Shown: one piece after another, positions 1 through 64,000 of the stretch | How positions within the stretch are numbered: position 1 is the first letter of the stretch | Layout: each line of letters begins with the position of its first letter | Source: Burkholderiales bacterium | Lineage (GTDB): Bacteria > Pseudomonadota > Gammaproteobacteria > Burkholderiales > SG8-39 | Direction of reading: 5' to 3' | DNA: 64,000 nt | NCBI GenBank assembly: GCA_040902335.1 | Contig: JBBDXL010000101.1 | Location: 24,579-88,578, forward strand | Position numbers and translations under genes: made by a program | Notes under the pieces: generated by a model | Seen by the model: the letters and a program-made list of their open reading frames with translations, nothing else | What the model was told of the DNA's origin: nothing | The model's database searches: none

Positions 1-1188
1 GGCGAGCGCCGCGGCGAGCGGCCACAGCACCTGGCGCGCGACGCGCCGGTTGTACCAGGCGAGCACGCCGAGCTTGAAGGCCACGTTGGCGAGGAAGGCG
101 AGCCCGATGGCGAGCGCCGCGGCGCGCGCGGCGACGCGCTCCTCGCCGAACAGGTTCAGCGCCGAAAGCGTGATCGGGTCGATGTCGACCATGCCCGAGG
201 CGAGCGCCGCCGCGTACAGGCCGCGCGCGCCCGCGATTTCCGACAGCCACGCCGAGACGAACAGCACCACCGCGTAGAGCGCGCCGAATTGCAGCGCCGT
301 CGCCAGCGCCGCGGGATTGCGGAACTCGGGCACCGGCGGCGCACCGCGCTCGGTGCGCCGCACGAAAACCGCGGTCACGGCGAGGCCGGCGGCGAGCGCC
401 GCGCCGAGCGCCGGCGCCAGCACCGGCAGCATTCGCGGCTCGACCACGAACGCGAGCAGCGCGATGCGCGCCAGCGGCATCATGTTGGCGAGCGGCACCA
501 CCGTGAGCGCCATGCGCTCCATGGCCGGGGCCTCGCGGCTGTGCCGCGCGTAGAGCACGGTGGTCGCGGTAGAGGACACCAGGCCCCCGAGCGCGCCCGC
601 GAGCAGCGCGCCGCCGCGCGCGCCGGCGAGCCGCAGCGCGACGTAGCTCGCCAGGCCGATGCCCGAGATCAGCACCACCATCAGCCAGATCTGGCGCGGA
701 TTGAGCACCGCGTAGGGGCCGTAGGCGCGGTCGGGCAGGATCGGCAGCACGATGAAGGTGACGATCAGGAACTGCAGCACCGACACCTGCTCGTGGCGCT
801 CGAGCGCGGTGGAGAAGCCCTCGATCTCGGGCTTGAAATACAGAAGCGCGGTGACGCCGATGGCGAGCGCGCCCGCGATCGCGGTCTCGCCCGTGCCCAC
901 CATCACGCCGAGCAGGTAGCACACCGTGGCCGCCGCCACCGTGGTGGTGCCGGGCTCCTCGTCCGCGCCGATGCGCCAGTAGGCGGCGATCAGCATGCCC
1001 GCGACCGCGGCGAGCCCGACCGGCACCACGCCGGGCGCCGCGTCGATGGACGCGGCGAGCGTGCCAGCGAGCGCGATCAGCGCGAACGTGCGCACCCCCG
1101 CCTTGGCCGCGGGATTGCGCTCGCGCTCGAGGCCGATCAGCAGGCCGATGCCGAGGCTTGCGGCAAAGCGCAGCCAGTCGCCGTCCAT
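1..1188 (-). CDS. MgtC/SapB-family membrane protein with DUF4010-like C-terminal region (partial; 3' end lies beyond the window edge)
   Basis: My own translation of the minus strand from ATG 1188: MDGDWLRFAASLGIGLLIGLERERNPAAKAGVRTFALIALAGTL... It is polytopic and hydrophobic and stays open to position 1. It is absent from the ORF track because no stop lies in the window. The + ORF 289..1272 is its antisense shadow. Confidence 0.75.
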   Translation of the reverse strand, partial: MDGDWLRFAASLGIGLLIGLERERNPAAKAGVRTFALIALAGTLAASIDAAPGVVPVGLAAVAGMLIAAYWRIGADEEPGTTTVAAATVCYLLGVMVGTGETAIAGALAIGVTALLYFKPEIEGFSTALERHEQVSVLQFLIVTFIVLPILPDRAYGPYAVLNPRQIWLMVVLISGIGLASYVALRLAGARGGALLAGALGGLVSSTATTVLYARHSREAPAMERMALTVVPLANMMPLARIALLAFVVEPRMLPVLAPALGAALAAGLAVTAVFVRRTERGAPPVPEFRNPAALATALQFGALYAVVLFVSAWLSEIAGARGLYAAALASGMVDIDPITLSALNLFGEERVAARAAALAIGLAFLANVAFKLGVLAWYNRRVARQVLWPLAAALA

Positions 1189-1192
1189 GCGC

Positions 1193-1795
1193 TCATTTCA
1201 GGGGGCGCCACGGCGCGCCGAGGCCCACCGGCGCGGGCGCGAGCTGCGCGATGCGGTGGAACAGGCGCTTGAAATCGTGCTCCGCGGTTCCCGCGAGCGG
1301 ATCCTCGTTGGCGCGGAACGCCGTTGCGATCGCCGCCCAGTCCTCGACCGTGAGCCGCTGCTCCGCGAGCGGCAGCAGCGCCTGCTCCTCCTTGCGCATG
1401 TGCTGCCAGTGGAACTGGGCGTAGGCCTCCACCGCGTCCCGGAACGCGCCGCCGCCCCCGGGCCAGGACTGCTCGTAGCCGAGCACGGAGTGCTCGAGCC
1501 CGCGCGCGAGGCGCGCGCCGGCGACGTGCTCGTCCTGCAGCATGCGCACCAGCGGCGCGGCTTCCGGCGCGCGCTGCTGGAGCCGCGCGAACAGGTGCTG
1601 GTCCTCTTTCGGGTGGTGCAGCTTCTCCGGAAAAGTGTCGATGTAATAGACCATGGCGCGCAGCGCGGCGAAATCGGGGCGCACGCCGGGCTCTTGCGCC
1701 ATGCGCGCGAGCTCGCGCAGGCCGCTCAGCACGGCGCTGATCGAGCGATGCTCGTCGCGCAGGATGCGCACCGCCTCGTGCATCGCCGCCGTCAT
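1193..1795 (-). CDS. hemerythrin (HHE cation-binding) domain protein
   Basis: C-terminal 200 aa of ORF 1193..2131, from ATG 1795 (MTAAMHEAVRILRDEHRSI...HHPKEDQHLF...EHVAGARL...). His/Glu spacing is typical of hemerythrin-like O2/NO/iron sensors. The upstream 112 aa of the ORF are Arg/Cys-rich junk overlapping the next gene. Confidence 0.85.
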   Translation of the reverse strand: MTAAMHEAVRILRDEHRSISAVLSGLRELARMAQEPGVRPDFAALRAMVYYIDTFPEKLHHPKEDQHLFARLQQRAPEAAPLVRMLQDEHVAGARLARGLEHSVLGYEQSWPGGGGAFRDAVEAYAQFHWQHMRKEEQALLPLAEQRLTVEDWAAIATAFRANEDPLAGTAEHDFKRLFHRIAQLAPAPVGLGAPWRPLK

Positions 1796-1802
1796 ATCCG
1801 CG

Positions 1803-2525
1803 TCAGGTGAGGCACAGCAAGCCCGCGCGCACCGCGGCGCGCAGATCCTCGGCGCGCGCGAGGCCCGCCACGCCCATGCCGAGCACGAGCGCGCCGGCGA
1901 CGTTGCGCAGGCGCGTGCGCCCGGGTCCGGCGCGCAGCCACGCGAGCGCACCGCCCGCGCCGAGCAGCCAGGGTAGCGTGCCGGCGCCGAATGCGAGCAT
2001 GGCGAGCGCGCCGCCCGCGGGGCCGCCGGCGAGCGTCGCCGTGACGAGCGCCGCGTACACCATCGCGCAAGGCAGCAGGCCCCAGAGCATGCCGGCGCCC
2101 GAGGCCGCGAGTGTACCCGGCGCGGCGGCAAGCCGCGCCGCCGCCGGCTGCACGCGCCGCCACAGCGGCGCGCCCAGGTTCTCGAACCGCGCCAGCAGGC
2201 GGCCTGCGCCGAGCAGGTACAGGCCGGCGAGGATCAGCACGCCCTGCGCGAGGACGAAGAGCGCGATCTGCGCGGGCAGCGCATCCTGCATGAGCTGCGC
2301 CGCGCCGCCGAGCGCGCCCGCCGCGGCGCCGCCCAGCGCGTAGGTCAGGATGCGGCCGGCGTTGAAGGCGAGCTGCCGCCGCCATTCGGGCGCGGCGCGC
2401 GCCGCCGGCACGATCGGCACGACGCGCCGCGTGCTGAACGCGGCGACGATGCCGCCGCACATGCCCACGCAGTGCAGCCCCGAGGCGAGACCGAACAGCA
2501 GCAGCGCCGGCAGGAGCGCGTCCAC
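1803..2525 (-). CDS. TauE/SafE (DsbD_2-like) family inner-membrane protein
   Basis: 240 aa, GTG start. Gly/Ala/Leu-rich polytopic protein with LHCVGMCGG and LLPCAMVY motifs. It starts 2 nt after the hemN stop. Confidence 0.8.
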   Translation of the reverse strand: MDALLPALLLFGLASGLHCVGMCGGIVAAFSTRRVVPIVPAARAAPEWRRQLAFNAGRILTYALGGAAAGALGGAAQLMQDALPAQIALFVLAQGVLILAGLYLLGAGRLLARFENLGAPLWRRVQPAAARLAAAPGTLAASGAGMLWGLLPCAMVYAALVTATLAGGPAGGALAMLAFGAGTLPWLLGAGGALAWLRAGPGRTRLRNVAGALVLGMGVAGLARAEDLRAAVRAGLLCLT

Positions 2526-2526
2526 G

Positions 2527-3924
2527 TCAGATCACCTTGGAGTATTCGGCGCGCGCTTCGCGCTCGCGCAGGTAGCGGTCGAACACCGCGCACACCACGC
2601 GCACCAGCAGCCGTCCCTTGGGCGTGACGATGATCCAGTCCGGCTGCAGCTCGACCAGCCCGTCGGCTTCGAGCCCGCGCAGGTCCTTCATCTCCGCGGC
2701 GAAGTAGGCGTCGAAGTCGAGCAGGTGCGCGAGCTCCACCGACTCCTTGGCGACGCGGAAATGGCAGCTGAGCGCCTGGATCACGGCGCGGCGCACGAGA
2801 TCGTCCTGCGTCAGCTCCAAGCCGCGCGCCACCGGCAGGCGCCCCGCGTCGAGCGCGGCGTAGTGGTCGTCGAGGCGCTTCTGGTTCTGATAGTAGGTCG
2901 GGCCGATGGCGCCGATCGCCGAGACGCCCAGGCCGATCAGGTCGCTGCCGCGGCGCGTGGAATAGCCCTGGAAGTTGCGCTGCAGGCGACCCTGCGCCTG
3001 GGCGATCGCGAGCTCGTCGTCGGGCCGCGCGAAATGGTCCATGCCGATGTAAAGATAGCCGGCGCGCGTCAGGCGGCCGATGGCGAGCGAGAGGATCTGC
3101 AGCTTCATTTCCGCCGCCGGCAGGTCGGCCTCGGCGATCCGCCGCTGCGGCTTGAACACCTTGGGCAAGTGCGCGTAGCTGTAGAGCGCGATGCGGTCCG
3201 GGTCGAGCGCGACCACCTGGTCGAGCGTGCGGCTGAAGCCGTCCAGGGTCTGCTTGGGCAGGCCGTAGATGAGGTCCAGGTTCACCGAGCCGAAGCCCGC
3301 CGCGCGCGCTTCCCCCACCACGCGGCGCGTTTCCTCTTCGCTCTGGATGCGGTGCACCGCCTTCTGCACCTGGGCGTCGAAGTCCTGGACGCCGAGGGAA
3401 ACGCGGTTGAAGCCCAGCCCGGCGAGGAACGCCATCGTGCCGGGAGCGACGCGGCGCGGGTCCACCTCGATCGAGCATTCGCAGTCGGGCGCGCGCTCGA
3501 AGCGCCGGCAGATCGACTGCATCAGGCTCTGCATTTCCTCGCGCGCGAGGAAAGTGGGCGTGCCGCCGCCCCAATGCAGCTGGCCGATCGCGCGGTTGGC
3601 GCCGAGCGAGGGCTCCAGCGACGCCAGTTCCTTCTCCAAGTACTTGATATACTTGGCCGATCTCAAGCGGTCGCGCGTCACCACCTTGTTGCACGCGCAG
3701 TAGTAGCAGAGCGTGTCGCAAAATGGCAGGTGCACGTAGAGCGAGAGCGGCTGGCTGACGCCGCCGATATTGCGCTTGCCGAGCCACTGCCGCAGCTCGG
3801 CCTCGCCGAACGCCTCGACGAAGCGGTCCGCGGTTGGGTACGAGGTGTAGCGCGGCCCGCTTACGTCGTACTGGCGGATGAGGACCGGGTCGATGACGAG
3901 GTCGGAGGCGGGGTAGCGCTGCAT
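2527..3924 (-). CDS. hemN: oxygen-independent coproporphyrinogen III oxidase (radical SAM)
   Basis: ORF 2527..3969. GPRYTSYPTADRF, radical-SAM cluster motif CDTLCYYCACN, and full-length similarity to HemN. I prefer ATG 3924 (MQRYPASDLVIDPVLIRQYD) because the longer start at 3969 lies inside the FNR box. Confidence 0.95.
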   Translation of the reverse strand: MQRYPASDLVIDPVLIRQYDVSGPRYTSYPTADRFVEAFGEAELRQWLGKRNIGGVSQPLSLYVHLPFCDTLCYYCACNKVVTRDRLRSAKYIKYLEKELASLEPSLGANRAIGQLHWGGGTPTFLAREEMQSLMQSICRRFERAPDCECSIEVDPRRVAPGTMAFLAGLGFNRVSLGVQDFDAQVQKAVHRIQSEEETRRVVGEARAAGFGSVNLDLIYGLPKQTLDGFSRTLDQVVALDPDRIALYSYAHLPKVFKPQRRIAEADLPAAEMKLQILSLAIGRLTRAGYLYIGMDHFARPDDELAIAQAQGRLQRNFQGYSTRRGSDLIGLGVSAIGAIGPTYYQNQKRLDDHYAALDAGRLPVARGLELTQDDLVRRAVIQALSCHFRVAKESVELAHLLDFDAYFAAEMKDLRGLEADGLVELQPDWIIVTPKGRLLVRVVCAVFDRYLREREARAEYSKVI

Positions 3925-3959
3925 TGCCGCCCAATATGGGCTTGCGAGGGAATAACGGC

Positions 3960-3973
3960 TTGATTTCAATCAA
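3960..3973. promoter_or_regulatory. FNR-type box TTGATTTCAATCAA (perfect consensus)
   Basis: Palindrome in the hemN / kinase divergent gap. The centre at 3966.5 is 42.5 bp from the hemN ATG 3924. Confidence 0.8.
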
Positions 3974-3998
3974 ACCCGGGCTGTTTCGCCATCCCGCG

Positions 3999-5246
3999 GT
4001 GATCGCCGCCGGGGGGGCGGCGCTCGCCGCGCTGCTGATCATGAACGGCGCCGCGTTCATCCGCGGCATGGACTCCCCCTGGCTGCTGGGCGCAGTCATC
4101 CTCACCGACCTGGCGGTGGTCGGCGTGAGCCTGGTCGCGGCGCTCTGGTCGATCGCGGTCTGGGGCGGGCGCAAGGACGTGAGCGAAGCGCGCCTGGACG
4201 CCATCGTCGACTCGGCGATGGACGCCATCCTCACCGTGGACGCGGCGCAGAACGTCGTGCTGTTCAACCGCGCCGCCGAGCAGATGTTCGGCGTGCGCCG
4301 CGACGACGCCCTCGGCTCGCCGCTCGACCGCTTCATTCCGCAACGCTTCCGCGGCGCGCACCGCGCGCACGTCGAGAAGTTCGGCCACACCGGCGTCACC
4401 AGCCGGCGCATGGGCGACCAGACGACTCTGTGGGCGCTGCGCGCCGACGGCAGCGAGTTCCCCATCGAGGCCTCGATCTCGCAGGCGGGCGAGCCGGGCA
4501 GCCGCTTCTTCACCGTGATCCTGCGCGATATCACGCTCCGCAAGCAGAACGAGGACACGATGCTCCGGCAGCAGCAGGAGCTGCGCGAGCTTTCGGCGCG
4601 CGTGCTGGAGGCGCGCGAGGAGGAAAAGACGCGCATCGCGCGCGAGCTGCACGACGAGCTGGGGCAGCTGCTCACGGCGCTCAAGATGGACCTCGCCTGG
4701 CTGCGCGAGCGCCTGCCCGAGACCGGGCCCGAGCTCGCGGCGCGCGCCGACGGCATGAGCGCGCTCCTCGACCGCACCGTGAGCTCGAGCCGGCGCATCG
4801 CCGCGGACCTGCGGCCGCTGATGCTCGACGACCTCGGGCTCGCCGAGGCGGCGCAATGGCTGGTGGAGGATTTCGCCAAGCGCTCCGCGATCCGGGTCGA
4901 GATGCAGGCGCCCGAAGACCTCGCGCTGGAGGCACTGTCCAAGGGTGCCGCCACGGCGCTGTACCGCGCGCTGCAGGAATCGCTCACCAACATCGCCCGC
5001 CATTCCGGGGCGAAAAGCGCCTGGATCGTGCTGGCGCAGGACAACGGCACGCTGCACCTGGAGATCGAGGACGACGGGCGCGGCATCGCCGCCGAGGACC
5101 TCGCGAAGGCGAGCTCGCTCGGCCTGAAGGGCATGCGCGAGCGCATCGCCTACTACGGCGGCTCGCTGGAAGTGGCGCGCGCGCCGCGCGGCGGCACGCG
5201 GCTGCGCGTGCGCATGCCGCTCCCCTCCGGCGGTGCCGAGGCATGA
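3999..5246 (+). CDS. PAS-domain sensor histidine kinase (HisKA_3 / NarX-DegS type)
   Basis: ORF 3924..5246. One or two N-terminal TM segments, a PAS region (DAIVDSAMDAILTVDAAQNVVLFNRAAEQMFG), an H-box (ELHDELGQLLTAL) and HATPase motifs (DDGRGI, GLKGMRER). The start is uncertain: GTG 3999, ATG 4041 or ATG 4068. ATG 3924 would abut the hemN start. Confidence 0.88.
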   Translation: MIAAGGAALAALLIMNGAAFIRGMDSPWLLGAVILTDLAVVGVSLVAALWSIAVWGGRKDVSEARLDAIVDSAMDAILTVDAAQNVVLFNRAAEQMFGVRRDDALGSPLDRFIPQRFRGAHRAHVEKFGHTGVTSRRMGDQTTLWALRADGSEFPIEASISQAGEPGSRFFTVILRDITLRKQNEDTMLRQQQELRELSARVLEAREEEKTRIARELHDELGQLLTALKMDLAWLRERLPETGPELAARADGMSALLDRTVSSSRRIAADLRPLMLDDLGLAEAAQWLVEDFAKRSAIRVEMQAPEDLALEALSKGAATALYRALQESLTNIARHSGAKSAWIVLAQDNGTLHLEIEDDGRGIAAEDLAKASSLGLKGMRERIAYYGGSLEVARAPRGGTRLRVRMPLPSGGAEA

Positions 5247-5866
5247 TCCGCGTCCTGCTCGCCGACGACCACCAGATCGTGCGCGACGGCCTGCGCGGCA
5301 TTCTCGCCGCGCAGGCCGACGTCGAGGTCGCGGGCGAGGCGGCGGACGGCGACCAGGCGCTCGCGCTGGTGCGCGCCAACGACTACGACGTGGCCGTGCT
5401 CGACCTGTCGATGCCGGGCCTCTCGGGGCTCGACCTCGTCAAGCGCCTGAAGCTGGAAAAGCCGAAGCTCAGGCTGCTCGTGCTCTCGATGCACGGCGAG
5501 CAGCAGTACGCCGTGCGCGCGCTCAAGGCCGGGGCGTCGGGCTATCTCACCAAGGACAGCGCATCGGCGCAGCTGATCGGCGCGCTGCGCAAGATCGCGG
5601 CCGGAGGCGTGCACGTCTCGGAGGCCACCGCCCTCGGGCTGGTGAGCGCGGCGAGCGGCGACGGCCCGCCGCACGCGCGCCTCTCGGACCGCGAGTTCGA
5701 GGTGTTGAAGCTGCTCGCCGGCGGCGCGAGCCCTACGGACATCGCGCGCAGGCTGCACCTGTCGGTGAAGACCGTGAGCACGCACAAGACGCGCGTGCTG
5801 GACAAGCTCGGTCTGGGCGGCACCGCGGAGCTGGTGCGCTACGCCCTGGAGCACAAGCTGGTCTAG
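5243..5866 (+). CDS. NarL/FixJ-family response regulator (REC + LuxR-type HTH)
   Basis: MIRVLLADDHQIVRDGL...DLSMPGLSG...LSDREFEVLKLLAGGASPTDIARRLHLSVKTVSTHKTRVLDKLG. The ATG overlaps the kinase stop (ATGA). Confidence 0.95.
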   Translation: MIRVLLADDHQIVRDGLRGILAAQADVEVAGEAADGDQALALVRANDYDVAVLDLSMPGLSGLDLVKRLKLEKPKLRLLVLSMHGEQQYAVRALKAGASGYLTKDSASAQLIGALRKIAAGGVHVSEATALGLVSAASGDGPPHARLSDREFEVLKLLAGGASPTDIARRLHLSVKTVSTHKTRVLDKLGLGGTAELVRYALEHKLV

Positions 5867-5934
5867 GACTTTTCCGAGCCGCGAATCAGCCGCCGCCGAT
5901 GGCCGGCGCCGCGGCGCGCCGCCACACTGGCGGC

Positions 5935-6312
5935 ATGCAAACGCGCACCGTCTATCTCGTAGAGGACTCGCCCCTGGTGAGCGAGCGCCTGCTCGAGATG
6001 CTCGAGGACGTGCCCGGCGTGCGCGTGACGGGCCACACCACACGCGCCGACGACGCGATCCGCGACATCCTCGCCGGGCGTCCCGACGTCGTGGTGCTCG
6101 ACATCCGGCTCGCGCAGGGCAGCGGCTTCGATGTGCTGCGTGCGCTGCACGATCAGGCGCCCGAGATCGAGGTCTACATGCTCTCCAGCTTCGCCTCCGA
6201 TCCGTACCGGCACCTCGCCGCGCGGCTCGGGGCGCGCGGCTTCTTCGACAAGGCCACCGAATTCACCCGCGTGCGCGACGCCGTCGCCGCGCGCGCCGCG
6301 CTCACGCACTGA
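5935..6312 (+). CDS. single-domain response regulator (CheY-like receiver only)
   Basis: C-terminal 125 aa of ORF 5233..6312, from ATG 5935: MQTRTVYLVEDSPLVSERLLEML...DVVVLDIRLAQGSGFDVLRAL. Confidence 0.85.
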   Translation: MQTRTVYLVEDSPLVSERLLEMLEDVPGVRVTGHTTRADDAIRDILAGRPDVVVLDIRLAQGSGFDVLRALHDQAPEIEVYMLSSFASDPYRHLAARLGARGFFDKATEFTRVRDAVAARAALTH

Positions 6313-6329
6313 AGAAAAGAGAGGACGCC

Positions 6330-7070
6330 ATGCACGCTGTCACCGCCATTCACGCCGCGCCCGCATCGAAGAAGTTCGAAGTCACCTGCTCGAGCTGCAA
6401 CCTGCGCGAGATGTGCCTGCCCGCCGGGCTGTGCGCCGAGGACCTCGAGCGCATCGAGAACGTGGTCTACGCGCGCCGGCGCCTGAAGCGCGGCGAGCCG
6501 CTGTTCAATGCCGGGGACAGCTTCAGCGCGGTGTACGCCATCCGCAGCGGCTTCTTCAAGACCAGCCTGCTCGACCCCGACGGGCGCGAGCAAGTCACCG
6601 GCTTCTTCATGGGCGGGGAGCTGCTCGGCATGGACGGCATCGGCGGCGCGCACCACGGCACCGCCATCGCGCTCGAGGACAGCGAGGTGTGCGTGCTGCC
6701 CTACGCGCTGATCGAGGACCTGTCGCGCGAGATCCCGGCGCTGCAGCGCCAGCTGCACGCGGTGCTGGCGCGCGAGATCGCGCGCGACCACGGCGTGATG
6801 ATGCTGCTCGGCTCGATGCGCGCCGAGGAGCGCCTGGCGACGTTCCTGCTCAACCTGTCCAGGCGCTTCGTGCGCCGCGGCTACTCCTCGACCGAGTTCC
6901 ACCTGCGCATGACGCGCGACGAGATCGGCAGCTACCTCGGCCTGAAGCTGGAGACGGTGAGCCGGCTGTTCTCCGCGTTCCAGAAGGACGGCCTGATCGA
7001 GGTGCAGCAGAAGCACGTGCGCATCCGCGAAATCGAGGGCCTGGAGCGGGTGCTCGCGACGCGGCACTGA
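6330..7070 (+). CDS. fnr: FNR (Crp/Fnr family, [4Fe-4S] oxygen-sensing transcription factor)
   Basis: 246 aa. N-terminal CSSCNLREMC aligns with E. coli FNR C20/C23/C29 and DSEVCVLPY with C122. The recognition helix ETVSRLF matches E. coli ETISRLL. An AAGAGAGGA Shine-Dalgarno sequence lies upstream. Confidence 0.95.
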   Translation: MHAVTAIHAAPASKKFEVTCSSCNLREMCLPAGLCAEDLERIENVVYARRRLKRGEPLFNAGDSFSAVYAIRSGFFKTSLLDPDGREQVTGFFMGGELLGMDGIGGAHHGTAIALEDSEVCVLPYALIEDLSREIPALQRQLHAVLAREIARDHGVMMLLGSMRAEERLATFLLNLSRRFVRRGYSSTEFHLRMTRDEIGSYLGLKLETVSRLFSAFQKDGLIEVQQKHVRIREIEGLERVLATRH

Positions 7071-7129
7071 GGGGGCTTTCGATCGCCTAGCGACTTCGAA
7101 TTGCCCGCATACCCGAAGTAACATGGGGT

Positions 7130-8557
7130 ATGCGTAGCGCTGCGCACATCGCTCTGCTGCTCGCGCTGTATCTCGCGCTCGCCCTGCTGCCGCTCGCGCT
7201 CGCCGCGGCGCAGGGCCTGCCGCGCCGCCCATGGCTCGACGAGCTCTCCTCCGGGCTCGCCATGGCCGGATTCGCGGTGCTGCTGCTCGAGTTCGCGCTC
7301 TCGGGCCGCTACCGGCGGCTCTCGGCGCGCGTCGGCATGGACCTGACGATGCGCTTTCACCAGCTGATGGCGCTCGCCGCGCTCGCCTTCCTGCTGTTCC
7401 ACCCGTTCCTCTATGCGCCCGCCTTCAGCGAGCGTCCGGCGTACGGCGCGGGGACTGCGACGCGCGTCCTGCTCACGCCGGCGGCGACGGTGAGTGGCAT
7501 GCTCGCCTGGATGCTGCTGGTGATGCTGGTCGCCTTCGCCTGGTTCCGCACGCAGCTGCGCTGGTCCTACGAGGCCTGGCGGCTCTCGCACGGCCTCGGG
7601 GCGCTGGCGATCGCCTTCCTCGGCGCGCATCACACGCTCGACACCGGGCGCTACGCGCAGGACCCCTGGCTGCGCGGCGTCTGGCTCGCGGCCTGCGCGG
7701 CGGCGCTCGTCTCCCTCGCGCTGGTGTACCTGGTGAAGCCGCTCGCGCAGTCGCGCCGGCGCTGGCGCGTCGCCATCGTCGCGCCGGAGGCCGAGCGCAT
7801 CTGGCGCGTGGTGCTCGAGCCCGACACCGCGCGCGATTTCCGCTTCGCCGCCGGCCAGTTCGTCTGGCTCAAGCTGCACCGTGCGCTCGGCCGCATCACC
7901 GAGCACCCGTTCTCCATCGCCTCGGCGCCGGGGCAGCTGCCGCGCCTGCAGTTCCTGGTGAAGGAGGCGGGCGACTTCACCCGCTGCATCGGCCGCGTCG
8001 CACCCGGCGCCGCGGCCTATGTCGACGGCCCATACGGCGACCTCACGCTCGCCGGCCGCGGCGGCGCGGGCATCGTCCTCATCGCCGGCGGCGTCGGCAT
8101 CGCCCCGATCCTCGGCCTGGCGCGCGACCTCGCCGCGACGCACGACCCGCGGCCGCTCACAATCGTCTATGCCGATCGCACGGCGGCGCAGCTCGCGGCG
8201 CGCGCCGAGCTGGAGGTGATGGCGCGTGCGCCCGGGCGCGAGCTGCACCTGGTGCTCGATGAGCCGCCCGCGGACTGGAGCGGCCTGCGCGGCCGTCTCG
8301 ACACGGCGAATCTCAGAGCCTGCCTGCCGCGCAGCGGCGCCGCCGAGTGGCTGTATTTCGTCTGCGGGCCGCCCGCGATGATCGACGCGGTAGAAATGAG
8401 CCTGGCCGAGCTCGGCGTGCCCCTGGCGAGAATCGCTTCCGAGCGCTTCGTCTACGACAGCGGCATCGCCACGCCGCGCGAGCGGCTGACGCGCGCGGTG
8501 ATCGCCGGGGTAATCGCGGTGCAGGTACTCGCCGTGGTAGCTTTCGTGCTGCGATGA
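7130..8557 (+). CDS. NOX/ferric-reductase-family flavocytochrome (6-TM bis-heme domain + FAD/NAD(P)H dehydrogenase domain)
   Basis: 475 aa. His pairs with NOX-type spacing: FHQLMALAALAFLLFH has 13 residues between the His, and SHGLGALAIAFLGAH has 12. Also HPFSIAS (FAD), GPYG, GGVGIAP (NAD(P)H), CGPPAM, and an extra C-terminal TM helix. Confidence 0.85.
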   Translation: MRSAAHIALLLALYLALALLPLALAAAQGLPRRPWLDELSSGLAMAGFAVLLLEFALSGRYRRLSARVGMDLTMRFHQLMALAALAFLLFHPFLYAPAFSERPAYGAGTATRVLLTPAATVSGMLAWMLLVMLVAFAWFRTQLRWSYEAWRLSHGLGALAIAFLGAHHTLDTGRYAQDPWLRGVWLAACAAALVSLALVYLVKPLAQSRRRWRVAIVAPEAERIWRVVLEPDTARDFRFAAGQFVWLKLHRALGRITEHPFSIASAPGQLPRLQFLVKEAGDFTRCIGRVAPGAAAYVDGPYGDLTLAGRGGAGIVLIAGGVGIAPILGLARDLAATHDPRPLTIVYADRTAAQLAARAELEVMARAPGRELHLVLDEPPADWSGLRGRLDTANLRACLPRSGAAEWLYFVCGPPAMIDAVEMSLAELGVPLARIASERFVYDSGIATPRERLTRAVIAGVIAVQVLAVVAFVLR

Positions 8558-9408
8558 GCCTGCGCTCCCTGCTCGCCGCCACCGATTTTTCCGAGCACGC
8601 GCAGCTCGCGGCGCTGCGCGCGGCGCTGCTCGCGCGCGAGCTCGGCGCACGCCGGTGCGTGCTGCTGCACGTGGCGCTGGAGCGCGCGCTGCGCCCGGCC
8701 GACCGGGCGCGCGTGACGCGCCGGCTGCGGCGGGAGCTGGCGCAGCAGGCGCGCGCGCTGCAGGCGCAGACCGGCGCCGCGGTCGTGCCGCGCCTCGCGT
8801 GCGGGCCGGTGGTGGAGACCCTGGCACGCGCCGCGCGACACTTCGACCTGGTGGTGGTCGGCGCGCAGGGCGCGCATCCGCTGCGCGACTTCGCCATCGG
8901 CACGAGCGCCGAGCGGCTGCTGCGCCGGATCCATCGCCCGGTGCTGGTGGTAAAGCGCCGCCCCGCGGGCGCTTACCGCCGGGTGGTGGTGCCGGTCGAT
9001 TTCTCCGGCGCCTCGAAGGCCTCGCTCGCGCTGGCGCATGCCGTCGCGCCGGGCGCCGAGCTGAGCGTGCTGCACGCGTTCGAGGTGCCCTACGAGGGCA
9101 AGCTGCGCGTCGCGGGCGTGGCCGAGGACGACGTGCTGCGCTACCGCAGGCTCGCCCGCGAGCGGGCACGTGCGGACATGGACACGTTGCTCGGCGGCGC
9201 CGGCTCGGGCGTCGTGCGCCTGATCGCGCACGGCTATCCGCCGAAGCTGATCGCCCGCACCCAGGCCGAGATCGGCGCCGACCTGGTCGCGATCGGCAAG
9301 CACGGCCGGTCGGCGCTCGAGGACCTGCTGATCGGCAGCGTCACGCTGCATACCCTGTCGGCGGTGGATTGCGACGTGCTGGTGACGCCGCGATCTCCGC
9401 GGCGATGA
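8554..9408 (+). CDS. universal stress protein, tandem UspA domains
   Basis: From ATG 8554, which overlaps the upstream stop (ATGA). MSLRSLLAATDFSEHA...VVVGAQG...GTSAERLLRRIHRPVLVV..., and a second domain ending IGKHGRSALEDLLIGSVTLHTLSAVDCDVLV. Confidence 0.85.
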   Translation: MSLRSLLAATDFSEHAQLAALRAALLARELGARRCVLLHVALERALRPADRARVTRRLRRELAQQARALQAQTGAAVVPRLACGPVVETLARAARHFDLVVVGAQGAHPLRDFAIGTSAERLLRRIHRPVLVVKRRPAGAYRRVVVPVDFSGASKASLALAHAVAPGAELSVLHAFEVPYEGKLRVAGVAEDDVLRYRRLARERARADMDTLLGGAGSGVVRLIAHGYPPKLIARTQAEIGADLVAIGKHGRSALEDLLIGSVTLHTLSAVDCDVLVTPRSPRR

Positions 9409-11020
9409 CGCGCGCCGCATGATCGGCGGCGTCGTCGAAGGGGTTCAGGACGCGCGCGGCGCCGGCGCGCTCGAGCGCGGCGCCGTGGGCCGGGTCGCGC
9501 GCCACCGCCGCCACCTGGCCCCGGAAGCCGGCTTCGCGCAGCGCGTGCAGCAGCGCGCGGTGCGATTCCCATTGCGGCAGCGTGCTGACGGCCCAGGCCG
9601 ATTCCGCCAGGGGGAGTGACTCCAGGAACGCCGGGTCCTCGGCGTCGCCGAAGCGCACCGCAAAGCCCCGGCGGCGCAGCGCGCGCACCGTCTCCGGATC
9701 GAAGTCGACGCCGAGCGTGTTGACGCCGGCCGCGCGCAGCTGCGCGAGCAGGCGCGCGCCGTAGCGGCCGAGCCCGAAGATCACGACGTCGGGCGCCTCC
9801 TCCGGCCGGCGCTGGCGCTCGACCGCGAGCTCGCGGAACGGCCGGCGCCGCTCGAACACGCGCAGCCAGGGCGCGAGCCGCTCGTACAGGCCGTGCGAGT
9901 ACAGGATCATGTAGGTGGAGAGCGCGATCGTGATCACGCCCACCAGCGTGGTGAGGCCGAGCGCCTGCGGGCCGACGTGGCCGAGCGAGATGCCCATGGC
10001 CACGAACACGATGGAAAACTCGCTGATCTGCGCGACCGTGAGGCCGGCGAGGAAGCCGGTGCGACGGCGGTAGCCCATGTAGCCCATGATGACCATGACG
10101 ATAAGCGGATTGCCGACCAGCACGAACAGCGACAGGACCGCCGCCAGCCCGAGCTCGCCGCCGAGGACCGACAAGTCCAGATTGGCGCCGAGGTCGATGA
10201 AGAAGAACAGCAGCAGGAAGTCGCGGATGCCGGTGAGCCGCGCGGCGATCGCTTCGCGATAGCCCGTCGAGGCGAGCGAGAAGCCGGCGAGGAAGGCGCC
10301 CGCCTCCTTGCTGAAGCCGGCCCACTCGCCGAGCGCCGCGAGGCCCGTGCCCCACGCGATCGCGAACACCAGCAGCAGCTCCTGCGAGCCGGCCATGGCC
10401 TCGGTGACGCGCGGCACGACGTAGCGCACCAGCACGAACATGAGCGCGGCGGCCGCGCCGACCCGCGCCACGAGCGACAGCGCCACCTCGAGCGCCGCGG
10501 CCTCTCCGGCCCCGCGCAGCGCGCTCATCGCCACCATCGCCAGCACCACGGCGATGTCCTGCACGATCAGGAAGCCCACCGCGATGCGCCCGTGCAGGGT
10601 GTCGAGCTCGCGCTTGTCCGAGAGCAGCTTGACGATGATGATGGTGCTCGAGAACGTGAGCGCCACCGCCACGTAGAGCGCCTCCATCGGCGACTTGCCC
10701 ATCAGCAGGATGAGCGCGAAGCCGAACAGGATCGTGAAGCCGAGCTGCCCGAGCCCCGTGGCGAGCGCGACCGGGCCGATGTGGCGCACGCTGTGCAGGT
10801 CGAGCTTCAGGCCGACGACGAACAGCAGCACCGCGACGCCCACCTGGGCGAGCAGCGCGATCTGGTCCTCGGAGCGGACGAAGCCGAAGACGGCGGGCCC
10901 GGCGAGGATGCCGACGACGATGTAGGCGATGAGCACCGGCTGGCGCAGGCGCACCGCCAGCACGCCGGCGAGCGCCGACAGGATCAGCAGGAGCGCGAAT
11001 TCCTCGAACGAGCCGTGCAT
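9341..11020 (-). CDS. CPA2 cation:proton antiporter with C-terminal TrkA-N/RCK domain (Kef-like)
   Basis: 559 aa. About 12 TM segments (MHGSFEEFALLLILSALAGVLAVRLRQPVLIAYIVVGILAGP), then a Rossmann segment DVVIFGLGRYGARLL. Confidence 0.9.
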   Translation of the reverse strand: MHGSFEEFALLLILSALAGVLAVRLRQPVLIAYIVVGILAGPAVFGFVRSEDQIALLAQVGVAVLLFVVGLKLDLHSVRHIGPVALATGLGQLGFTILFGFALILLMGKSPMEALYVAVALTFSSTIIIVKLLSDKRELDTLHGRIAVGFLIVQDIAVVLAMVAMSALRGAGEAAALEVALSLVARVGAAAALMFVLVRYVVPRVTEAMAGSQELLLVFAIAWGTGLAALGEWAGFSKEAGAFLAGFSLASTGYREAIAARLTGIRDFLLLFFFIDLGANLDLSVLGGELGLAAVLSLFVLVGNPLIVMVIMGYMGYRRRTGFLAGLTVAQISEFSIVFVAMGISLGHVGPQALGLTTLVGVITIALSTYMILYSHGLYERLAPWLRVFERRRPFRELAVERQRRPEEAPDVVIFGLGRYGARLLAQLRAAGVNTLGVDFDPETVRALRRRGFAVRFGDAEDPAFLESLPLAESAWAVSTLPQWESHRALLHALREAGFRGQVAAVARDPAHGAALERAGAARVLNPFDDAADHAARVIAAEIAASPARRNPPPTGYAA

Positions 11021-11023
11021 GAG

Positions 11024-11917
11024 CTAGGCGACGAGCAGTACGGGCACGGGGCTCGCCGCCGCCGCCTTCAGCGCCACCGAGCCGAAGAGCGCGTGGTGCG
11101 CGGCGCCGCGCCCGCGCGTGCCGAGGGCGAGGAGCTCGCACTGCGTGTCGCGCGCCAGGCGCGCGAGCTCGGCCGCCGGGTCGCCCGCGACCAGGTGCGC
11201 CTCGTGCTTTACGCCGGCGCGGGACAGCAGGTCGCGCGCCGCCTCGAGGGCCTGCGCGCCCGAGTCGCCGCGCCACTGCGCGAGCGCGTCCTCGTGCGGC
11301 GGCATCATCTTTTCCAGCAGCGTGAGCGGCGGCTGCACATGCGCGAGCTGGATCTCGAGCTCGCCCAGCCAGCCGCGCCAGGAAAGCAGACGCTCCAGCG
11401 CGCGCAGCGCGGGCGGCGAGCCGTCCATGGCGCACAGGATGCGCAGGCGCTCGCCCAGCGCGCGCGGCAGCGCGGCCTCGGGCCCGACGATCAGCGTGGG
11501 CGCGACCCCGCCGTGCGCGACGCGCATGGCCGCCGAGCCGAGCGCGAAGCCGTGCAGCGCGCCGTGCCCGCGCGTGCCCATGACGATCGCCTGCGCGCCC
11601 GAAGCGCGCGCATCGTCGAGCAGCGCCGGGGCCGGCAGGCCGAAGCGCACCTCGCCGCGCGCCGCGATCCCCGCCTGCGCCAGGCGCTCGAGCGCGGGCG
11701 CGAGCGCGCCGCGCCCCGCCTCGGCGAGCGCCGCGTCGAGGGCCGCGGGATCGATGCCCATGCCCGGGAACAGCGTCACCGGCCGCTGCTGCACGTTGAC
11801 CGCGAGCACCTCGAGCCGCCCGCGCTCCCCACGATAGCCCGCCAGCAGCTGCGCGGCGCGCTGCGCCGCCGGCGAGCCGTCGAAGGCGAGCACCAGCCTG
11901 ACCGGACTTTCGCTCAT
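11024..11917 (-). CDS. universal stress protein, tandem UspA domains
   Basis: From ATG 11917 (MSESPVRLVLAFDGSPAAQRA...IVMGTRGHGALHGFALGSAAMRV...LALGTRGRGAAHHALFGSVALK). The ATG overlaps the ATPase stop (ATGA). Confidence 0.85.
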   Translation of the reverse strand: MSESPVRLVLAFDGSPAAQRAAQLLAGYRGERGRLEVLAVNVQQRPVTLFPGMGIDPAALDAALAEAGRGALAPALERLAQAGIAARGEVRFGLPAPALLDDARASGAQAIVMGTRGHGALHGFALGSAAMRVAHGGVAPTLIVGPEAALPRALGERLRILCAMDGSPPALRALERLLSWRGWLGELEIQLAHVQPPLTLLEKMMPPHEDALAQWRGDSGAQALEAARDLLSRAGVKHEAHLVAGDPAAELARLARDTQCELLALGTRGRGAAHHALFGSVALKAAAASPVPVLLVA

Positions 11918-14613
11918 ATGTCCTCCTGCACGACCTGCAGGTCCGCCACCCCCAGGCGGCGCAGCAGCCACTTCTCACCCTCCAGCAGCAGCAGCATGAC
12001 CACGCCGATGCCCACGATCATCGCGCCATCGGCGAGCGACACCGGCCGCGTGGCGAACCACAGTTGCATGAACGGCGCATAGGTGAAGGCAAGCTGCGCG
12101 ACGATCACCGCGGCGAGTGCGATCAGCACCGCCGGCGTGCCGAGCGCGCCGCGCGGCGTGATCGAGGCCTGGTGCAGGTAGCGCACGTTGAACAGGTAGA
12201 AGATTTCCATCACCACGAGCATGTTCACCACCAGGGTGCGCGCCGTCTCCAGGTCGTTGCCCCGCGCGAGCGAATGGAAGAACATCGCCAGCGCGGCGCC
12301 GAGGAACAGGAACGATACCAGCGCCACGCGCCAAAGGAGGAACGGCGACAGCAGCGGCGCCTGCGGCGGGCGCGGCGGGCGGCGCATCACGCCGGGCTCC
12401 GCGGGCTCGAACGCGAGCACCAGCCCGAGCGTCACCGAGGTGACGAGGTTGATCCACAGGATCTGCACCGCGCTCACCGGCAGCACGAAGCCGAAGGCGA
12501 TCGCCGCGATCACGGTGAGCGCCTCGCCGCCGTTGGTGGGCAGCGTCCAGGCGATCACCTTGCGGATGTTGTCGTAGACCGTGCGCCCTTCGTGCACCGC
12601 GTTGACGATGGAGGCGAAATTGTCGTCGGCGAGCACCATCTCCGCGGCTTCCTTGGCGGCTTCCGTGCCCTTGATGCCCATCGCCACGCCGACATCGGCC
12701 TGCTTGAGCGAGGGGGCGTCGTTCACGCCGTCGCCGGTCATCGCCACCACCGCGCCACCCGCCTGCAGCGCGCGCACGATGCGCAGCTTGTGCTCGGGGC
12801 TGGTGCGCGCGAACACCGTGGAGCGCCCCACGGCTTCGGCGAACTCGACCTCGTCCATCGCGTCCAGCTCCGCGCCGGTCACCGCCTGCGGATCGTCCGC
12901 CAGCCGGAGCTGCCGGGCGATGGTCGCGGCCGTCGCCGCGTGGTCGCCGGTGATCATCTTCGCCTCGATGCCCGCCGCGCGGCACTCGGCAACCGCAGCG
13001 ATCGCCTCCTCGCGCGGCGGATCGATGAAGCCGGCGATGCCGAGGAACTCGAGCTCGCTGGCGACGTCCGCCTTGCGCAAGCGCTGCTGCGCGCCCGGCA
13101 GCCGCTTGCACGCGAAGCCGAGCACGCGCTCGCCCGCCGAAGCGGCCTCGGCGATGCGCTTCGCCCAGGCCTCGCGCTCCTCGTCGCCCAGACCCGCCAT
13201 GGCGAGCAACGGCTCGGGCGCGCCCTTCACGTACGCCACCGCGTCGCCGTCGGGCCCGCGGTGCAGCGTGGCCATGTAGCGGTGCGCCGCGTCGAACGGA
13301 ATCTCGTCCAGGCGCGGCCACTCGGCGCGCGCGTGCTCCGGGTTGAGGCCGGTCTTCATGGCGAGCGCCACCAGCGCGCCCTCCATCGGGTCGCCTTCCA
13401 CCGTCCAGGCGCCGTCGCGCTGGCGCAGCTGCGCGTCGTTGCACAGCAGGCCGCAGCGCACCAGCGGCGCGGCCGCCGCGATCGCGGCGGCGTCGTCGTC
13501 GTGGCCGACGGCCTCGAGATCGCCCTCGGGCGCATAACCCGAGCCGCTCACCGCCACGTGGTGCCCGCCGGCGATCACGCGCGTCGCCGTCATCTCGTTC
13601 CGGGTCAGCGTGCCGGTCTTGTCCGAGCAGATCACCGAGGTGGCGCCGAGCGTCTCCACCGCGGGCAGGCGCCGGATGATGGCGTTTCGCGCCGCCATGC
13701 GCTGCACGCCGATGGCGAGCGTGATGGTGATGACCGCGGGCAGCCCTTCGGGCACCGCGCCTACGGCGAGCGCCACCACCGCCATCAGCGCCTCCGGCCA
13801 GCCGTAGCCGCGCACCCCGACGGCGAAGGCGAACACCACTGCCGAGACGGCGAGCGCGACCCACGTGAAGATCAGGCCGAAACGATTGATCTGGCGCAGC
13901 AGCGGCGTGGTGAGCTGCTCCACGCTCTGCAGGAGCGAGCTGATGCGGCCGATCTCGGTGCGCATGCCGGTGGCCACCACCACGCCGCTCGCCTGGCCCG
14001 CGGCGACCAGCGTCCCCGAGTAGGCCATGCCGCGCCGATCGCCGAGCGGCGCATCGGCCGCCACCGGCTCCTCCAGTTTTTCCGCGGCCACCGATTCGCC
14101 CGTGAGCAGCGCCTCGTCGATGAGCAATCCCCGCGCGCGCACCAACCGCAGGTCCGCGGGCACGCGGTCGCCCGCCTCCAGCAGCACGAGATCGCCCGGG
14201 ACCAGCTCCGCCACGGCCACCGACTGGCGGGCACCGTCGCGCCGCACGCTCGCCCTGGGCGAGATCATCCTACGCATCGCCTCGAGCGCGGCTTCCGCCT
14301 TGCCCTCCTGCACGAAGCCGATGACGGCGTTGACCACGACCACGGCGGCGATCACCGCGGCGTCGATGAAATGGGCGAGGATCGCCGCCGCCGCCGCGGC
14401 GACGAGCAGGAAGTAGATGAGCGCGTTGTTGAACTGCGCGAGGAAACGCAGGATCGGGTGCCGGCGCGGCGCTTCCGGCAGCGCGTTCGGGCCGTGCCTC
14501 TTCAGGCGCTCGGCGGCTTCCCCGGCCGACAGGCCCTGCGGGCCGCTGGCGAGGGCGCGCAGCGCCTCCTGCGCGGGAATCGCGTGCCAGTCCTGTCGGG
14601 TAAAGTCGCTCAA
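11914..14613 (-). CDS. P2-type cation-translocating P-type ATPase (SERCA/PMCA-like)
   Basis: CSDKTGTLT phosphorylation motif, TGES, PEGLPAVITITLAIG, TGDGVNDAPSLKQADVGVAMG. The ORF track extends it to 15333, but that part overlaps mgtE. I place the start at TTG 14613, which overlaps the mgtE stop (TTGA) and gives MSDFTRQDWHAIPAQEAL. Confidence 0.93.
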   Translation of the reverse strand: MSDFTRQDWHAIPAQEALRALASGPQGLSAGEAAERLKRHGPNALPEAPRRHPILRFLAQFNNALIYFLLVAAAAAAILAHFIDAAVIAAVVVVNAVIGFVQEGKAEAALEAMRRMISPRASVRRDGARQSVAVAELVPGDLVLLEAGDRVPADLRLVRARGLLIDEALLTGESVAAEKLEEPVAADAPLGDRRGMAYSGTLVAAGQASGVVVATGMRTEIGRISSLLQSVEQLTTPLLRQINRFGLIFTWVALAVSAVVFAFAVGVRGYGWPEALMAVVALAVGAVPEGLPAVITITLAIGVQRMAARNAIIRRLPAVETLGATSVICSDKTGTLTRNEMTATRVIAGGHHVAVSGSGYAPEGDLEAVGHDDDAAAIAAAAPLVRCGLLCNDAQLRQRDGAWTVEGDPMEGALVALAMKTGLNPEHARAEWPRLDEIPFDAAHRYMATLHRGPDGDAVAYVKGAPEPLLAMAGLGDEEREAWAKRIAEAASAGERVLGFACKRLPGAQQRLRKADVASELEFLGIAGFIDPPREEAIAAVAECRAAGIEAKMITGDHAATAATIARQLRLADDPQAVTGAELDAMDEVEFAEAVGRSTVFARTSPEHKLRIVRALQAGGAVVAMTGDGVNDAPSLKQADVGVAMGIKGTEAAKEAAEMVLADDNFASIVNAVHEGRTVYDNIRKVIAWTLPTNGGEALTVIAAIAFGFVLPVSAVQILWINLVTSVTLGLVLAFEPAEPGVMRRPPRPPQAPLLSPFLLWRVALVSFLFLGAALAMFFHSLARGNDLETARTLVVNMLVVMEIFYLFNVRYLHQASITPRGALGTPAVLIALAAVIVAQLAFTYAPFMQLWFATRPVSLADGAMIVGIGVVMLLLLEGEKWLLRRLGVADLQVVQEDI

Positions 14614-15572
14614 ATCCCGAACAACCTTACCACGGCGAAATACACGAGCAGGCTGAGGATGTCCTGGATTACCGTGGCGATCGGCCCGCTGCCGAGCGCC
14701 GGGTCGCGCCCGAGGCGCGCGAGCCACCATGGGAGCAGCAGCCCGAGCGCCGCGGCCATGGTGCCGGCGGCGAAGATCGCGGTGGCCACCGCGCCCGCGA
14801 GGCGCACGTCGCCGAAGGCCACCCAGATGGGAAGGAAGCTGATGAGCCCGAGCGAAGCGCCGATCGCCATGCCGGTGCGCAGCTCGCCCGCGAGCAGGTG
14901 CGCGATGCCGCTGCGCGTGAGCGAAAGCCCGCGCACCGCGACCGCTTCGCTCTGCGTGCCGATCGCGTCCGCCAGGTAGACGATGCCGGGGACGAAAAAG
15001 GCGACGGCAATGTGGGCGCTCAGCGTCGATTCGAACCCCGCCATCGCCATCGTCGCCACCGCCGCGCCGGCGAGGCCCGCGAGCAGCCAGGGCAGGCGGT
15101 GGCGCACGCGCCGCATCGGCGGGTCCTCGATGGCGTGGCGCGCCTGGGACGATTCGCGCTGGATGCCGGCGAGCACGTGCAGGTCCTCTACGTGCTCGCG
15201 GCGCAGCACCTGCATCAGCGCCTGCGCGGGCATCACGCCCAGCGCGCGGCCTTCGGCGTCCACCACGGGCAGCGCGTCCACGCGGTGGTGCAGCGCGAGC
15301 GAGGCCGCATGCTCCTGGTCGGTGTTCGGGCAAACGCGAGGAAAGTCGCGATCCAGCGCCTTGTCGATCGGCTCATCCGGCTGCAGGGCCACCACCCGCG
15401 AGAGCGATGCGGCGCCCAGCAGGTGCCCGTGCGCGTCCACCCCGAGCACCAGCTCGAGGGTGGCGGGCTTCTCCGCGGCGAGCCGCGCGAGCACCGCAGC
15501 CGCGCGCTCGCCGGGCCGCGCGTGCAGCGCCGAGGCGACGACGTGCGCGCCTACGGTTTCGTGGTGCTTCAC
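14610..15572 (-). CDS. mgtE: MgtE-like Mg2+ channel (CBS pair + MgtE TM domain, short N-terminus)
   Basis: C-terminal 320 aa of ORF 14610..15926, from GTG 15572, which overlaps the ACP stop (GTGA). CBS-like region followed by PWLLAGLAGAAVA...DAIGTQSEAVAVRG...GSGPIATVIQDILSLLVYF. Confidence 0.85.
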   Translation of the reverse strand: MKHHETVGAHVVASALHARPGERAAAVLARLAAEKPATLELVLGVDAHGHLLGAASLSRVVALQPDEPIDKALDRDFPRVCPNTDQEHAASLALHHRVDALPVVDAEGRALGVMPAQALMQVLRREHVEDLHVLAGIQRESSQARHAIEDPPMRRVRHRLPWLLAGLAGAAVATMAMAGFESTLSAHIAVAFFVPGIVYLADAIGTQSEAVAVRGLSLTRSGIAHLLAGELRTGMAIGASLGLISFLPIWVAFGDVRLAGAVATAIFAAGTMAAALGLLLPWWLARLGRDPALGSGPIATVIQDILSLLVYFAVVRLFGI

Positions 15573-15808
15573 GCCGACTTGTTCGCGAGGTAGTCCACGA
15601 TCTGCTCGAGCGTGCCGAGCTTGCGGTAGTCGGCCTCGGGGATCTCGATCCTGAGGCGCTCGTTGAGGGCGACGAGGAAGTTGAGCCAGTCCATCGAATC
15701 GAGGTCGACCTGGTCGCGCAGGGGCTTCGCCGGCGCGACGTCCTCCAGCTCGGGCGCGATGCGCTTGAGCTCCGCGAGCACGATCTTCCTGATTTCCTCG
15801 GCATCCAT
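15569..15808 (-). CDS. acyl carrier protein (phosphopantetheine-binding)
   Basis: 79-80 aa. The DLDSMDWLNFLVAL motif contains the Ser for the 4'-PP arm. ATG 15808 shares one base with the E2 stop. Confidence 0.8.
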   Translation of the reverse strand: MDAEEIRKIVLAELKRIAPELEDVAPAKPLRDQVDLDSMDWLNFLVALNERLRIEIPEADYRKLGTLEQIVDYLANKSA

Positions 15809-16953
15809 CACAGATTCTCCGGTTCCTGCAGCAGGGCCGCGAGCGCGGCGAGGAAGCGCGCGCCGCGATGGCCGTCGCTCGCGCGATGGTCGCCGCCGAG
15901 GCTCGCGACCACCGCCGGCACGGCACCGATCATGCCATCTTCGGCCCAGGGGCGAGGCGCGACCCGGCCGAAGCCCACGATCGCCACCTGCGGCGGGAAG
16001 ATGATGGCAAACACTTCATCTACGCCCTGGTCGCCCAGGTTGGTTACGGTGATCGTGGGATCGCTCATTTCGGAGGAGCGCAGCGAGCCCGCGCGCGCGC
16101 GGCGCACGAGGTCGGCGAGTGCCTTCATCAGCTCGTCGAGGCTGCGTTCGGCCACATCGTGGATCGCGGGCGCGATGAGCCCGCCCTGCCTGAGCGAAAT
16201 CGCGATGCCGATATGGATGCCCTGCGCCGGCTCGAAGGCATCGTCCTTCCAGAAGCCGTTGAGATCGGGAAAATCCTTCAGCGCGCGCGCCACCGCCTTC
16301 AGCTGCAGCGCGCCCATCAGCAGCCTCTCGGTGACCGGCCGCTTCTCGTTGTACGTCGTGAGCCAGTCCTGCGCGCGCTGCATCGGGACCAACTGGGACA
16401 GGTAGTAGTGCGGGATCTCGCGCTTGGAGCGGCTCATCGCCGCGGCGATGGCTTTGCGCATCGCAAGCGCCTTGTCGGACGGCGGTGCCGCGGCGGGCGC
16501 GGGCGCCGGCTTTGCCCCGCCCTTCGCCGCTTTCTCCACATCCTCCACGGTCACCGCGCCGTGCGGCCCGCTGCCGGCGAGCGTCTCCACGTCTACACCC
16601 AGCTCGCGCCCATGCTTGCGCGCGGCGGGGGAGACGGGATGCCGTGACGGTGCCGGTGCCGGCGTCGGTGCCGGTGCGGCCGCCGGCGCAGCGGCAGGCG
16701 CTGCAGCAGGCGCCTCGCCGGCGGCGGCGAGCCGCGCCATGACTGTTTCCACCGGAATCGTCTCGCCCGGCTTCGTGATCAGCTCCTGCACCACGCCGTC
16801 CTGCCAGATCTCGACGTCCACGGCGGCCTTGGGCGTCTCCACCACGGCCACCACGTCGCCGCGCTTCACCGCGTCGCCCGGCTTCACCTTCCATTCGATC
16901 AGCTTGCCCTCGTCCATGTCGGCGCCGAGGGAGGGGAGCTTGAATTCGATCAT
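15808..16953 (-). CDS. 2-oxoacid dehydrogenase E2 (dihydrolipoamide acyltransferase) with one lipoyl domain
   Basis: Lipoyl domain (VVAVVETPKAAVDVE), Ala/Pro linker, E3/E1-binding domain (SPAARKHGRELGVDVETLAGSGPHG), and catalytic DHRASDG. Start is ATG 16953 (MIEFKLP, GAGG upstream) or TTG 16962. Confidence 0.9.
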   Translation of the reverse strand: MIEFKLPSLGADMDEGKLIEWKVKPGDAVKRGDVVAVVETPKAAVDVEIWQDGVVQELITKPGETIPVETVMARLAAAGEAPAAAPAAAPAAAPAPTPAPAPSRHPVSPAARKHGRELGVDVETLAGSGPHGAVTVEDVEKAAKGGAKPAPAPAAAPPSDKALAMRKAIAAAMSRSKREIPHYYLSQLVPMQRAQDWLTTYNEKRPVTERLLMGALQLKAVARALKDFPDLNGFWKDDAFEPAQGIHIGIAISLRQGGLIAPAIHDVAERSLDELMKALADLVRRARAGSLRSSEMSDPTITVTNLGDQGVDEVFAIIFPPQVAIVGFGRVAPRPWAEDGMIGAVPAVVASLGGDHRASDGHRGARFLAALAALLQEPENL

Positions 16954-17000
16954 GGCGGTCAACCTCAGGGGCTATGGTGCGTTGCACGCCTGCGCCGGAC

Positions 17001-17014
17001 TTGACCTGGATCAA
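17001..17014. promoter_or_regulatory. FNR-type box TTGACCTGGATCAA
   Basis: Perfect TTGAY-N4-RTCAA. The centre at 17007.5 is 54.5 bp upstream of the E2 ATG 16953, which allows a leader carrying a Shine-Dalgarno sequence. Confidence 0.7.
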
Positions 17015-17099
17015 CTGCGGGGCAAGCCCCGGGTGGGACGCGACGTCGTTTCTGGTGCTCTACAATTCGAACCGCAACGCGACAAAGAACCAGACGCAG

Positions 17100-18689
17100 A
17101 TGCCTCGGCGCACTACCGACAAGAAAAAGCGACGGAAACTTCGGACGTACTCCCGCTCGACCGTCCAAAAACGGAGGCCGTCGCGCGCGCGCCAACTTCG
17201 ACAGGAAGTCGCGTCCTACGCCGTTGGTCGCGATCGGTTCGTCGATACCGTCGGCGACCAGTACAGTGCGCTTCATTCCCCGGCGACGCGCAGGAGAAGG
17301 GGCATCACGTTCACGCCGCCCGAGTTGGTCGAGCAGATGGTGGCGCTTGCACAACGAGGCGGCGTCGACATCAAGCGCATCGTTGATCCAGGTGCGGGAA
17401 CGGGGCGCTTCACAATTGCCGCCGCGCGAGCTTTCCCTGCCGCATCGATCGTGGCGATCGAGTACGACCGCGTGCTGGCCAGTCTGTTGCTGGGCAACCT
17501 CACCGCCGCGGGGCTCGGTGACCGGGTCCAAGTACACGTGGCGGATTTTCGCGCGGCGATGTTGCCGCGCATCGAAGGCGCAACGCTCTTCATTGGAAAT
17601 CCGCCCTACGTGCGGCATCACGACATCGAGTCGTCGTGGAAGCAGTGGTACTCATCCCGGCTGGCGTCGAGGGGCATTCGCGGGAGCCAGCTCGCCGGCC
17701 TGCATGCCCACTTCATGGTGAAGACGTTCGACCTGGCGCAGGAAGGCGATCTCGTCTGCTATGTGACCTCCGCTGAATGGCTCGACACCCACTACGGGTC
17801 GGCGCTGAGAGCGCTCTTGCTCGCCGCGGCCCGCGACATCGACATTGTGCTGTTGGATCGCGCATCACCCGCGTTCGCGGACGCAATGACCACGTCGGCC
17901 GTCTTGTCGTACCGCCACTTGCGGGGCGCATCGTCGGTGAACCTAAGGCTGATCGCCTCGATTCGAGAGTTGTCGAGCGTCCCTGCATCTGCAGGGGTCC
18001 GAAAGCGGGACCTTTCTCATTTTGATGCATGGAGCAGATTCGCAACCGCTGGTCCCACAGCGGATGTCGGTTCTGCCGCGAGGTTGGGCGATCTATTCTC
18101 GGTTCATCGGGGTCAGGTCACGGGAAACAACATGATCTGGGTCGAGGGCCGGTATCCAGGACTGCTTCCTGATCAGGTCCTCTTCCCCACCGTCACGCGA
18201 GCCAGAGATTTGCTCGATCTCGGATCGGACCGCCTGCTCGAAGTAACGACCCTGAAGCGGGTTGTCGATCTCCCTGCAGATTGGTCGCGAAGCGCGGATC
18301 TCGAGGCCGGGCAGATCCGGAGATTCATCGACTGGGCCGGCAAGCATGGCGGGCGCGACAGCTATATCGCGCGGCACCGCAAACCATGGTTCAAGGTGGG
18401 CCTGCGCGAACCGGCGCCCATCATCATGACCTACATGGCGCGCAGGTCGCCCAGGTTCGTCCGCAATCTGTGCGGAGCCCGCTTGATCAATATTGCCCAT
18501 GGCCTGTATCCGAGAGAACCGATTCCCGCGACCGATCTCGATCTCATCACGAAGTGGCTGAACGCGAACGTGTCGCGCGACGGCGGCCGCACGTATTCCG
18601 GGGGCCTGACGAAGTTCGAGCCCAGGGAAGTCGAAAGACTTCACTTACCGGTGCTTGAAGAGTTACGGACCCCAGGAACTGCCTCGTGA
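17100..18689 (+). CDS. N6-adenine DNA methyltransferase, gamma class (Eco57I/TaqI-like), type II RM
   Basis: ORF 16974..18689. Motif I VDPGAGTGRF comes about 90 aa before motif IV GNPPYV. A TaqI-like C-terminal specificity region follows. The likely start is ATG 17100 (MPRRTTDKKKRR). Local GC is about 60% versus about 72% in the flanks. Confidence 0.85.
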   Translation: MPRRTTDKKKRRKLRTYSRSTVQKRRPSRARQLRQEVASYAVGRDRFVDTVGDQYSALHSPATRRRRGITFTPPELVEQMVALAQRGGVDIKRIVDPGAGTGRFTIAAARAFPAASIVAIEYDRVLASLLLGNLTAAGLGDRVQVHVADFRAAMLPRIEGATLFIGNPPYVRHHDIESSWKQWYSSRLASRGIRGSQLAGLHAHFMVKTFDLAQEGDLVCYVTSAEWLDTHYGSALRALLLAAARDIDIVLLDRASPAFADAMTTSAVLSYRHLRGASSVNLRLIASIRELSSVPASAGVRKRDLSHFDAWSRFATAGPTADVGSAARLGDLFSVHRGQVTGNNMIWVEGRYPGLLPDQVLFPTVTRARDLLDLGSDRLLEVTTLKRVVDLPADWSRSADLEAGQIRRFIDWAGKHGGRDSYIARHRKPWFKVGLREPAPIIMTYMARRSPRFVRNLCGARLINIAHGLYPREPIPATDLDLITKWLNANVSRDGGRTYSGGLTKFEPREVERLHLPVLEELRTPGTAS

Positions 18690-19618
18690 GCTGGCCCAAG
18701 CACGCGCGCAAGTGGAGCCCCGCGGAGATCCTCAAGGATGTGGCGAAGGCGAGGAACCAATTCAGAGTTCGCAGAGTTGGAGAACCGCGGGAGAGGTACG
18801 TGCACGCGTTCCGCGTCATCGAGCGGGCGAATCGCACGATAACACCGCAGCTTTCACGGCTCTTTGACGACCCCCTTGACGTGGACCTGTTGATCTCAAT
18901 CGTGAAGGACAAGGAACTTCTGTCGGCGTTTCGGTACCTCGCGGCACCGCCGGTTTCCCAGGACGACCTCGAGACGCTGTCGGGCGCCCGGCTCGCCTGG
19001 ACTCAGTTGAAAGCCAGTCCCGCGAAGGCGGCGGCAGTCAGAAACGTTGTCGCCTCGATTCTGGACACGAAGCGGTTCGGGTGGTTGCGCGAGCGGCGAG
19101 CTCCGAGGAAACACGAGACGGAGGCCGCAATTCTCGCTTCGACTGTCGTTGCGTCTGCGCAGAGGGTTCAAACGGAGAGGCGCTCGGAGGAACGAAAGGA
19201 ACTCCAGGATGCGGTAATACAGGTTCTGGAGAGGATGAAGTATCGGCGGGCCGACAAGCCGCGCAAGGGGGTTCAGAACCTTCGCCGCGATGCGCCGAAG
19301 CCTGGCGAGTACATGACTGAAGTGTTGATCCATGAACACAACGCGGACGTCGCGGTCGGCATGAAAGATTTCCGGATCCTCGCGGTCGAGTGCAAAGGAT
19401 CGAACAGCGAGATCAACAGCCGCAAGAGAATCAACAAGGAGGTCGCGCGCGACGCGTCGAGCTGGATCGAGCGATTTGGCGATGAGATCGTGCCGGCTGC
19501 GGTCGTCCAGGGCGTCTTCAATGCGACGTATATCGAGCAAGCCCAGGAGACCCCCGTGGTGTTCATCTGGGCACACCGGCTCGAGGACCTCGAGCGATTC
19601 CTGAACGCGAGTCGATAG
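18686..19618 (+). CDS. putative type II restriction endonuclease (PD-(D/E)xK-like; XamI-like from memory only)
   Basis: 310 aa. The GTG start overlaps the methylase stop (GTGA). Candidate catalytic stretch: HNADVAVGMKDFRILAVECKGSNSE (D...E-x-K). Same low-GC patch as the methylase. Confidence 0.6.
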   Translation: MSWPKHARKWSPAEILKDVAKARNQFRVRRVGEPRERYVHAFRVIERANRTITPQLSRLFDDPLDVDLLISIVKDKELLSAFRYLAAPPVSQDDLETLSGARLAWTQLKASPAKAAAVRNVVASILDTKRFGWLRERRAPRKHETEAAILASTVVASAQRVQTERRSEERKELQDAVIQVLERMKYRRADKPRKGVQNLRRDAPKPGEYMTEVLIHEHNADVAVGMKDFRILAVECKGSNSEINSRKRINKEVARDASSWIERFGDEIVPAAVVQGVFNATYIEQAQETPVVFIWAHRLEDLERFLNASR

Positions 19619-19794
19619 CGCATTCGCGCAAACTTCCCCGAGTCCACAATGAGGAGAGCGAAGCGAACTCGGCATGGCCGAGGGCAGACCGTCAAGCTCC
19701 TGCCCAAGCGCATCGGCTTGAAACGGCTCGATTCAATATTGGGGGCGTTTCGCGGCCGGTTCAGGCGACGCCAGCCCCGCATGCGCGGTCCCCG

Positions 19795-20748
19795 CTAGCC
19801 AAAGAGCCCCTTCACCGCGGCGACGATCTTCTCCGGCTGCGGCAGCGCCGCTTCCTCGAGGTGTTTCGGATACGGCATCGGCACCTCCTCGCTGCACACG
19901 CGCGCCACCGGCGCATCCAGCTCGTAGAAGGCCTGCTCACTGAGGCGCGCCATCACTTCCGCGGCGAGGCCGCCGCTCCTCCAGCCCTCGTCCACCACGA
20001 CGACGCGGCGCGTCTTCTTCACCGACTCGATGACCGGCGCCAGGTCGAGCGGGCGCAATACGCGCAGATCGATCACCTCGCCGTCCACCACTTCTGCGGC
20101 CTTCAGCGCCTTGGGCAGGCAACCGCCGTAGGTCACCAGGGTGACCTTGCTTCCCGTCCTGCGGACCTTGGACGAAGCGATGTCCACCTTCTCGCCGGAA
20201 GCTTCGCCTTTTGTCTCGAAAAGTGCCGGGTACTCGAACAGGAGCACCGGGTCCGGGTCGGCGAGCGCGGCGGCGAGCATGCCGCGCGCGTCCTCCACCG
20301 TCGCGGGCGCGACGATCTTGATGCCGGGAATGTGCGCGTACCAGCCCTCCAGGCTATGCGAGTGCTGCGCGGCGAGCTGGCGCCCGGCGCCGGTCGACAT
20401 GCGCACGACCAGCGGCACCGAGAACTGCCCTCCCGACATGTGCCTGAGCAGCGCCGCGGTGTTCACGATCTGGTCGAGCGCGAGCAGGCTGAAGTTCACC
20501 GTCATCACTTCCACGATCGGGCGCATGCCGCCGAGCGCGGCGCCGATGCCCGCGCCGGTGAAGCCGAGCTCGGAGAGCGGCGTGTCGCGCACGCGCTCGG
20601 GCCCGTACTTTTCCAGCAGGCCCTTGCTCACGGCATAGGTGCCGCCGTATTTGCCTACGTCCTCGCCCATGAGGAACACGCGCTCGTCCTTTGCCAGCGC
20701 CTCGTCGAGCGCCTGGCGCAGCGCTTCGCGGTAGGTGATGAGGCTCAT
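19795..20748 (-). CDS. 2-oxoacid (pyruvate/acetoin-type) dehydrogenase E1 beta subunit
   Basis: [44 protein letters not shown]... The ATG overlaps the E1-alpha stop (ATGA). Confidence 0.95.
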
Positions 20749-21733
20749 GCCGGCGTGATCACGTGTTTCGTCAGGTCCGCGATGGGCTCCCAGGTGCCGG
20801 CCTCGGCGAAGGCGACTGCCTTCTCCACCTCGGCCTGCGCTGCGGCATCGAGCTCGAGGAAGCGCTCCTCGGTGAGCTGCTTCTGCGCCTTGAGGCGCGC
20901 GGTAAACGTATGGATCGGTCCGCGCGTCTTCCATTGCTCGATCTCGGCCTTGTCGCGGTACAGCTCCGGGTCGAACATGGAGTGCGCGCGGAAGCGGTAG
21001 GTCTGGAGCTCCACGAAGATCGGGCCTTTCTTCGCCGCGTACTCGCGCGCGCGCTGCGCCGTCTCGTGCACCGCGGCGACGTCCATGCCGTCCACTTTCA
21101 GCGTCGCCATGCCATAGGACGCGGCCTTGGCGCAGAGGTCGGTTTGCGATTCCGAGCGCTCGAGCGCGGTGCCCATGGCGTAGAGATTGTTCTCGCAGAA
21201 GTACGCGACCGGCAGCGTCCAGAGCGCGGCGAGGTTCATCGACTCGTGGAACGCGCCCTCGGCCACGGCGCCCTCGCCGAAGAAGCAGGCGGTGACGCGC
21301 TTTTCTATCTGCAGCTTCGCGGCCAGCGCGAGCCCCGCGGCGAGCGGCAGGCCGCCGCCGACGATGGCGTTGCCGCCGTAGAAGCGCGTCGCCGCGTCGA
21401 ACAGGTGCATCGAGCCGCCGCGCCCGCCCGAGCAGCCTTCCTGCTTGCCGTACATCTCGGCCATGATCGCGTCCATCGACACCCCGCGCAGCAGCGCGTG
21501 GCCGTGCTCGCGGTAGGTCGCCACCACGTTGTCCTCCTTCTCGAGCGCGCGCATCGCGCCCGCGGCGACCGCCTCCTCGCCGATATAGAGGTGCAGGAAC
21601 CCCCGGATCTTGCCCGCGCCGTAGAGCTCGGCGCACTTCTCCTCCATGCGGCGGATCCTCAGCATGTCGGCGAGCAGCGCGAGCGAGAGCTCCGCCGGCA
21701 GCTTGACCCTTCCCGAGGGCGGCGGCGGGACCT

Positions 21734-21737
<4 letters not shown>
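20745..21737 (-). CDS. 2-oxoacid dehydrogenase E1 alpha subunit (ThDP-binding)
   Basis: [15 protein letters not shown]...YREHGHAL...[15 protein letters not shown]...[25 protein letters not shown] 21737 overlaps the ligase stop (GTGA). Confidence 0.95.
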
Positions 21738-23452
<1,715 letters not shown>

Positions 23453-23488
23453 CAAGCGCCCTGCCGACCTGCCCGCAACAATCCTGCA

Positions 23489-24016
23489 ATGGCCGAGTAC
23501 CCGCTGCACCTCGTGCGCCGGCGCACGCTCGCCGACGGCCGCACCGTGACCATCCGCCCGATCCGCGCCGAGGACGAGATGCCCACGCGCGACTTCTTCG
23601 AGCACCTGTCCGCGGAATCGCGGCAGATGCGCTTCATGAAGTTCGTAAGATCGGTCTCCGACAAGCTGATCCACTTCTTCACGCACGTCGACTACGAAAA
23701 GCACATGGCGTTCGTGTGCGAGGCCGAGCTCGAGGGCCGGCCGACGCTGGTGGGCGAGGCGCGCTACGTCGGCAACCCCGACGGCCGCAGCTGCGAGTTC
23801 GGCGTGGTGATCGCGGACGACTGGCGCCACAGCGGCATCGCCGGGCTGCTGATGGACGCGCTGATCCGCGCCGCGCGCGCCAACGGCATGGAGACCATGG
23901 AGGGTCTGGTGCTGCGCGAGAACCGCGAGATGATGAAGTTCGTGCGCGCGCTCGGCTTCGAGGCGACGGCCGATCCGGTAGAGTCCACCCTGATGCGAGC
24001 GGTGAAGAAGCTTTGA
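23489..24016 (+). CDS. GNAT N-acetyltransferase resembling the catalytic domain of Pat-type protein lysine acetyltransferases
   Basis: 175 aa: [31 protein letters not shown]...[30 protein letters not shown]. Confidence 0.8.
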
Positions 24017-24714
24017 GCGGCCCGGTCTTCCAGGCAAACCCGCGGCTCGCCCTTGAAGGCATCGAAGCGGTGATCTTCGACCTCGATGGCGTGGTGACGC
24101 GGACCGCGAAGGTCCATGCCCAGGCGTGGCAGGAGGCGTTTGCGCCCCTCCCCTTCGACCCCGTGGCCGATTACCTGCGCTACGTCGACGGCAAGCCGCG
24201 CGAAGACGGCGTGCGCAGCTTCCTCGCCGCGCGCGGCATCGCCGCCGCCGACGAGGAGGTGCGCGCGATCGGCGCGCGCAAGAACGCCCTCTTTCTCGAG
24301 CGCCTGCGCGACGGCGTGGAGGTGTACGAAACCACGCTCGCGCTGATCCGCGCGCTGCGCCGGCGGGGCGTGCGCACCGCGCTGGTGACCGCCAGCCGCA
24401 ACGCGGACGCGGTGCTGCAGGCTGCCGGAATCCACGATCTGTTCGACGCGCGCGTCGACGGCAACGACGCCGCGCGCCTGGGGCTGGCCGGCAAGCCCGC
24501 GCCGGATACCTTTCTGCACGCCGCCGAGGCGCTCGGCGTCGCGCCCGCGCGCGCGGCGGTGGTGGAGGACGCGCTCGCCGGCGTGGAGGCGGGTCGTGCG
24601 GGTGGCTTCGGCGCGGTGATCGGCGTGGACCGCGCCGGGCAGGCCGAAGCGCTGCGCGAGCACGGTGCGACGCTCGTGGTGGGCGATCTCGGCGAGCTGG
24701 AGCGCGCGGCATGA
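24013..24714 (+). CDS. HAD-superfamily hydrolase, beta-phosphoglucomutase-like
   Basis: TTG 24013 overlaps the GNAT stop (TTGA). [12 protein letters not shown] (DxDG motif), [30 protein letters not shown]. Confidence 0.85.
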
Positions 24715-25463
24715 GCCGCGCGACGCCCGAGGCAATCCGCGCCGCGGCAGGCAGCCGCGGGCTGGCGCTGTTCCTCGACTACGACGGCACGCTTTCGCCG
24801 ATCGTCGAGCGCCCGGAGGACGCGGTGCTCGCCCCGGAAACCCGCGAGGTGCTGCAGCGTCTCGCGCGGCGCCACCCGGTCGCCATCGTGAGCGGGCGCG
24901 ACCTCGAGGACGTGCGCCGGCGCGTCGGGCTGCCAGAGGTGCATTACGCCGGCTGCCACGGCTTCGAGATCGCCGGGCCGCGCGGCAACCGCGTGCACGG
25001 CGCCGCGGCGGCCGCCGCGCCGCAGCTCGCCGCCGCTGCGGACCAGGTGGCGCGCGACACCCACGATCTCCCAGGGGTGCAGCTCGAGCGCAAGCGCTTC
25101 ACGCTCGCCGTCCACTACCGGCGCGCGCGCGACGCGGACGTGCCCGCGGTACGCGATGCCGTGGCGCGCGCGCAGGCGCGCCACCCGGCGCTGCGCGTGA
25201 CCTCGGGCAAGAAGGTGTTCGAGCTGCAGCCCGACGTGGACTGGGACAAGGGGCGCGCGGTGCTGTGGCTCATCGAGACGCTCGGCCTCGAGGACGCGTT
25301 GCCGGTCTACATCGGCGACGACGTCACCGACGAGGACGCCTTCCGCGCGCTCGCGCATCGCGGCGTCGGCATCGCGGTGCAGGAAGCGCCGCAGCCCACC
25401 GCCGCGCAATACACGCTGCGCGACACGGACGAGGTGCGCGCCCTGCTCGCCGGCCTCGCGTGA
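24711..25463 (+). CDS. otsB: trehalose-6-phosphate phosphatase
   Basis: [35 protein letters not shown]. The ATG overlaps the upstream stop (ATGA). Confidence 0.9.
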
Positions 25464-27835
25464 GCTGGAGCCTCGACTACCGCGAGTTCAAGCCCGAGGA
25501 AGAGCGCCTGCGTGAAGCGCTCTGCACCCTGGGAAACGGCTACTTCGCCACGCGCGGCGCGGCCCCCGAGGCCGCCGCCGGCGAGGTGCACTATCCGGGC
25601 ACCTACCTCGCCGGCGGCTACGACCGCCAGGCGACCGAGATCGCGGGGCGCGAGATCGAGAACGAGGACCTGGTCAATTTGCCCAACTGGCTCGCGCTGG
25701 CTTTTCGCATCGACGGCGCCGACTGGTTCGACCTGAAGGCGGTCGAGATCCTCGACTACCGGCAGGTGCTCGATTTCTCCTGCGGCATGCTCGAGCGCCA
25801 CGTGCGCTTTCGCGACGCCGCGGGGCGCCACACGCGGTTCGACGAACGGCGCCTCGTCCACATGGCCGAGCCGCACCTCGCGGCGCTGGAAACGGTGCTC
25901 ACCGCCGAGGACTGGAGCGGCCCGCTCGAAGTCGTGAGCGCGCTCGACGCTCGCGTGGAGAACGCGGGCGTGGCGCGCTACCGCGACCTCGCGCGCAGGC
26001 ACCTCGAGCCGCTCGAGGCGCGCGCCGCGGGCGCGGACACGGTGCTCCTGAAGGTGCGCACCCTGCAGTCGCGGCTGGAAATCGCGCTCGCCGCGCGCAC
26101 GCGGCTCGACCGCCCCTGCCAGGCGCGCGAGCTCGTCGAGGCCGGGTACGCCGGGAGCAGGCTGCATCTCGAGCCGCGGCAAGGCGAGCCGCTGCGCATC
26201 GAGAAGATCGTGGCGCTGCATACCTCGCGCGACCGGGCCATCTCGGAGTGCGGCGAAGCAGCGCTCGCGAGCGCCGCGCGCGCGCCGGACTTCGCCGCGC
26301 TCGCGGCGAGCCACGGCCTCGCCTGGAGCCACCTGTGGCAGCGCTTCGACATCGCGCTCGAGGACGGCGGCGAGCGCACGCAGCGCATCCTGCGCCTGCA
26401 CATCTTCCACCTCCTGCAGACCGCCTCGCCCAACAGCAAGATGCTCGACGCCGGCGTGCCCGCGCGCGGGCTGCACGGCGAGGCTTACCGCGGCCACATC
26501 TTCTGGGACGAGCTGTTCATCTTCCCGCTGCTGAACTTCCGCCTGCCCGAGATCACGCGCGCGCTGCTGCTCTACCGCTACCACCGGCTCGGCGCAGCGC
26601 GCGAGGCCGCGCGCGCGGCGGGCTATCGCGGCGCCATGTTCCCCTGGCAGAGCGGCTCGAGCGGGCGCGAGGAAAGCCAGGTGCTGCACCTCAACCCGCG
26701 CTCGGGGCGCTGGATCCCGGACCACACCTACTTGCAGCGCCACGTCAACGCGGCGATCGCCTACAACGTCTGGCAGTACTACCAGGTGACGCGCGACCTG
26801 GAGTTCCTCGGCTTCTACGGCGCCGAGATGTTCCTCGAGATCGCGCGCTTCTGGGGCGGCTTCGCCACCTTCAACGAGACGCACCAGCGCTACGAGATCC
26901 TCGGCGTGGTCGGCCCCGACGAGTTCCACACCGCGGACGCGGAAACCGGGCGCCCGGGGCTCGACAACCACGCCTACACCAGCGTCATGGCGGCCTGGGT
27001 GCTGGCGCGCGCCTTCGACGTGCTCGCGGCGCTGCCGGATGAGCGCCGGCGCGAGCTGCGCGAGACGCTCGCGCTGGGCGACGAGGAGCTCGCGCGCTGG
27101 GACGACGCCAGCCGGCGCATGCGCGTCGCCTTTCACGGTAACGGCATCATCAGCCAGTTCGAGGGCTACGAGCAGCTCGCCGAGCTCGACTGGGACCGCT
27201 ACCGCGCCGAGTACCGCGATTTCTCGCGCCTGGACCGCGTGCTCGAGGCCGAGGGCGACGACGTCAACCGCTACAAGGCGTCCAAGCAGGCCGACGTGCT
27301 GATGCTGTTTTACCTGTTCTCCGCCGAGGAGCTGGAGGAGATCTTCGGCCGGCTCGGCTACTCGTTTCCCGCCGACACCATCCCGAAGAACGTCGCCTAC
27401 TACGCGGCGCGCACCACGCACGGCTCTACGCTCTCGCGCGTGGTGAACTCGTGGGTGCTCGCGCGCTCGGACCGCGCCGGCTCCTGGCGCCAGTTCCTCG
27501 AGGCGCTGGAGAGCGACGTCGGCGACATCCAGGGCGGGACGACCTCCGAGGGCATCCATCTCGGGGCCATGGCGGGCACCGTCGACCTGGTGCAGCGCGG
27601 CTATACCGGCATCGAGGCGCGCGGCGACGTGCTCTGGCTCAACCCGCGGCTGCCGCAGGAGCTCGCCTGCCTGCGCCTCACCGTGCGCTACCGCGGCCTC
27701 ACGCTCGATCTCGAAGTGCGCCAGGAAGTCCTCGAAGTGCACGCGCGCGCCTCGAACGCCGCACCCATCGCGCTCGGCGTGGTCGACGCGGTGCACAGCC
27801 TGAAGGCCGGGGAAACGCGGCGTTTCCCGTTATGA
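25460..27835 (+). CDS. glycoside hydrolase family 65 protein (trehalose/kojibiose/maltose phosphorylase-like)
   Basis: 791 aa. GTG 25460 overlaps the otsB stop (GTGA). LCTLGNGYFATRGA, GLHGEAYRGHIFWDELFIFP, FPWQSGSSGREE, KQADVLMLFYLF, GGTTSEGIHLGAMAG. Confidence 0.9.
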   Translation: MSWSLDYREFKPEEERLREALCTLGNGYFATRGAAPEAAAGEVHYPGTYLAGGYDRQATEIAGREIENEDLVNLPNWLALAFRIDGADWFDLKAVEILDYRQVLDFSCGMLERHVRFRDAAGRHTRFDERRLVHMAEPHLAALETVLTAEDWSGPLEVVSALDARVENAGVARYRDLARRHLEPLEARAAGADTVLLKVRTLQSRLEIALAARTRLDRPCQARELVEAGYAGSRLHLEPRQGEPLRIEKIVALHTSRDRAISECGEAALASAARAPDFAALAASHGLAWSHLWQRFDIALEDGGERTQRILRLHIFHLLQTASPNSKMLDAGVPARGLHGEAYRGHIFWDELFIFPLLNFRLPEITRALLLYRYHRLGAAREAARAAGYRGAMFPWQSGSSGREESQVLHLNPRSGRWIPDHTYLQRHVNAAIAYNVWQYYQVTRDLEFLGFYGAEMFLEIARFWGGFATFNETHQRYEILGVVGPDEFHTADAETGRPGLDNHAYTSVMAAWVLARAFDVLAALPDERRRELRETLALGDEELARWDDASRRMRVAFHGNGIISQFEGYEQLAELDWDRYRAEYRDFSRLDRVLEAEGDDVNRYKASKQADVLMLFYLFSAEELEEIFGRLGYSFPADTIPKNVAYYAARTTHGSTLSRVVNSWVLARSDRAGSWRQFLEALESDVGDIQGGTTSEGIHLGAMAGTVDLVQRGYTGIEARGDVLWLNPRLPQELACLRLTVRYRGLTLDLEVRQEVLEVHARASNAAPIALGVVDAVHSLKAGETRRFPL

Positions 27836-27842
27836 CCCGTAC

Positions 27843-27861
27843 GGTGGGCCATGGGCCCACC
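27843..27861. terminator. GC hairpin between convergent genes (possible bidirectional terminator)
   Basis: GGTGGGCC-ATG-GGCCCACC: perfect 8-bp stem with a 3-nt loop, between the GH65 stop (27835) and the CBS gene stop (27862). There is no U-tract, so confidence is low. Confidence 0.35.
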
Positions 27862-28320
27862 CTACAGCGGCGCGCGCTTGTCGCGCTCGCGCATGCGGCC
27901 CCAGCGCAGCGCCTCGGCGAGCTGCGCGAGCTCCGTGGAGATCACGCGCAGCACGTCGTCCAGCGTGACGATGCCCTTCAAGCTGCCGTCGGCCGCCACC
28001 ACCGGCAGGCGGCGCACGGCGCGCTCGGACATGCGCTGCACGGCCTCGAAGATCCCGTCGTCCTCCTGCGCCACCGCCAGCTGCGTGGACATCGCGTCGG
28101 CGACGCGGATGCCCTCGGGCCGCGCGCCGGGCACGGCGACGACCGCGACCACGATGTCGCGGTCGGTGAGGATGCCGACCGGCCGCACGACCCCTTCCTT
28201 CTTCTCCACGACGACGAGGGCGCCGACGTGCTGGTTGCGCATGAGGAGCGCCGCTTCGCGCAAGCTCGCGCCCGGCTCGCCGAGCACGACCTTCGGGCTG
28301 TAGAAATCGCGCACTTTCAC
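27862..28320 (-). CDS. CBS-pair domain protein
   Basis: 152 aa with two CBS repeats (GALVVVEKKEGVVRPVGILTDRDIV; LPVVAADGSLKGIVTLDDVL). Confidence 0.9.
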   Translation of the reverse strand: MKVRDFYSPKVVLGEPGASLREAALLMRNQHVGALVVVEKKEGVVRPVGILTDRDIVVAVVAVPGARPEGIRVADAMSTQLAVAQEDDGIFEAVQRMSERAVRRLPVVAADGSLKGIVTLDDVLRVISTELAQLAEALRWGRMRERDKRAPL

Positions 28321-28321
28321 G

Positions 28322-28816
28322 CTAGCGGCTCCAGCTCACGCGCAGCAGGTTGTCGGCCTTGTTGTAGCGGTAGTCGAGCTCGCCCTTGTAGGCGTGCTGC
28401 AGCGCATCGCCGATGCGCCGCGCCAGATGCGCGCCGGTCGTGGTCACCAGGACGCCGCGACCCTCGGCCTCGATCGCCATGATGCGCTCGAGCGGGTGGC
28501 CGCGCTTCTCCGCCGCCTCGCAGCGGTGCACGCGCCCGAGGACTTCCTCGCGGTGCGCGTCGAAGAACTCCCCCTGCACCGAGACGTACCCGGCCGGAAA
28601 GCGGTCGCGGATGCGCTTGCACGCCGGGCAGCGCCCCTCGTGCGCGCCCGCCGGCGCCGCGCCCCAGCTCCAGCGCCCGCGGCGCCAGAGCGCGCCGCAG
28701 TCCTTGCAGCGCGTAGGCTCGGGAAGCTTCCTCCTGGACTTGTAGGTATCGTGCACCACCTGTTCGAGCAGCTGCTCCTGCCGGTGCGTGCGGACGTGCT
28801 TGCGCTGTGATTTCAT
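28322..28816 (-). CDS. conserved zinc-ribbon protein of unknown function
   Basis: ORF 28322..28864. CKDCG...CPACK four-Cys ribbon. I prefer ATG 28816 (MKSQRKHVRTH) because the longer start lies inside FNR box D. From memory only, it resembles proteins encoded in the B. cenocepacia low-oxygen-activated locus. Confidence 0.6.
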   Translation of the reverse strand: MKSQRKHVRTHRQEQLLEQVVHDTYKSRRKLPEPTRCKDCGALWRRGRWSWGAAPAGAHEGRCPACKRIRDRFPAGYVSVQGEFFDAHREEVLGRVHRCEAAEKRGHPLERIMAIEAEGRGVLVTTTGAHLARRIGDALQHAYKGELDYRYNKADNLLRVSWSR

Positions 28817-28850
28817 GGCCTCAAGGTACGCGAGCGGCCTTGAGGCGAGT

Positions 28851-28864
28851 TTGACCTTGGTCAA
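28851..28864. promoter_or_regulatory. FNR-type box TTGACCTTGGTCAA
   Basis: Centre at 28857.5. It is 41.5 bp from ATG 28816 on the minus strand, with TACCTT at -12 to -7. It is 55.5 bp from ATG 28913 on the plus strand, which has an AAGGAGG Shine-Dalgarno sequence. Confidence 0.75.
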
Positions 28865-28912
28865 ACACCGCGCGCGCCGCGGCCCCTAGGCTTGAGGCGA
28901 CAAGGAGGCACG

Positions 28913-29287
28913 ATGGCACTGAACCGCAGGGAAACGATCGAGCTCGCCAGCGCGATCGAGGAGCGCCGCGAGGCGCTGGCCGCGGAAATCCGCCGCGAGG
29001 TGGCGCGCGCGCGCAACGAGCCGTTCGCGGAAGTCGCGGGCGCGGTGCACGACACCGGCGACGAGGCGCTCGCCGACCTGGTGGCCGACGTCGACAACGC
29101 GGAAGTGACGCGCGACCTCGCCGAGCTGCGCGAGCTGGAGGCCGCGCGCGCGCGCATCGCCGACGGCTCCTACGGCGTGTGCGCCGACTGCGGCGCCGAC
29201 ATTCCGGTGGCGCGCCTGCGCGCGCAGCTTGGGGCGCTGCGCTGCATCGCCTGCCAGGAGCGCCACGAGAAGACCTTCCGCAGCTAG
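28913..29287 (+). CDS. TraR/DksA-family C4 zinc-finger protein
   Basis: MALNRRE... from ATG 28913, with a strong Shine-Dalgarno sequence (caAGGAGGcacgATG). C-terminal CADCG...CIAC. Confidence 0.85.
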   Translation: MALNRRETIELASAIEERREALAAEIRREVARARNEPFAEVAGAVHDTGDEALADLVADVDNAEVTRDLAELRELEAARARIADGSYGVCADCGADIPVARLRAQLGALRCIACQERHEKTFRS

Positions 29288-30564
29288 GTGCCCCGGTCGA
29301 CCTCGTCGGCGAGCCGCCTGAGCGCCGGCGCGATCCGAACTTCGGGCGCGGGCAGCCGCGCGAGCTCCGCCAGGCAGCGCGCGCGCGCTTGTGCAAGCGT
29401 CGGCTGCGCGAGGCGGCGCCCGCCGCGCATCACGGGCTCGAGCAGCGCCGCGCCCGTCTGCGCGTCGCCTTCCAGCGTGATCACGTCGCGCGCGAAGCAC
29501 CCGCGCGCATCGAGCGAGCGCCAGACCTGCTTGCGCCCCGGCCAGGTCGCCTTGCCGGTGGAGCGCTTGCGCCGCGGCCGCCCCGCGTATTCCTGCAGCT
29601 TGTACACCGCGTCGAGATAGGGCGCGTCGGCCGAGGTGGTGAGGCTGGTGCCCACGCCGAAGCTGTCGATGGGTGCGCCCGCGGCGAGCAGCGCCGCGAT
29701 GCGCGCCTCGTCCAGGTTGCCGCTCGCGAAGATGATCGCCTCGCGCTGCCCGGCGTCGTCGAGGATCCGGCGCACCTTGCGCGACAGATCGTCCAGCTCG
29801 CCGCTGTCCAGGCGCACGCCCTTCAACTTTCCGGGCGTCGCCGCGGCGCGCCGCGCCCCCTGCAGCGTGTCGTAGGTGTCCACCAGCAGCACGGCGTTGT
29901 CCGGAAACGCGGCGGCGAAATGCGCGAAGGCCGCGGCTTCGCTCTCGTGCGCCTGGACGAAGGAGTGCGCCATGGTGCCGAAGACGGGGATGCCGAAGCG
30001 CGGCGCGGCGAGCGCGGTGGCGCTGCCGTCGAAGCCGGCGAGCCAGGCGGCGCGCGCGGCGTACAGGCCGGCTTCCGCGCCGTGCGCGCGGCGCAGCCCG
30101 AAGTCGATCAGCCCCTTGCCGGGCGCGGCGCGGCGCACGTGCGCCGCCTTCGAGGCGATCACGGTCTGGAAGTGAACCAGGTTGAGGAGCCGCGTCTCGG
30201 CGAGCTGCGCCTCGGGCATCGGCGCGGCCACGCGCAGGATCGGCTCGTCGGGGAAAAAGAGCGTCCCTTCCGGCATGGCGTGCACCTCGCCGGTGAAGCG
30301 CAGGCGCTCGAGGCGCGCGGCGAAGTCCGGCTTGAAGTGCCCCGAGCGCCCGATCCACTCCAGCTCCTCGGGCCCGAAGCGCAGGCCCTCCAGGTAGTCC
30401 AGCGCCTGCTCCAGCCCCGCCGCGACCAGGAACTCGCGCCCCGGCGGCAGCTTTCTGACAAAGAGCTCGAACACCGCGGTCTGCGTCATGTCCTGCTCGT
30501 AATAGGCCTGCAGCATGGTGAGCTGGTACAGGTCGGTGAGCAGCGGGCTCGCGTGCGCGTCCAT
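29284..30564 (-). CDS. pncB: nicotinate phosphoribosyltransferase family protein
   Basis: 426 aa. MDAHASPLLTDLYQLTMLQAYY, GTMAHSFVQAH, LRLDSG-like VRLDSGEL. Confidence 0.9.
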   Translation of the reverse strand: MDAHASPLLTDLYQLTMLQAYYEQDMTQTAVFELFVRKLPPGREFLVAAGLEQALDYLEGLRFGPEELEWIGRSGHFKPDFAARLERLRFTGEVHAMPEGTLFFPDEPILRVAAPMPEAQLAETRLLNLVHFQTVIASKAAHVRRAAPGKGLIDFGLRRAHGAEAGLYAARAAWLAGFDGSATALAAPRFGIPVFGTMAHSFVQAHESEAAAFAHFAAAFPDNAVLLVDTYDTLQGARRAAATPGKLKGVRLDSGELDDLSRKVRRILDDAGQREAIIFASGNLDEARIAALLAAGAPIDSFGVGTSLTTSADAPYLDAVYKLQEYAGRPRRKRSTGKATWPGRKQVWRSLDARGCFARDVITLEGDAQTGAALLEPVMRGGRRLAQPTLAQARARCLAELARLPAPEVRIAPALRRLADEVDRGT

Positions 30565-30597
30565 GCGGGCACCCTAGGGCGGGGACGGAAGCGCGGT

Positions 30598-30611
30598 TTG
30601 ACGCAAGTCAA
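30598..30611. promoter_or_regulatory. FNR-type box TTGACGCAAGTCAA
   Basis: The centre at 30604.5 is 40.5 bp from the NAPRTase ATG 30564. TAGGGT lies at -12 to -7. Confidence 0.75.
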
Positions 30612-30670
30612 CGGCGCGTGCTGCGAACGCCGGAGGTCAGCGAGTGACCTGTTCGCCCGGCTTTTTTGCC

Positions 30671-30931
30671 CTAAACACGTTTGCGTTGCTTCTTTCTGGC
30701 GCCTGCGCTCCGGTAGCGCTTTGCCATGGCTGCTTTCTCCGCTTCTCTGCCTTTGGCGAGCTCGGTGACCCTCTTCAACTCGAACTCTCTTGCTTGCCTC
30801 CGTGCCGTCACCTCCAGCGCCTTTTCTTCCTCCGTAGGCGGATTCCAGTCGAGAAATTTCGGCCTCAGATTCTGAAAATAGGCGGTGGAGGATTGCTTGC
30901 CTCTCTCTGCTTTCGGCTTTTTGGCTTTCAT
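30671..30931 (-). CDS. hypothetical small Lys/Glu-rich protein
   Basis: 86 aa with atypical codons (AAA, AGA, GCA) in a low-GC patch. It has no recognisable domain. The overlapping + ORF 30644..31003 looks less protein-like. Confidence 0.35.
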   Translation of the reverse strand: MKAKKPKAERGKQSSTAYFQNLRPKFLDWNPPTEEEKALEVTARRQAREFELKRVTELAKGREAEKAAMAKRYRSAGARKKQRKRV

Positions 30932-31019
30932 CTTGGCTGCTTCCGGTCAGGACGCGCCCTCATGCCGGGATCTTCGCATGCCGGGCGGCGAAACCCCGGA
31001 TAGTGTGCGCCGCGTCGAA

Positions 31020-31820
31020 CTACAGAGTCGCCCCCGGCTGCCCCAGCGCCTTCTCGGCGAGCTGCAGGACGATCCAGTCGAAGGCCTCGTCGACGGAGTC
31101 GGTGCGGTGCACCAGCTCAACGTCTTCCGGGTCGATCATGCCATGGCGCGCGAGCGCGTCGAAGTTGACGATCTCGCGCCAGTACTCGGTGCCGAAGAGC
31201 ACGATGGGCATGGGCTTGCGCATTTTGCGCGTCTGCACCAGCGTCAAGAGCTCGAACAGCTCGTCCAGGGTTCCGTAGCCGCCCGGAAACACGATCACCG
31301 CCTTCGCCAGGTAAGCGAACCAGAACTTGCGCATGAAGAAGTAGTGGAAGTGGAAGGCGAGCTCGCGCGTGACGTAGGGGTTGTCGAATTCCTCCACCGG
31401 AATCGAGATCGTGAGGCCGACGTTCAAGCCCTTCGCCTCGGCCGCGCCGCGGTTGGCCGCCTCCATGATCCCGGGGCCGCCGCCGGTGCACACCACGAAG
31501 CGGCGCTCCTCGTGGTCGAGCGCCTTCGACCAGTTCGTCAGGCGAAAGGCGAACTCGCGCGCGGCTTCGTAATAGGCGGACATCTTCAGCGCGGTCTGCG
31601 CCTTTTCGCCGCCGCCTTTGCGCACCCTCTCCTCGGCGGCCTCGCGCGACTGGATGCGCGCCGAGCCCATGAAGACGATGGTGTCTTCCACCTTGAAATG
31701 GTCGAAGCGGCTCTTGGGCTCGAAATACTCCGACAGGATGCGCAACGGACGCGCGTCCTTGCTGTTGAGGAAGGACGGGTTCTGGTAGGCCTTGGGGGTG
31801 GCGCGCTTGCGGTCGGTCAT
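31020..31820 (-). CDS. LOG-family (TIGR00730-type) nucleotide 5'-monophosphate nucleosidase
   Basis: VCTGGGPGIMEAANRGA and PGGYGTLDELFE motifs. I place the start at ATG 31820 (MTDRKRATPKAYQNPSF). Confidence 0.85.
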   Translation of the reverse strand: MTDRKRATPKAYQNPSFLNSKDARPLRILSEYFEPKSRFDHFKVEDTIVFMGSARIQSREAAEERVRKGGGEKAQTALKMSAYYEAAREFAFRLTNWSKALDHEERRFVVCTGGGPGIMEAANRGAAEAKGLNVGLTISIPVEEFDNPYVTRELAFHFHYFFMRKFWFAYLAKAVIVFPGGYGTLDELFELLTLVQTRKMRKPMPIVLFGTEYWREIVNFDALARHGMIDPEDVELVHRTDSVDEAFDWIVLQLAEKALGQPGATL

Positions 31821-32046
31821 GCGGGGATGGTAACCGGGGTGGGGCAAGCGTGAAATTCGGGCTGCTATAGGGAGTTTCCGTGCGGCGCTTGGGAGCGCAG
31901 GGCTGGGTGTGAGGACAGCCAATGGCTGCTATCGGCGGCGGGTTCAACTGATCGATGTGATGTTCTGCTGGGTAGGGCAATTGAGTTTTTCAACAGAATA
32001 GGCGAAGAGCCGCCATTCGCACGTTCCAGGCTTGCAATGGGAATGG

Positions 32047-32355
32047 CTACCAGCGTATGCCCGCTGTAGCCGTGGGCGCGCGAACGGCTCGGTCCCCCGC
32101 GTTGCCGCATCCGATCAGGGCGGTGGCCGTGCGCAGGGTATCCTTGAGCATCCAAGCCAGGACGTGTTCTTTCGCATTGGGCTCGCTCTCGACGCGCACC
32201 AGGGCGCGCGCGATGCACGCGTCGCACGAGTACGGCGCCGCGCTGTCACGCGGCAGAGGCGCTTTCGCTTGGTCCAAAGCGCCGCCAGTCGCGGCGATCG
32301 CCGCGGCGAACAAGAGCGCCGCGGGAAGCTGATAGAGATACTTCGCATGCCCCAT
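32047..32355 (-). CDS. hypothetical secreted Cys-containing protein
   Basis: From ATG 32355, with a GGAGG Shine-Dalgarno sequence. The signal-peptide-like N-terminus is MGHAKYLYQLPAALLFAAAIAATGGA. Lower-GC region. Confidence 0.4.
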   Translation of the reverse strand: MGHAKYLYQLPAALLFAAAIAATGGALDQAKAPLPRDSAAPYSCDACIARALVRVESEPNAKEHVLAWMLKDTLRTATALIGCGNAGDRAVRAPTATAGIRW

Positions 32356-32508
32356 GGGGACCTCCGGCCAGACGCTTGGCTCCCCTTTCCGGTCTGGCGC
32401 CAAGCTCGAAAGAGCATGCGCCGATTAGCGCACGAGTTTTATTTCCTGACCGAATTTGACCCTTCGGCGATACCGGCTCTAAGGGACAGCCTGCTCAATC
32501 CGCCGCTC

Positions 32509-34212
32509 CTAGCCAGTCGGCCGCGCCAGCCAGCGCCTCACCTCCCCAAGCGGCCGCGCGTTGAGGACATCGCTATTCTCCAGCCACCCGCGCCGCGCCT
32601 GCCCCACTCCGTACCGCAGCACGTCGAACCCGTCCACCCCGTGCGCGTCCGAGCCGATGCTGACCAGCACGCCCTCGTCCTTGGCCATGCGGCAATGCAC
32701 GTCGTTCAGATCGAGCCGGTCGGGTTGCGCGTTCAATTCCAGCGCCACGCCCAGGCGCTTCGCCTTGCGCATCACCGCGAGCATGTCGAGCTCATACGCT
32801 TCGCGCTCGCCAATCAGCCGCCCCGTGGGGTGCGCGAGGATGGATACGTGCGGGTTGCACAGCGCCTTGAGAACGCGCGCGGTCTGCCGCGCGCGCGACA
32901 GGCCGAAACCGCCGTGCACCGCCGCAACCACCAAGTCGAGCTTCGCCAAAACGGAGTCCGGAAGGTCGAGACCGCCGTCCTCCAGGATGTCCACCTCGAT
33001 GCCCTTCAGCACTGTGATGCCGCGCAGATCCCGGTTCACGTCGTCGATTTCCGCGATCTGCTTTTCCAGGCGCCGCGGATCGAGCCCGTGCGCCATCGCC
33101 AGGCGCCGCGAATGGTCGGTGACGGCGAAGTACTCGAAGCCGCGCGAATGCGCCGCGAGCGCCATCTCGCGCACGGTGTTGCGCCCGTCGGTGGCGCTGG
33201 TGTGCGCGTGCAGGTCGCCGCGCAGGTCGGCAAGCGCCACCAGGCGTGGCAGCGCGCCGCGGCGCGCCGCCTCGAGCTCGCCCTGGTTCTCGCGCAGCTC
33301 CGGCTCGATGTAGGGCAGCCCGACCGCGGCGTAGACGGATTCCTCGGTCTTCCCCGCGACGCGCTTCTCGCCCCGCCACACCCCGTACTCGTTGATCTTC
33401 AGCCCGCGCGCGATGCCGAGCTTGCGCACCGCGATGTTGTGCGCCTTCGAGCCGGTGAAGTAATGCAGCGCCGCGCCGTAGCTCTCGCGCGGCACGACGC
33501 GCAGGTCGGCCTGGATGCCCGAGGCGAGCCGCACGCTGGAGCGCGTCGTGCCCTGGGCGAGGACTTCACGCACCTCAGGGTACTCGACGAAACGTGCGCT
33601 CACCTTTTCCGGCTGGTCGGAGACGACGAGGAAATCCAGGTCGCCGACCGTGTCCTTCCTCCTGCGGTAGCTTCCCGCGACCACCGCGCCCAGGTACTTC
33701 GCCAGCGGCTCGGCGTACTGCGCCGCGAGGGCGAGCTTGAAGCGCCGCGGCGCGGCGAGCTGCGCTTGCGCGGCGTCGACGATGCGCTGCGCCGTCTTCT
33801 CGCCGAACCCCGGCAGGGCGGGAAGCTTCCCCGCGCGCGCGGCGCGCCGCAGGTCTTCCAATGAGCCGATGCGGGCTGCGCGCAAGGCGCGCACGCGCTT
33901 CGGCCCGAGCCCGGGCAGCGCAAGCAGCGCGGTGATGCCGGCGGGGAACCTGCGGCGCAGCTGCGCGAGCAGCTTGCAGCTGCCGGTGGCCGCGATCTCG
34001 TGGATCTTGCCGTCGAGGTCCGCGCCGATTCCCGGGAGCTTGGGCAGCGCGGCGCCCTCGGCGAGCGTTGCGGCGAGGTCCAGGCTCAGGCCGCCCACCA
34101 CGCGCGCCGCGTTGCGGTAGGCGCGCACGCGGAACGGGTTCTCGTCGCCGAGCTCGAGCAGGTCGGCTATCTCCTCGAAGGCGGCGGCGATGTCCGCGTT
34201 GTGCACCGGCAT
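32509..34212 (-). CDS. polX: family X DNA polymerase with C-terminal PHP phosphoesterase domain
   Basis: 567 aa. HhH motifs (LPGIGADLDGKI, LPGLGPKRV), nucleotidyltransferase GSYRRRKDTVGDLDFLV, and PHP domain DLHAHTSATDG...AVTDHS...GSDAH. Confidence 0.9.
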   Translation of the reverse strand: MPVHNADIAAAFEEIADLLELGDENPFRVRAYRNAARVVGGLSLDLAATLAEGAALPKLPGIGADLDGKIHEIAATGSCKLLAQLRRRFPAGITALLALPGLGPKRVRALRAARIGSLEDLRRAARAGKLPALPGFGEKTAQRIVDAAQAQLAAPRRFKLALAAQYAEPLAKYLGAVVAGSYRRRKDTVGDLDFLVVSDQPEKVSARFVEYPEVREVLAQGTTRSSVRLASGIQADLRVVPRESYGAALHYFTGSKAHNIAVRKLGIARGLKINEYGVWRGEKRVAGKTEESVYAAVGLPYIEPELRENQGELEAARRGALPRLVALADLRGDLHAHTSATDGRNTVREMALAAHSRGFEYFAVTDHSRRLAMAHGLDPRRLEKQIAEIDDVNRDLRGITVLKGIEVDILEDGGLDLPDSVLAKLDLVVAAVHGGFGLSRARQTARVLKALCNPHVSILAHPTGRLIGEREAYELDMLAVMRKAKRLGVALELNAQPDRLDLNDVHCRMAKDEGVLVSIGSDAHGVDGFDVLRYGVGQARRGWLENSDVLNARPLGEVRRWLARPTG

Positions 34213-34247
34213 GGAAGCTCAGCGTGGCGCGGCGGCGCGGCGGCGTC

Positions 34248-34261
34248 TTGACCGGGATCAA
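34248..34261. promoter_or_regulatory. FNR-type box TTGACCGGGATCAA shared by divergent genes
   Basis: Centre at 34254.5. The polX ATG 34212 is at -42.5. ATG 34295 is at +40.5, with TAGCCT at -12 to -7. Confidence 0.75.
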
Positions 34262-34294
34262 ACCGGCCTGCCGGCGGCGCGCTAGCCTGCCTTC

Positions 34295-34612
34295 ATGAAA
34301 GCGATCGCGAAGCACGTCTTCCACCGCTGCGGCCGCGCGGTGAGCCGGCTCGTCGAGGCCGGTCTCGCACCTCGCCCGGAAATGCCGACAAGCGAGGCCG
34401 AGGTGCACGAATGGTGGCTGGTGTCGGCGCCGCTCGGCGCAAAGCTGCGCGAGCGCGGCGCGCCGGTGCTGGAGTTCTGCGAGCTCTCGATGTGGGGCCG
34501 CGCGGAAACCGGCAGCCCGCTGGAGAAGGACGCCGACCTCGCGGCGGCCCTCAGTGATCTTCGAGCCGCGGCACGCCCTCTTCGGCGGGCCCCCCGGTCT
34601 CGGAGTCGATGA
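34295..34612 (+). CDS. hypothetical protein
   Basis: 105 aa with no recognisable motif. Its 3' end overlaps the convergent ORF 34551..34832 by 62 nt. It is supported mainly by its position relative to box F. Confidence 0.4.
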   Translation: MKAIAKHVFHRCGRAVSRLVEAGLAPRPEMPTSEAEVHEWWLVSAPLGAKLRERGAPVLEFCELSMWGRAETGSPLEKDADLAAALSDLRAAARPLRRAPRSRSR

Positions 34613-34832
34613 AGTCCGACATGCCGATCTCATTCTCGGCCTCCGCCAGGGTCTCGCCCGGCTCGAGGTTCCGCTCGCCGCCGAGCTCCATGTCCTGCAC
34701 CGCCTCGAGCAGCGTGGCGAAGGGGCCGTACTCGCGCCCGCCTTCCTTGTCCTGCCAGTAGACGCCGTCGGGCCGCTCCACGATGCGCGTGCGGTCGTAG
34801 TCGGGCGCGGTCTCGGGGATTTTCTGGGTCAT
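34551..34832 (-). CDS. hypothetical acidic protein
   Basis: 93 aa with normal composition (MTQKIPETAPDYDRTRIVERPDGVYWQDKEGGREYGPFATLLEAVQDME...). No recognisable domain. Confidence 0.5.
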   Translation of the reverse strand: MTQKIPETAPDYDRTRIVERPDGVYWQDKEGGREYGPFATLLEAVQDMELGGERNLEPGETLAEAENEIGMSDFIDSETGGPAEEGVPRLEDH

Positions 34833-34848
34833 GGCACCGCTATCTTAC

Positions 34849-34862
34849 TTGATGGAGATCAA
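34849..34862. promoter_or_regulatory. FNR-type box TTGATGGAGATCAA (perfect consensus)
   Basis: The centre at 34855.5 is 40.5 bp from ATG 34896 on the plus strand. It is only 23.5 bp from ATG 34832 on the minus strand. Confidence 0.75.
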
Positions 34863-34895
34863 TCCGCCAGCCCGCAAGCATGAAAATCTGGCGCC

Positions 34896-35057
34896 ATGGC
34901 CTTGGAGCGCTTCCACCGCAGGGTGATCGCGGGCGCGTTGGGCGCGTTCGGCGTCGTGCTCATGCTCGCCGCGCCCGACACGCTCGCCGGGCTGGCGGTG
35001 CTCGCGCTCGCGGTGGCGATCGAAGTCGCGGGCATTCTGATCGAGCGCCGGCGCTAG
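34896..35057 (+). CDS. small two-TM membrane protein (53 aa; not in the ORF track)
   Basis: My own translation: MALERFHRRVIAGALGAFGVVLMLAAPDTLAGLAVLALAVAIEVAGILIERRR, ending at TAG 35055..35057. Its ATG is 40.5 bp from box G. The track ORF 34880..35254 has a junk N-terminus in another frame. Confidence 0.4.
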   Translation: MALERFHRRVIAGALGAFGVVLMLAAPDTLAGLAVLALAVAIEVAGILIERRR

Positions 35058-35074
35058 CGGCCGCAGCCACGCGC

Positions 35075-35254
35075 ATGCCCTGGAACGAAGCCTTCTACCC
35101 CGACTCGATGAAGAACCTGCCGCCGCGCGTGCGCGCCAAGGCGATCGAGATCGCCAACGCGCTGCTCGAGTCCGGGCACCCCGAGGGCCGGGCGATCCGC
35201 ATCGGCATCGCGCACGGCAAGCGCTGGGCCTTGCGCCATACTCCCGGGCAATGA
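35075..35254 (+). CDS. small conserved protein, possibly ChaB-like
   Basis: C-terminal 59 aa of ORF 34880..35254: MPWNEAFYPDSMKNLPPRVRAKAIEIANALLESGHPEGRAIRIGIAHGKRWA. The family assignment is tentative. Confidence 0.45.
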   Translation: MPWNEAFYPDSMKNLPPRVRAKAIEIANALLESGHPEGRAIRIGIAHGKRWALRHTPGQ

Positions 35255-36141
35255 ACCCCGCCGCCCTTCTCGCCGGCGACGCGCACCCGCAGCTCGCGCA
35301 GGACATCGCGCGCGAAGCCGGGTTGCCGCTCCTGCCCGCGCAGATCTCCGCCTTCGCCGACGGCGAGACGCGCGTGAAGATCGACGCCGACGTGCAGGGC
35401 GTTCACCTCGGCATCGTGCAGCCGACCCCGGCGCCCGTGGGCGAGCGGCTGGTCACGCTCGCGCTCCTCGCCGACGCCGCGCGCGCCGCGGGGGCGGCGA
35501 GCGTCACCGCGCTCATGCCCTACTTCGGCTTCGCGCGCCAGGACGTGCGCGGCGCGAGCGGCGAGCCGCGCTCGGCGCAGCTCGCCGCGCGCCTGCTCGC
35601 CGCCGCGGGCATCGAGCGCGTGGTGGTGCTCGAGCTGCACTCGAGCGCGCTGGAGAGCGCTTTTCCGATGCCCGTCACGCAGTTGCGCGCCGACGATGCC
35701 GTGCTGCCGCTGCTGCACGGGCGCGGCTACACGCTGGTCTCGCCCGACGCGGGCGGCATGAAGCGCGCGCAGCGCTACGCGATGGCGCTCGGCGCGCCGC
35801 TCGCCGCGGTCGCCAAGCAGCGCACCGGCGTCGACGCCGCGGTGCCGCTGCAAGTGCTGGGCGAGGTGCGCGGCGCCTCCTGCCTGCTGGTCGACGACAT
35901 GGCGAGCACCGGCCGCACGCTCGCGGGCGCGGCGCAGGCGCTCGCCGCCGCGGGCGCGTCCGAGGTGCACGCGTTCTTCGTGCACGCGGTGATGGCGCCG
36001 GGCGCGCTCGAGCGCATCCGCGCGGCGGGCGTGCGCCGCATTCTGACCACCGACAGCGTGCGCCCCGTGACCGACCCGGGGGTCGAAGGGGTGCCGGTGG
36101 CGCCGCTGTTCGCGGCCGCACTGCGCGCCGGCTTGCGCTAG
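35251..36141 (+). CDS. ribose-phosphate pyrophosphokinase (PRPP synthetase) family protein
   Basis: 296 aa. FADGETRVKI, MPYFGFARQD, LVSPDAGGMKRA, LLVDDMASTGRTL. The ATG overlaps the upstream stop (ATGA). Confidence 0.85.
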   Translation: MNPAALLAGDAHPQLAQDIAREAGLPLLPAQISAFADGETRVKIDADVQGVHLGIVQPTPAPVGERLVTLALLADAARAAGAASVTALMPYFGFARQDVRGASGEPRSAQLAARLLAAAGIERVVVLELHSSALESAFPMPVTQLRADDAVLPLLHGRGYTLVSPDAGGMKRAQRYAMALGAPLAAVAKQRTGVDAAVPLQVLGEVRGASCLLVDDMASTGRTLAGAAQALAAAGASEVHAFFVHAVMAPGALERIRAAGVRRILTTDSVRPVTDPGVEGVPVAPLFAAALRAGLR

Positions 36142-36146
36142 ATCAA
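36133..36146. promoter_or_regulatory. imperfect FNR-type box TTGCGCTAGATCAA
   Basis: The left half-site has two mismatches. The centre at 36139.5 is 40.5 bp from ATG 36180, with AAGAAT at -12 to -7. The box overlaps the stop of the Prs-like gene. Confidence 0.5.
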
Positions 36147-36179
36147 GAAGGCGGGAGCCTCGCGGGCAAGAATGCTGTC

Positions 36180-36833
36180 ATGAGCAGGATCTTCGACTCC
36201 CGCCTCGACGCCGCCCGGCGCCTCGCGCAGGCGCTCGGCGCCTACAAGGGCCGCAACCCGCTGGTGCTCGCCATCCCGCGCGGCGCGGTCGCCATGGGCG
36301 CCGAAATCGCGCGGCTGCTGGAGGGCGAGCTCGACGTGGTGCTGGTGAAGAAGCTGCACGCGCCGGGCAGCCCCGAGTTCGCCGTCGGCGCCGTGGACGA
36401 AAGCGGCTGGACCTATGTCGCCGGCTACGCGGCCTCGGCGGGCGCGGACCAGGCCTATCTCGCGCGCGAGAAGGACGCGGAGCTCGCGCTCCTGCGCCGC
36501 CGCCGCGCGCAGTACACCCCCGCGCGCGCGCCGGCGGATCCCGCGGGCCGCGTGGCGATCGTGGTGGACGACGGCATCGCCACCGGCGCGAGCATGATCG
36601 CCGCATTGCACGCGGTGCGCGCCAAGAAGCCCGCGCGCCTGGTGTGCGCCGTGCCGGTCGCGCCGGCCGACAGCCTGGAGCAGATCCGGCCCTACGCCGA
36701 CGAGCTCGTCTGCCTGGAGACGCCCGAGGGCTTCATGGCCGTGGGCCAGTTCTACCGCCACTTCGAGCAGGTCGAGGACGACGAGGTGGTCGCGCTGCTC
36801 GCGCGCCATGGCAAACGCACCGCCGCCGCCTGA
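36180..36833 (+). CDS. type I phosphoribosyltransferase-fold protein
   Basis: 217 aa. The PRPP-binding loop is VAIVVDDGIATGASM. Confidence 0.85.
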   Translation: MSRIFDSRLDAARRLAQALGAYKGRNPLVLAIPRGAVAMGAEIARLLEGELDVVLVKKLHAPGSPEFAVGAVDESGWTYVAGYAASAGADQAYLAREKDAELALLRRRRAQYTPARAPADPAGRVAIVVDDGIATGASMIAALHAVRAKKPARLVCAVPVAPADSLEQIRPYADELVCLETPEGFMAVGQFYRHFEQVEDDEVVALLARHGKRTAAA

Positions 36834-38427
36834 CACGCTGAAGGCGCTGTTCGAGGCGAGCTGCGCGCGCTGGCGCGAGCGTCCCGCCTTCACCAGCATG
36901 GGCGTGACGCTTTCCTACGGCGAAGTGGAGCGGCGCTCGGCCGCCTTCGGCGCATTCCTGCGCGGCAGGCTCGGGCTCGCGCCCGGCGAGCGCGTCGCCC
37001 TCATGCTGCCGAACGTCCTGCAGTACCCGATCGCGCTCATCGGCGCGCTGCGCGCGGGGCTCGCGGTGGTGAACGTGAACCCGCTCTACACCGCGCCCGA
37101 GCTGCGCTACCAGCTCGAGGACTCCGGCGCGACGGCGCTCGTGGTGCTGGAGAATTTCGCGCACACGGCCGAGCACGCGCTCGCCGGCACGCGCGTGCGG
37201 CACGTGATCACCACGCAGCTGGGCGACGCGTTCCCGGCGCCCAAGCGCTGGGTCGTCAACTTCGCCGTCAAGCACGTGAAGAAGATGGTGCCTGCCTGGC
37301 GCATCCCGGGCGCTATCGCCTTCAGGGATGCACAGGCACCCGAGCTTCCCGCGACCCCCGTGCGTCCCGAGGACGTCGCCTTCCTGCAGTACACCGGCGG
37401 CACCACCGGCCGGCCGAAGGGCGCGGTGCTCACGCACGCCAACATGGCCGCGAACGTGCGCCAGACCCTGGGCTGGGCCGGCGCGGCGCTCGCCGAGGGC
37501 GAGGAGACCGTGGTCACCGCGCTGCCGCTGTATCACGTGTTCGCGCTCACCGCGAACCTGCTGCTGTTTTTCAGGCTCGGCGCCAACAACCTGCTGATCG
37601 TCAACCCGCGCGACCTGGCCGCCTTCGTCGCCGAATTGAAGCGCACGCGCTTCTCCGGCATCACCGGCGTGAATACGCTTTACGCGGCGTTGCTCGATGC
37701 CCCCGGTTTCGACGAGGTGTGCCGGGCGAACGCCGGCGCGCTCAAGATCTCGGTCGCGGGCGGCATGGCCGTGCAGCGCGCCGTGGCCGAGCGCTGGCAG
37801 CGCGCCATGGGCGCGCCGCTGGTCGAGGGCTACGGGCTCACCGAGGCTTCGCCCAACGTGTGCGCCAACGCGATCGACGCGCGCGAGTTCAGCGGCAAGC
37901 TCGGGCGCCCGCTGCCCGAGACCGAGGTGACGATCCGCAGCGGGCAGGGCGCCGAGCTCGCGCGCGGCGAGGCGGGCGAGATCTGCGTGCGCGGCCCGCA
38001 GGTGATGCGCGGCTACTGGAACGCGCCGGAGGAAACCGCGCAGGCCTTCTTTCCCGGCGGCTGGCTGCGCACCGGGGATCTCGGGCGCATCGACGAGCGC
38101 GGCATCGTAGAGTTCGTAGACCGGCTGAAGGACGTGATCGTGGTCTCCGGTTTCAAGGCCTACCCGAGCGAGATCGAGGCGGTGGCGCTCGAGCATCCGG
38201 GCGTGAAGGATGCCGGTGCCGCCGGCGTGCCGCATGCGAAGAGCGGCGAGGCGGTGGCGCTCTACGTCGTGAAGCGCGATCCGTCGCTCACCGCCGAGGC
38301 GCTCGCCGCGCACTGCGCCGAGCGGCTCACGCCGTACAAGCGGCCGGTGCGCATCGAGTTCCGCGACGCGCTGCCCAAGTCGCCGCTCGGCAAGGTGCTG
38401 CACCGCGAGCTGCGCGCGAGCGCCTAA
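36808..38427 (+). CDS. long-chain-fatty-acid--CoA ligase (AMP-binding, FadD-like)
   Basis: 539 aa. [62 protein letters not shown]. Confidence 0.9.
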
Positions 38428-38482
38428 ACCGACCTTCAGGGGCGTCGATGAAGCACATCGAGAAAGCTCGTCGAGCGGCGCT

Positions 38483-38893
38483 TCAGGGCCTGAGCCAGTT
38501 CTGCACGGACAGGCCGGGGACGCGCCGGAATTCGCGCTCGTTGTTGGTGACGAGCGTCGCCCCGATGTGGCGGGCGTGCGCCGCGATCAGCAGATCGTAC
38601 GGCCCGATGGGTTTCCCGCGTGAAAGCAACGCGACCTTGATCACGGCGAAATCCTGGGTCGCGCCGCTCGGAAAATCATCCGCCTGGAGAAGCTCGAGCA
38701 GGCCGGCCAAGGTCTTTCTGTTCTCCGATCGAAATTCTCCGTTCTCGATCCCGAAGCGCAATTCCGCCAGCGTGACGGCCGAAAGCCGGACTTCCCCCGG
38801 CGAGCGCCCGGACATGCGTCGCGCGATCCTGTCGTAGTCCGGCTTACGGTTGACGAAGTGAACCAGGATGTCGGTGTCGAGCATCCAGATCAT
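38483..38893 (-). CDS. vapC: PIN-domain toxin VapC
   Basis: MIWMLDTDILV...TNNEREFRRVPGL. ATG 38893 overlaps the vapB stop (ATGA). Lower GC. Confidence 0.9.
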   Translation of the reverse strand: MIWMLDTDILVHFVNRKPDYDRIARRMSGRSPGEVRLSAVTLAELRFGIENGEFRSENRKTLAGLLELLQADDFPSGATQDFAVIKVALLSRGKPIGPYDLLIAAHARHIGATLVTNNEREFRRVPGLSVQNWLRP

Positions 38894-39111
38894 CGCCACT
38901 TCCGCCTCTGGTCCTTCGGCTGCCGACGCTCTATGCTGCCCTTGAAGCGGCCGACCACCGCCATGATCTGGTCGTAGGCGAGCTTCTTCGGCAGCAGCAG
39001 CACGCCACCGCCCGAGCGCTTGACAAGCACCTCGTCGGCGTCGAACCGGAACTCCTTCGGCAGGCGCACCGCCTGGCTGTTGCCGTGTTTGAATATCTTG
39101 GCAGTCTTCAT
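38890..39111 (-). CDS. vapB: AbrB/MazE-type antitoxin VapB
   Basis: 73 aa. MKTAKIFKHGNSQAVRLPKEFRF is the SpoVT/AbrB swapped-hairpin signature. Confidence 0.85.
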   Translation of the reverse strand: MKTAKIFKHGNSQAVRLPKEFRFDADEVLVKRSGGGVLLLPKKLAYDQIMAVVGRFKGSIERRQPKDQRRKWR

Positions 39112-39232
39112 GGGGCGCTCAGTTGGATAGATACGGTCAGTATATACCGCTTGCGCTGTCCCGGCTGGTGATCGGCCGGTCGAGCTCCCGGAATGCGCCC
39201 GCGGCGCTTGATCTTGCGCAAGAATCTTCCCC

Positions 39233-40111
39233 GTGATTGAAGAACGGCTGCGCCGCCACGTGCAGACGCTCGCCGGCGAGATCGGCGAGCGCCACGTCTG
39301 GCGCCCGCGCGCGCTGCACGCGGCGGCCGACTACGTCCGCGGGGAGTTCGAGTCGCTCGGGTTCGCGGTCGCGCCCCAGGCCTACGAGGTCTACGGCGTG
39401 CGCTGCGAGAACCTCGAGGTGACGATCCCCGGTTCCAGCCGCGCAAGCGAAATCGTGCTCGCGGGCGCGCACTACGACACCGTCGAGGGCAGCCCCGGCG
39501 CCGACGACAATGCGAGCGGCGTCGCGGGACTGATCGAGATCGCGCGCGCGCTGCGCGGCAGCCACCCCGAGCGCACGCTGAAGCTGGTCGCGTTCGTGAA
39601 CGAGGAGGCGCCGTTCTTCTATTTCGGCGAGATGGGGAGCAAGGTGTATGCGCGTGCGGCGCGAAAACGCGGCGACGACATCCGCGTCATGCTCTCGCTG
39701 GAGATGCTCGGCTGCTACCGCGACGAGCCGGGCAGCCAGGCGTATCCGCCGTTGCTGAAATGGTTCTATCCCGAGCGCGGCAATTTCATCGCCTTCGTCT
39801 CCAACCTGCGCTCGCGCCGCGCGCTCCTCGAGGTCTCGAACGCCTTTCGCGCGCACTCCAGCTTTCCCGCCGAGCGGCTCGCCAGTCCCGGCTTCGTCCC
39901 CGGCGTGTCATGGAGCGACCAGCTCTCGTTCTGGCGCGCCGGCTACCCGGGCGTGATGGTCACCGACACGGCCTTCTACCGCTACCCGCACTACCACCGG
40001 CCCACCGACACGCCCGAGCGGCTGCACTATGCCGAGATGGCGCGGGTGGTCGAAGGGCTGGCGCGAGCGCTCGCCGCGCTCGCGGGCCGCGCGGTCAGTA
40101 CTTCCTCTTGA
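39233..40111 (+). CDS. M28-family metallopeptidase
   Basis: 292 aa, GTG start. GAHYDTVEGSPGADDNASGVAGLIEIAR, VAFVNEE, and SDQLSFW-type zinc ligand pattern. Confidence 0.8.
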   Translation: MIEERLRRHVQTLAGEIGERHVWRPRALHAAADYVRGEFESLGFAVAPQAYEVYGVRCENLEVTIPGSSRASEIVLAGAHYDTVEGSPGADDNASGVAGLIEIARALRGSHPERTLKLVAFVNEEAPFFYFGEMGSKVYARAARKRGDDIRVMLSLEMLGCYRDEPGSQAYPPLLKWFYPERGNFIAFVSNLRSRRALLEVSNAFRAHSSFPAERLASPGFVPGVSWSDQLSFWRAGYPGVMVTDTAFYRYPHYHRPTDTPERLHYAEMARVVEGLARALAALAGRAVSTSS

Positions 40112-41210
40112 GCTCCTCCGCGACCGACTCGATCTCGCGGCGGAACGTGGCGTTCACCTGCTCATAGCGGCGCTGCGCGAGCGCGTCGTCGTACACGCTG
40201 ATCACCTCGACGTCGTAGTAGGAGCGCAGCCCGCCGTTGAACTCGACCGCCATCTCGGCGGTGGACCCGGGCGGGCCTTCGATCCGGTATTCCGGAATGA
40301 TCGGGAACAGGCCGCGCTCCACGGCGATCCGCTGGCCGCGATCGGAGAGCAGGAATTCGACGAAGGCGCGCGCGGCCCTGGGGTGCCTGGCGCCCTTGAG
40401 GATCGCCGCCGGCCCGGCGGTGATCCATGCGGTCTTCGGGGCGACGTACCTGATGTCGAACCCGGCCAGGCGATCCTCGAAAGCGAAATAGCTCGGCACG
40501 GCGAAGCCCACGGCGAATTCGCCCCGCGCCACGACCGCCGGGACGTCGCGGCTGCGGGGAGCGAAGAACCCGGTATTCGCCGCCAGACGCCGCGCCCATT
40601 CCCAGCCCTTCGCCTCGCCGTCGCGCTGCAGGATGACCTCGTACGCCGCGTGGCTGCTCGACGAACGCGTCGGCGGCGCCTGCGCGATGTTGCCCTTGAG
40701 CCGCGGGTCCAGGAGATCGTCCCAGTCCCGCGGCGGCGGCACGCCGAGGCGTTGCAGCAGCCGCGGGTGATAGACGATGCCGGTGGATTCGAGCACGGTG
40801 CCGACCCAGAAGCCCTCGGGGTCCTTGAGCAGGATCGGCTTGGGCCTGCCGAGCTTCTCCGGGATCGCCGCCGTCACCGCCCCGGGCAACTCGAGCGGTG
40901 CAAGCAGGTTCTGCGACGCGAGCCGGTCATAGAGCGCGCTCTCGCCGCCCCAGAAAAGATCCGCCTGCGGCCGCCCGCTCCATTCGACGATGCGGCCGTA
41001 GGCGAGCGGCGTGCCGGCGGACAGCGCGCTCGTCCTGACGTCGACGTTCCACCGCTGCTTCGCGTGCTTCCTGAACTCGGCCAGCGCGGGGTCGGAAAAG
41101 CTCTTCCCCACCGGCGTGATGAGGACGAGCTCGTCCTCGATGGGCGGCGCCGCGGCGAGCCCCGGCGTGACGAGCATCGCGGCGAGCGCCGCTGCGGCGA
41201 CGACGCGCAT
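40095..41210 (-). CDS. ABC-transporter periplasmic substrate-binding protein (Fe3+/polyamine-type fold), orphan paralog
   Basis: Roughly three-quarters identical by eye to the SBP at 49823..50926 (LVLITPV...WNV.V.T.AL.AGTP.AYGRIVEW.GRP.AD.FWGGESAL). Start is ATG 41210 (MRVVAAAALAAML, signal peptide) or ATG 41219. Confidence 0.85.
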   Translation of the reverse strand: MRVVAAAALAAMLVTPGLAAAPPIEDELVLITPVGKSFSDPALAEFRKHAKQRWNVDVRTSALSAGTPLAYGRIVEWSGRPQADLFWGGESALYDRLASQNLLAPLELPGAVTAAIPEKLGRPKPILLKDPEGFWVGTVLESTGIVYHPRLLQRLGVPPPRDWDDLLDPRLKGNIAQAPPTRSSSSHAAYEVILQRDGEAKGWEWARRLAANTGFFAPRSRDVPAVVARGEFAVGFAVPSYFAFEDRLAGFDIRYVAPKTAWITAGPAAILKGARHPRAARAFVEFLLSDRGQRIAVERGLFPIIPEYRIEGPPGSTAEMAVEFNGGLRSYYDVEVISVYDDALAQRRYEQVNATFRREIESVAEELKRKY

Positions 41211-41244
41211 GAAACGCATGCTGGCGCGCGCGCTGCGGGCCGGC

Positions 41245-41258
41245 TTGACGCAGATCAA
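41245..41258. promoter_or_regulatory. FNR-type box TTGACGCAGATCAA shared by divergent genes
   Basis: Centre at 41251.5. ATG 41210 is at -41.5 on the minus strand and ATG 41292 is at +40.5 on the plus strand. Confidence 0.75.
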
Positions 41259-41291
41259 CAACGGACGCCATGGCGATGGCCCAATGCAGGC

Positions 41292-41615
41292 ATGACCTCC
41301 GCCGACCCGAAGCTCATCGACGCCGTATGGCGGCACGGGCGCGCCATGCCCGGCGCCGACCCCGCGCACTGGCGCCAGGATGCCTGCGGCGCCTGGATGC
41401 GGCGCGAGCAGTGCGGCCACGAGCAAGCCGAGTTCGGCTGGAAGCTGGAGAAGGTGTCCGCCGGCGGCCCCGACAGCGCCGAGAACCTGCGGCCCTTCCA
41501 CCGCAGCAACGGCTACGACGTCGCCAACGGCCAATCACACTGCGCAGTCACCGCCGATCGCTCCAATCTTCCGGCGGAGAAATACGCGATGCCGCCGCGC
41601 AACCGCCCGGCCTAG
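41292..41615 (+). CDS. small HNH-like protein with a degenerate catalytic motif
   Basis: 107 aa: ...DACGAWMRREQCGHEQAEFGWKLEKVSAGGPDSAENLRPFHRSNGYD. It has the layout of short HNH nucleases (GWEIDH...GG.D...NL.PLH..N), but EK replaces the DH dyad. Confidence 0.5.
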   Translation: MTSADPKLIDAVWRHGRAMPGADPAHWRQDACGAWMRREQCGHEQAEFGWKLEKVSAGGPDSAENLRPFHRSNGYDVANGQSHCAVTADRSNLPAEKYAMPPRNRPA

Positions 41616-41626
41616 GCACCATTGTC

Positions 41627-41640
41627 TTGACTTACGTCAA
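41627..41640. promoter_or_regulatory. FNR-type box TTGACTTACGTCAA
   Basis: The centre at 41633.5 is 67.5 bp upstream of ATG 41701, which has an AGGAG Shine-Dalgarno sequence. Confidence 0.7.
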
Positions 41641-41700
41641 AGGGGGCGGCGCGGCGCGGCGGCATGCTTGGCGCGTCAGCCACCCAGGAGACCAAACGCC

Positions 41701-42249
41701 ATGCAACTCCCCGTGCAGATCACCTACCGCGGCATGGAAAGCTCCGCGGCCATCGAGGACGCGGTGCGCGACCGGGCCGCCAAGCTGGAGCAGTTCCATG
41801 CGCGCATCATGAGCTGCCGCGTGGTGATCGAGCAGCCCGCGCGCCACAAGACGAAGGGCAAGGAGTTCGTGGTGCACCTCGACCTCAAGGTGCCCGGCGG
41901 CGAGATCGCGGTGACCCGCGACCATCACGAGGACGTGTACGTCGCGCTGCGCGACGCGTTCGACGCCGCGCGCCGCAAGCTCGAGGACTTCGCGCGCGAG
42001 AGCCGCGGCGACGTCAAGCAGCACGAGCCCACGCAATCGGGCACCGTGGCGCGCATCCTGGCCGGGGAAGGCTACGGCTTCATCGCCACCGCCGACGGCC
42101 GCGAGCTGTACTTCTCGCGCGAGAACGTGGTGACGCCGCCGTTCGAGCACCTCGCCGCGGGCACCGCGGTGCATTTCATCGAGGAAGCGGCCGCCGAAGG
42201 CCCGCAGGCGAAGCGCGTCAGCGCGCGCCACGGCGCGGCGGGCGGCTGA
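41701..42249 (+). CDS. HPF/RaiA (S30AE) ribosome-hibernation domain fused to a cold-shock (CSD/OB) domain
   Basis: N-terminal part: MQLPVQITYRGMESSAAIEDAVRDRAAKLEQF...VVHLDLKVPGGEIAV...DVYVALRDAFDAARRKLEDF. C-terminal part: GTVARILAGEGYGFIATADGRELYFSRENVV (RNP1-like GYGFI). Confidence 0.8.
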   Translation: MQLPVQITYRGMESSAAIEDAVRDRAAKLEQFHARIMSCRVVIEQPARHKTKGKEFVVHLDLKVPGGEIAVTRDHHEDVYVALRDAFDAARRKLEDFARESRGDVKQHEPTQSGTVARILAGEGYGFIATADGRELYFSRENVVTPPFEHLAAGTAVHFIEEAAAEGPQAKRVSARHGAAGG

Positions 42250-42250
42250 G

Positions 42251-42490
42251 CTAGTCGGGGCGGCTCTCGCCCTTGCGTACCCAGACCCCGCGCTCGGCGC
42301 ACTGCAGCACCTCGCTGCCGCTGCGCACGTACTCGCCGAGGGCGAAGGCCTCGCCGTTGAAGTAGCAGGCGGGGGCTTCGGTCTCCAGGCCCGGCGTGAC
42401 CTCGTCTGCGTCGTACTCCACTTCGCCGATGATCGGGGAGTTCTTCAGCTCGGGGTCGGGCGCGCCGACTTGGGGCAACGAGTCTTTCAT
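42251..42490 (-). CDS. hypothetical small protein
   Basis: 79 aa from ATG 42490, with a GGGAGA Shine-Dalgarno sequence: MKDSLPQVGAPDPELKNSPIIGEVEYDADEV... Box L is centred 59.5 bp upstream. Confidence 0.5.
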   Translation of the reverse strand: MKDSLPQVGAPDPELKNSPIIGEVEYDADEVTPGLETEAPACYFNGEAFALGEYVRSGSEVLQCAERGVWVRKGESRPD

Positions 42491-42542
42491 GGGATCTCCC
42501 TGAAATGGAAGGATACGATGTCTCGCGAGCGCGCGGGCGGTA

Positions 42543-42556
42543 TTGACTTGCGTCAA
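42543..42556. promoter_or_regulatory. FNR-type box TTGACTTGCGTCAA
   Basis: Centre at 42549.5. The ftsH ATG 42592 is at +42.5, with TAGTGT at -13 to -8. ATG 42490 is at -59.5 on the minus strand and has a Shine-Dalgarno sequence. Confidence 0.75.
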
Positions 42557-42591
42557 ACTCATGCGCATCTGCGGCGGTTAGTGTGAGCGCA

Positions 42592-44385
42592 ATGGAAACG
42601 CGCACGCGCTTCAACGTCGCCTACCTCGTGTTCGCGCTGGTCGCGCTCATGCTCGTGCAGCGCTGGTGGCAGGAGGCGCAGTCGATCGACGTCGTGCCCT
42701 ACAGCGAGTTCGAGCAAATGCTCGCGGAGGGCCGCATCGCGGAGATCACCGTGGGCGAACGCCATATCGTCGGCAAGCTTAAGCAGCCCGAGGGGCGCAA
42801 GACCACGGTGGCGGCGAACCGGGTGGAGCCCGAGCTCGCCGCGCGGCTCGAGAAGTACGGCGTGCCCTACACGCGCCAGGTCGAGAGCACGGTCCTGCGG
42901 GACCTGCTCTCGTGGGTGGTGCCCGCGCTCGTCTTCTTCGGTGTGTGGATGCTGCTCGCGCGGCGCTTCGCCGGCCAGCAGGGCCTGGGCGGCTTCATGA
43001 GCATCGGCAAGAGCCGCGCCAAGGTTTACGTGGAACGCCAGACCGGCGTCACCTTCGCCGACGTGGCGGGCGTCGACGAGGCGAAGGCCGAGCTGCAAGA
43101 GGTGATCGAGTTCCTCAAGGACCCGGCCAAGTACGGGCGGCTCGGCGCGCGCGTGCCGAAGGGCATCCTGCTGGTGGGGCCGCCGGGCACCGGCAAGACG
43201 CTGCTCGCGCGCGCGGTGGCGGGCGAGGCGGGCGTGCCCTTCTTCTCCATCTCCGGCGCCGAGTTCGTGGAGATGTTCGTCGGCGTGGGCGCGGCGAGGG
43301 TCCGGGATCTGTTCGATCAGGCGCGGCAGAAGGCGCCCGCCATCATCTTCATCGACGAGCTGGACGCGCTCGGGCGCGCGCGCGGCACCTACGGCCTGGG
43401 CGGGCACGACGAGAAGGAGCAGACGCTGAACCAGCTCCTTTCCGAGCTCGACGGCTTCGATCCGTCCACCGGGGTGGTGCTGCTCGCCGCCACCAACCGG
43501 CCCGAGATCCTCGACCCGGCGCTGCTGCGCGCGGGGCGTTTCGATCGCCAGGTGCTCGTGGACCGCCCCGACAAGAAGGGGCGCATCCAGATCCTCGAGG
43601 TGCACGCGAAGAAGATCCGGCTCGCCGCGGGCGTCTCCATCGAGCAGGCGGCGGCGCTCACGCCCGGCTTCTCCGGCGCCGACCTCGCCAACCTGGTGAA
43701 CGAGGCGGCGCTCCTCGCCACGCGCCGCGGCGCCGACGCGGTGTCGCTCGAGGACTTCACCCTGGCGGTGGAGCGCATCGTCGCAGGGCTGGAGAAGAAG
43801 AGCCGCGTGCTGAACGAGACCGAGCGGCGTGTCGTTGCGCACCACGAGATGGGCCACGCGCTGGTCGCCATGGCGCTGCCGGGAACCGACCCGGTGCACA
43901 AGGTGTCCATCATCCCGCGCGGCGTGGGCGCGCTCGGCTACACCATCCAGCGCCCGACCGAGGACCGCTTCCTGATGACGCGCGAGGAGCTGGAGAACAA
44001 GATGGCGGTGCTGCTCGGCGGCCGCGCCGCCGAGGAAGTGTGCTTCGGGCGGCTGTCGACGGGAGCCGCCGACGATCTCGTCAAGGTGGCGAACATCGCG
44101 CGCGGCATGGTGATGCGCTACGGCATGGTCGAGTCGCTCGGCCCCCTCGCCTACGAGGAGGAGCGCGCGCCGTTTCTCGGCGGCGTGATGGCGCCCGCGC
44201 CGCGCGAGTACAGCGAGCAGACCGCGCGCGAGATCGACGTCGCGGTGCGCGAGATCGTGAAGGCGGCGCACGACAAGGCGTTCGGCCTCCTCACGCGCGA
44301 CAAGGCGCTGCTCGAGCGCGGCGCGGCGCTGCTGCTGCAGAAGGAGACGCTCGCCGAGGACGAGCTCGCCGCATTGAGAAGGTAA
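42592..44385 (+). CDS. ftsH: ATP-dependent zinc metalloprotease FtsH
   Basis: Two TM segments, Walker A GPPGTGKT, Walker [12 protein letters not shown] region, and zinc site HEMGHAL. Start is ATG 42592 or GTG 42583. Confidence 0.95.
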
Positions 44386-44388
44386 CGC

Positions 44389-44808
44389 ATGAAAAGACTC
44401 CATCGCCCGACCGAGGACCGCAAGATCGCCGGCGTGTGCGCCGGCCTGGGCGAGTATTTCGAGCTCGACCCGGTGTTCTTCCGCCTGTTCTTCCTGTTCT
44501 CGATCCTGTTCGGCGGCCTGGGCGCCGTCGCCTACGTCATGCTGTGGATCCTCGTCCCGTTGCGCGAAGGCGCGCAGCCGGGTCCCGGCAATGGGAAACG
44601 CCTGCGGCTCTCGGCCGGGGACCGCATGATCGGCGGCGTGTGCGGCGGGCTGGGCGAGTTCCTCGAGCTCGACCCGGTGCTGTTCCGCGCCGCGTTCCTG
44701 GTGCTCGCCGTCGTCGGCGGGCTGGGGATCCTGCTCTACCTCGTGCTGTGGCTGCTGATCCCGGGCCCCGCGCCCGAGGGAGCAGCGCTTGCATCCCGGC
44801 GACGATAG
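44389..44808 (+). CDS. tandem PspC-domain membrane protein
   Basis: 139 aa with two repeats of the PspC signature (RKIAGVCAGLGEYFELDPVFFRLFF; RMIGGVCGGLGEFLELDPVLFRAAF), each followed by a TM helix. Confidence 0.85.
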   Translation: MKRLHRPTEDRKIAGVCAGLGEYFELDPVFFRLFFLFSILFGGLGAVAYVMLWILVPLREGAQPGPGNGKRLRLSAGDRMIGGVCGGLGEFLELDPVLFRAAFLVLAVVGGLGILLYLVLWLLIPGPAPEGAALASRRR

Positions 44809-44815
44809 TCGGGCG

Positions 44816-45490
44816 ATGAGCGAGGTCTCCATCCCGGCCGGCGCCGTCACGCTCGAAGGCGCGCTCGAACTCCCGGCGAAGCCCCGCGGCGTGGTGGTCT
44901 TCTCCCACGGCAGCGGCTCCGGCCGCTTCTCCACGCGCAACCGCTATGTGGCGGGCGAGCTGCGCAAGTCGGGCATGGCCACGCTGCTCCTCGACCTGCT
45001 GACCGAGGAGGAAGACCAGGACACCGACAACCGCTTCGACATCCCGCTGCTCACCGAGCGCCTCGGCGACGCGGTGCGTTTCGCAGAGCGCCACGCAAGC
45101 ACGCGCGCGCTGCCGGTGGGCCTGTTCGGCGCGAGCACGGGGGCGGCGTCGGCGCTGCGCGTCGCGGCGGCCATGCCGCGCGAAGTGCGCGCGGTCGTGT
45201 CGCGCGGCGGCCGCCCGGACCTCGCGGGCCGCAGCGCGCTCTTGAACGTGCGGGCGCCCACGCTGCTCATCGTCGGCGCCGCGGACCACGGCGTGATCGA
45301 GCTGAACGAGGCGGCGCGCGACGCGCTCGAGAAGTGCGAGCGCGAGCTGGTGCTCGTGCCGCGCGCCACGCACCTGTTCGAGGAGCCGGGCACGCTCGAG
45401 GAGGTGGCGCGGCTCGCCGCGGCCTGGTTCGAGCGCCACCTCGCGGCCGCTAGCCCAGCCAGCCCCGGGCTTCGAGCCAACCGGCGATGA
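44816..45490 (+). CDS. dienelactone hydrolase-family alpha/beta hydrolase
   Basis: From ATG 44816: MSEVSIPAGAVTLEGALELPAKPRGVVVFSHGSGSGRFS...GLFGASTGAASAL (nucleophile elbow G-x-S-x-G)...LIVGAADH. Confidence 0.8.
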   Translation: MSEVSIPAGAVTLEGALELPAKPRGVVVFSHGSGSGRFSTRNRYVAGELRKSGMATLLLDLLTEEEDQDTDNRFDIPLLTERLGDAVRFAERHASTRALPVGLFGASTGAASALRVAAAMPREVRAVVSRGGRPDLAGRSALLNVRAPTLLIVGAADHGVIELNEAARDALEKCERELVLVPRATHLFEEPGTLEEVARLAAAWFERHLAAASPASPGLRANRR

Positions 45491-45971
45491 CCGTGGCCGC
45501 TTCGGCCGGCGTGCCGCGCTCGCCGTGCACCACGAGCTCCGGCGCGAGCGGCGGCTCGTAGGCTGCCTGCACCCCCGGCAGCGCAGCGCTCCTGCCCTCG
45601 CGCGCCGCGCGGTACAGGCCCTTCGGATCGCGCGCGGCGCACACCTCGAGCGGCGTATCGACGAACACTTCGGCGAAGCGCACGATGCTCGAGCGCGCCG
45701 CATCGCGGTAGGCGCGCAGGTTCGCCGTGGCGTCGAAGATCACGGGCCGGCCCTGCGCGACGACGTACGCCCCGAGCTGCGCGAGCGCCGCGTAGAAGAA
45801 GTCGCGCTCGGCCGGCGCGTAGCTCGCGAACGGCGTGAGCTGGGTGCGCAAGACGTCGGATTCGAGCACCGCGGCGTCGAGCCCGCGCGCGTGCAGCAGC
45901 GCGAGGAGCTCGCGCGCGATCGCGCTCTTGCCGGAGCCCGAGAGACCCGTCAGCCACACCGCGAAGCTCAT
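45450..45971 (-). CDS. P-loop kinase of the adenylyl-sulfate kinase (CysC-like) family
   Basis: 173 aa. WLTGLSGSGKSAIA (Walker A), FDATANLRAYRD, ARDPKGLYRAAREG. The ATG overlaps the upstream stop (ATGA). Confidence 0.8.
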   Translation of the reverse strand: MSFAVWLTGLSGSGKSAIARELLALLHARGLDAAVLESDVLRTQLTPFASYAPAERDFFYAALAQLGAYVVAQGRPVIFDATANLRAYRDAARSSIVRFAEVFVDTPLEVCAARDPKGLYRAAREGRSAALPGVQAAYEPPLAPELVVHGERGTPAEAATVIAGWLEARGWLG

Positions 45972-56282: not shown

Positions 56283-57542
56283 CTAAGCTGCGCGCTGAGC
56301 GCCTGCGTCTTCGCGGTGTGCGCGCTGCTCGTAGAGGAACTCCCGGCTCATGGGGTAGCTGCTGCGGGTGGCGTTGCCCTTCGAGAACACGATCTGGAAC
56401 AGGTGCGTGTAGCCGCGCGCCGAGCGGAACATCTCCGCGCAGCCGTACAGGTACACGCGCCAGACGCGCCGGAAGCGCTCATCGAACTTCTTCGGGTCGA
56501 GCGCCTGGATCTCCGCCCAGTGGCGATCGAACCTCTCGCCCCAGGCATCGAGCGTCAGCGCGTAGTGCCGGCGCAGGTTCTCGACGTCCACCACCTCCAG
56601 CCCGGCGCACTCCATGGCGGCGAGGGTGTGCGCGAGGCTCGGGATCCAGCCGCCCGGGAAGACGTGCCGGCGGATGAAGAAGTCGGTCTGGAAGTGCCCG
56701 ACGTGGCCGATGAAGTGCAGTATCCCCAGCCCGCCCGGCTTGAGGAACGCCGCGTGCGCGCGCACCACCTCGTCGAGATGGTCGCGCCCGGCGTGCTCCA
56801 GGGTGCCGATCGAGACCACCTTGTCGTACTCGCGGTGCGCGTCGCGGAAATCCGTGTCGATCACCTCGAGCGCGCGCCCGAGGCCGCGGCGCGCGATCTC
56901 GGCGCGCACCATCTCCACCTGCGAGGAGGTGTTGTTGATGCCGGTGACCCTGACGCCGAACTTCTCGTGCGCGTGGAACATGAAGCCGCCGAAGCCGCTG
57001 CCGATGTCCACCACCTCCTCGCCCGGGGCGAGGCGGAGCTTCTTCGCCACGTGCTCGATTTTGTTCTTCTGCGCTTCCTCGAGCGTCCGGGTGCCTTCCT
57101 TCCAGTAGGCGCAGGTGTACATCATGTGCGGGTCGTCGAGCCAGTAGCGGTAGAACTCGGTGCCCAGCGCGTAGTGGAACTCGGCGTTGCGCTTCGCCTG
57201 CGCCCAGTCGCGGTTGGAGAAGCGCAGCTCGTGCCAGCGGTTGCGCACGCCGGTGAGGAGCTTGGCCCTCGCCACGCCGCCCTCCAGGCCCGCGGCCATG
57301 GCGCTGGCGAGGCTGCCCTCGCAGTCGAGGTCGCCGTCGAAGTAGGACTCCAGCAGGCCGACGTGGCCGAACGCCGCTATGCGCGCGTAGGCCGCGGCGC
57401 GATTGAAGACCAGCGTGAACGCCGGCGCCTCGTCGCGGTTGCGGTACTCGCCGCCGCCCGCGAAGCGCACGGCGAAGGGAATGCGGGTGCGCTTGCCCGC
57501 CTTGCTCAGGATCGATTCGACCAGGGCTCTCACGGCCGGCAA
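56283..57542 (-). CDS. cfa: cyclopropane-fatty-acyl-phospholipid synthase family SAM methyltransferase
   Basis: 419 aa. HYALGTEFYRYWLD, VVDIGSGFGGF (SAM motif I), LEHAG, YLYGCAEMFR. Confidence 0.9.
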   Translation of the reverse strand: MPAVRALVESILSKAGKRTRIPFAVRFAGGGEYRNRDEAPAFTLVFNRAAAYARIAAFGHVGLLESYFDGDLDCEGSLASAMAAGLEGGVARAKLLTGVRNRWHELRFSNRDWAQAKRNAEFHYALGTEFYRYWLDDPHMMYTCAYWKEGTRTLEEAQKNKIEHVAKKLRLAPGEEVVDIGSGFGGFMFHAHEKFGVRVTGINNTSSQVEMVRAEIARRGLGRALEVIDTDFRDAHREYDKVVSIGTLEHAGRDHLDEVVRAHAAFLKPGGLGILHFIGHVGHFQTDFFIRRHVFPGGWIPSLAHTLAAMECAGLEVVDVENLRRHYALTLDAWGERFDRHWAEIQALDPKKFDERFRRVWRVYLYGCAEMFRSARGYTHLFQIVFSKGNATRSSYPMSREFLYEQRAHREDAGAQRAA

Positions 57543-57563
57543 TTCTACCGGCCCGGCGCGACC

Positions 57564-58394
57564 TCAGTGCGACATCAGCACCGGCACCGTCATCGCCTCG
57601 AGCAGGGTGCGCGTCGCCCCGCCGAGCACCATCTCGCGCACGCGCGCGTGCCCGTAGGCGCCCATGACGATCAGGTCCGCGGCGACGTCGGCGGCGCGCG
57701 ACAGGATCTGCGAGCCGACGTCGTAGCCCGCGCCGCTCTGGCGCGCCACCGTCACCTTCACGCCGTGGCGCGCGAGGAACAGGCCGACGTCGGCCCCGGG
57801 CTGCTCGCCGTGATGGCGCTGGCCCTTCTCCGGGTCGAAAGCGCACACCTCGACCGCCGCGGCGCGCTGCAGGAACGGCAGCGCGTCGGTGACCGCGCGC
57901 GCCGCCTCGCGCCCCGCGTCCCAGGCGACGAGCACGCGCTTGCCGAGCGCGGGGAAACGCCCCGCGTAGGGCACGAACAGCACCGGGCGGCCGGCGGAGA
58001 ACACCAGCTCGTCGGCGAGGCCGCGCAGGCCGCCTTCGTCCCCGGCCTCGGGCTGGCCCGCCACCACCAGGTCGGCGTAGCGCGCGGACAGGCGCACGGC
58101 CGCCGCCGGGTCGGCCTGCGAGCTGCGCCATTCGGCGCGCCCGCCGAAGCGCCGCGAGGCGTCGCGAAAGCGGCGCTCGGCCTCGCCCAGCATCTCGGCG
58201 TTGCGCTTCTCGAGCAAGTCGCGCAGCAGCGGCCCGCCCTCGGCCAGCGCGTACGACGGCAGCCGCGGGACACCGGGTGCGAACAGCCCGACGACGTGGG
58301 CGTCGAACTCGTCGGCGAGGCTGCAGGCAAGCTCGAGCCGCTCCGTGCTGCGCGGCTGGTGATCGAGGTGCACGAGGATCGTCTTGTAGGTCAT
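57564..58394 (-). CDS. universal stress protein, tandem UspA domains
   Basis: 276 aa. MTYKTILVHLDH...LVVAGQ...VMGAYGHARVREMVLGGATRTLLEAMTVPVLMSH. GGAGAG Shine-Dalgarno sequence. Confidence 0.9.
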   Translation of the reverse strand: MTYKTILVHLDHQPRSTERLELACSLADEFDAHVVGLFAPGVPRLPSYALAEGGPLLRDLLEKRNAEMLGEAERRFRDASRRFGGRAEWRSSQADPAAAVRLSARYADLVVAGQPEAGDEGGLRGLADELVFSAGRPVLFVPYAGRFPALGKRVLVAWDAGREAARAVTDALPFLQRAAAVEVCAFDPEKGQRHHGEQPGADVGLFLARHGVKVTVARQSGAGYDVGSQILSRAADVAADLIVMGAYGHARVREMVLGGATRTLLEAMTVPVLMSH

Positions 58395-58445
58395 CGTTCT
58401 CTCCAGGTTCCTGCGGCCATCATGCCCGACGCGCTCCTGCGGGGA

Positions 58446-58459
58446 TTGACTTAGGTCAA
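58446..58459. promoter_or_regulatory. FNR-type box TTGACTTAGGTCAA
   Basis: Centre at 58452.5. The USP ATG 58394 is at -58.5 and has a Shine-Dalgarno sequence. ATG 58493 is at +40.5, with TAGGCT at -12 to -7. Confidence 0.75.
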
Positions 58460-58492
58460 CCGGGCGCGGGCCGCGCTCGCTAGGCTCATCCC

Positions 58493-59068
58493 ATGCCGTG
58501 CGCGATGCGCTGTGCGTTGATCCTGGCGGCAGCCGCGCTTTGCGGCTGCCAGTCGCTGCTGCCGCGGGCGGACCTCGCCACGCAGCAGGCCTGGGGCGAC
58601 TTCGAGGAGGCGCGCGCGGCCATCGCGCGCATCGCGCCGAAGCAGACCACGCGCACCGAGCTGTCGGCCGCGGGCATCGATCCCCTGAAGAACGCCTCGG
58701 TCTCCATCCGAGGCCTGCCCGACGTCATGCAGCGCTTCACCGTGGGCACGGCGGTCGACGCGCAGGACCTCGACCCCGGCATTCGCGAGTGCCTGGCCGC
58801 AGGCAATGCCTGCACCGGCTACGCGATCCTCGTGCGACGCAGCGACCGCCGGAGGATCGGCAGCTTTTGGGCCGACATCTTCAACTTCCGCCGTGAAACC
58901 GACGTCACCGGCTGGACCTTCAACGCGCTGATCCTGTTCGTCGGCGACACCGTGGTGTACACGGTGCACGGCGGCCAGCCGCGCATCTACGAGAAGGAAG
59001 TGAGCCGCAACCCGCTCGGTCCGCTGCAAGGCCTGGGCGAGGCGGCGGGCTCGGCGCTCACGCGCTAG
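58493..59068 (+). CDS. putative lipoprotein of unknown function
   Basis: 191 aa. The signal peptide with a lipobox-like sequence is ALILAAAALCGCQ. The alternative start is ATG 58505. Confidence 0.6.
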   Translation: MPCAMRCALILAAAALCGCQSLLPRADLATQQAWGDFEEARAAIARIAPKQTTRTELSAAGIDPLKNASVSIRGLPDVMQRFTVGTAVDAQDLDPGIRECLAAGNACTGYAILVRRSDRRRIGSFWADIFNFRRETDVTGWTFNALILFVGDTVVYTVHGGQPRIYEKEVSRNPLGPLQGLGEAAGSALTR

Positions 59069-59069
59069 G

Positions 59070-60497
59070 TCAAACCCCCGTCGCCTCGGCCATTAGCGCG
59101 CGCCACTGCCGGTAGCGCGCGCGCAGCTCATGGTCCGCCGCGGGGGCGAAAACGTCCTCGCCCCCCGCGGCGTTCCACCCGGCGGGCCGCCCCGCGGCGA
59201 GATAGGCGATGCCGCGCGCGCTCGCCTCGGGATCCTCGCGCCGGTGCACGGGCAGGCCGCTCACCGCGGCGAGCCGCCGGCACAGGCCGTCCAGGCGCGA
59301 CACGCCGCCGCTCACGCGCATGCGCCGCGCGGGCGGCACGTACCGCGCCATGTGGTCGATGTTCGCCTGCAGCAGGAAGGCGATGCTCTCCACCACCGCC
59401 ACCGCCTTTTGCCGGGGCTCGCCCTCGCCTTCGAAGCGCGAGACGAAATCGGCCCTCCAGAACGGCCCGCCCAGCCCGGCGATGCCGTTGAGGAACAAAG
59501 GCGGCGACCCCGATCGCTCGAGCCAGGCGGGAAGTCGGGCGGCGACGTCCCGGATGCCCAGCGTCTCCTCGAGCCAGGCGAGCGCCGTGCCGGCGCCGTT
59601 GACGTTGCCTTCCACCATGTAGACCGTAAGGTCGCGCTCGGCGAGGATGATGCCGGTGAGCTGGCGCGGCACGTGGCCGGGCGAGCGCGTGAGCGCGCGC
59701 TGCACGAAGGCGCTGGTGCCGATGTTGACGTAGGCGCAGTCCTCCTCCGGCCAGCCGGACGCGAACACCGCGGCCGACTGGTCGCCGTTGACCGCGGTGA
59801 GCGGCACCGAGAGGCCGGACGTCTCGAGCGTTCCCCAGTCGTGGATCGTCGGCACGCTTCGCGGCAGGACGCCCGCGGGCAGCCCGAACAGCGCGAGCAG
59901 TTCGGCATCCCAGTCGCGCGTGTGGATGTTCCACAGCTGCGTGCGTGCCGCGCATTGCGGCTCGGCGAGAAACGGCCGCTCCTTGAGCAGGCGAAAAGCC
60001 AGGAAACTCGCCATCGGGCCCCAGGCGAGCGTGCCCGCTTCCAACGCGGCGCGCACCGCCGGGAGCTCGTCGAGCGCCCAGCGCAGCTTGCTCGCGCCGT
60101 AGTGCGGCGACAGGTACAGGCCCGTCTTCCTGTGCACGGCGTCGCCGTGCTCCTTCTCGAGCGCGGCGATCCAGGCGTGCGCGCGCCGGTCCTGCCAGCT
60201 GAAGATCGGGGACAGGGCCCGGCCCGTGACGCGGTCCCAGCACACCGCGTTCGAGCGCTGGCTGGCGAGGCCGGCGGCGGAAATTTCCACCTTGCGCCCG
60301 CCGAGCGAGCGCAGGGCCTGTGCTACGGCATCGAAGATCGAGGCCACGATCTCTTCGCCGTCCTGCTCGGCCCGATCCGGCTGCGGGTGCGCCAGCGCGA
60401 TCTCGCGCACGCCGCGCGCGACGGCGCGGCCCGCCTCGTCCACCACCAGCGCGCGGCTTGCATGCGTGCCCTGATCGATGGCGAGGACGAGACTCAT
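59070..60497 (-). CDS. FGGY-family carbohydrate kinase (glycerol-kinase-like)
   Basis: 475 aa. LAIDQGTHASRALV, QRSNAVCWDR, GDQSAAVFASG, and C-terminal GGVSR... Confidence 0.9.
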   Translation of the reverse strand: MSLVLAIDQGTHASRALVVDEAGRAVARGVREIALAHPQPDRAEQDGEEIVASIFDAVAQALRSLGGRKVEISAAGLASQRSNAVCWDRVTGRALSPIFSWQDRRAHAWIAALEKEHGDAVHRKTGLYLSPHYGASKLRWALDELPAVRAALEAGTLAWGPMASFLAFRLLKERPFLAEPQCAARTQLWNIHTRDWDAELLALFGLPAGVLPRSVPTIHDWGTLETSGLSVPLTAVNGDQSAAVFASGWPEEDCAYVNIGTSAFVQRALTRSPGHVPRQLTGIILAERDLTVYMVEGNVNGAGTALAWLEETLGIRDVAARLPAWLERSGSPPLFLNGIAGLGGPFWRADFVSRFEGEGEPRQKAVAVVESIAFLLQANIDHMARYVPPARRMRVSGGVSRLDGLCRRLAAVSGLPVHRREDPEASARGIAYLAAGRPAGWNAAGGEDVFAPAADHELRARYRQWRALMAEATGV

Positions 60498-60514
60498 ACT
60501 AAGATGCTAGCCCT

Positions 60515-61498
60515 ATGGCTCGCGTCGGGGTGATCGGCGGCGGCGCCTTCGGCACCGCCATGGCGTGCGTCGTGCGCCGCTCGGGCCACGACGTGATCCT
60601 CTGGGCGCTCGAGCCGGAGGTCGTCGAGGACATCAATCGGCGCAGCCGCAACGAGCATTTCCTCCCCGGCGTGCGGCTGCCCGAGGGCATACGCGCGACG
60701 AACGACATCGGCGAGGCGGCCGCGGGCGCGGCATTCCTGCTGCTCGCGCCGCCGGCGCAACGCATGCGCGCAATCGCGGCGCGCCTCGCGCCGGTCCTCG
60801 CGCCGGGCACGCCCGTCGTGAGCTGCTCCAAGGGGTTGGAGCAGGAAAGCCTCGCCTTGATGCCGGAAGTGCTCGCCGACGCGCTGCCGGGGTCGCCGGT
60901 CGCGGTGCTCTCCGGGCCGTCCTTCGCGCGCGAAGTCGGCCAGGACCTGCCGTGCGGCGTGGCGCTCGCCAGCGGCAACGGTGCGCTCGCGCGCCGCCTT
61001 GCCGGACTGATCGCCAACCCCCGTTTCGGCGTGCAGCCGAACACGGACGTCATCGGCACCGCCATCGGCGGCGTGATGAAGAACGTGGTGGCGATCGCGA
61101 GCGGCCTGCTCGCGGGCCGCAAGCTCGGCGAGAATGCGCGCGCCACCATGGTCACGGTCGGCCTCGCGGAGGCGGTGCGCTTCGGCCTCGCCAAGGGCGC
61201 GCAGCGCGAGACCTTCGACGGCCTCGCGGGCATCGGCGACATGATGCTCACCGCCAGCAGCATGCAGTCGCGCAACACCTCGCTCGGCTTCGCGCTGGGT
61301 GAAGGCAAGACGCTCCAGGAGGTGCTCGCCGGGCGCAAGCAGGTCTTCGAAGGCGCGTTTTCGGCGCAGGCCGTGGTGAAAACCGCGCGCCCGCTGAGCG
61401 TGGACATGCCGGTGTCGTTCGCCGTGGACGAGCTGCTCAACCACGGGGCGCGCGTCGATGCCACCGTGGAACGCCTCACCGCCGCGTTTGGCGGCTAG
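60515..61498 (+). CDS. gpsA: NAD(P)H-dependent glycerol-3-phosphate dehydrogenase
   Basis: 327 aa. VGVIGGGAFGTAMA, LSGPSFAREV, GGVMKNVVAIASG, SRNTSLG. Confidence 0.95.
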   Translation: MARVGVIGGGAFGTAMACVVRRSGHDVILWALEPEVVEDINRRSRNEHFLPGVRLPEGIRATNDIGEAAAGAAFLLLAPPAQRMRAIAARLAPVLAPGTPVVSCSKGLEQESLALMPEVLADALPGSPVAVLSGPSFAREVGQDLPCGVALASGNGALARRLAGLIANPRFGVQPNTDVIGTAIGGVMKNVVAIASGLLAGRKLGENARATMVTVGLAEAVRFGLAKGAQRETFDGLAGIGDMMLTASSMQSRNTSLGFALGEGKTLQEVLAGRKQVFEGAFSAQAVVKTARPLSVDMPVSFAVDELLNHGARVDATVERLTAAFGG

Positions 61499-61576
61499 GC
61501 CCGCGCCCGGCGGGTGACATAGTGCACGCCGCCCGGCGTGCGGCCGACCTAGAATGCTCGTGGCCGGAGGGCGCCT

Positions 61577-63145
61577 ATGCTGGAACTGCTGGAGTGGGGC
61601 AAGAAGCGCGGCGACGCAGCGGCCGATCCGGGACCCGATCCGAAGGCGGCGGGAGAATCGATTGCCGGTCTCGGCGATGCGGAGCCCGCTACCGCGCTCG
61701 CGGAGCTGGCAGCGCAGCTGGAGGCGTACGGCAGCGGCGCGGGGCGGTACGAGGTGCTCGCACCGATCCAGGACGCAGGCGCGCCGCACGTCGCCGCGAT
61801 GCTGGCGCGATGCTTCGCCGGCTCGGCGGGCACGCCGGCCGCGCGCGATGTCATCTGGAAATCGCTGGCCGGATACCAGTCGCGCCTGGCGCGCGGCCTG
61901 TGCGCGTCTGCGGGCGCCCAGCTCACCGCGCAAAGCGCGGCGCGCGCCTTGTCCGCGTGCCGCACGCTCGCCAAGATCCATCTCGTGCATTACGAGAGCG
62001 TGCCGGGCAGGCTCTGGCGGGTGGCGTACGCCATACACGCCGCCGCGGAAAATGCCGGGTGCGCCACCGCGCCGGTCCACGCGCAGTCGGGTCAACGCAC
62101 GATGACCACGGTGGAGCAGGAGCTCCTGCGCCTGCTCATGCTGCGCGTGAGCGCGCCCGACATGATGGCCCCGGAGCAGATCGAGGTCACCGAGCGCGTC
62201 GTCGAGCAGCTGGGCGCCGAGTTCACGCTGCGCCAGCCCGGCGTCGCCGACAATCCCTTCTGCTTCGAGCCGGAAAGCGAATTCCCGCCGCGGCGCGCGA
62301 ATGGGCGGCAGCTGGCGGCGAGCACGCGCTATTTCGGCCCCGGCATGGGCTACGACTCTCTCGAGCGCATCGCGCGGCAGCTGCAGACCGGCAAGCTCGA
62401 GGACTTCAGGCCCTTCGGCAAGGACATGTCGCCTGCGGTGCAGTCGAGCACCGTGCAGCACCTGCGCACCTTCTGGCGTGCCGATTGCCCGTATGCGCCG
62501 CCCCAGCATGCGCCCGCCTCCGGCACGCTGCAGATCGTGCACGGCTACGGCCAGCTCTGGCAGTACCTGTCCGAGAAGCGGCAGGGCGCGCACGAGCTCT
62601 CGCTGGCCGATGCCTCGGCCGGCGCGCCGCAGCCCCCGGAAACCTGGGAGATGCAGGGCGAAGGCGGCAGCGAGCTCGGCGCGCAGGTGGCGCCGGCGAG
62701 TCGCGCCTGGGTGAAGTGCGGCGAAGTGGTCGGCGTGTCGCCGCGCGACGGCGGCGAGCGCTGGGCGGGCATGGTCCGACGCATGCACGCCGGGCCGGGC
62801 GGCGGCCTGCACGCCGACATCGCGGTCCTGAGCCGCAATCCCCGGGCGGTGTCGCTGCGCGAAGTGCTGGAACAGTACGCCGACGGCGTTTTCACCAATG
62901 CCTCGTCGCGACAATTCGTCCAGAGCAGCGTCCATGCCGTGATCCTGTCGGACGGCGCGGAGCCGTCGCTACCGCCCAACCTCCTGCTGGCGCCGGAGGC
63001 TTGGAAGGAAGGGCGCATCTACGAAGCGCAGGAGGGCGACGCCGTTCGCTACCTGCGCTGCCTGAAGGTGGTCCGGCGCGGCGGCGATTTCGTGCGCGCC
63101 ACCTTCGAGTGGCTGTCCGCGCCCGACGAGCTACCGCAGCACTAG
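61577..63145 (+). CDS. large conserved hypothetical protein
   Basis: 522 aa. Good Shine-Dalgarno sequence (GGAGG, 6 nt spacer), normal composition, and no motif I can name. The C-terminal part could be a beta-rich ligand-binding module, but that is speculative. Confidence 0.6.
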   Translation: MLELLEWGKKRGDAAADPGPDPKAAGESIAGLGDAEPATALAELAAQLEAYGSGAGRYEVLAPIQDAGAPHVAAMLARCFAGSAGTPAARDVIWKSLAGYQSRLARGLCASAGAQLTAQSAARALSACRTLAKIHLVHYESVPGRLWRVAYAIHAAAENAGCATAPVHAQSGQRTMTTVEQELLRLLMLRVSAPDMMAPEQIEVTERVVEQLGAEFTLRQPGVADNPFCFEPESEFPPRRANGRQLAASTRYFGPGMGYDSLERIARQLQTGKLEDFRPFGKDMSPAVQSSTVQHLRTFWRADCPYAPPQHAPASGTLQIVHGYGQLWQYLSEKRQGAHELSLADASAGAPQPPETWEMQGEGGSELGAQVAPASRAWVKCGEVVGVSPRDGGERWAGMVRRMHAGPGGGLHADIAVLSRNPRAVSLREVLEQYADGVFTNASSRQFVQSSVHAVILSDGAEPSLPPNLLLAPEAWKEGRIYEAQEGDAVRYLRCLKVVRRGGDFVRATFEWLSAPDELPQH

Positions 63146-63940
63146 CCTCGTCGGCTGGTGGTCGGAGGCGTCGGTGGCGAGGTCGGCGTCGATCGCCGCG
63201 ATGCGCGCCGCCACGTCCGCCGTCACCGCGAAGTAATCCCGGCAGTGCCCGCCGAGCGGCCATTGCTTGCGGTCGAACTGGCCCGTGGTCGGCGGATGCG
63301 GAGCGCCCGGCCGCGCGTGGCGCCAGGCATCGACCAGCGGCGGCTGGAACAGCGCACGGTACGCCGCGTCGTCCGGGAGGAGGTTGAAGTCTCCGCACAG
63401 CACGAGCGACGCGGGGCGCGGCGTCGGATCGTAGGGGCTCTTGTCGGGCCTGGACGGCTGCGCCTCGTTCGCGGCGACCTCGTCCTGGAGCGCGCGCAGC
63501 CGCCCGATCTGCGCGGCGCGGTGCGCTTCCGAGTAGTACTCGAGGTGCGTGGTGATCACGCGCAGCGCACCCGCTCGCGCCTCGACCACGACCTCGATCG
63601 CCTGGCGCTGCATGTGCTTGACGTCCTTGTGCGGCGGATGCGGCAGCAGGTGGTTGAAGACCTGCAGCACCGGCAGGCGCGAGAGGATCAGGTTGCCGTA
63701 CTGGCGCGCGCCGCGCGACAGCGCGGGGCCGAAGAGCGCCTCGAATCCCGGAAACAGCCCTTGCAGCTCGGCGACCTGGTCCGCGCCGTCGCCGAACGCG
63801 GGGTCGTGGCATGCGATCTCCTGCAGGCAGACGACATCCGGCTCGCCCATCGCCTTCACTACGCGCGCGATGCGCGCGAGATCGGTGACGCCGTCGCAGC
63901 CTCTGCCGTTCTGGACGTTCCAGCTGACGACGGCCGTCAT
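63131..63940 (-). CDS. endonuclease/exonuclease/phosphatase (EEP) family protein
   Basis: 269 aa. VSWNVQNG, VVCLQE, GNLILSR, CGDFN, SDHQP. Confidence 0.85.
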   Translation of the reverse strand: MTAVVSWNVQNGRGCDGVTDLARIARVVKAMGEPDVVCLQEIACHDPAFGDGADQVAELQGLFPGFEALFGPALSRGARQYGNLILSRLPVLQVFNHLLPHPPHKDVKHMQRQAIEVVVEARAGALRVITTHLEYYSEAHRAAQIGRLRALQDEVAANEAQPSRPDKSPYDPTPRPASLVLCGDFNLLPDDAAYRALFQPPLVDAWRHARPGAPHPPTTGQFDRKQWPLGGHCRDYFAVTADVAARIAAIDADLATDASDHQPTRLVLR

Positions 63941-64000
63941 TTGATCCCCGCCTGCATGAACGACTGCATGAACTGGCGCTGGAACAGCAGGAACGCGACG
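63937..64000 (-). CDS. C-terminal fragment of an ABC (carbohydrate-type) transporter permease; 5' part lies outside the window
   Basis: My own translation of the minus strand: ...VAFLLFQRQFMQSFMQAGIK, then a stop. The TGA overlaps the ATG of the EEP gene (ATGA). The C-terminal FQRQF...G.K pattern is typical of MalG-type permeases. Confidence 0.5.
   Translation of the reverse strand, partial: VAFLLFQRQFMQSFMQAGIK

Follow-up and report, generated by a model that had tools for sequence, protein, structure and literature searches.

The 64,000-nucleotide stretch of Burkholderiales DNA analysed here (the window) holds about 65 genes, called with a codon model and annotated with Pfam and NCBIfam. 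Its genes, together with an intrinsic terminator, are as follows.

1-1188, -, MgtC/DUF4010 protein, continuing past the window edge (Pfam)
1193-1795, -, hemerythrin (Pfam)
1803-2525, -, DsbD_2 protein (Pfam)
2527-3924, -, HemN, O2-independent coproporphyrinogen oxidase type (Pfam)
3999-5246, +, sensor kinase: FixL/DosP-like haem-PAS, HisKA_3, HATPase (Pfam, PDB search)
5243-5866, +, NarL/FixJ-type response regulator (Pfam)
5899-6312, +, stand-alone receiver protein in a FixT-like position (Pfam)
6330-7070, +, FNR, oxygen-sensing CRP/FNR regulator (PDB alignment)
7130-8557, +, ferric-reductase-like membrane flavoprotein (Pfam)
8554-9408, +, tandem-domain USP (Pfam)
9341-11020, -, Na+/H+ exchanger-TrkA_N (Pfam)
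11024-11917, -, tandem USP (Pfam)
11914-14613, -, P2-type cation ATPase (Pfam; NCBIfam, Ca-type P2A enzymes)
within operon 9341-16962, -, ACP and MgtE-CBS (Pfam)
15808-16962, -, E2 acyltransferase, likely true start ATG 16953 (Pfam)
16974-19618, +, restriction-modification pair: Eco57I-like methylase, XamI-type endonuclease (Pfam)
19795-20748, -, E1 beta (Pfam)
20745-21737, -, E1 alpha (Pfam)
21734-23452, -, acetate-CoA ligase (Pfam; NF003313, 883 bits)
before HAD, +, GNAT, first gene of operon 23489-27835 (Pfam)
24013-24714, +, HAD, by inference probably beta-phosphoglucomutase-like (Pfam)
24711-25463, +, trehalose-phosphatase family (Pfam)
25460-27835, +, GH65 phosphorylase/hydrolase (Pfam, NCBIfam)
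27862-28320, -, CBS-pair protein, in an operon with BCAM0308 (27862-28816) (Pfam)
28322-28816, -, BCAM0308-family Nmd3-like zinc-ribbon protein, 164 aa (NCBIfam)
28913-29287, +, DksA/TraR zinc-finger protein (Pfam)
29284-30564, -, nicotinate phosphoribosyltransferase, NAPRTase (Pfam)
31020-31847, -, LOG/'lysine decarboxylase' family (TIGR00730), without its own box (Pfam, NCBIfam)
32509-34212, -, PolX-PHP DNA polymerase/repair protein (Pfam)
34551-34832, -, conserved 93-aa protein, function unassigned (hyp34551)
from 34896, +, 53-aa membrane peptide
from 35075, +, 59-aa protein, 64% identical to one in the lxa-like Burkholderia locus L082
35251-36141, +, PRPP synthetase
36180-36833, +, PRTase (Pfam)
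36808-38427, +, FadD-like acyl-CoA ligase
38483-39111, -, VapBC-type toxin-antitoxin pair: PIN, MazE/AbrB-like antitoxin (Pfam)
39233-40111, +, M28 peptidase (Pfam)
40095-41261, -, solute-binding protein, likely true start ATG 41210 (Pfam)
41701-42249, +, HPFcold, S30AE plus cold-shock domain, ribosome hibernation factor (Pfam)
42251-42490, -, conserved 79-aa protein, function unassigned, in 12 of 79 loci
from 42592 (likely true start ATG), +, FtsH (Pfam)
44389-44808, +, PspC, two copies (Pfam)
44816-45490, +, alpha/beta hydrolase, DLH family, weak match (Pfam)
45450-50997, -, operon: solute-binding protein, ABC ATPase, ABC permease, APH-family kinase, APS-kinase-like protein (Pfam)
51005-52435, -, RtcB RNA ligase (Pfam, 577 bits)
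52437-52865, -, archease (Pfam, 141 bits)
52875-52896, -, intrinsic terminator, 9-bp stem and T7 tail, ending 9 nt before the archease ATG
52915-53250, -, mini-HPF, HPF fold minus the first strand (profile, AF2 model)
53329-54993, +, TPP-dependent enzyme, benzoylformate-decarboxylase-like but below cutoff
54995-56197, -, FAD_binding_4 oxidase
56283-57542, -, cyclopropane-fatty-acid (CFA) synthase
57564-58394, -, USP
58493 (ATG) to 59068, +, putative lipoprotein, 191 aa
59070-60497, -, FGGY sugar kinase
60515-61498, +, GpsA, which adjoins BCAM0308-HPF in L005 and L078

The HemN-DsbD_2-hemerythrin-MgtC operon (1-3924, -) has gaps of 1-7 nt, the genes of the 9341-16962 operon overlap by 4 nt, and HAD, trehalose phosphatase and GH65 form three overlapping ORFs. 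The restriction-modification pair, at 62-66% GC against about 71% elsewhere, interrupts an acs-E1a-E1b-E2-ACP operon, which runs unbroken in L008 and L035; the pair is an insertion and lies outside the regulon. The 93-aa protein has no Pfam or NCBIfam match and occurs in 16 of 79 HPFcold loci (18 tblastn matches at E <= 1e-3).

HPFcold, whose functional assignment follows PMC13392368, matches C. burnetii CBU_0020 (PDB 9t0z/9tze) at 1.4e-46 over residues 1-176. The 52915-53250 ORF on its own has no Pfam, NCBIfam or PDB sequence match, but mini-HPF is a real family of 24 representative clusters; its profile matches HPFcold at 3.5e-6, and its AF2 model (pLDDT 91.7) reaches TM 0.65-0.78 to RaiA/HPF folds. 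The BCAM0308 protein scores 199 bits with the equivalog model NF040826 lxa_BCAM0308, whose cutoff is 100, and the best fold match to its AF2 model (pLDDT 84) is Nmd3 (5t62_V, E 8e-4).

Regulators and FNR-type boxes

In the PDB search the sensor kinase matches the FixL PAS at 1.9e-13 and DosP at 1.6e-10, with DesK and VraS matching its catalytic core, whereas DosT matches the catalytic domain only (7e-7). Its motif FRGAHRAH, aligned by eye with FixL, presumably sits at the FixL proximal-His motif. Sensing would be through a FixL-type haem-PAS, unlike the DosS type, which uses GAF domains. The response regulator is closest to VraR (1.3e-32) and NarL (5.5e-32), ahead of DevR (1.9e-29). The 6330-7070 product aligns with A. 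fischeri FNR (5cvr/5e44) at 1e-56, carries the C-x2-C-x5-C motif and a fourth cysteine, which make up the four cluster cysteines, and has a recognition helix of the E--SR type (ETVSRL versus ETISRL in A. fischeri FNR); these features identify it as a predicted true FNR. The kinase-regulator-receiver-fnr order resembles a FixLJ-(FixT)-FixK layout.

The box TTGAYNNNNRTCAA (TTGAY-N4-RTCAA) occurs 13 times in the window against a mean of 0.02 in shuffled sequence. Twelve of these boxes lie at a gene start or within about 10 nt of one, the exception being within the 3'-terminal part of the 52915 ORF, and two further sites occupy comparable positions (a relaxed one at 50984, a single-mismatch one at 36133). 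Distances below run from box centre to start codon.

3960-3973, TTGATTTCAATCAA, between HemN (ATG at 42.5 nt) and the kinase gene
17001-17014, in front of the E2 acyltransferase gene
23442-23455, common to the acs operon (acetate-CoA ligase GTG 23407 at 41.5 nt) and the GNAT operon (ATG at 40.5 nt, AACAAT as -10)
28851-28864, common to BCAM0308 (41.5 nt) and DksA (55.5 nt, with a Shine-Dalgarno sequence)
30598-30611, upstream of NAPRTase (40.5 nt, TAGGGT as -10)
34248-34261, PolX (42.5 nt) and divergent ORF 34295-34612, + (40.5 nt)
34849-34862, before the string of 53-aa membrane peptide, 59-aa protein and PRPP synthetase
36133-36146, one mismatch, before PRTase
41245-41258, solute-binding protein (41.5 nt) and 107-aa ORF 41292-41615 (40.5 nt)
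41627-41640, for HPFcold
42543-42556, before FtsH (likely true start ATG 42592, at 42.5 nt)
50984-50997, relaxed box TTGATCCATCTCAA, with the ABC-transport operon 45450-50997 (-)
52984-52997, within the C-terminal extension of the mini-HPF ORF
53288-53301, mini-HPF (44.5 nt) and TPP enzyme (34.5 nt), target ambiguous
58446-58459, USP gene (58.5 nt) and ATG 58493 (40.5 nt)

In at least 15 loci HPFcold is preceded at 60-80 nt by a strict box, and in five of six close loci the box and -10 upstream of that gene are kept while the flanks have diverged. The archease-rtcB pair is 125.5 nt from its box, with the intrinsic terminator in between. The FGGY kinase and GpsA lack a box, so their membership of the cluster is doubtful.

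Box spacing and predicted leaderless mRNAs

Of the 26 box directions, 11 have an ATG 40.5-42.5 nt from the box centre where chance would give 0.47 (P = 4e-13); all 11 cases have a -10 hexamer and lack a Shine-Dalgarno sequence. Over the window and 80 loci the distance histogram peaks at 40.5, 41.5 and 42.5 nt (counts of 15, 11 and 9 against about 3 per bin), and TAnnnT-like hexamers lie 6-8 nt before the ATGs of this class. By a simple test, SD-like motifs precede none of the 11 genes and 21 of 54 others (P = 0.012), a modest contrast, with such motifs at only about 40% of the remaining genes. At roughly half of the promoters this spacing would place the transcription start on the start codon, which implies leaderless mRNAs made from class II FNR promoters. 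The TPP enzyme (34.5 nt), hyp34551 (23.5 nt) and the kinase GTG (32.5 nt) do not fit class II spacing, and in the lxa-like Burkholderia locus L082 this geometry is not seen when box positions are compared with the annotated starts.

The spacing could instead be a by-product of short intergenic regions or mis-called starts, with transcription beginning elsewhere, an account that we consider unlikely although it keeps some weight. The start codons of SBP1, FtsH, hyp58517 and ACS were chosen partly for their fit to the spacing, so the argument is circular for those four; the low SD frequency at the organism's other genes blunts the contrast, and in B. cenocepacia leaderless mRNAs are rare, at about 90 CDS (PMC4603805). 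Against it, the starts of NAPRT, PolX, PRTase and BCAM0308 are independent of the spacing. In the first three the ATG is the first possible ORF start (the longest NAPRTase ORF begins there) and Pfam domains begin at residues 4-9, while among the 120 listed BCAM0308 homologues (of 849) most have a length of exactly 164 aa, and this fixes where that protein starts. The peak is moreover sharp, only three bins wide, and recurs in other genomes for DksA, HPFcold, PRPP synthetase and archease (loci L001, L008, L011, L013, L015, L020, L023 and L080), and strong AGGAG-type SD sequences precede the leadered genes of the same locus.

Relation to lxa and to the DosR regulon

The window represents a variant of the Burkholderia low-oxygen locus already known as 'lxa', here in an uncultured soil betaproteobacterium of the Burkholderiales. 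The BCAM0308 equivalog, FtsH, USPs and the FNR plus two-component block are also lxa genes, whereas the cargo mostly differs from that of the B. cenocepacia lxa. Besides the 59-aa protein, FtsH (50-52% identity) and the USPs (42-46%) have counterparts in L082, which carries 8 strict boxes in 40 kb; the close relatives L001, L003 and L004 have 5-7 per 16-20 kb. The gene repertoire of the window is met again, in a different order, around HPFcold in 79 loci. The B. cenocepacia lxa is induced at 6% O2 and required for anoxic survival, and the 2013 paper on it already stated an FNR/Anr-like motif, an internal Anr-like regulator and the DosR parallel (PMC3721108), points that a 2025 review sets out once more in a table (PMC12071387). 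The preliminary description recognised this precedent but underrated its extent in holding the DosR parallel still worth documenting: the concept of an FNR/Anr-motif low-oxygen locus paralleling DosR was published in 2013 and reviewed in 2025.

That description also saw nearly 60 kb filled with genes whose closest functional counterparts belong to the M. tuberculosis DosR regulon, almost gene for gene. Every gene it named is present at its coordinates among the codon-model calls with Pfam/NCBIfam annotation, and the genes are indeed physically consolidated, in a dense cluster with FNR-type sites and its own FNR and two-component system. The promoter boxes it reported were likewise borne out, as was their not being of DosR type: a search of the window found no DosR box, and the encoded FNR has the matching cysteines and helix. 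The breadth of the parallel did not hold up. Only about 18 of the roughly 65 genes come from families that the DosR regulon also contains, some 11 families in all (RtcB, archease, P2-ATPase beside a USP, HAD/T6PP/GH65, NAPRTase, PRTase plus DLH, CBS pair, two HPF-type proteins, E2 and NarL-type regulator); about 45 have no DosR counterpart, and most of the hallmark genes, namely those for alpha-crystallin, nitroreductases, NrdZ, PfkB, Tgs1, NarK2/NarX and FdxA, are absent from the window. Where M. tuberculosis structures could be compared they were never closest, and the kinship is at family level: for the CBS protein, Rv2626c comes at about rank 18 with 4.7e-7, whereas archaeal CBS proteins reach 5e-13. 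Some pairings stand in part. Both HPF-type proteins proposed for Rv0079 and Rv1738 exist, but comparison of the mini-HPF/HPF proteins matched Rv1738 neither by sequence nor by fold; the 'three tandem USPs' are three proteins of 276-297 aa (8554-9408, 11024-11917, 57564-58394), two of which have two USP stretches and the third one, with Rv2623 at E about 5e-6; and the pair likened to DosR/DosS is there, with a haem-PAS rather than a GAF kinase and with DevR behind VraR and NarL.

It is very improbable that the cluster is a true DosR-regulon counterpart, acquired by descent or horizontal transfer nearly gene for gene with its regulator swapped. The consecutive HAD, T6PP and GH65 genes, which we take to match the OtsB1 domains, speak for it, as does the adjacency of PRTase and DLH in L015, L069, L070 and L080, presumably in the order of the Rv0571c fusion. 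So do the presence of about 11 DosR families, judged by M. tuberculosis annotations (PMC5309233, PMC7753917), a USP beside a P2-ATPase that mirrors Rv1996-Rv1997, and a review's view that DosR genes are widespread among environmental bacteria, possibly via HGT. It is countered by the unmatched genes and missing signature genes just described, by solved relatives nearer than Rv2626c, Rv2623, DevR or Rv1738, by the kinase type and the lack of a DosR box, and by uniform GC content with no integrase or tRNA gene present. The likeness is one of protein families only, and reflects a shared pool of dormancy families under different regulators, not an orthologous regulon.

Oxygen sensing and the predicted switch

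Taken whole, the window is probably best explained as a chromosomal, lxa-type low-oxygen survival cluster switched by FNR, about half of its promoters being predicted to give leaderless mRNAs. The mechanism that we infer, every step of it from sequence, would begin with falling O2, under which FNR would keep its [4Fe-4S] cluster and dimerise. It would then bind some 14-15 TTGAT-N4-ATCAA sites in the cluster, many common to two divergent promoters, and from the class II position (-41.5) turn on about 20 transcription units, or about 50 of the 65 genes. The FixL-like kinase, FixJ/NarL-type regulator and receiver directly upstream of fnr probably supply a second, microoxic input. The predicted cargo would serve ribosome shutdown and RNA repair (HPFcold, mini-HPF, the Nmd3-like BCAM0308 protein, CBS pair, RtcB plus archease, DksA), NAD/nucleotide salvage (NAPRTase, PRPP synthetase, PRTase), proteostasis and envelope (FtsH, PspC, M28 peptidase, CFA synthase), ion homeostasis (P2-ATPase, MgtE, MgtC, Na+/H+ exchanger, USPs), carbon handling (acetyl-CoA synthetase with E1/E2/ACP, GH65/T6PP/HAD, TPP enzyme), oxygen-independent haem synthesis (HemN) and DNA repair (PolX).

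FixK, Anr, Dnr and further members of the family also recognise TTGAT-N4-ATCAA, which makes the FNR encoded here a candidate binder rather than a proven one. Another CRP/FNR paralogue (FixK/Dnr/NnrR type) encoded elsewhere might be the main user of the boxes, or the FixL-like kinase might sense the top-level signal, so that the locus would answer to microoxia, NO or redox state instead of FNR cluster chemistry; we judge this improbable, slightly more so than a spacing artefact. FixK-type proteins are not known to carry the FNR cysteine set, which the window regulator has in full, and the box at 3960, upstream of the kinase-to-fnr string, suggests autoregulation by the protein that binds it. 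The gene order does resemble FixLJ-FixT-FixK, B. cenocepacia has three Anr-like candidates, and a FixL-FixJ-FixK-Lxa cascade has been proposed for Burkholderia (PMC12071387). In Nitrosomonadales loci, which have no FNR boxes, a PAS kinase and NarL-type regulator stand a few kb away from BCAM0308-CBS-HPF, but a search of the upstream regions there turned up no other conserved palindrome.

Beyond the published lxa concept, what is new in the FNR-switched cluster proposed here is the leaderless class II FNR promoter geometry that its boxes imply, the identification of its 'HPF' as HPFcold, and the recurrence of HPFcold beside the Nmd3-like BCAM0308 protein and the CBS-pair protein across Betaproteobacteria.

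Gene content, setting and FNR boxes

Gene calling with a codon model trained on confident ORFs yielded 65 genes covering 96% of the window, which has a G+C content of approximately 71%. Annotation with Pfam and NCBIfam recovered every gene listed in the preliminary description where it had been placed, namely RtcB, archease, a P2-type cation ATPase, consecutive HAD, trehalose-phosphatase and GH65 genes, NAPRTase, PRTase, a dienelactone hydrolase (DLH)-type hydrolase, a CBS-pair protein, an E2 acyltransferase, a sensor kinase with a NarL-type regulator, a CRP/FNR gene and three USPs of 276-297 aa. No respiratory reductases were found in the window.

The strict FNR box (TTGAY-N4-RTCAA; TTGAYNNNNRTCAA), here named by its start coordinate, occurs 13 times against 0.02 expected copies, and all but one of these sites lie at gene starts, in keeping with the promoter boxes of the preliminary description. 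A relaxed site at 50984 and a single-mismatch site at 36133 occupy positions equivalent to those of strict boxes. Upstream of the gene for HPFcold, a hibernation factor described below, the box and a CATCCT or CATGCT -10 element are kept in five of six close loci with diverging flanks, and at least 15 loci have a strict box 60-80 nt before the HPFcold gene. In close relatives the density is 5-7 boxes per 16-20 kb. The sequence supports well the proposal of an FNR-wired hypoxia/persistence island, as an instance of a kind already published under the name lxa.

A putative cognate regulator is encoded in the same cluster. Gene 6330-7070 encodes a protein that aligns with the Aliivibrio FNR of known structure (1e-56) and keeps the three N-terminal cysteines and the central cysteine, with the motifs tCssCnlremC and sevCvlpy aligning with the FNR cysteines; its E--SR recognition helix reads ETVSRL, compared with ETISRL in 5cvr. 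Because both the cysteine set and this helix are kept, the product is predicted to be an oxygen-sensing FNR with the box enriched in the window as its expected target. Directly upstream of fnr, on the same strand, are genes for a kinase, a NarL/FixJ-type regulator and a stand-alone receiver protein. In its PAS domain the kinase is similar to the haem-PAS sensors FixL and E. coli DosP (1e-13 to 1e-10), and its FRGAHRAH stretch, compared by eye, appears to fall where FixL has the proximal-histidine motif YRHEHDGY. The kinase core is HisKA_3 of the DesK type, with likeness to DosT in the catalytic domain only (7e-7). DevR is a good match to the regulator, but VraR and NarL score higher, which marks a generic NarL family member. 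Since DosS and DosT sense through GAF domains, the kinase-regulator-receiver-fnr layout resembles FixL-FixJ-(FixT)-FixK more closely than DosS/DosR.

Two simpler accounts of the cluster were weighed. Chance clustering of the boxes is ruled out by the 13 copies against 0.02 expected. A classical mobile island is ruled out by the absence of tRNA genes and integrases within the window, where Rfam and tRNA scans gave no match and no integrase appeared among the Pfam matches, and by a G+C fraction that stays at 0.69-0.75 along the window except in two short stretches and one insert:

16974-19618, restriction-modification (R-M) pair of an Eco57I-like methylase and a XamI-type endonuclease, of lower GC, between the E1 beta and E2 genes

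The acs-E1a-E1b-E2-ACP operon is unbroken in two other loci (L008 and L035), and a search for repeat scars flanking the R-M insert gave nothing convincing. Box 17001, before E2, is found in the window only and lies within the methylase ORF, at its 5' end. The cluster also contains a toxin-antitoxin pair of the VapBC type (PIN and AbrB/MazE-like antitoxin; 38483-39111), which is of slightly lower GC and has no FNR box. The divergent FGGY kinase and GpsA genes (60497-60515) have start codons 17 nt apart (CAT-N17-ATG), so each promoter lies within the opposite gene or the starts are mis-called.

The window RtcB has no exact match in public assemblies, and the closest genome among the 80 loci described below is a Danish soil MAG, MFD10007.bin.2.212, in which HPF is 89% and RtcB 94% identical to the window proteins. 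This MAG is labelled 'uncultured beta proteobacterium', and the window thus falls outside Burkholderia sensu stricto.

Relation to lxa, DosR and other oxygen-responsive systems

The lxa (low-oxygen-activated) locus of B. cenocepacia J2315, BCAM0275a-BCAM0323 (Sass et al. 2013, PMC3721108), carries 17 intergenic sites of a TGA-N6-TCA (FNR/Anr-like) motif, an internal Anr-like regulator and six USPs, and was explicitly likened to DosR (PMC3721108). In a 2025 review, a table of shared proteins sets the Lxa locus beside the Anr and DosR regulons, and a FixL-FixJ-FixK-Lxa cascade is proposed (PMC12071387). Like lxa, the window is a chromosomal cluster of ~50-60 kb in which an FNR/Anr-type palindrome recurs in many intergenic regions and which carries its own Anr/FNR-like regulator adjoining a two-component system, multiple USPs, a cation ATPase beside a USP, a BCAM0308-family gene, an FtsH-type protease and a LOG ('lysine decarboxylase') gene, and the DosR parallel has been stated for both. 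The kinase, regulator, receiver, FNR and USP genes at 3999-9408 match BCAM0287-0292, and the window holds three USPs in all.

The lxa locus named in the preliminary description is linked to the window by homology of individual proteins. ORF 28322-28816 is an NCBIfam BCAM0308 equivalog (199 bits against a cutoff of 100), and comparison with two lxa-like loci (L081 and L082) gave identities of 50-52% for FtsH, 42-46% for the USPs and 64% for a 59-aa protein. Locus L082, a Burkholderia lxa-like locus from the plasmid/chromid collection, has adjoining BCAM0308 and FtsH genes together with USPs, ackA, class II RNR and pfkB, and carries 8 strict boxes in 40 kb. Unlike lxa, the window is without alpha-crystallin, nitroreductase, class II RNR, PfkB, PHA synthesis, ackA-pta and alcohol dehydrogenases, and instead carries RtcB/archease, HPFcold, a second truncated HPF (mini-HPF), the CBS pair, NAPRTase, PRPP synthetase, PRTase, PolX, DksA, GH65/T6PP/HAD, acs-E1-E2-ACP and HemN. 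Its host, an uncultured Burkholderiales member of ~71% GC, also differs from B. cenocepacia. Set against the published gene table, the window lacks counterparts of most of the 50 lxa genes, and lxa in turn lacks most of the window cargo. Because the cargo mostly differs, in both directions, we file the window, on its gene content, as a variant of the lxa kind.

The preliminary description had gone further, to a mirror of the DosR regulon almost gene for gene. That parallel stands at the level of families but not gene for gene: ~18 of the 65 window genes map to ~11 DosR families, and hallmark DosR genes are missing. The shared families are USPs, the CtpF-type ATPase, RtcB, archease, PncB, PRTase/DLH, the OtsB1 domains, the CBS pair, HPF-type factors, an E2 fragment and a NarL-type regulator with a HisKA_3 kinase, and both sets form a programme for survival of hypoxia and non-replication. 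Published annotations identify Rv2631 as RtcB, Rv2630 as archease, Rv0571c as PRTase (sources including PMC5309233 and PMC7753917), Rv0573c as PncB2, Rv0079 as the hibernation factor RafH, Rv1738 as a ribosome-shutdown protein, Rv1996-Rv1997 as a USP adjoining the Ca-ATPase CtpF, and Rv2006 (OtsB1) as a 1327-aa 'glycosyl hydrolase' with T6PP homology. Since these annotations match window families, the family-level parallel is real, and it is broader than the list in the lxa paper. We further take OtsB1 to consist of HAD, T6PP and GH65 domains, and Rv0571c of PRTase and DLH domains fused in that order. The PRTase and DLH-type genes are 8 kb apart in the window and adjacent in loci L015, L069, L070 and L080 (also L054), with both genes on the same strand and PRTase first in L015; the adjacency in four loci, in the order of the fusion, gives indirect support to the PRTase-DLH make-up.

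The two systems differ in wiring and layout. FNR boxes take the place of the DosR box, Fe-S FNR and a haem-PAS kinase that of the haem-GAF kinases, and the window genes are clustered whereas DosR genes lie in nine scattered blocks. The promoters were correctly described as free of a DosR-type motif: in the window, GGGACT-N-AGTCCC gave one one-mismatch match, in a coding region, against 2.6 expected, and the palindrome search was at chance level or below. Most genes on either side are unpartnered, and similarity is family-level wherever tested; PDB proxies (Rv2626c, Rv2623, DevR and Rv1738) showed family-level similarity to window proteins or none.

With the P. aeruginosa Anr and E. coli FNR regulons the window shares, as predictions, an oxygen-labile [4Fe-4S] CRP/FNR regulator acting on TTGAT-N4-ATCAA and a class II architecture at -41.5, as well as USPs among the targets. 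Those regulons are dispersed and serve mainly anaerobic respiration and fermentation, whereas the window is clustered and serves mainly dormancy and maintenance. The FixLJ-FixK(-FixT) cascade of rhizobia, Caulobacter and Burkholderia is similar to the window, judging from sequence alone, in encoding a haem-PAS kinase, a FixJ/NarL-type regulator, a receiver and a CRP/FNR protein together and in its downstream TTGAT-N4-ATCAA boxes. Unlike that cascade, the window kinase has a HisKA_3 (DesK/NarX-type) dimerisation domain and the CRP/FNR member keeps the FNR cysteines, so it would itself be able to sense oxygen.

A recurring gene pool and a candidate ribosome-hibernation module

Searching species-representative genomes with the HPF protein gave 80 loci, nearly all from uncultured Betaproteobacteria. 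In tblastn searches of all window proteins against these loci, the window's families reappear in the neighbourhood of HPF, though in reshuffled order, in lineages that include Burkholderiales, Thiobacillus, Rhodocyclaceae, Hydrogenophilus, Nitrosospira, Nitrotoga and Gallionella.

Families near HPFcold among 79 loci: loci with the family nearby, then loci in which it is directly adjacent
BCAM0308: 31/79; adjacent 26
CBS pair: 22/79; adjacent 17
93-aa protein (window homologue at 34551-34832, -): 16/79; adjacent 7
PRTase: 13/79; adjacent 7
79-aa protein (window homologue at 42251-42490, -): 12/79; adjacent 8
NAPRTase: 8/79; adjacent 0
DksA: 7/79; adjacent 1
DLH: 7/79; adjacent 6
PolX: 6/79; adjacent 1
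FtsH: 6/79; adjacent 3
RtcB with archease: 5/79; adjacent 0

A locus on an alphaproteobacterial megaplasmid (Azospirillum sp. TSH58 plasmid p05, 230872-261330; L083) groups Hsp20, BCAM0308, DUF2267, NAPRTase, PRPP synthetase, a FadD-like ligase, two USPs, a kinase and a Crp/Fnr gene, and contains no strict TTGAY-N4-RTCAA box. Because the same families recur shuffled and are grouped on this megaplasmid as well, the window cluster is, judged by its gene content, one arrangement of a widespread dormancy tool-kit.

The window features considered here are four candidate hibernation genes and a terminator:

41701-42249, HPFcold
52915-53250 (-), mini-HPF
28322-28816 (-), BCAM0308 homologue
27862-28320 (-), CBS-pair protein
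52896-52875 (-), strong intrinsic terminator, ending 9 nt before the archease ATG

HPFcold combines Pfam domains PF02482 and PF00313 and aligns over residues 1-176 with C. burnetii CBU_0020 (1.4e-46), the structure of which was solved in 2026 (PMC13392368). In the published cryo-EM structure (PDB 9T0Z/9TZE; PMC13392368), the HPF domain blocks the decoding site and the cold-shock domain holds the 16S rRNA anti-Shine-Dalgarno end on 70S monomers. The two proteins are clearly homologous and share the same two-domain build, and the window HPFcold should act on 70S monomers in both ways. It differs in its predicted FNR control and in its setting among an Nmd3-like protein, a CBS-pair protein and a truncated second HPF, associations of which the available part of the Coxiella report makes no mention.

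ORF 52915-53250 scored weakly as coding sequence, was not found in any of the 83 compared loci and had no Pfam, NCBIfam or PDB sequence match. Its dismissal as a non-gene is overturned by a full-library search, which places it in a small family of 85-95-aa proteins, by the match of the family profile to HPFcold (3.5e-6) and by its predicted fold. The AF2 model (pLDDT 91.7) is alpha-beta-beta-beta-alpha, with strand 1 missing relative to the beta-alpha-beta-beta-beta-alpha reference fold of HPF/RaiA, which binds the 30S decoding site, and compares with RaiA/HPF folds at TM 0.65-0.78. The modelled product is an HPF fold without its first strand, with putative ribosome binding. The earlier 'HPF-like' label fits the modelled fold and the profile match, but the likeness to Rv1738 was not borne out, Rv1738 being absent from the matches.

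The best structural match of the BCAM0308 homologue model (AF2, pLDDT 84) is eukaryotic Nmd3 on pre-60S particles, in agreement with a weak Pfam NMD3 match. In Nitrosomonadales (L038-L059), BCAM0308, CBS pair and HPF genes are consecutive on one strand downstream of groEL or hsp20 and probably form one operon; there the HPFcold match spans the HPF domain only, without the cold-shock domain, and no shared palindrome was found upstream of BCAM0308. A NarL-type regulator may take the place of FNR in these loci. The published archaeal hibernation factors HibA and AHA are HPF-CBS fusions, and this lends support to a functional link of the CBS-pair protein with HPF. We infer that the HPF types, BCAM0308 and the CBS pair would act jointly on idle ribosomes.

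Next to the terminator, the leader predicted to start from box 52984 has a hairpin (52866-53001, -; fold z = -2.4) whose loop exposes CUACCUCCUCCUAAAG, a sequence similar to the anti-Shine-Dalgarno end of 16S rRNA. Possible roles of this leader are attenuation or a decoy function towards the cold-shock domain; the hairpin may also be due to chance, since the stretch encodes the mini-HPF C-terminus.

Promoter spacing and predicted leaderless mRNAs

The regions downstream of the boxes, when aligned, show a regularity absent from the preliminary description: in 11 of 26 box directions, the distance from the box centre to an ATG that opens a long ORF is 40.5-42.5 nt, against 0.47 expected (binomial P = 4e-13). 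This spacing class comprises 11-12 genes at boxes 3960, 23442, 28851, 30598, 34248, 34849, 36133, 41245, 42543 and 58446. TAnnnT-like hexamers follow most boxes by 21-23 nt and precede the ATG by 6-8 nt in spacing-class genes, and several boxes serve two divergent, predicted-leaderless genes ~81-85 bp apart. Because class II FNR sites centre at -41.5, transcripts of this class are predicted to begin at the start codon, which implies leaderless mRNAs from putative class II FNR promoters. An SD-like motif was found in none of the 11 spacing-class genes, and the leadered genes for HPFcold, DksA, the 79-aa protein, USP and SBP2 have clear AGGAG-type SD sites.

Across the window and the 80 loci, ATGs at 40.5, 41.5 and 42.5 nt number 15, 11 and 9 against ~3 per bin, and the genes that make up this sharp peak vary from genome to genome. 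The ATG of NAPRT, PolX and PRTase is the earliest start available to each ORF, with the domains beginning within 4-9 residues of it, and a BCAM0308 length of 164 aa recurs in most homologues among the matches listed. Four other spacing-class starts were re-called using the spacing itself and are therefore not independent evidence for it. The predicted leaderless geometry looks clade-specific, because B. cenocepacia has only ~90 leaderless CDS (PMC4603805) and the geometry was not seen in the Burkholderia lxa-like locus when box positions were compared with annotated starts.

A secondary box-to-ATG peak at 32.5 nt (14 cases, window and 80 loci) is probably made of ATG triplets in -10 hexamers (CATGCT, AGCATG) rather than true starts. 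For the acetate-CoA ligase, a GTG at 23407 lies 41.5 nt from box 23442, and the alternative ATG overlaps that box; in the longer form, the match to the NCBIfam model starts at residue 16, and the gene may start at the GTG. GTG starts at 40.5-42.5 nt are only mildly enriched across loci. The spacer between the 93-aa and 53-aa genes measures 63 nt in the window (34832-34896) compared with 81 nt in L034, another locus (5569-5651), and the shared box lies 23.5 nt from the 93-aa gene ATG in the window, abutting its TAAGAT -10 element; this gene may have lost FNR activation or be repressed.

An extension that we consider unlikely is that the hypoxia regulon of the clade is built on a translation-mode switch between leaderless and SD-dependent mRNAs. 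For about half of their targets, FNR class II promoters would place the transcription start at the start codon, and the resulting leaderless mRNAs would not need Shine-Dalgarno pairing. The same regulon would induce HPFcold, sequestering the anti-Shine-Dalgarno end of 16S rRNA, along with mini-HPF, the Nmd3-like 50S-face protein, the CBS-pair energy sensor and RtcB/archease. 70S ribosomes would then keep translating leaderless survival genes while SD-dependent translation stops and ribosomes are stored and repaired. Such a switch, if true, would be a Gram-negative parallel to the prominent leaderless mRNAs of dormant mycobacteria.

Relative to the lxa literature, the window appears to add different cargo, a broad modular distribution, a hibernation triad and apparently leaderless FNR promoters. 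A regulon with about half of its promoters leaderless-looking is directly testable, and the conserved HPF, Nmd3-like and CBS-pair triad suggests new ribosome-hibernation partners. The families newly shared with DosR (RtcB/archease, PncB, PRTase-DLH, OtsB1 domains, CBS pair and HPF types) lengthen the common list and offer comparative handles on DosR genes of unknown function. The lxa-type clustered hypoxia/persistence programme is not confined to the Burkholderia cepacia complex, and draws on a modular gene pool that is reshuffled among soil Betaproteobacteria and extends to Azospirillum megaplasmids.

Follow-up and report, generated by a model that had tools for sequence, protein, structure and literature searches.

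Boxes, hexamers and gene starts in the window

The window, a 64-kb stretch of DNA from an uncultured betaproteobacterium of the Burkholderiales, encodes what its sequence motifs mark as a genuine FNR/Anr-type regulator (6330..7070, plus strand), with a C-X2-C-X5-C motif, a further central cysteine and an E--SR recognition helix. The gene has its own Shine-Dalgarno sequence, and upstream of it lie a PAS-HisKA_3 kinase, a NarL/FixJ-type response regulator and a single-domain receiver. The window also contains 13 exact TTGAY-N4-RTCAA boxes, where 0.02 would be expected. The initial annotation had placed 13 start codons at class II FNR distance from such boxes, and 12 of them were recovered at exactly those coordinates: 12 of the 26 box sides carry an ATG or GTG whose distance to the centre of the box is 40.5-42.5 bp (binomial P ~1e-10; P = 1.2e-10 for the 11 ATGs alone), against a mean of 0.99 and a maximum of 5 start-codon matches in control 3-nt windows. 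These starts are 3924, 23407 (GTG), 28816, 30564, 34212 and 41210 on the minus strand and 23489, 34295, 34896, 41292, 42592 and 58493 on the plus strand; the thirteenth, gene 36180, belongs to a degenerate box outside the exact-match set. Eighteen of the 26 sides have a -10-like hexamer starting at 28.5-29.5 bp, and every hexamer proposed in the annotation is present at its place. In all, 13 of about 20 box promoters have a start codon at the predicted transcription start site (TSS), and the remaining boxed genes have minimal predicted leaders of 13-27 nt carrying a Shine-Dalgarno sequence. As spacer identity among the promoters is 38% against 34% for shuffled spacers, they are not copies of one cassette.

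Four of the leaderless-type promoters are described first (distances are given in bp from the box centre). The hemN promoter (3922..3973, minus strand) combines a box at 3960-3973, the -10 hexamer CATATT at 3933-3938 and ATG 3924 at 42.5, the distance originally given; the plus-strand ORF that had been listed at 3924 encodes instead a PAS histidine kinase, hemN itself being on the minus strand (2527..3924; Pfam Radical_SAM and HemN_C). Its ortholog in the related locus L029 likewise has the box at 42.5. The NAPRTase promoter (30562..30611, minus strand) has a box at 30598-30611, TAGGGT at 30571-30576 and ATG 30564 at 40.5, with an in-frame stop 9 nt upstream; orthologs in L002, L003 and L005 keep the box at 40.5-41.5. 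A small membrane ORF (promoter 34849..34898, plus strand; box 34849-34862; -10 AAATCT/GAAAAT) starts at ATG 34896, at 40.5, and its orthologs lie at 39.5-40.5 in L002, L003 and L005 and, by a database gene call, at 39.5 in L081. The phosphoribosyltransferase (PRTase) promoter (36133..36182, plus strand) has the degenerate box TTGCGCTAGATCAA at 36133-36146, AAGAAT at 36168-36173 and ATG 36180 at 40.5; this degenerate box is conserved in L003 and L005, and in L003, L005 and L006 the ortholog starts 40.5 from its box, with GAGAAT. Among orthologs in Sulfuricaulis the start is led by a Shine-Dalgarno sequence and the box is about 60 bp away.

Three boxes each lie between two divergent leaderless-type genes with starts 82-83 bp apart. 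The acyl-CoA ligase/GNAT pair (23405..23491, 82 bp) shares the single box 23442-23455, from which the ligase GTG 23407 (minus strand, CAGCAT) is at 41.5 and the GNAT ATG 23489 (plus strand, AACAAT) at 40.5; in L007 both genes are at 40.5, and the distance in L008 is 39.5. In the PolX/orf34295 pair (34210..34297, 83 bp; box 34248-34261), PolX begins at ATG 34212 (minus strand, 42.5, CACGCT), 6 nt after an in-frame stop, and orf34295 at ATG 34295 (plus strand, 40.5, TAGCCT). The polX box is at 40.5-42.5 in L006, L010, L024, L026, L030 and L078, and the orf34295 orthologs are at 42.5 in L006 and 40.5 in L010. For genes at 42.5 with a hexamer at 28.5 (hemN, polX), the TSS may lie 1-2 nt before the ATG. 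The third pair (41208..41294, 82 bp; box 41245-41258) consists of a solute-binding protein, ATG 41210 (minus strand, 41.5, CAGCAT), and a conserved 107-aa protein, initially called HNH-like, ATG 41292 (plus strand, 40.5), whose poor -10 hexamer, CCCAAT, counts against the mechanism proposed below.

Three further boxes join a leaderless-type gene to one with a leader. Around box 28851-28864 (28814..28915), the zinc-ribbon/NMD3-like gene starts at ATG 28816 (minus strand, 41.5, TACCTT; 40.5 in L005) and the DksA-like gene at ATG 28913 (plus strand, 55.5), with TAGGCT at 29.5, the Shine-Dalgarno sequence AAGGAGG and a predicted leader of about 14 nt; the dksA box is at 54.5 in L005 and L008 and at 41.5, leaderless-type, in L013. 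The original statement that none of the 13 genes has a Shine-Dalgarno sequence needs one amendment, since 28816 has GAGG at -6..-3, yet too near the start to act as one. Box 42543-42556 (42488..42594) serves FtsH, ATG 42592 (plus strand, 42.5, TAGTGT), and the leadered orf42490, ATG 42490 (minus strand, 59.5, CATCGT, Shine-Dalgarno AGGGAG). Box 58446-58459 (58392..58495) serves a lipoprotein, ATG 58493 (plus strand, 40.5, TAGGCT, stop 9 nt upstream), and a leadered tandem-USP gene, ATG 58394 (minus strand, 58.5, CATGAT, Shine-Dalgarno GGAGAG), whose orthologs keep 56.5-58.5 and a Shine-Dalgarno sequence.

The remaining boxed promoters are leadered or intermediate. The E2 acyltransferase promoter (16951..17014, minus strand; box 17001-17014; CACCAT at 28.5) has ATG 16953 at 54.5, GAGG and a predicted leader of about 13 nt; that of the ribosome hibernation factor HPF-CSD (41627..41703, plus strand; box 41627-41640; CATGCT at 29.5) has ATG 41701 at 67.5, AGGAG and a predicted leader of about 26 nt, with orthologs at 66.5 in L002, L004 and L008. 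A second solute-binding protein (50924..50997, minus strand) has the one-mismatch box 50984-50997, ATG 50926 at 64.5 and AAGGGAG. Across the leadered group 16953, 28913, 41701, 42490, 50926 and 58394, the box is 54.5-67.5 from the start and the Shine-Dalgarno sequence is clear, just as first described. For orf53250 (53248..53301, minus strand; box 53288-53301; ATG 53250 at 44.5), the supposed Shine-Dalgarno sequence is better read as a -10 hexamer, GAGGAT, at 28.5, so that the predicted leader would be only 3-4 nt, making the gene near-leaderless. On the minus strand, 52866..52997 may specify an FNR-dependent sRNA or an attenuating leader: box 52984-52997, with CAGAAT at 29.5, would drive a transcript of about 85 nt that contains a CCUCCUCC loop and a terminator and lies directly upstream of archease-RtcB genes.

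Start positions in related loci

In 80 related loci holding 119 boxes, ATGs counted by distance from the box centre, independently of gene calling, number 30, 18 and 13 at 40.5, 41.5 and 42.5 and 1-7 at most other offsets; a smaller peak at 32.5-33.5 (15/10) corresponds to CAT|G of the -10 hexamer. Of 264 box sides, 53+13 have TANNNT and 104+51 have NANNNT at the 28.5-29.5 register. When starts are chosen by coding potential alone, box-to-start distances are bimodal: one group, of 37 genes, lies at 40.5-42.5 and the other at 54-70; in the former, 92% start with ATG, 16% have a Shine-Dalgarno sequence and 70% have NANNNT at -14..-12 (control offset: 0%). Three new contigs with independent database gene calls add 11 starts at 39.5-42.5. 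At least ten gene families keep the arrangement in related uncultured Burkholderiales (polX, NAPRTase, PRTase, GNAT, acyl-CoA ligase, the zinc-ribbon gene, hemN, orf34295, the small membrane ORF and FtsH). Missing Shine-Dalgarno sequences are weak evidence by themselves, because in these genomes such motifs are scarce even before internal operon genes, 22-38% of which have one; base -1, C in 65% against 53% of Shine-Dalgarno-led genes, has no discriminating power.

The start codons could have been mis-assigned, with true starts downstream, incidental ATGs at the predicted TSS and mRNAs with ordinary 5'UTRs. High GC content does give long open frames, alternative in-frame starts exist for 58493 (ATG 58505) and 41210, and three genes are without orthologs in the fetched loci. 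Against this, the ATG peak over the 119 boxes is sharp, at 5-10 times most other offsets, and the ATG or GTG at the predicted TSS opens at least 50 in-frame codons in 83 cases. Conservation begins at the proposed codon in PolX, about 75 orthologs of which share the N-terminus MPVHNADIA from the first residue onwards, and in NAPRTase, PRTase and acyl-CoA ligase, where the GTG of the window aligns with an ATG in L007. In-frame stops lie 6-12 nt upstream of polX, NAPRTase, 34896 and 58493; the start of 41292 fits the length of its homologs (168 found; most of the 120 listed are 103-108 aa long); and the database start of FtsH in L083 is 41.5 from its box, with an identical N-terminus, METRTRFNV. 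We regard mis-assignment as very improbable. The ATG peak, -10 register, start calls and N-terminal conservation agree in placing these start codons at the predicted TSS of class II FNR promoters. The genes 41210, 58493 and 28816 have other possible in-frame starts or lack supporting orthologs among the fetched loci; the in-frame ATG 9 nt upstream of 41210 (41219) lies itself within the -10 hexamer, CAGCAT|G.

Comparison with known promoters and regulons

Class II CRP/FNR promoters of Escherichia coli have the site at -41.5; the palindrome is identical to that of the window and the site likewise overlaps the -35 region. Unlike the 13 genes of the window, E. coli FNR targets have leaders with Shine-Dalgarno sequences, and we know of no natural regulon of leaderless FNR targets in this species. 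In synthetic divergent single-site promoters, reportedly described by El-Robh and Busby in 2002, one dimer can serve two promoters. The searchable literature yielded no paper tying leaderless mRNAs to FNR, Anr or FixK promoters, which bears out the novelty initially suggested.

A close parallel is the low-oxygen-activated (lxa) locus of Burkholderia cenocepacia, whose lxa motif is of Anr type, with 17 TGA-N6-TCA boxes in 50 genes (Sass et al. 2013, PMC3721108), compared with 13-16 in the 64 kb of the window; gene content overlaps in USPs, a Zn-dependent FtsH-type protease, CRP/Anr regulators and two-component systems. Six lxa promoters mapped by dRNA-seq have the hexamer at 28.5-29.5 and the TSS at 40.5-41.5 from the box centre, the latter after a 1-nt strand correction, and at the divergent pair BCAM0294/0295 a single box serves two TSS that are 83 bp apart (PMC4603805, Tables S3/S4). 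The -10 and TSS geometry is thus alike, as is the divergent pair on one box, whereas mapped lxa 5'UTRs measure 21-114 nt (PMC4603805) and the start codon here is at the predicted TSS. In B. cenocepacia, transcription of 72 genes begins at the start codon itself (Sass 2015, PMC4603805), with a TA-rich -10 directly upstream, and Burkholderiales can therefore express leaderless genes; such genes are, however, a small minority there in which transcriptional regulators are over-represented, and the mapped lxa promoters that were retrieved include none of them.

This geometry bears on another reading, that the boxes are repressor or operator sites, or sites of another CRP-family protein (Dnr/NnrR/FixK type), with transcription starting elsewhere. 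The TTGAT-N4-ATCAA box is common to FNR, Anr, Dnr, NnrR and FixK, and two boxes of the window occupy non-class-II positions, 23.5 from orf34832 and 34.5 from a TPP enzyme. We think it unlikely: the -10 hexamers lie at 28.5-29.5, precisely as in the mapped low-oxygen-induced Anr-type lxa promoters, the regulator encoded in the window has the Fe-S cysteines and E--SR helix of FNR, and no other promoter can fit into the intergenic regions of the divergent pairs, which are only 81-82 bp long.

Leaderless genes of GeneMarkS-2 group C (Actinobacteria and Deinococcus-Thermus; M. tuberculosis and D. deserti as cited in PMC6028130) resemble those of the window in a -10 box 6-8 nt before the start codon, lack of Shine-Dalgarno sequences, strong AUG preference and restriction to first genes of operons, but belong to other phyla with other regulators (e.g. 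DosR for hypoxia). The mycobacterial DosR regulon offers a functional analogy only, as a hypoxia-induced gene set in a host that uses leaderless mRNAs. It is said to include USPs and NAD salvage/PRTase genes. It differs in its NarL-type response regulator in place of FNR and in having no fixed activator-to-start-codon ruler. It also includes the RafH/S30AE ribosome-hibernation factor (PMC3390679).

Proposed mechanism and its range

We consider it likely that the window is a low-oxygen ('lxa-like') island in which 13 genes have leaderless mRNAs made from class II promoters of its self-encoded Fe-S FNR/Anr-type regulator. The TSS, FNR dependence and leaderless translation that we infer would work as follows. 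Each TTGAY-N4-RTCAA box would act as the activator's binding site in a class II promoter, with the FNR dimer taking the place of the -35 element; a weak -10 hexamer, NANNNT, would begin 28.5-29.5 bp from the box centre and RNA polymerase would initiate 6-8 nt past it, at 40.5-42.5 bp. In the 13 promoters the predicted TSS coincides with the first base of the start codon, an A in all cases but one, where it is a G. The transcript would therefore open directly with AUG, or with no more than 1-2 nucleotides before it, and the ribosome would bind the 5'-terminal start codon directly, without a Shine-Dalgarno sequence. Three boxes would each drive two divergent leaderless genes simultaneously, and at the other boxed genes identical promoter geometry would be combined with a 13-27 nt leader bearing a Shine-Dalgarno sequence.

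Leaderless initiation may instead be a general promoter habit of the lineage, 'group C'-like, which the FNR box merely makes visible, without regulon-specific design; we hold this to be quite plausible, if slightly short of an even chance. The window has leaderless-type promoters outside class II boxes (31820, TACCAT-6-ATG; 39233; 7130; 57533; and FGGY kinase 60497 and GpsA 60515, with starts 17 bp apart). Many other betaproteobacteria, Gallionella-type loci among them, have a polX whose ATG follows a -10 hexamer by 6 nt and which has no box. By GeneMarkS-2 prediction, leaderless mRNAs are frequent in 5.6% of proteobacterial genomes, and Burkholderiales fall mostly into the 'weak-signal' group X (PMC6028130). 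On the other hand, though not decisively, in 1.2 Mb of a hypoxia-island-biased sample with noisy start calls, TANNNT at a 6-nt spacer precedes 13 box-less first genes, a small excess over a background of about 6.5, while boxed promoters have it at 6 nt in 16 cases and at 7 nt in 5 against about 0, with almost no other spacings. In the same kind of biased sample, the leaderless-type share of class II box promoters is 37% overall, rising to 53-61% in the closest clade and falling to about 22-25% in clades farther away.

The leaderless-type starts, put forward at the outset as 'regulon-wide', occur at the FNR boxes and also at box-less promoters; because of the latter, the trait is probably lineage-wide instead of regulon-exclusive. 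Within the island, stress genes on about half of the FNR promoters would probably make mRNAs that have neither a leader nor a ribosome-binding site.

Promoter register and start codons at the FNR boxes

The window holds 13 exact TTGAY-N4-RTCAA boxes where 0.02 are expected, and 16 boxes with at most one mismatch where 1.1 are expected. Reading outward on both strands from every box (26 sides), we scored the distance in bp from the box centre to the first base of each feature. A -10-like hexamer begins at 28.5-29.5 on 18 of the 26 sides, those of all leadered genes included. The window was also pooled with 80 related, PolX-centred loci: among the resulting 264 sides, TANNNT begins at 28.5 on 53 and at 29.5 on 13 (background 0-2), and NANNNT at 28.5 on 104 and at 29.5 on 51 (background 3-12), the hexamers being fixed relative to the boxes independently of any gene. 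In the low-oxygen-activated (lxa) locus of Burkholderia cenocepacia J2315, dRNA-seq places the -10 hexamer at 28.5-29.5 for BCAM0290, 0292, 0294, 0295, 0312 and 0317, and the transcription start site (TSS) of these six promoters at 40.5-41.5 from the box centre, after a 1-nt strand correction of the supplement coordinates based on the shared BCAM0294/0295 box (PMC4603805). A class II placement of the window boxes, with the centre near -41.5, would fit the -10 register, a proxy identical to that of the TSS-mapped lxa promoters. An origin of the promoters as copies of one mobile or duplicated cassette was ruled out, the spacers between box and -10 being unrelated.

The initial annotation had proposed that 13 genes of the window begin exactly where class II FNR promoters should start transcription. 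An ATG or GTG indeed lies at 40.5-42.5 on 12 of the 26 box sides, at the positions proposed: hemN 3924, the acyl-CoA ligase 23407, the GNAT gene 23489, the zinc-ribbon gene 28816, NAPRTase 30564, polX 34212, orf34295, the small membrane ORF 34896, the solute-binding protein gene 41210, 41292, ftsH 42592 and 58493. The thirteenth gene, the PRTase gene 36180, is served by a degenerate box, TTGCGCTAGATCAA, that is kept in relatives. Other 3-nt windows average 0.99 matches (binomial P = 1.2e-10 for 11 ATGs at 40.5-42.5), and 12 of the 13 genes start with AUG. All the -10-like hexamers named in that annotation were recovered, and NANNNT with a 6-8 nt spacer precedes the start in 12 of the 13, 41292 having only CCCAAT; at 41210, an in-frame ATG located 9 nt upstream falls inside the -10 hexamer. 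The claim that no Shine-Dalgarno sequence is present also held at -16 to -7 for all 13 genes, 28816 having only a GAGG at -6 to -3, too close to the start to count as one. Taken alone, this absence is weak and non-discriminating evidence, as Shine-Dalgarno motifs are rare throughout the genome here, the 4-mer criterion being positive before only 22-47% of any gene class. Two details required correction: the minus strand carries hemN, while the plus-strand ORF given for 3924 is a PAS kinase, and what was taken for a Shine-Dalgarno sequence at 53250 is better seen as a hexamer, GAGGAT, standing in the -10 register, which implies a leader of 3-4 nt.

In the three divergent pairs that share one box each (23407/23489, 34212/34295 and 41210/41292), the start codons are separated by 82, 83 and 82 bp. 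The TSS of the divergent BCAM0294 and BCAM0295, which also share a box, are 83 bp apart (PMC4603805), and the ATGs of the window therefore occupy the TSS position of the calibrated system. The two systems differ in what follows, as the six lxa mRNAs have 5'UTRs of 21-114 nt whereas in the window the start codon itself stands at the predicted TSS position. The best-supported reading of the sequence is that these are class II FNR promoters with the start codon as +1, which would give leaderless mRNAs. The leaderless 5' end is predicted from promoter geometry, and we consider it highly probable that, for most of the 13 genes, transcription begins no more than 2 nt from the start codon.

The second set distinguished by the initial annotation, 16953 (E2), 28913 (DksA-like), 41701 (HPF-CSD), 42490, 50926 and 58394 (USP), was borne out, with boxes at 54.5-67.5 and clear Shine-Dalgarno sequences; with the promoter geometry unchanged, their leaders are predicted to measure only 13-27 nt, just enough room for a Shine-Dalgarno sequence. 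Two boxes have atypical positions. For a conserved 93-aa ORF (34551-34832, minus strand; -10 TAAGAT, spacer 9) the box centre is 23.5 bp from the ATG here and in the related locus L008, and at 40.5-41.5 in L002, L003, L006 and L010; apparently, a loss of about 18 bp moved a once-shared bidirectional box onto the core promoter of this ORF. For a TPP-dependent enzyme (53329-54993, plus strand), with TAGCAT 9 nt upstream of the ATG, 34.5 bp separate the ATG from the centre of a box that overlaps the core promoter, an arrangement suggestive of repression by FNR or independence from it rather than class II activation.

Translation starts and their conservation in relatives

As the argument depends on correct start codons, these were assessed in several ways. 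An independent caller using codon log-odds alone, without Shine-Dalgarno or promoter information, picked 3924, 23407, 23489, 30564, 34212, 34896, 36180, 41292 and 42592. In-frame stops lie 6-12 nt upstream of the starts of polX, NAPRTase, 34896 and 58493. From codon 1 onwards, about 75 of 80 orthologs keep the PolX N-terminus MPVHNADIA, and orthologs begin at the same residue for NAPRTase, PRTase, GNAT, the acyl-CoA ligase (the GTG of which aligns with an ATG in L007), the zinc-ribbon protein, hemN, orf34295 and the small membrane ORF. Homologs of the 41292 product number 168, and most of the 120 listed have 103-108 aa. Through this product we obtained three further contigs (L081-L083), on which 11 starts called by the database itself lie at 39.5-42.5 from box centres, among them those of two additional divergent pairs and of an FtsH whose N-terminus is the same. 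Taken together, conserved N-termini, in-frame stops upstream, coding-potential calls and the gene calls of databases support a genuine start for at least 10 of the 13 genes; 41210, 58493 and 28816 are less secure.

Counted without gene calling around 119 boxes of the related loci, ATGs peak at 40.5, 41.5 and 42.5 (30, 18 and 13), with 1-7 at most other offsets and a smaller peak of 15 and 10 at 32.5 and 33.5. Alternative starts were considered for the smaller peak and rejected, -10 hexamers ending in CAT and followed by G being the more probable source: they give rise to an ATG that precedes the real start by 8-9 nt, as seen at 23415, 41219 and L083 6987. Where in frame, such an ATG can mislead gene callers, as in the database call at L083 6987 and the alternative start 41219 of the solute-binding protein. 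One L081-L083 call, at 32.5, is an artefact of this kind, the conserved N-terminus of its orthologs beginning at an ATG at 41.5.

With starts chosen by coding potential, box-to-start distances are bimodal: one group, of 37 genes, lies at 40.5-42.5 and the other at 54-70. The first group has ATG in 92% of cases (58-69% in other gene classes), a Shine-Dalgarno sequence in 16%, and NANNNT at -14 to -12 in 70%, a control offset giving 0%. The pooled TANNNT spacer is 6 nt in 16 cases and 7 nt in 5, and the position matrix of the pooled set has an A at -11 and a T at -7. The base at -1, examined for a pyrimidine before a +1 purine, was non-discriminating (C in 65% of leaderless candidates and 53% of Shine-Dalgarno-led controls). 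One gene family may be of the leaderless type in one lineage and Shine-Dalgarno-led in another: the dksA distance is 55.5 in the window and 41.5 in L013, that of PRTase 40.5 in the window and about 60 in Sulfuricaulis, and the box keeps the class II register in both arrangements. If a class II box promoter is counted as leaderless-type when an ATG or GTG at 40.5-42.5 opens an ORF, this type accounts for 11/18 in the window, 24/45 in L001-L010, 16/65 in L011-L041 and 5/23 in L042-L080.

The hypoxia-type island and its putative regulator

The window has a GC content of about 70%, and PolX-based retrieval places it among uncultured Burkholderiales/Betaproteobacteria MAGs (best match 86% amino-acid identity), Usitatibacter and Pelomicrobium being more distant than this best relative. 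According to Pfam, it carries a hypoxia/dormancy-type island with HemN, PolX, an FtsH paralog and PspC, an HPF (S30AE) domain fused to a cold-shock domain, a DksA-like protein and a tandem USP, NAPRTase, PRPP synthetase and PRTase, two acyl-CoA ligases and 2-oxoacid dehydrogenase subunits, RtcB with archease, a MazE-type antitoxin and solute-binding proteins. The antitoxin ORF (38890-39111, minus strand) overlaps the downstream ORF 38483-38899, probably a toxin. A lower-GC insert (64%) at 16970-19620 comprises an NPPY-motif DNA methyltransferase ORF (16974/17098..18689) and a second ORF (18686-19618), and is probably a restriction-modification system; it separates the acyl-CoA ligase, E1 alpha and E1 beta genes from the E2 gene, which has an FNR-box promoter of its own. 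The L081-L083 islands have additional dormancy-type genes (PGA_cap, ribonucleotide reductase, HSP20, CBS-domain proteins and PEBP), which together with NAPRTase and PRTase presumably resemble the Rv0570-Rv0574c block of the mycobacterial DosR regulon.

A regulatory module (3999-7070, plus strand) encodes a PAS-HisKA_3 kinase, a NarL/FixJ-type response regulator, a single-domain receiver and a CRP-family regulator of FNR/Anr type (6330..7070, plus strand; Pfam cNMP_binding and HTH_Crp_2/Crp). The latter has the Fe-S cysteine signature C-X2-C-X5-C (CSSCNLREMC), a central Cys in EVCVL and an E--SR DNA-recognition helix, present as ETVSR; a cognate FNR-type activator, recognised by its Fe-S cysteines and this helix, is encoded within the window itself. 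The fnr gene is Shine-Dalgarno-led. The kinase start, GTG 3999 or ATG 4041, is uncertain and does not fit the 41.5 rule despite the box in common with hemN. The lxa locus has 17 TGA-N6-TCA motifs in 50 genes, with USPs, a Zn protease, Anr-like regulators and two-component systems (PMC3721108); comparing Pfam annotations with the published lxa gene list and tables, we found the island similar in box density and in content (USPs, FtsH-type protease, Anr-type regulator, two-component system).

Upstream of archease (52437-52865) and RtcB (51005-52435), a candidate FNR-dependent RNA of about 85 nt (52866-52997, minus strand) has a box at 52984-52997 and a -10 CAGAAT in the class II register. CCUCCUCC is exposed in a stem-loop of this RNA, which has a strong terminator made of a GC hairpin and U7, stops 1 nt short of the archease ATG, and has a predicted fold with an MFE of -36.2 kcal/mol (z = -3.2). 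Rfam gave no match anywhere in the window at gathering thresholds; sub-threshold similarities of this RNA were to ncS54, AniS (an FNR-induced Neisseria sRNA), the Betaproteobacteria toxic sRNA and CcsR1. It may be an FNR-dependent sRNA or an attenuating leader.

Predicted leaderless transcription: regulon-specific or lineage-wide

Leaderless transcription may be used throughout this lineage and be strongly represented in the FNR regulon, or it may be truly enriched in that regulon. Promoters of the leaderless type without a class II box are found at 31820 (TTTCAC-17-TACCAT-6-ATG), 39233, 7130 and 57533, and before the FGGY kinase (60497) and GpsA (60515) genes, each hexamer of which lies 6 nt upstream; in many other betaproteobacteria, polX has TACAAT or AATAAT 6 nt before the ATG and no box. 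However, in the 1.2 Mb of PolX-centred loci from which the leaderless fraction was sampled, with biased sampling, noisy start calls and small numbers, the spacer-6 excess is small without a box (13 against about 6.5), whereas box promoters give 16+5 against about 0. The FGGY carbohydrate kinase (minus) and GpsA (plus) genes at 60497-60515 are divergent, with starts 17 bp apart, N-termini verified by Pfam, each -10-like hexamer inside the other gene and no FNR box, and would be face-to-face leaderless-type promoters outside the regulon.

By GeneMarkS-2 prediction, leaderless transcription is frequent in 5.6% of proteobacterial genomes, and 38% of Burkholderiales fall in the weak-signal group X (PMC6028130). 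In B. cenocepacia, the TSS coincides with the start codon in 72 genes, mostly regulators (PMC4603805), and none of the mapped lxa promoters retrieved is among them. Leaderless targets of FNR, Anr, FixK or Dnr promoters are, as the initial annotation had supposed, undescribed in the searchable literature, the sole point of contact being the gonococcal FnrS transcript, which starts with AUG and was shown by test not to be a leaderless mRNA. Mycobacterial work ties hypoxia and S30AE-type ribosome stabilisation to speculation on leaderless translation; it motivates, and does not establish, an FNR regulon shaped towards leaderless mRNAs. Leaderless targets may also occur with SdrP/CRP in Thermus. 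Activation of class II type and translation of leaderless mRNAs both belong to textbook knowledge; what we describe would be a variant of known mechanisms in one stress regulon, not a new mechanism.

We propose only tentatively, as the less likely case, that the FNR hypoxia regulon of this clade has been specifically shaped towards leaderless mRNAs, the 82-83 bp bidirectional units included. In such a unit, one FNR dimer would drive two leaderless genes, and activation on oxygen loss would be tied to translation that needs no Shine-Dalgarno sequence, for instance on 70S ribosomes, at a time when the co-regulated HPF-CSD protein hibernates ribosomes.

A fixed box-to-ATG ruler would make leaderless genes predictable from sequence alone in uncultured lineages and reveals systematic gene-caller errors, such as starts placed at the CAT+G of a -10 hexamer; the window would also supply a compact natural bidirectional hypoxia promoter. 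A proteobacterial stress regulon with mostly leaderless activator-dependent promoters has, in the searchable literature, no described counterpart. If specific to the regulon, it would represent a proteobacterial convergence with mycobacterial dormancy, and it opens the testable hypothesis that leaderless translation is favoured in oxygen-limited dormancy outside Actinobacteria; if lineage-wide instead, it would extend heavy leaderless usage to a branch of Burkholderiales.

Follow-up and report, generated by a model that had tools for sequence, protein, structure and literature searches.

Why should a single 64-kb stretch of an uncultured high-GC Burkholderiales genome (the window, meaning the whole stretch of DNA analysed; GC 62-75% along its length) carry so many FNR-type palindromes, and which protein reads them? 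An island of this kind is already known from Burkholderia, the lxa locus, and we place the probability at about 0.8 that the 13 perfect palindromes described below are operators of a CRP/FNR-family activator whose recognition helix is of the E--SR type, likeliest the FNR encoded at 6330-7070, and that together they define a low-oxygen survival regulon of the lxa kind.

Number, placement and gene context of the palindromes

A motif scan of the window for TTGAY-N4-RTCAA recovered exactly 13 matches, the same palindromes that a preliminary description had listed, and its rough expectation of about 0.02 perfect sites was reproduced by 100 dinucleotide-preserving shuffles of the window (0.02, maximum 1). 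Allowing up to one mismatch gave 16 sites against 1.14 expected, the additional three being 50984, 51012 and 49094, the last of which, inside the coding region of an ABC ATPase, probably matches by chance. Of four near-matches proposed earlier, 50984 and 51012 thus hold at one mismatch, while 36133 and 39208 match with two and are individually weak, since 48 sites against 18.5 expected are found in the window at that stringency; 36133 nonetheless gains support from its spacing and its -10 (listed below). After refinement of gene starts through domain alignments and codon-position GC, all 13 perfect sites (previously 12 of 13) fall in intergenic DNA, which makes up 5.4% of the window (P ~4e-17), a count for which a few starts were refined with the site geometry itself. 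Longest-ORF calls instead place five sites inside N-terminal extensions of ORFs. In the AMP-ligase and solute-binding protein genes, which account for two of the five, the Pfam domain begins far 3' of the longest-ORF start, and the other extensions were dismissed on weak coding signal. All 13 lie outside well-supported coding sequence. Distances below run from box centre to start codon.

3960..3973, perfect FNR box TTGATTTCAATCAA, between hemN (-) and the kinase operon (+); hemN ATG at 42.5 nt, kinase start at 32.5 or 74.5 nt, no clear -10 for the kinase
17001..17014, perfect box 5' of the E2 acyltransferase operon (-); ATG with preceding GAGG at 54.5 nt, TTG at 45.5 nt
23442..23455, perfect box common to divergent AMP-ligase (-) and GNAT (+) genes; GTG at 41.5 nt, ATG at 40.5 nt
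28851..28864, perfect box common to 164-aa NMD3-like (-) and DksA/TraR-like (+) genes; ATG at 41.5 nt (-), and at 55.5 nt (+) with TAGGCT -10 and AAGGAGG Shine-Dalgarno (SD)
30598..30611, perfect box, nicotinate phosphoribosyltransferase (-); ATG at 40.5 nt, TAGGGT -10 ending 6 nt 5' of it
34248..34261, perfect box, PolX-PHP (-), possibly also a doubtful 105-aa ORF (+); ATG at 42.5 nt (-), and at 40.5 nt (+) with TAGCCT -10
34849..34862, perfect box, 53-aa ORF/PRPP synthetase operon (+), adjoining a 93-aa ORF (-); ATG at 40.5 nt (+) and 23.5 nt (-)
36133..36146, probable weak box with two mismatches, phosphoribosyltransferase (+); ATG at 40.5 nt, AAGAAT -10 ending 6 nt 5' of it
41245..41258, perfect box common to solute-binding protein (-) and 107-aa ORF (+); ATG at 41.5 nt (-) and 40.5 nt (+)
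41627..41640, perfect box, HPF-CSD ribosome hibernation factor (+); ATG at 67.5 nt with AGGAG SD
42543..42556, perfect box common to FtsH (+) and 79-aa ORF (-); ATG at 42.5 nt (+) with TAGTGT -10, and at 59.5 nt (-) with SD
50984..50997, probable box with one mismatch, ABC transporter operon (-); solute-binding protein ATG at 64.5 nt with AGGGAG SD
52984..52997, perfect box 5' of archease-RtcB (-) at a non-canonical distance; archease ATG at 125.5 nt
53288..53301, perfect box adjoining a TPP enzyme gene (+), ATG at 34.5 nt, a distance that does not fit class II; doubtful 111-aa ORF (-), ATG at 44.5 nt
58446..58459, perfect box common to 191-aa ORF (+) and the Usp-CFA synthase operon (-); ATG at 40.5 nt (+) with TAGGCT -10, and at 58.5 nt (-) with GGAGAG SD

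The 105-aa and 111-aa ORFs, which have only modest GC3 and no orthologues in the related loci compared, may not be genes. The main flanking features are as follows.

2527..3924 (-), hemN, first of hemN-DsbD_2-hemerythrin-MgtC, predicted leaderless (product TIGR00538, 586 bits, alignment starting at residue 11)
3999..5246 (+), sensor kinase with two transmembrane segments, FixL-type heme-PAS, HisKA_3 and HATPase_c domains
5243..5866 (+), NarL/FixJ-type response regulator, receiver and GerE domains
5899..6312 (+), orphan receiver-only protein
6330..7070 (+), FNR/Anr-type regulator with C20, C23, C29, C121 and ETVSR helix
8554..9408 (+), tandem-domain Usp, last gene of the kinase-fnr-ferric reductase operon by synteny
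11024..14613 (-), P-type cation ATPase, then tandem Usp
29284..30564 (-), nicotinate phosphoribosyltransferase, predicted leaderless
32509..34212 (-), PolX with PHP domain, predicted leaderless
41701..42249 (+), fusion of HPF and a cold-shock domain
42592..44385 (+), FtsH paralogue with a putative leaderless start at ATG 42592
51005..52865 (-), archease-RtcB RNA ligase operon
57564..58394 (-), Usp heading a Usp-CFA synthase-FAD protein operon

Judged by sequence, the island genes (HemN, Usps, HPF-CSD, FtsH, RtcB-archease, PolX, NAD/PRPP salvage and cation pumps) appear to form a coherent hypoxia/dormancy set.

The FNR regulator and a candidate second reader

The product of 6330-7070 combines a C-X2-C-X5-C cluster and a further central Cys with an E--SR helix, the ETVSRLF noted earlier being present. 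It scores 233.9 bits against the NCBIfam Fnr model NF008365 (cutoff 228), aligns to A. fischeri FNR at E = 1e-56, and has an identical counterpart, called Fnr, in a Burkholderiales MAG at NCBI, features that mark it as a true FNR/Anr-type protein. Its gene is probably co-transcribed with those of the heme-PAS kinase, the NarL-type regulator and the orphan receiver, and synteny of the neighbourhood extends as far as relatives whose regulator is 82% identical. The kinase PAS domain aligns with FixL (1D06) at E = 3e-14, including the proximal His; the start of this gene is uncertain (GTG 3999 or ATG 4041), and relatives carry one or two copies of the orphan receiver. Given that the apparent fnr operon adjoins the box it shares with hemN, its arrangement suggests autoregulation together with a second oxygen or redox input.

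Over 139 TTGA-N6-TCAA sites from the window and high-GC relatives, position 5 reads C 159, T 99, G 20 and A 0 against a background of ~35% C and ~15% T. T is therefore the more enriched base. This is the usual preference for a pyrimidine that FNR/Anr/FixK boxes show, set in GC-rich DNA, and it lends no support to an earlier suggestion of a shift toward TTGAC half-sites.

It is unlikely, although a real consideration, that another CRP/FNR paralogue, of Dnr/NnrR-like type, is the main or a joint reader of the boxes, in which case the signal would be NO or another cue and not oxygen directly via FNR. To our knowledge, the boxes of Pseudomonas Anr and Dnr are indistinguishable by sequence. Three relatives (L081, L083, L085) encode, ~1.3 kb past MgtC and hence beyond the left window edge, a cNMP_binding and HTH_Crp_2 protein of 229-235 aa that lacks the N-terminal Cys cluster but carries ETFSRAL, again E--SR, and is 23% identical to the in-window FNR. 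In these syntenic relatives the gene adjoins a NorB/COX1-like gene and a Usp gene. On the side of such a paralogue, three Anr-like candidates exist for the lxa motif in B. cenocepacia (PMC3721108). Set against this, the paralogue lies outside the window, and only synteny suggests that this genome carries it. The in-window FNR is the textbook match to the motif and is probably co-transcribed from beside a box, and hemN belongs to the classical FNR/Anr targets. Because relatives encode a second E--SR regulator beside the island, the boxes are not assignable to FNR alone; what stands of the earlier FNR reading, which named neither the lxa precedent nor a leaderless, bidirectional promoter geometry, is the presence of FNR-type boxes and a matching regulator in the window. 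FNR would in any case stay the master regulator, since Dnr-type regulators are under FNR/Anr control in known cascades.

Promoter geometry and conservation

Among the 26 site orientations of the window, 12 present a coding-like ORF start (11 ATG, 1 GTG) 40.5-42.5 nt from the box centre, an argument that is partly circular because some gene starts were picked with the geometry in mind. For 119 sites drawn from the window and from relatives, ATG distances show a peak at 40.5-43.5 nt (31 against ~6 expected, P = 3e-13), with a second peak at 62-68 nt that matches leadered genes. Relative to the ATGs of the first peak, a -10 signal is found at -12 to -7, with A at -11 in 14 of 31 (P = 6e-5) and T at -7 in 17 of 31 (P = 3e-7); TAnnnT at offset 12 precedes 8 of 30 FNR-box starts versus 13 of 1040 others (P = 2e-8). 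An SD-like element accompanies only 1 of 14 leaderless-type genes versus 16 of 50 others. These features predict class II promoters yielding leaderless mRNAs, often as back-to-back pairs around a common box.

From this layout we infer the following mechanism. As oxygen falls, holo-[4Fe-4S] FNR would dimerise and bind each box, which would stand in for the -35 element ~41.5 bp upstream of the transcription start, with a TAnnnT-like -10 hexamer beginning ~29.5 nt from the box centre. In about half of the cases transcription is predicted to begin on the ATG itself, giving a leaderless mRNA, and at the remaining promoters a leader of ~15-25 nt with a Shine-Dalgarno sequence would be made. Most boxes are situated between divergent genes, and since several such pairs are only ~81-83 bp apart, one dimer could serve both directions.

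We regard it as considerably less probable that many boxes are repressor, roadblock or class I sites, with the ATGs ~41 nt away not being transcription starts and the leaders arising from promoters elsewhere. Some distances would suit this account, namely 125.5 nt at 52984, 34.5 nt at 53288, 23.5 nt at 34849 (orf93) and 32.5 (or 74.5) nt at 3960 (kinase), as would the overlap of the two-mismatch site 39208 with an AAGAAT -10 region of an M28 peptidase gene. The account is at odds, however, with the sharp spacing peak, with the -10 signal at -11/-7 and the missing SD elements at the same ATGs, with intergenic regions of 81-83 bp that are too short for another promoter, and with transcription starts mapped ~41 nt from homologous lxa boxes in B. 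cenocepacia.

Related loci retain many of these boxes. In L081, L083 and L085 alike the hemN box keeps its distance of exactly 42.5 nt, with differing spacers, and the 23442 box is identical in L081. Boxes are also kept upstream of orthologues of nicotinate phosphoribosyltransferase (40.5 nt in L034, 41.5 nt in L001), the orf93/orf53 pair (40.5 and 41.5 nt in L034), orf107 (40.5 nt in L004, 42.5 nt in L002), the DksA-like protein (7 of 9) and orf79 (6 of 12), and the HPF box position is conserved in many related loci. The archease box of relatives is nearer to the start than in the window, and the TPP enzyme orthologue in L004 has a box at 55.5 nt. Conversely, the position of 17001 in L081 holds no perfect or one-mismatch box, and several orthologues in relatives have no perfect box upstream; those of FtsH and PolX are probably inside operons, since the sequence upstream looks coding there.

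The notion that the palindromes are non-regulatory (a scattered repeat, the end of a mobile element, a restriction-modification target that this region avoids or selects, or a compositional accident) could draw on the Eco57I-like methylase and XamI-like endonuclease at ~17-19.6 kb, palindromes being typical targets of such systems, but has next to no probability: shuffles yield 0.02 sites, unconserved flanks and variable spacers, unrelated between copies, argue against a repeat element, a search for tRNA or Rfam features found none, and the account is effectively refuted by the phasing of these exclusively intergenic copies with start codons and by their conserved positions in relatives without this restriction-modification system.

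Relation to known low-oxygen regulons

In E. coli FNR and P. aeruginosa Anr class II promoters, TTGAT-N4-ATCAA is centred at -41.5, and hemN and Usp genes are classical targets, for which PMC3721108 cites Trunk et al. (2010). The window shares the regulator type, the box and the inferred distance to the -10. In those regulons, however, targets are scattered over the chromosome, anaerobic respiration and fermentation dominate and mRNAs are leadered, whereas here at least 13 boxes occupy 55 kb, targets concern maintenance and repair, and many transcripts are predicted to lack a leader.

The FixL-FixJ-FixK(2) systems of rhizobia, Caulobacter and Burkholderia dolosa likewise bring together a heme-PAS kinase with FixJ/NarL and CRP/FNR regulators; the FixK box TTGA-N6-TCAA equals our motif, and the orphan receiver recalls Caulobacter FixT. 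Unlike FixL, the kinase has a HisKA_3 transmitter (DesK/NarX type), and a Thr aligns with what we take to be the distal Arg position of BjFixL. Furthermore, the CRP-family member is a Cys-cluster FNR, apparently co-transcribed with the two-component genes, whereas FixK is cluster-less and a separate target. The DosR/DevR regulon of Mycobacterium tuberculosis is a Usp-rich, hypoxia-induced survival programme with a ribosome-stabilising factor, under the control of heme-sensor kinases and a NarL-type regulator, and leaderless mRNAs are prominent in mycobacteria. It is a functional analogue only, its regulator, motif and phylum being unrelated; the motif of the window belongs to FNR.

[quoted passage not shown] 2013, PMC3721108), where 17 intergenic positions carry an Anr/Fnr-like motif and a two-component pair sits beside an Anr-like regulator. 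Both are betaproteobacterial islands of ~50 genes with an intergenic inverted repeat (17 in lxa, at least 13 here) and an Anr-related CRP-family regulator beside a response regulator and sensor kinase. Both include several Usps, an FtsH-type protease, a LOG/'lysine decarboxylase' protein and an ABC transporter, and the cation P-type ATPase-Usp pairing at 11024..14613 recurs in BCAM0318/0319 (PMC3721108 Table 4). Low-oxygen induction has been shown for lxa and is predicted for the window, and the overlap in gene content is partial. HPF-CSD, RtcB-archease, PolX, NAPRTase/PRPP synthetase, HemN, trehalose enzymes and a 2-oxoacid dehydrogenase complex with AMP-ligase and ACP set the window apart, whereas class II RNR, PHA synthase, alcohol dehydrogenases, acetate kinase and alpha-crystallin are lxa genes absent from the window. 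Boxes in lxa lie at ~-40.5/-41.5 from mapped transcription starts, and the divergent genes BCAM0294/0295, with starts 83 bp apart, have one common box (PMC4603805 supplement), a layout matched by the divergent pairs of the window. Mapped lxa transcripts, however, carry leaders of 21-173 nt (PMC4603805 supplement), whereas around half of the operon-leading genes here have their ATG at the predicted transcription start. What is new in the present island is thus its promoter layout, in which many genes seemingly start exactly where transcription does.

FNR boxes and the regulators that could read them

A direct scan of the window for TTGAY-N4-RTCAA palindromes (FNR boxes) recovered 13 perfect sites, exactly the same 13 as in the preliminary description, whose estimate of ~0.02 sites expected by chance was reproduced by dinucleotide-preserving shuffles of the window (mean 0.02 perfect sites, maximum 1). 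Allowing at most one mismatch, 16 sites were found versus 1.14 expected, the additional sites being 50984, 51012 and the intragenic 49094; at most two mismatches gave 48 sites versus 18.5 expected. Of the imperfect sites proposed earlier, 50984 and 51012 hold with one mismatch each, but 36133 and 39208 carry two and are individually not significant. We consider the finding real and correctly read in its core: an FNR/Anr-box regulon island, in an uncultured Burkholderiales bacterium, of the kind represented by the low-oxygen-activated (lxa) locus of Burkholderia cenocepacia J2315 (BCAM0275a-BCAM0323).

Because longest-ORF lists are useless at the GC content of the window (62-75%), genes were called by codon-position GC and annotated with Pfam and NCBIfam. 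The resulting map of roughly 65 genes is a coherent maintenance and dormancy set; Rfam and tRNA scans of the window were empty, revealing no riboswitch, small RNA or integration-site signature.

Gene map of the window, from left to right
Left end, minus strand: MgtC, hemerythrin, DsbD_2, HemN
Next rightward, plus strand: heme-PAS/HisKA_3 kinase, NarL-type response regulator, orphan receiver, FNR (6330-7070), ferric-reductase-like protein, tandem universal stress protein (Usp)
Next rightward, minus strand: Na/H exchanger, tandem Usp, P-type ATPase, MgtE-like protein, ACP, E2 acyltransferase
16974-19618, plus strand, lower GC (0.62-0.66): restriction-modification (RM) pair, Eco57I-like methylase and XamI-like endonuclease
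Right of the RM pair, minus strand: E1-beta, E1-alpha, AMP-ligase
Right of that AMP-ligase: GNAT, HAD, trehalose-phosphatase, GH65
Next rightward: CBS, NMD3-like, DksA/TraR-like, NAPRTase, LOG-type protein, PolX-PHP
Right of PolX-PHP: small ORFs, PRPP synthetase, PRTase, AMP-ligase
Next rightward: VapBC, M28 peptidase, solute-binding protein (SBP)
41701-42249, plus strand: fusion of HPF with a cold-shock domain (HPF-CSD)
Right of HPF-CSD: FtsH (42592-44385), PspC, hydrolase, kinases, ABC transporter
Next rightward: RtcB, archease, TPP enzyme, FAD protein, CFA synthase, Usp
Right end: FGGY kinase, GpsA
34295-34612 and 52915-53250: two doubtful small partner ORFs, without support

Once gene starts had been refined by domain alignments and GC3, every one of the 13 sites lay in intergenic sequence, which makes up only 5.4% of the window (P about 4e-17, a somewhat optimistic value because some starts were refined with box geometry in mind; for genes g16, g25 and g53 the basis was weak coding signal or box geometry). 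The intergenic bias noted earlier is thereby retained, with its count raised from 12 to 13. N-terminal extensions in longest-ORF calls would cover five of the sites (17001, 23442, 28851, 41245 and 52984); in AMP-ligase and the SBP, the Pfam domains start far downstream of the longest-ORF start. Public metagenome calls begin the sensor-kinase ORF at a TTG within an FNR box at window position 3960, as well as in two related loci (L081 7203 and L083 7599). Gene calls that overrun boxes are an annotation artefact, exposed by the present result, through which public and longest-ORF calls swallow operators and hide them in high-GC genomes.

A shifted preference toward TTGAC half-sites had also been suggested. 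Among 278 half-sites, position 5 was C in 159, T in 99, G in 20 and A in none; relative to base composition, T is ~2.4-fold and C ~1.6-fold enriched, such that background-corrected counts favour T over C, contrary to the suggested shift. A pyrimidine at this position is the usual requirement of FNR, Anr and FixK boxes.

The protein encoded at 6330-7070 (+) is assigned by its sequence to the FNR/Anr subgroup of the CRP/FNR family. Matches to PF00027, PF13545 and PF00325 all exceeded cutoff (cNMP-binding-like domain and C-terminal Crp-type HTH), and the NCBIfam Fnr model NF008365 scored 233.9 bits against a cutoff of 228, with FnrL, FixK and CRP models scoring far below theirs. The alignment of the protein with Aliivibrio fischeri FNR spans its full length (E = 1e-56), and an identical protein in an NCBI Burkholderiales MAG is named Fnr. 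Four cysteines corresponding to [4Fe-4S] ligands (C20-X2-C23-X5-C29 and a central C121) align with their counterparts in A. fischeri FNR (5E44/5CVR), as does the recognition helix ETVSRLF, in which the E--SR signature is present as first described, with ETISRLL. The fnr gene begins 17 bp after the orphan receiver gene and has its own Shine-Dalgarno (SD) sequence; on this basis the genes for kinase, response regulator, receiver, FNR, ferric reductase and Usp seem to form a single operon, which would start beside the box at 3960.

A second CRP-family regulator could, however, read the same boxes. In relatives its gene is adjacent to the island (L081 1974-2681, L083 1991-2680, L085 2651-3346), at a position that by synteny would fall about 1.3 kb beyond the left edge of the window. 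The gene comes after genes for a cytochrome b/Fer4 and a COX1/NorB-like protein, and before a Usp gene with its own perfect box 61.5-63.5 nt upstream. This regulator has the helix ETFSRAL, lacks the Cys cluster, and resembles an NO-related branch, of Dnr/NnrR type, within this network. The match originally drawn between the boxes and the in-window FNR therefore stands as regards an FNR/Anr-type protein, but their assignment to FNR alone is not secure, since the second regulator could bind them too. Other origins of the palindromes fare worse: an RM target is ruled out by the intergenic bias and by conservation in relatives lacking the RM system, and a repeat element by the flanks of the 13 sites, which share nothing beyond the half-sites, and by their differing 4-nt spacers.

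Promoter geometry and predicted leaderless transcripts

When each site of the window is taken in both orientations (26 in all), a coding-like ORF begins 40.5-42.5 nt from the box centre in 12 cases (11 ATG, one GTG). Across a wider set of 119 sites from the window and high-GC loci, ATGs in coding-like frames numbered 31 in the four bins at 40.5-43.5 nt, versus about 1.5 per bin elsewhere (P = 3e-13), with a second, broader peak at 62-68 nt. Alignment of these 31 promoters on the ATG revealed A at -11 in 14 (P = 6e-5) and T at -7 in 17 (P = 3e-7), within otherwise GC-rich sequence; typical -10 hexamers were TAGGCT, TAGGGT, TAGTGT and AACAAT. In the sigma-70 -10 hexamer, these A and T positions are the two most conserved. 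The -10 signal thereby falls where a class II FNR-dependent promoter would have it, the box of such a promoter being centred about 41.5 bp ahead of the transcription start, over the -35 region, and its -10 hexamer lying about 29.5 nt from that centre. Furthermore, an SD-like element precedes one of 14 leaderless-type window genes versus 16 of 50 others, and the genes of the second peak (HPF, DksA-like, Usp and a 79-aa small ORF) possess SDs. The idea that the lineage is generally rich in leaderless genes is rejected by the distribution of TAnnnT at the leaderless offset. It occurs at 8 of 30 FNR-box starts, whereas among 1040 other candidate starts it was seen at 13 (P = 2e-8), an excess of only about 1% in the latter group.

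Divergent genes flank nine or ten of the 13 boxes. In three pairs, namely AMP-ligase/GNAT (23407-23489), SBP/orf107 (41210-41292) and PolX with its doubtful partner ORF (34212-34295), the start codons are 81-83 bp apart, symmetric about one box. Read most simply, this geometry points to a single FNR dimer activating both directions in the class II manner. Transcription would begin at the ATG or within 1-2 nt of it to yield leaderless mRNAs, while the remaining genes of these loci would produce ordinary leadered, SD-bearing mRNAs. Leaderless starts are predicted at the ATGs 3924(-), 23489(+), 28816(-), 30564(-), 34212(-), 34896(+), 41210(-), 41292(+), 42592(+) and 58493(+). This predicted leaderless and bidirectional architecture is statistically strong and is the part worth experiment; for a transcription start at the ATG itself, we estimate a probability somewhat above one half. 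Much less certain is a functional coupling to HPF-CSD, in which leaderless survival mRNAs might be translated directly by 70S ribosomes once the co-regulated hibernation factor has shut down canonical initiation. We regard as unlikely the full version, a hypoxia programme largely leaderless from ~82-bp back-to-back promoters, possibly for 70S translation under HPF-CSD hibernation. A literature search combining leaderless transcripts with FNR, Anr or FixK found no paper linking them. If true, compact leaderless class II promoters would provide a natural model for one activator dimer driving two promoters, and the predicted promoters would be useful for asking why stress regulons might favour leaderless mRNAs.

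For some boxes the distance to one of the neighbouring genes is non-canonical (23.5, 32.5, 34.5 and 125.5 nt); these boxes may repress, act only in the other direction, or reflect wrong start calls. At the related locus L034 (box at 5604), two small ORFs, orf93 and orf53, are symmetric about the box at 41.5 and 40.5 nt. At window positions 34849-34862, the orf93 ATG is 23.5 nt from the box centre and a TAAGAT -10 element follows the box by two bases. Relative to L034, the orf93 side looks like an 18-bp deletion, which should either have uncoupled orf93 from class II activation or made the box a repressor site for it.

Two further intergenic regions were noted. At 60497-60515 the start codons of FGGY kinase (-) and GpsA (+) are 17 bp apart, and TAGCAT ends 6 nt before the FGGY kinase ATG, a leaderless signature without an FNR box. 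This would mean either that the two genes are leaderless and each has its promoter within the coding region of the other, or that their starts have been called wrongly. Right of the box at 30598, a 400-bp stretch of lower GC (30612-31019) holds no convincing gene, its 119-aa ORF (30644-31003) having no Pfam match and weak coding signal. A terminator-like hairpin at 30640-30656 (+), with a T-run to 30666, overlaps the plus-strand transcription start predicted from the box; an FNR-driven small RNA in this gap was considered but is not claimed.

Conservation in relatives and neighbouring modules

The best relatives of HPF-CSD, at 82-89% identity, occur in uncultured Betaproteobacteria/Burkholderiales MAGs. 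Among 80 HPF-CSD loci, the motif is frequent in high-GC members (123 sites in 1.18 Mb), and in many the HPF ATG is preceded by a box at a distance of about 68-87 bp, with varying spacers. Gene order (MgtC-...-HemN / kinase-RR-REC-FNR-...) is shared by the neighbourhoods of three FNR homologues with 96%, 88% and 82% identity (L081, L083 and L085). The distance between the hemN box and the hemN ATG is exactly 42.5 nt in all three, while the spacer differs in each. NAPRTase orthologues have a box at 40.5 nt (L034) or 41.5 nt (L001). No box was found upstream of FtsH and PolX orthologues in relatives, where the upstream sequence itself looks like coding sequence, suggesting that these orthologues may sit inside operons. 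On this reading, the box would accompany the heads of transcription units rather than particular genes.

HPF-CSD itself is of the short HPF/YfiA type with a C-terminal cold-shock domain, a fusion kept in dozens of Betaproteobacteria MAGs; Nitrotoga and Nitrosomonadaceae match the HPF part alone (about 110 aa). At 15569-23407 (-) lies an unusual operon, conserved in relatives, of AMP-ligase, E1-alpha, E1-beta, E2, a free-standing ACP, MgtE-like protein and P-type ATPase; the presence of ACP and AMP-ligase beside a 2-oxoacid dehydrogenase complex suggests an uncharacterised acyl-transfer pathway, putatively under FNR control. The RM pair (16974-19618, +) is situated on the opposite strand between E1-beta and E2 of this cluster, and a VapBC toxin-antitoxin pair occupies the same slot in a relative (L081 15842-16470); the slot appears to be a hot spot where selfish or defence modules insert.

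The possibility that the island is a known plasmid module is ruled out by megablast of a 17-kb query against plasmids, for which the sole match was the FtsH paralogue, at 75-80% identity to alphaproteobacterial and Klebsiella plasmids. The DNA of this paralogue (42592-44385) is 75-80% identical to plasmid ftsH of Phenylobacterium, Brucella, Roseomonas, Paracoccus and Agrobacterium, with matches also in 17 Klebsiella plasmid records, which suggests a horizontally mobile stress-type FtsH.

Comparison with known low-oxygen systems

The window kinase is predicted to share with the FixL/FixJ-FixK system a heme-binding PAS domain with a proximal His. Its PAS domain (residues about 60-185 of the kinase) resembles the heme domains of both FixL and DosP (E = 3e-14 to 1e-9; FixL 1D06 and 1DP6 at 3e-14 and 1.5e-12, respectively), with the proximal His aligned ('RGAHRAHVEKF' with FixL 'YRHEHDGYLQRY'). 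The systems differ in that FixL/FixJ-FixK combines a FixL-type transmitter with a cluster-less FixK, whereas the window encodes a HisKA_3 transmitter of DesK/NarX type, together with an FNR bearing Cys ligands; the FixL equivalog model scored 62 bits against a cutoff of 850. As regards leaderless transcripts, a link to dormancy has been discussed in mycobacteria, of which the putative coupling to HPF-CSD would represent a proteobacterial counterpart.

The nearest known system is lxa, which comprises 50 low-oxygen-induced genes. At 17 intergenic points it carries a motif that has TGA-N6-TCA in common with Anr/Fnr boxes, the regulator acting on this motif still being only inferred (PMC3721108). 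It encodes an Anr-related regulator adjoining a response regulator and kinase, along with six Usps; a cation ATPase gene neighbours a Usp gene, and an FtsH-type protease, a 'lysine decarboxylase' (LOG) protein and an ABC transporter are present as well (PMC3721108). Compared by annotation only, the window likewise has an Anr/Fnr-like inverted repeat at many intergenic points, a regulator beside response regulator and kinase, multiple Usps, a cation ATPase, FtsH and a LOG-type protein (Table 4 of PMC3721108). Class II RNR, PHA synthase, alcohol dehydrogenases, acetate kinase/phosphotransacetylase and alpha-crystallin of lxa are absent among the roughly 65 window genes and could lie outside the window.

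In J2315, dRNA-seq mapped primary transcription starts of lxa genes with leaders of 21-173 nt (BCAM0278 -114, BCAM0280 -42, BCAM0286 -173 and -38, BCAM0290 -38, BCAM0295 -74, BCAM0312 -21), with boxes about 40.5-41.5 nt from the start in the promoter strings; the divergent pair BCAM0294/BCAM0295 has one common box and starts 83 bp apart (PMC4603805 supplement). This system therefore provides experimental grounding for class II geometry and for single boxes serving both directions. Genome-wide, only about 90 protein-coding leaderless transcripts are known in J2315 (114 in all, 24 being tRNAs); the text of that account does not mention lxa, and the starts of six lxa genes in its supplement are all leadered (PMC4603805). 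These mapped lxa transcripts carry leaders, whereas in the window coding sequences abut the predicted transcription starts. The island represents a clear-cut FNR regulon, defined by sequence, in an uncultured Burkholderiales lineage of soil or sediment, and indicates that lxa-type low-oxygen survival islands reach well beyond Burkholderia, with a different cargo of ribosome hibernation, RNA and DNA repair, NAD/PRPP salvage, protein quality control and cation homeostasis.

What the first reader, a model, noticed from the sequence alone, without database searches (positions are those of the whole stretch)
7130..8557. NADPH-oxidase-family flavocytochrome immediately downstream of fnr and coupled to a USP
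The 475-aa product has six TM helices with the two His pairs spaced exactly as in eukaryotic NOX/FRE heme-binding helices. There are 13 residues between the His in helix 3 (FHQLMALAALAFLLFH) and 12 in helix 5 (HGLGALAIAFLGAH).

It also has HPFSIAS, GPYG, GGVGIAP and CGPPAM dehydrogenase motifs, and one extra C-terminal TM helix.

It follows fnr in the same orientation, and its stop overlaps the start of a tandem USP (ATGA).

A superoxide- or ferric-reducing transmembrane electron exporter inside an oxygen-limitation island is counter-intuitive. Its acceptor is unknown; O2 scavenging, Fe3+ reduction to feed the nearby Fe3+-type ABC importer, or periplasmic repair are all conceivable.
Basis: partly seen in the sequence, partly recalled or inferred. 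Interest (0 to 1): 0.6.

Follow-up and report, generated by a model that had tools for sequence, protein, structure and literature searches.

The report
SpNOX-like membrane flavocytochrome in hypoxia operon
This gene encodes a bacterial relative of NADPH oxidases and ferric reductases that should carry electrons from NAD(P)H out across the inner membrane; it belongs to a large, already recognised family, but it sits in an oxygen-limitation operon and carries a fused copy of a tiny, unannotated membrane subunit that most relatives encode separately.

Summary
ORF 7130-8557 (+) encodes a 475-aa protein with six TM helices, His77-x13-His91 and His154-x12-His167, the HPFSI, GPYG, GGVGIAP and CGPP motifs, and a seventh C-terminal helix. 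It follows fnr by 59 nt and overlaps a tandem USP (ATGA).

It belongs to the known bacterial "long-form" ferric-reductase-domain family. The best structural match is S. pneumoniae SpNOX (TM-score 0.79). The family holds 554 clusters at 50% identity.

It is not a eukaryote-type NOX: the O2-site histidine is an invariant Tyr, and the NOX-type NADPH-domain model scores below cutoff. It is not MsrQ-type either, because all four heme histidines are present. The periplasmic electron acceptor is unresolved.

The fnr linkage is real but limited to one clade: hemN / kinase / two regulators / fnr / this gene is syntenic in five close betaproteobacterial genomes. USP coupling is only partly conserved. 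The "Fe3+ importer" lies 40 kb away and is not clearly an iron system.

The new result is the "extra helix". It is a conserved module ending in F-A-L-R, fused in 15 of 69 loci and encoded as a separate ~28-aa mini-ORF in about 42. No curated family describes it.

Verdict: an ordinary family member with moderately interesting context.

The parts
3960..3973 (.). Perfect FNR-type palindrome TTGATTTCAATCAA in the divergent hemN / kinase promoter region; the likely control site for the six-gene run that contains the target
   Evidence: 0 mismatches; 11 sites in the window against 0.2 expected; centred about 40 nt upstream of both the hemN start and the estimated kinase start.
2527..3924 (-). hemN, oxygen-independent coproporphyrinogen III oxidase, divergent from the operon
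   Evidence: NCBIfam TIGR00538, 586 bits against a cutoff of 325. Syntenic in all close orthologs.
4005..5246 (+). PAS + HisKA_3 sensor kinase (DosS/DevS-like architecture). The start is approximate; the ORF is open from 3924.
   Evidence: Pfam PAS, HisKA_3, HATPase_c. The ortholog is called as 413 aa.
5243..5866 (+). Response regulator with GerE/LuxR output domain; its start overlaps the kinase stop
   Evidence: Pfam Response_reg + GerE
5908..6312 (+). Single-domain (CheY-like) response regulator
   Evidence: Pfam Response_reg
6330..7070 (+). fnr (Crp/Fnr family regulator), 17 nt after the preceding gene
   Evidence: NCBIfam Fnr NF008365, 234 bits against a cutoff of 228. Pfam cNMP_binding + HTH_Crp_2.
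7107..7133 (+). Hairpin in the 59-nt fnr-to-target spacer whose 3' arm contains the ATG start codon; possible translational control, weak evidence
   Evidence: MFE -32.9 kcal/mol for 7068-7150, z = -2.4. No terminator or sigma70 promoter is called. Hairpins covering the start codon are also seen in L001 and L007, with different sequences.
7130..8557 (+). Target gene: 475-aa SpNOX-like FRD flavocytochrome with fused tail helix
7130..7759 (+). Six-helix ferric-reductase (di-heme cytochrome b) domain, residues 1-210. Heme ligands: His77 (7358-7360), His91 (7400-7402), His154 (7589-7591), His167 (7628-7630). Invariant His168, Tyr95 and Arg33 lie on the periplasmic side.
   Evidence: Pfam PF01794, 48 bits; invariant columns; model helices
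7760..8458 (+). Cytoplasmic FNR-type FAD/NAD(P)H dehydrogenase domain, residues 211-443. Motifs: HPFSI 259, GPYG 300, GGVGIAP 320, CGPP 412. Invariant Phe440 aligns with the FAD-gating Phe397 of SpNOX.
8474..8554 (+). Fused tail module, residues 449-475: a basic N-side (PRERLTR), a TM helix and the C-terminal motif F-V-L-R. Homologous to separately encoded mini-proteins of about 28 aa in relatives.
   Evidence: (helix 449-474, pLDDT about 90)
8554..9408 (+). Tandem-domain universal stress protein; its start codon overlaps the target's stop (ATGA)
   Evidence: Pfam Usp, two stretches, 133 bits; junction sequence; the same abutting junction in L007

Best explanation
The gene encodes an inner-membrane flavocytochrome b of the bacterial long-form ferric-reductase-domain family, with the same fold and cofactor layout as S. 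pneumoniae SpNOX.

Electron path (inferred from motifs and fold):
- A cytoplasmic FNR-type domain takes a hydride from NAD(P)H onto FAD.
- Single electrons then pass through an inner b-heme (His77/His154) and an outer b-heme (His91/His167 or His168).
- They reach a one-electron acceptor in the periplasm.

Regulation (inferred from sequence and synteny): the gene is the fifth in a tightly spaced same-strand run of PAS kinase, two response regulators, fnr, this gene and a tandem USP. The run is headed by a perfect FNR palindrome shared with divergent hemN. The gene is therefore most likely made when oxygen is limiting.

Tail (shown by comparison): the seventh helix is a fused copy of a single-TM subunit of about 28 aa that most relatives encode as a separate mini-ORF. 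Its basic end is cytoplasmic, and its invariant Phe and C-terminal Arg lie at the periplasmic face.

Acceptor (not determined): my working view is that the enzyme acts as an oxygen-limitation NAD(P)H-reoxidising electron exporter. It would pass electrons to whatever periplasmic oxidant is available, such as Fe(III)/Cu(II) chelates, a c-type cytochrome or trace O2, as the promiscuous SpNOX does. I do not think it is a dedicated superoxide generator.
For: Architecture and fold:
- Pfam finds Ferric_reduct, FAD_binding_8 and NAD_binding_1 above cutoffs.
- AlphaFold2 model: pLDDT 82, pTM 0.82.
- The top PDB match is SpNOX 8qt6: E = 1.8e-17, TM-score 0.79 normalised to the target, 412 aligned columns.
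- The profile alignment to SpNOX runs from TM4 to the C-terminal Phe.

Cofactor residues: four heme His, the HPFS motif, the GxGxxP motif, CGP and Phe440 are invariant in homologs down to 48% identity.

Family: 554 clusters at 50% identity with E <= 1e-30. Sources name them ferric reductase or ferredoxin reductase family proteins.

Operon:
- Gaps of 60 nt or less, or overlaps, from the kinase to the USP.
- No terminator is called.
- An FNR palindrome lies at 3960.
- hemN / HK / RR / RR / fnr / FRD is syntenic in five distinct genomes at 71-84% identity.

Island: 11 FNR boxes against 0.2 expected. The gene content resembles the B. cenocepacia lxa locus and the DosR regulon.

Tail module:
- Fused in 15 loci, split in about 42, absent in about 10 of 69.
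- The split forms have their own ATG plus a GGAG/GAGG sequence.
- Phe at position -3 is invariant in 50 of 50.
- The tail is present in relatives at 35-40% identity.

Acceptor promiscuity in the closest characterised enzyme: SpNOX reduces cytochrome c, SOD, O2 and Fe(III), and lacks a canonical O2 site (PMC11564096).
Against: - There is no biochemical or expression data for this protein or any close ortholog. All close relatives come from uncultured MAGs.
- No FNR box lies in the 59-nt spacer. Co-transcription with fnr is inferred only from spacing and synteny.
- Across the wider family only 4 of 49 loci have an FNR-type box within 300 nt upstream. The low-oxygen link is therefore specific to this clade and says little about the family's core function.
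- No conserved neighbour identifies an acceptor.
The placement of the tail helix against the heme domain is supported only by its high pLDDT.
- The N-terminal helix also looks like a Sec signal peptide (AAA-QG). Invariant Tyr14 and Pro21 and the SpNOX fold argue that it is retained as TM1.
Confidence: 0.7

Rival explanations
1. It is a genuine NADPH oxidase. O2 is the physiological acceptor and superoxide or H2O2 the product, serving for example to scavenge residual O2 and protect O2-labile Fnr and HemN, or to signal.
For: - It passes all Hajjar et al. bacterial-NOX sequence filters.
- SpNOX, the closest structure, consumes O2.
- An invariant Arg33 lies at the periplasmic start of TM2, where NOX2 Arg54 and csNOX5 Arg256 lie (position only).
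- An [ST]-Gly dipeptide with invariant Gly123 lies at the periplasmic start of TM4 and may correspond to NOX2 Thr178-Gly179.
Against: - The position of the O2-site His119 is an invariant Tyr95.
- NAD_binding_6 scores below cutoff.
- The dehydrogenase domain is closer to generic FNR-family reductases than to NOX.
- The gene is placed for expression when O2 is scarce.
- The SpNOX authors themselves cannot exclude that O2 is not the physiological acceptor.
Confidence: 0.2
2. It is a dedicated assimilatory ferric (or cupric) reductase that makes periplasmic Fe(II) for uptake when demand for Fe-S and heme enzymes rises under oxygen limitation.
For: - It belongs to the FRD superfamily, and sources name it a ferric reductase.
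- The short-form four-His relative FrcB of Bradyrhizobium is a di-heme ferric reductase (cited in PMC9218516).
- From my own knowledge: E. coli feoABC is Fnr-activated, so Fnr-linked ferrous-iron supply has a precedent.
- The neighbours HemN and Fnr are Fe-S proteins.
Against: - No TonB receptor, Feo, siderophore or other iron-uptake gene is among the recurrent neighbours in 69 loci.
Confidence: 0.25
3. It is an MsrQ-like electron feeder for a specific periplasmic partner protein, such as a redox-repair enzyme or a c-type cytochrome, with the Fre-like reductase fused on.
For: - MsrQ is the only prokaryotic FRD protein with a known function, and it works this way.
- SpNOX has an exposed outer heme and reduces cytochrome c and SOD directly.
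- A small cytochrome c gene lies within 1-5 kb in 8 loci of one alphaproteobacterial group.
Against: - No periplasmic partner gene is conserved next to the gene. No MsrP-like gene was found among the window genes that I annotated.
- The YedZ/MsrQ signature (Arg replacing the first TM3 His) is not met.
- The cytochrome c linkage is confined to one taxon and the gene is not adjacent.
Confidence: 0.12
4. The adjacency to fnr and the USP is only island-level clustering without functional coupling. The gene would be a housekeeping membrane reductase with its own regulation.
For: - No FNR box in the spacer.
- The spacers fold into stable hairpins that could insulate transcription or translation.
- The USP position varies among orthologs.
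- Only 4 of 49 family members have an upstream FNR box.
Against: - The order fnr then gene is kept in five distinct genomes at 71-84% identity, while downstream genes vary.
- Gaps are 39-77 nt in three of them, and no terminator is called.
- The stop/start overlap with the USP recurs in a 71%-identical ortholog.
Confidence: 0.25

Closest known systems
SpNOX (Streptococcus pneumoniae NADPH oxidase; PDB 8qt6, 8qq7)
   Same: - Six-TM di-heme FRD domain fused to an FNR-type FAD/NAD(P)H domain.
- Identical His spacings (x13, x12).
- C-terminal gating Phe: Phe440 here, Phe397 in SpNOX.
- No NOX-type O2-site His.
- Best structural match, TM-score 0.79.
   Different: - Only 21% identity. By sequence the TM domain is not detectably similar to any PDB chain.
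- SpNOX is 400 aa and ends 3 residues after the Phe, with no tail helix or mini-subunit.
- SpNOX comes from a Gram-positive host. No hypoxia-operon context has been reported for it.
Eukaryotic NOX2/NOX5/DUOX and cyanobacterial csNOX5
   Same: Same three-domain logic and heme-ligand spacing. Full-length structural matches to NOX5 and DUOX1.
   Different: - The His119 equivalent is Tyr.
- NAD_binding_6 scores below cutoff.
- The dehydrogenase domain scores about 43 bits against NOX5 and DUOX, and about 100 bits against cytochrome b5 reductase.
- No EF-hands, no long extracellular loops.
- Zhang et al. consider the bacterial long forms a probably independent fusion.
E. coli MsrQ (YedZ) plus Fre
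   Same: FRD heme domain receiving electrons from an FNR-type flavin reductase and delivering them to the periplasm.
   Different: - MsrQ is a short form, with Arg replacing the first TM3 His, and Fre is a separate protein.
- MsrQ has a dedicated partner, MsrP, encoded next to it.
- Here all four His are present, the reductase is fused, and there is no MsrP.
Bradyrhizobium japonicum FrcB (di-heme ferric reductase)
   Same: A proteobacterial FRD protein with both His pairs; a precedent for periplasmic Fe(III) reduction.
   Different: FrcB is a short form without a dehydrogenase domain. It is Irr/iron-regulated and linked to iron uptake genes. No such linkage is seen here.
Small single-TM accessory subunits of membrane redox enzymes (p22phox for NOX1-4; CydX for cytochrome bd). 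This is an analogy from my own knowledge.
   Same: A short membrane partner encoded next to, or fused with, the catalytic heme subunit. The mini-ORF is about 28 aa, like CydX.
   Different: No sequence relationship is known or was tested. p22phox has several helices. The role of the tail module is untested.
B. cenocepacia lxa locus and the M. tuberculosis DosR regulon (context only)
   Same: A low-oxygen island with many USPs, an Anr/Fnr-like regulator, a two-component system, a cation P-type ATPase and FNR-type boxes.
   Different: The term searches of Sass et al. 2013 found no mention of a ferric reductase, oxidoreductase or flavo-protein in the lxa locus.

Membership tests
Bacterial long-form FRD / 'bacterial NOX' (criteria of Hajjar et al. 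2017) | FAD motif H[PSA]F[TS][LIMV] | tested here: met
   HPFSI at residues 259-263; criteria
Bacterial long-form FRD / 'bacterial NOX' (criteria of Hajjar et al. 2017) | [quoted passage not shown] | tested here: met
   GVGIAP at residues 321-326
Bacterial long-form FRD / 'bacterial NOX' (criteria of Hajjar et al. 2017) | Two His-x12/14-His motifs at least 20 residues apart, in TM helices 3 and 5; 3 to 7 TM helices in all | tested here: met
   His77-x13-His91 in helix 70-94. His154-x12-His167 in helix 147-172. Seven helices in total. The four His are invariant.
Bacterial long-form FRD / 'bacterial NOX' (criteria of Hajjar et al. 2017) | SpNOX-like fold of the heme domain plus the dehydrogenase domain | tested here: met
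   Foldseek 8qt6: E = 1.8e-17, TM-score 0.79 (target-normalised), 412 columns
Bacterial long-form FRD / 'bacterial NOX' (criteria of Hajjar et al. 2017) | Binds two b-hemes and FAD; NAD(P)H-driven reduction of an external acceptor | not testable with these tools
   Requires expression, spectra and assays
ROS-generating NOX sensu stricto (signature of Zhang et al. 2013) | Extra His four residues after the second TM3 heme ligand (NOX2 His119) | tested here: not met
   Position +4 after His91 is Tyr95, invariant in 20 homologs. Equivalence is by position relative to the ligand only.
ROS-generating NOX sensu stricto (signature of Zhang et al. 2013) | Thr178-Gly179 dipeptide in TM4 | tested here: inconclusive
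   Ser122-Gly123 (Thr-Gly in most homologs, Gly invariant) lies at the periplasmic start of TM4. No reliable residue alignment to NOX2 could be obtained.
ROS-generating NOX sensu stricto (signature of Zhang et al. 2013) | NOX/FRE-type NADPH-binding domain (Pfam NAD_binding_6) | tested here: not met
   20.4 bits against a cutoff of 22.2. NAD_binding_1 scores 64.7 bits instead.
MsrQ/YedZ-STEAP group | First TM3 heme His replaced by Arg; two or three His only; no fused dehydrogenase; msrP adjacent | tested here: not met
   His77 is present and invariant, four His in all, the dehydrogenase domain is fused, and no MsrP-like gene was found among the annotated window genes
Fnr regulon member | FNR box at a promoter that drives the gene; oxygen-dependent expression | tested here: inconclusive
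   A perfect box lies at 3960-3973 at the head of the same-strand run. There is none in the 59-nt spacer and no terminator is called. Expression is not testable here.

The most novel reading that the evidence does not exclude
The conserved ~28-aa single-TM element (fused here, a separate mini-ORF in most relatives) is an obligate small subunit that completes the periplasmic acceptor side of these bacterial NOX-like enzymes.

In this betaproteobacterial clade the holoenzyme would be an Fnr-controlled "redox valve". It would export electrons from NAD(P)H during oxygen limitation. The co-located cation pumps (P-type ATPase, CPA2 or Mrp antiporters) would compensate for charge and pH, as Hv1 does for NOX2.

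That would give the first physiological role, and the first accessory subunit, for the proteobacterial branch of the family.
Probability: 0.2. Interest if true: 0.65.

Novelty: new member of a known kind. Interest (0 to 1): 0.4.

Why it matters
Bacterial NOX/FRE-like flavocytochromes are abundant: this branch alone has 554 clusters at 50% identity. Yet MsrQ is still the only prokaryotic FRD protein with a known physiological role. The acceptor of the model enzyme SpNOX is also unsettled.

This locus contributes two testable leads:
- One clade is hard-wired behind fnr inside a hypoxia island, which suggests the condition under which to look for a function.
- The family carries a conserved micro-subunit, fused or split, with an invariant Phe and a C-terminal Arg. 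Standard annotation misses it, and it would be absent from constructs built from the annotated main ORF alone.

If the subunit is needed for heme loading or acceptor binding, this would matter for anyone expressing these enzymes as NOX models.

Tried and rejected
- Paralog: a second ORF of exactly 475 aa (59070-60497, minus strand) is an unrelated FGGY sugar kinase.
- TM-domain alignment: a TM-only profile found nothing in the PDB at E <= 10. The O2-site residues could therefore only be judged by position.
- Family-wide Fnr regulation: only 4 of 49 loci have a box within 300 nt upstream. I rejected this; the link is specific to the clade.
- Cytochrome bd linkage: seen in Pelagibius, but in only 2 loci overall.
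- Iron-uptake linkage: nothing recurrent in 69 loci. The window's ABC system is 40 kb away and PhnS/PhnT-like, below cutoff.
- Stop-codon readthrough for the in-frame mini-ORFs: rejected. They have their own ATG and a GGAG/GAGG sequence, all three stop codons occur, and 14 of 42 are in other frames.
- Rfam scan of 3800-9600: nothing near gathering score.
- Conserved RNA structure in the fnr-to-gene spacer: the sequences are not alignable and z-scores range from +1.3 to -2.4.
- Exact look-up of the window protein: not on record, so the source organism stays unidentified. The nearest relatives are uncultured Burkholderiales MAGs.
- Literature: I found no paper linking bacterial NOX homologs to Fnr or hypoxia. 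Term searches of the SpNOX preprint returned no description of a small subunit; it only remarks on extra C-terminal residues.
Full report
**1. The observation**

ORF 7130-8557 (+) exists and encodes 475 aa. Its GC3 is 0.92 in a 70.7% GC window, which marks it as the coding frame.

- His77-x13-His91 and His154-x12-His167.
- HPFS (259), GPYG (300), GGVGIAP (320) and CGPP (412).
- A C-terminal hydrophobic stretch at 452-475.

The His spacings are exactly those of NOX2 (101/115 and 209/222) and SpNOX (69/83 and 129/142). All four His are invariant in 20 homologs down to 48% identity, as are Arg33, Tyr95, His168 and Phe440.

Upstream, fnr (6330-7070) scores above the NCBIfam Fnr cutoff. Downstream, the tandem USP starts at 8554 inside the ATGA overlap.

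**2. What the protein is**

Pfam finds Ferric_reduct (44-164), FAD_binding_8 and NAD_binding_1, all above cutoff. The NOX-type NAD_binding_6 model scores below cutoff.

An AlphaFold2 model built from a 20-sequence alignment has pLDDT 82 and pTM 0.82. It shows six TM helices, an FNR-type two-lobe domain and a confident seventh helix at 449-474.

Foldseek places SpNOX (8qt6) first: E = 1.8e-17, TM-score 0.79 normalised to SpNOX, 412 columns, 21% identity. NOX5 and DUOX1 are weaker full-length matches.

By sequence:
- The dehydrogenase domain is closest to cytochrome b5 reductase and MmoC (about 100 bits).
- SpNOX scores 83 bits, aligned from TM4 to the C-terminal Phe.
- NOX5 and DUOX score about 43 bits.
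- The TM domain alone matches nothing in the PDB by sequence.

The protein meets every filter that Hajjar et al. used to define bacterial NOX candidates. It lacks the His119 signature that Zhang et al. associate with ROS-generating NOX; that position is an invariant Tyr95. It is not YedZ/MsrQ-type.

The family is large: more than 1000 hits named "predicted ferric reductase" or "ferredoxin reductase family protein", and 554 clusters at 50% identity with E <= 1e-30. The gene is therefore a new member of a known kind: the bacterial long-form FRD flavocytochromes, for which SpNOX is the model.

**3. Context**

The window is an oxygen-limitation island:
- It has 11 FNR-type palindromes against 0.2 expected. 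Seven lie within 130 nt upstream of ORF starts.
- It carries hemN, a hemerythrin-domain protein, four USP-domain proteins in all, a PAS/HisKA_3 kinase with a GerE regulator (DosS/DosR-like), a P2-type cation ATPase and a CPA2 antiporter.
- This resembles the B. cenocepacia lxa locus and the DosR regulon.

The target is the fifth gene in a same-strand run with gaps of 60 nt or less:
- kinase (about 4005-5246)
- response regulator (5243-5866)
- response regulator (5908-6312)
- fnr (6330-7070)
- target (7130-8557)
- USP (8554-9408)

A perfect TTGATTTCAATCAA at 3960-3973 precedes the run and is shared with divergent hemN. No terminator or sigma70 promoter is called inside the run.

The block hemN / kinase / regulators / fnr / target is syntenic in five distinct uncultured Burkholderiales or Betaproteobacteria genomes at 71-84% identity. 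What follows the target varies:
- USP, with the same abutting junction, in L007 (by BLAST). ORF clustering also places a USP directly downstream in L003, but BLAST with the window's USP did not confirm it.
- A convergent P-type ATPase in L006.
- A convergent Mrp antiporter in L001.
- In L002 a USP lies between fnr and the target.

At 45-54% identity there is no fnr linkage, and only 4 of 49 loci have an FNR-type box upstream. The most recurrent neighbour there is the P-type ATPase: 13 loci, 7 of them adjacent. In L008 and L009 it lies directly downstream on the same strand. No iron-uptake gene or periplasmic partner gene recurs. Linkage to cydAB is seen in only 2 loci.

**4. The extra helix**

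In relatives whose main ORF ends three residues after the gating Phe (SE[RK]F.YD-stop, as in SpNOX), a mini-ORF of 27-38 codons (median 28) begins 3-21 nt later or overlaps the stop.
- It has its own ATG and a GGAG/GAGG sequence that overlaps or follows the main stop codon.
- It encodes a basic N-terminus, one TM helix (Trp at -16 in 30 of 50) and a C-terminal F-A-L-R, with the Phe invariant in 50 of 50.

Among 69 loci the module is fused in 15, split in about 42, absent in about 10 and unclear in 2. The absent cases are mostly a Bradyrhizobium/Pseudolabrys-type group ending in SERFKYD.

Split forms lie in frame 0, +1 and +2 in 28, 9 and 5 loci (P = 1e-5 against an even split). This fits repeated interconversion by gain or loss of a stop codon, not readthrough.

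Fused tails ending in FALR or similar occur in relatives at 35-40% identity.

How annotation treats the mini-ORF:
- It is not annotated in the NCBI genome of Pelagibius litoralis.
- It has no Pfam or NCBIfam family.
- In the 15-billion-protein collection it appears only as an unnamed call, for 4 of the 10 peptides queried, all of 29 aa or more.
- The SpNOX crystallography preprint notes only a "high frequency of additional residues" at prokaryotic NOX C-termini.

Topology is self-consistent. The basic end follows the cytoplasmic dehydrogenase domain, so the F-x-L-R carboxy terminus sits at the periplasmic face, at about the depth of the outer heme. That last point is my inference, because I could not read the model coordinates.

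**5. Mechanism**

Inferred from motifs and fold: NAD(P)H, then FAD, then the inner heme (His77/His154), then the outer heme (His91/His167 or His168), then a periplasmic acceptor.

Inferred from synteny and the FNR box: expression under oxygen limitation.

Inferred from the promiscuity of SpNOX and the absence of any conserved partner: the acceptor is probably not a single dedicated protein.

I favour a role in NAD(P)H reoxidation and electron export under hypoxia. The rivals are Fe(III)/Cu(II) reduction for uptake, O2 scavenging, and a dedicated partner protein.

Electron export is depolarising and releases cytoplasmic protons (my own knowledge from NOX2/Hv1). The recurrent cation pumps and antiporters next to the gene could compensate for this. 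That idea is speculative.

**6. Verdict**

The "NADPH oxidase / superoxide" function and the Fe3+-importer link are not supported. The gene is an ordinary member of a large, annotated but physiologically unexplained family.

Two points are worth recording:
- The clade-specific wiring behind fnr.
- The fused or split micro-subunit, which I did not find described anywhere.

Interest is moderate (0.4).

Noticed in passing
window 8474-8554; L010-L081 immediately downstream of the homolog (e.g. L069 about 7330-7413, L017 about 7342-7434): The target's C-terminal helix corresponds to a separately encoded mini-protein of 27-38 aa (basic N-terminus, Trp, ...F-A-L-R-COOH) in about 42 of 69 related loci. 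It is fused in 15. It is unannotated or unnamed in databases and has no Pfam or NCBIfam family.
   Followed up: yes
window 3960, 17001, 23442, 34248, 34849, 41245, 49094, 50984, 51012, 52984, 53288: There are 11 FNR-type palindromes (up to 1 mismatch) against 0.2 expected. Seven sit within 130 nt upstream of ORF starts: hemN/kinase, an E2 acyltransferase, PolX, a 93-aa ORF, an SBP gene, archease-RtcB and a TPP enzyme. This suggests a large Fnr regulon with unusual members, including DNA polymerase X and the RtcB RNA ligase.
   Followed up: partly
window 9341-14610 (-); L001, L006-L009, L018, L028, L035, L068, L078: A P2-type cation ATPase (best NCBIfam match a Ca-type IIA, below cutoff) recurs near the flavocytochrome gene in 13 of 69 loci and is adjacent in 7. 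CPA2 or Mrp antiporters are also nearby in the window, L001 and L008. This could be charge/pH compensation for electron export, or simply dormancy-regulon clustering.
   Followed up: partly
window 7107-7133; L001 about 9990-10010; L007 about 5990-6025: The fnr-to-target spacers are not alignable, yet in three of four orthologs a hairpin includes the target's start codon (z = -2.4 and -2.2 in two of them). This could be translational control, but the evidence is weak.
   Followed up: partly
window 7631-7633 (His168), 7412-7414 (Tyr95), 7226-7228 (Arg33): These family-specific invariant residues flank the outer-heme ligands on the periplasmic side. They are candidate acceptor-site residues. His168 makes the identity of the TM5 outer ligand ambiguous (His167 or His168).
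   Followed up: partly
window 16974-19618 (+): An Eco57I-like methyltransferase and a XamI-like restriction endonuclease (a type II R-M pair) are inserted between Fnr-box-associated operons of the island.
   Followed up: no
window 51005-52865 (-): An RtcB RNA ligase and archease operon has FNR-type boxes on both sides (52984 upstream; 50984 and 51012 downstream, before an SBP/ABC operon).
   Followed up: no
L082 1888-4434 (Pelagibius litoralis); L080: In two relatives the flavocytochrome gene lies next to cytochrome bd oxidase genes (cydAB plus a DUF2474 small protein), another microaerobic function. This is too rare (2 loci) to generalise.
   Followed up: yes
window 59070-60497 (-): A second ORF of exactly 475 aa turned out to be an unrelated FGGY carbohydrate kinase next to gpsA; the equal length is a coincidence.
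   Followed up: yes
window 7130-7215: The first helix (MRSAAHIALLLALYLALALLPLALAAA-QG) also resembles a Sec signal peptide with an AxA site. Invariant Tyr14 and Pro21, high pLDDT and the SpNOX fold argue that it is retained as TM1, but cleavage was not excluded.
   Followed up: partly
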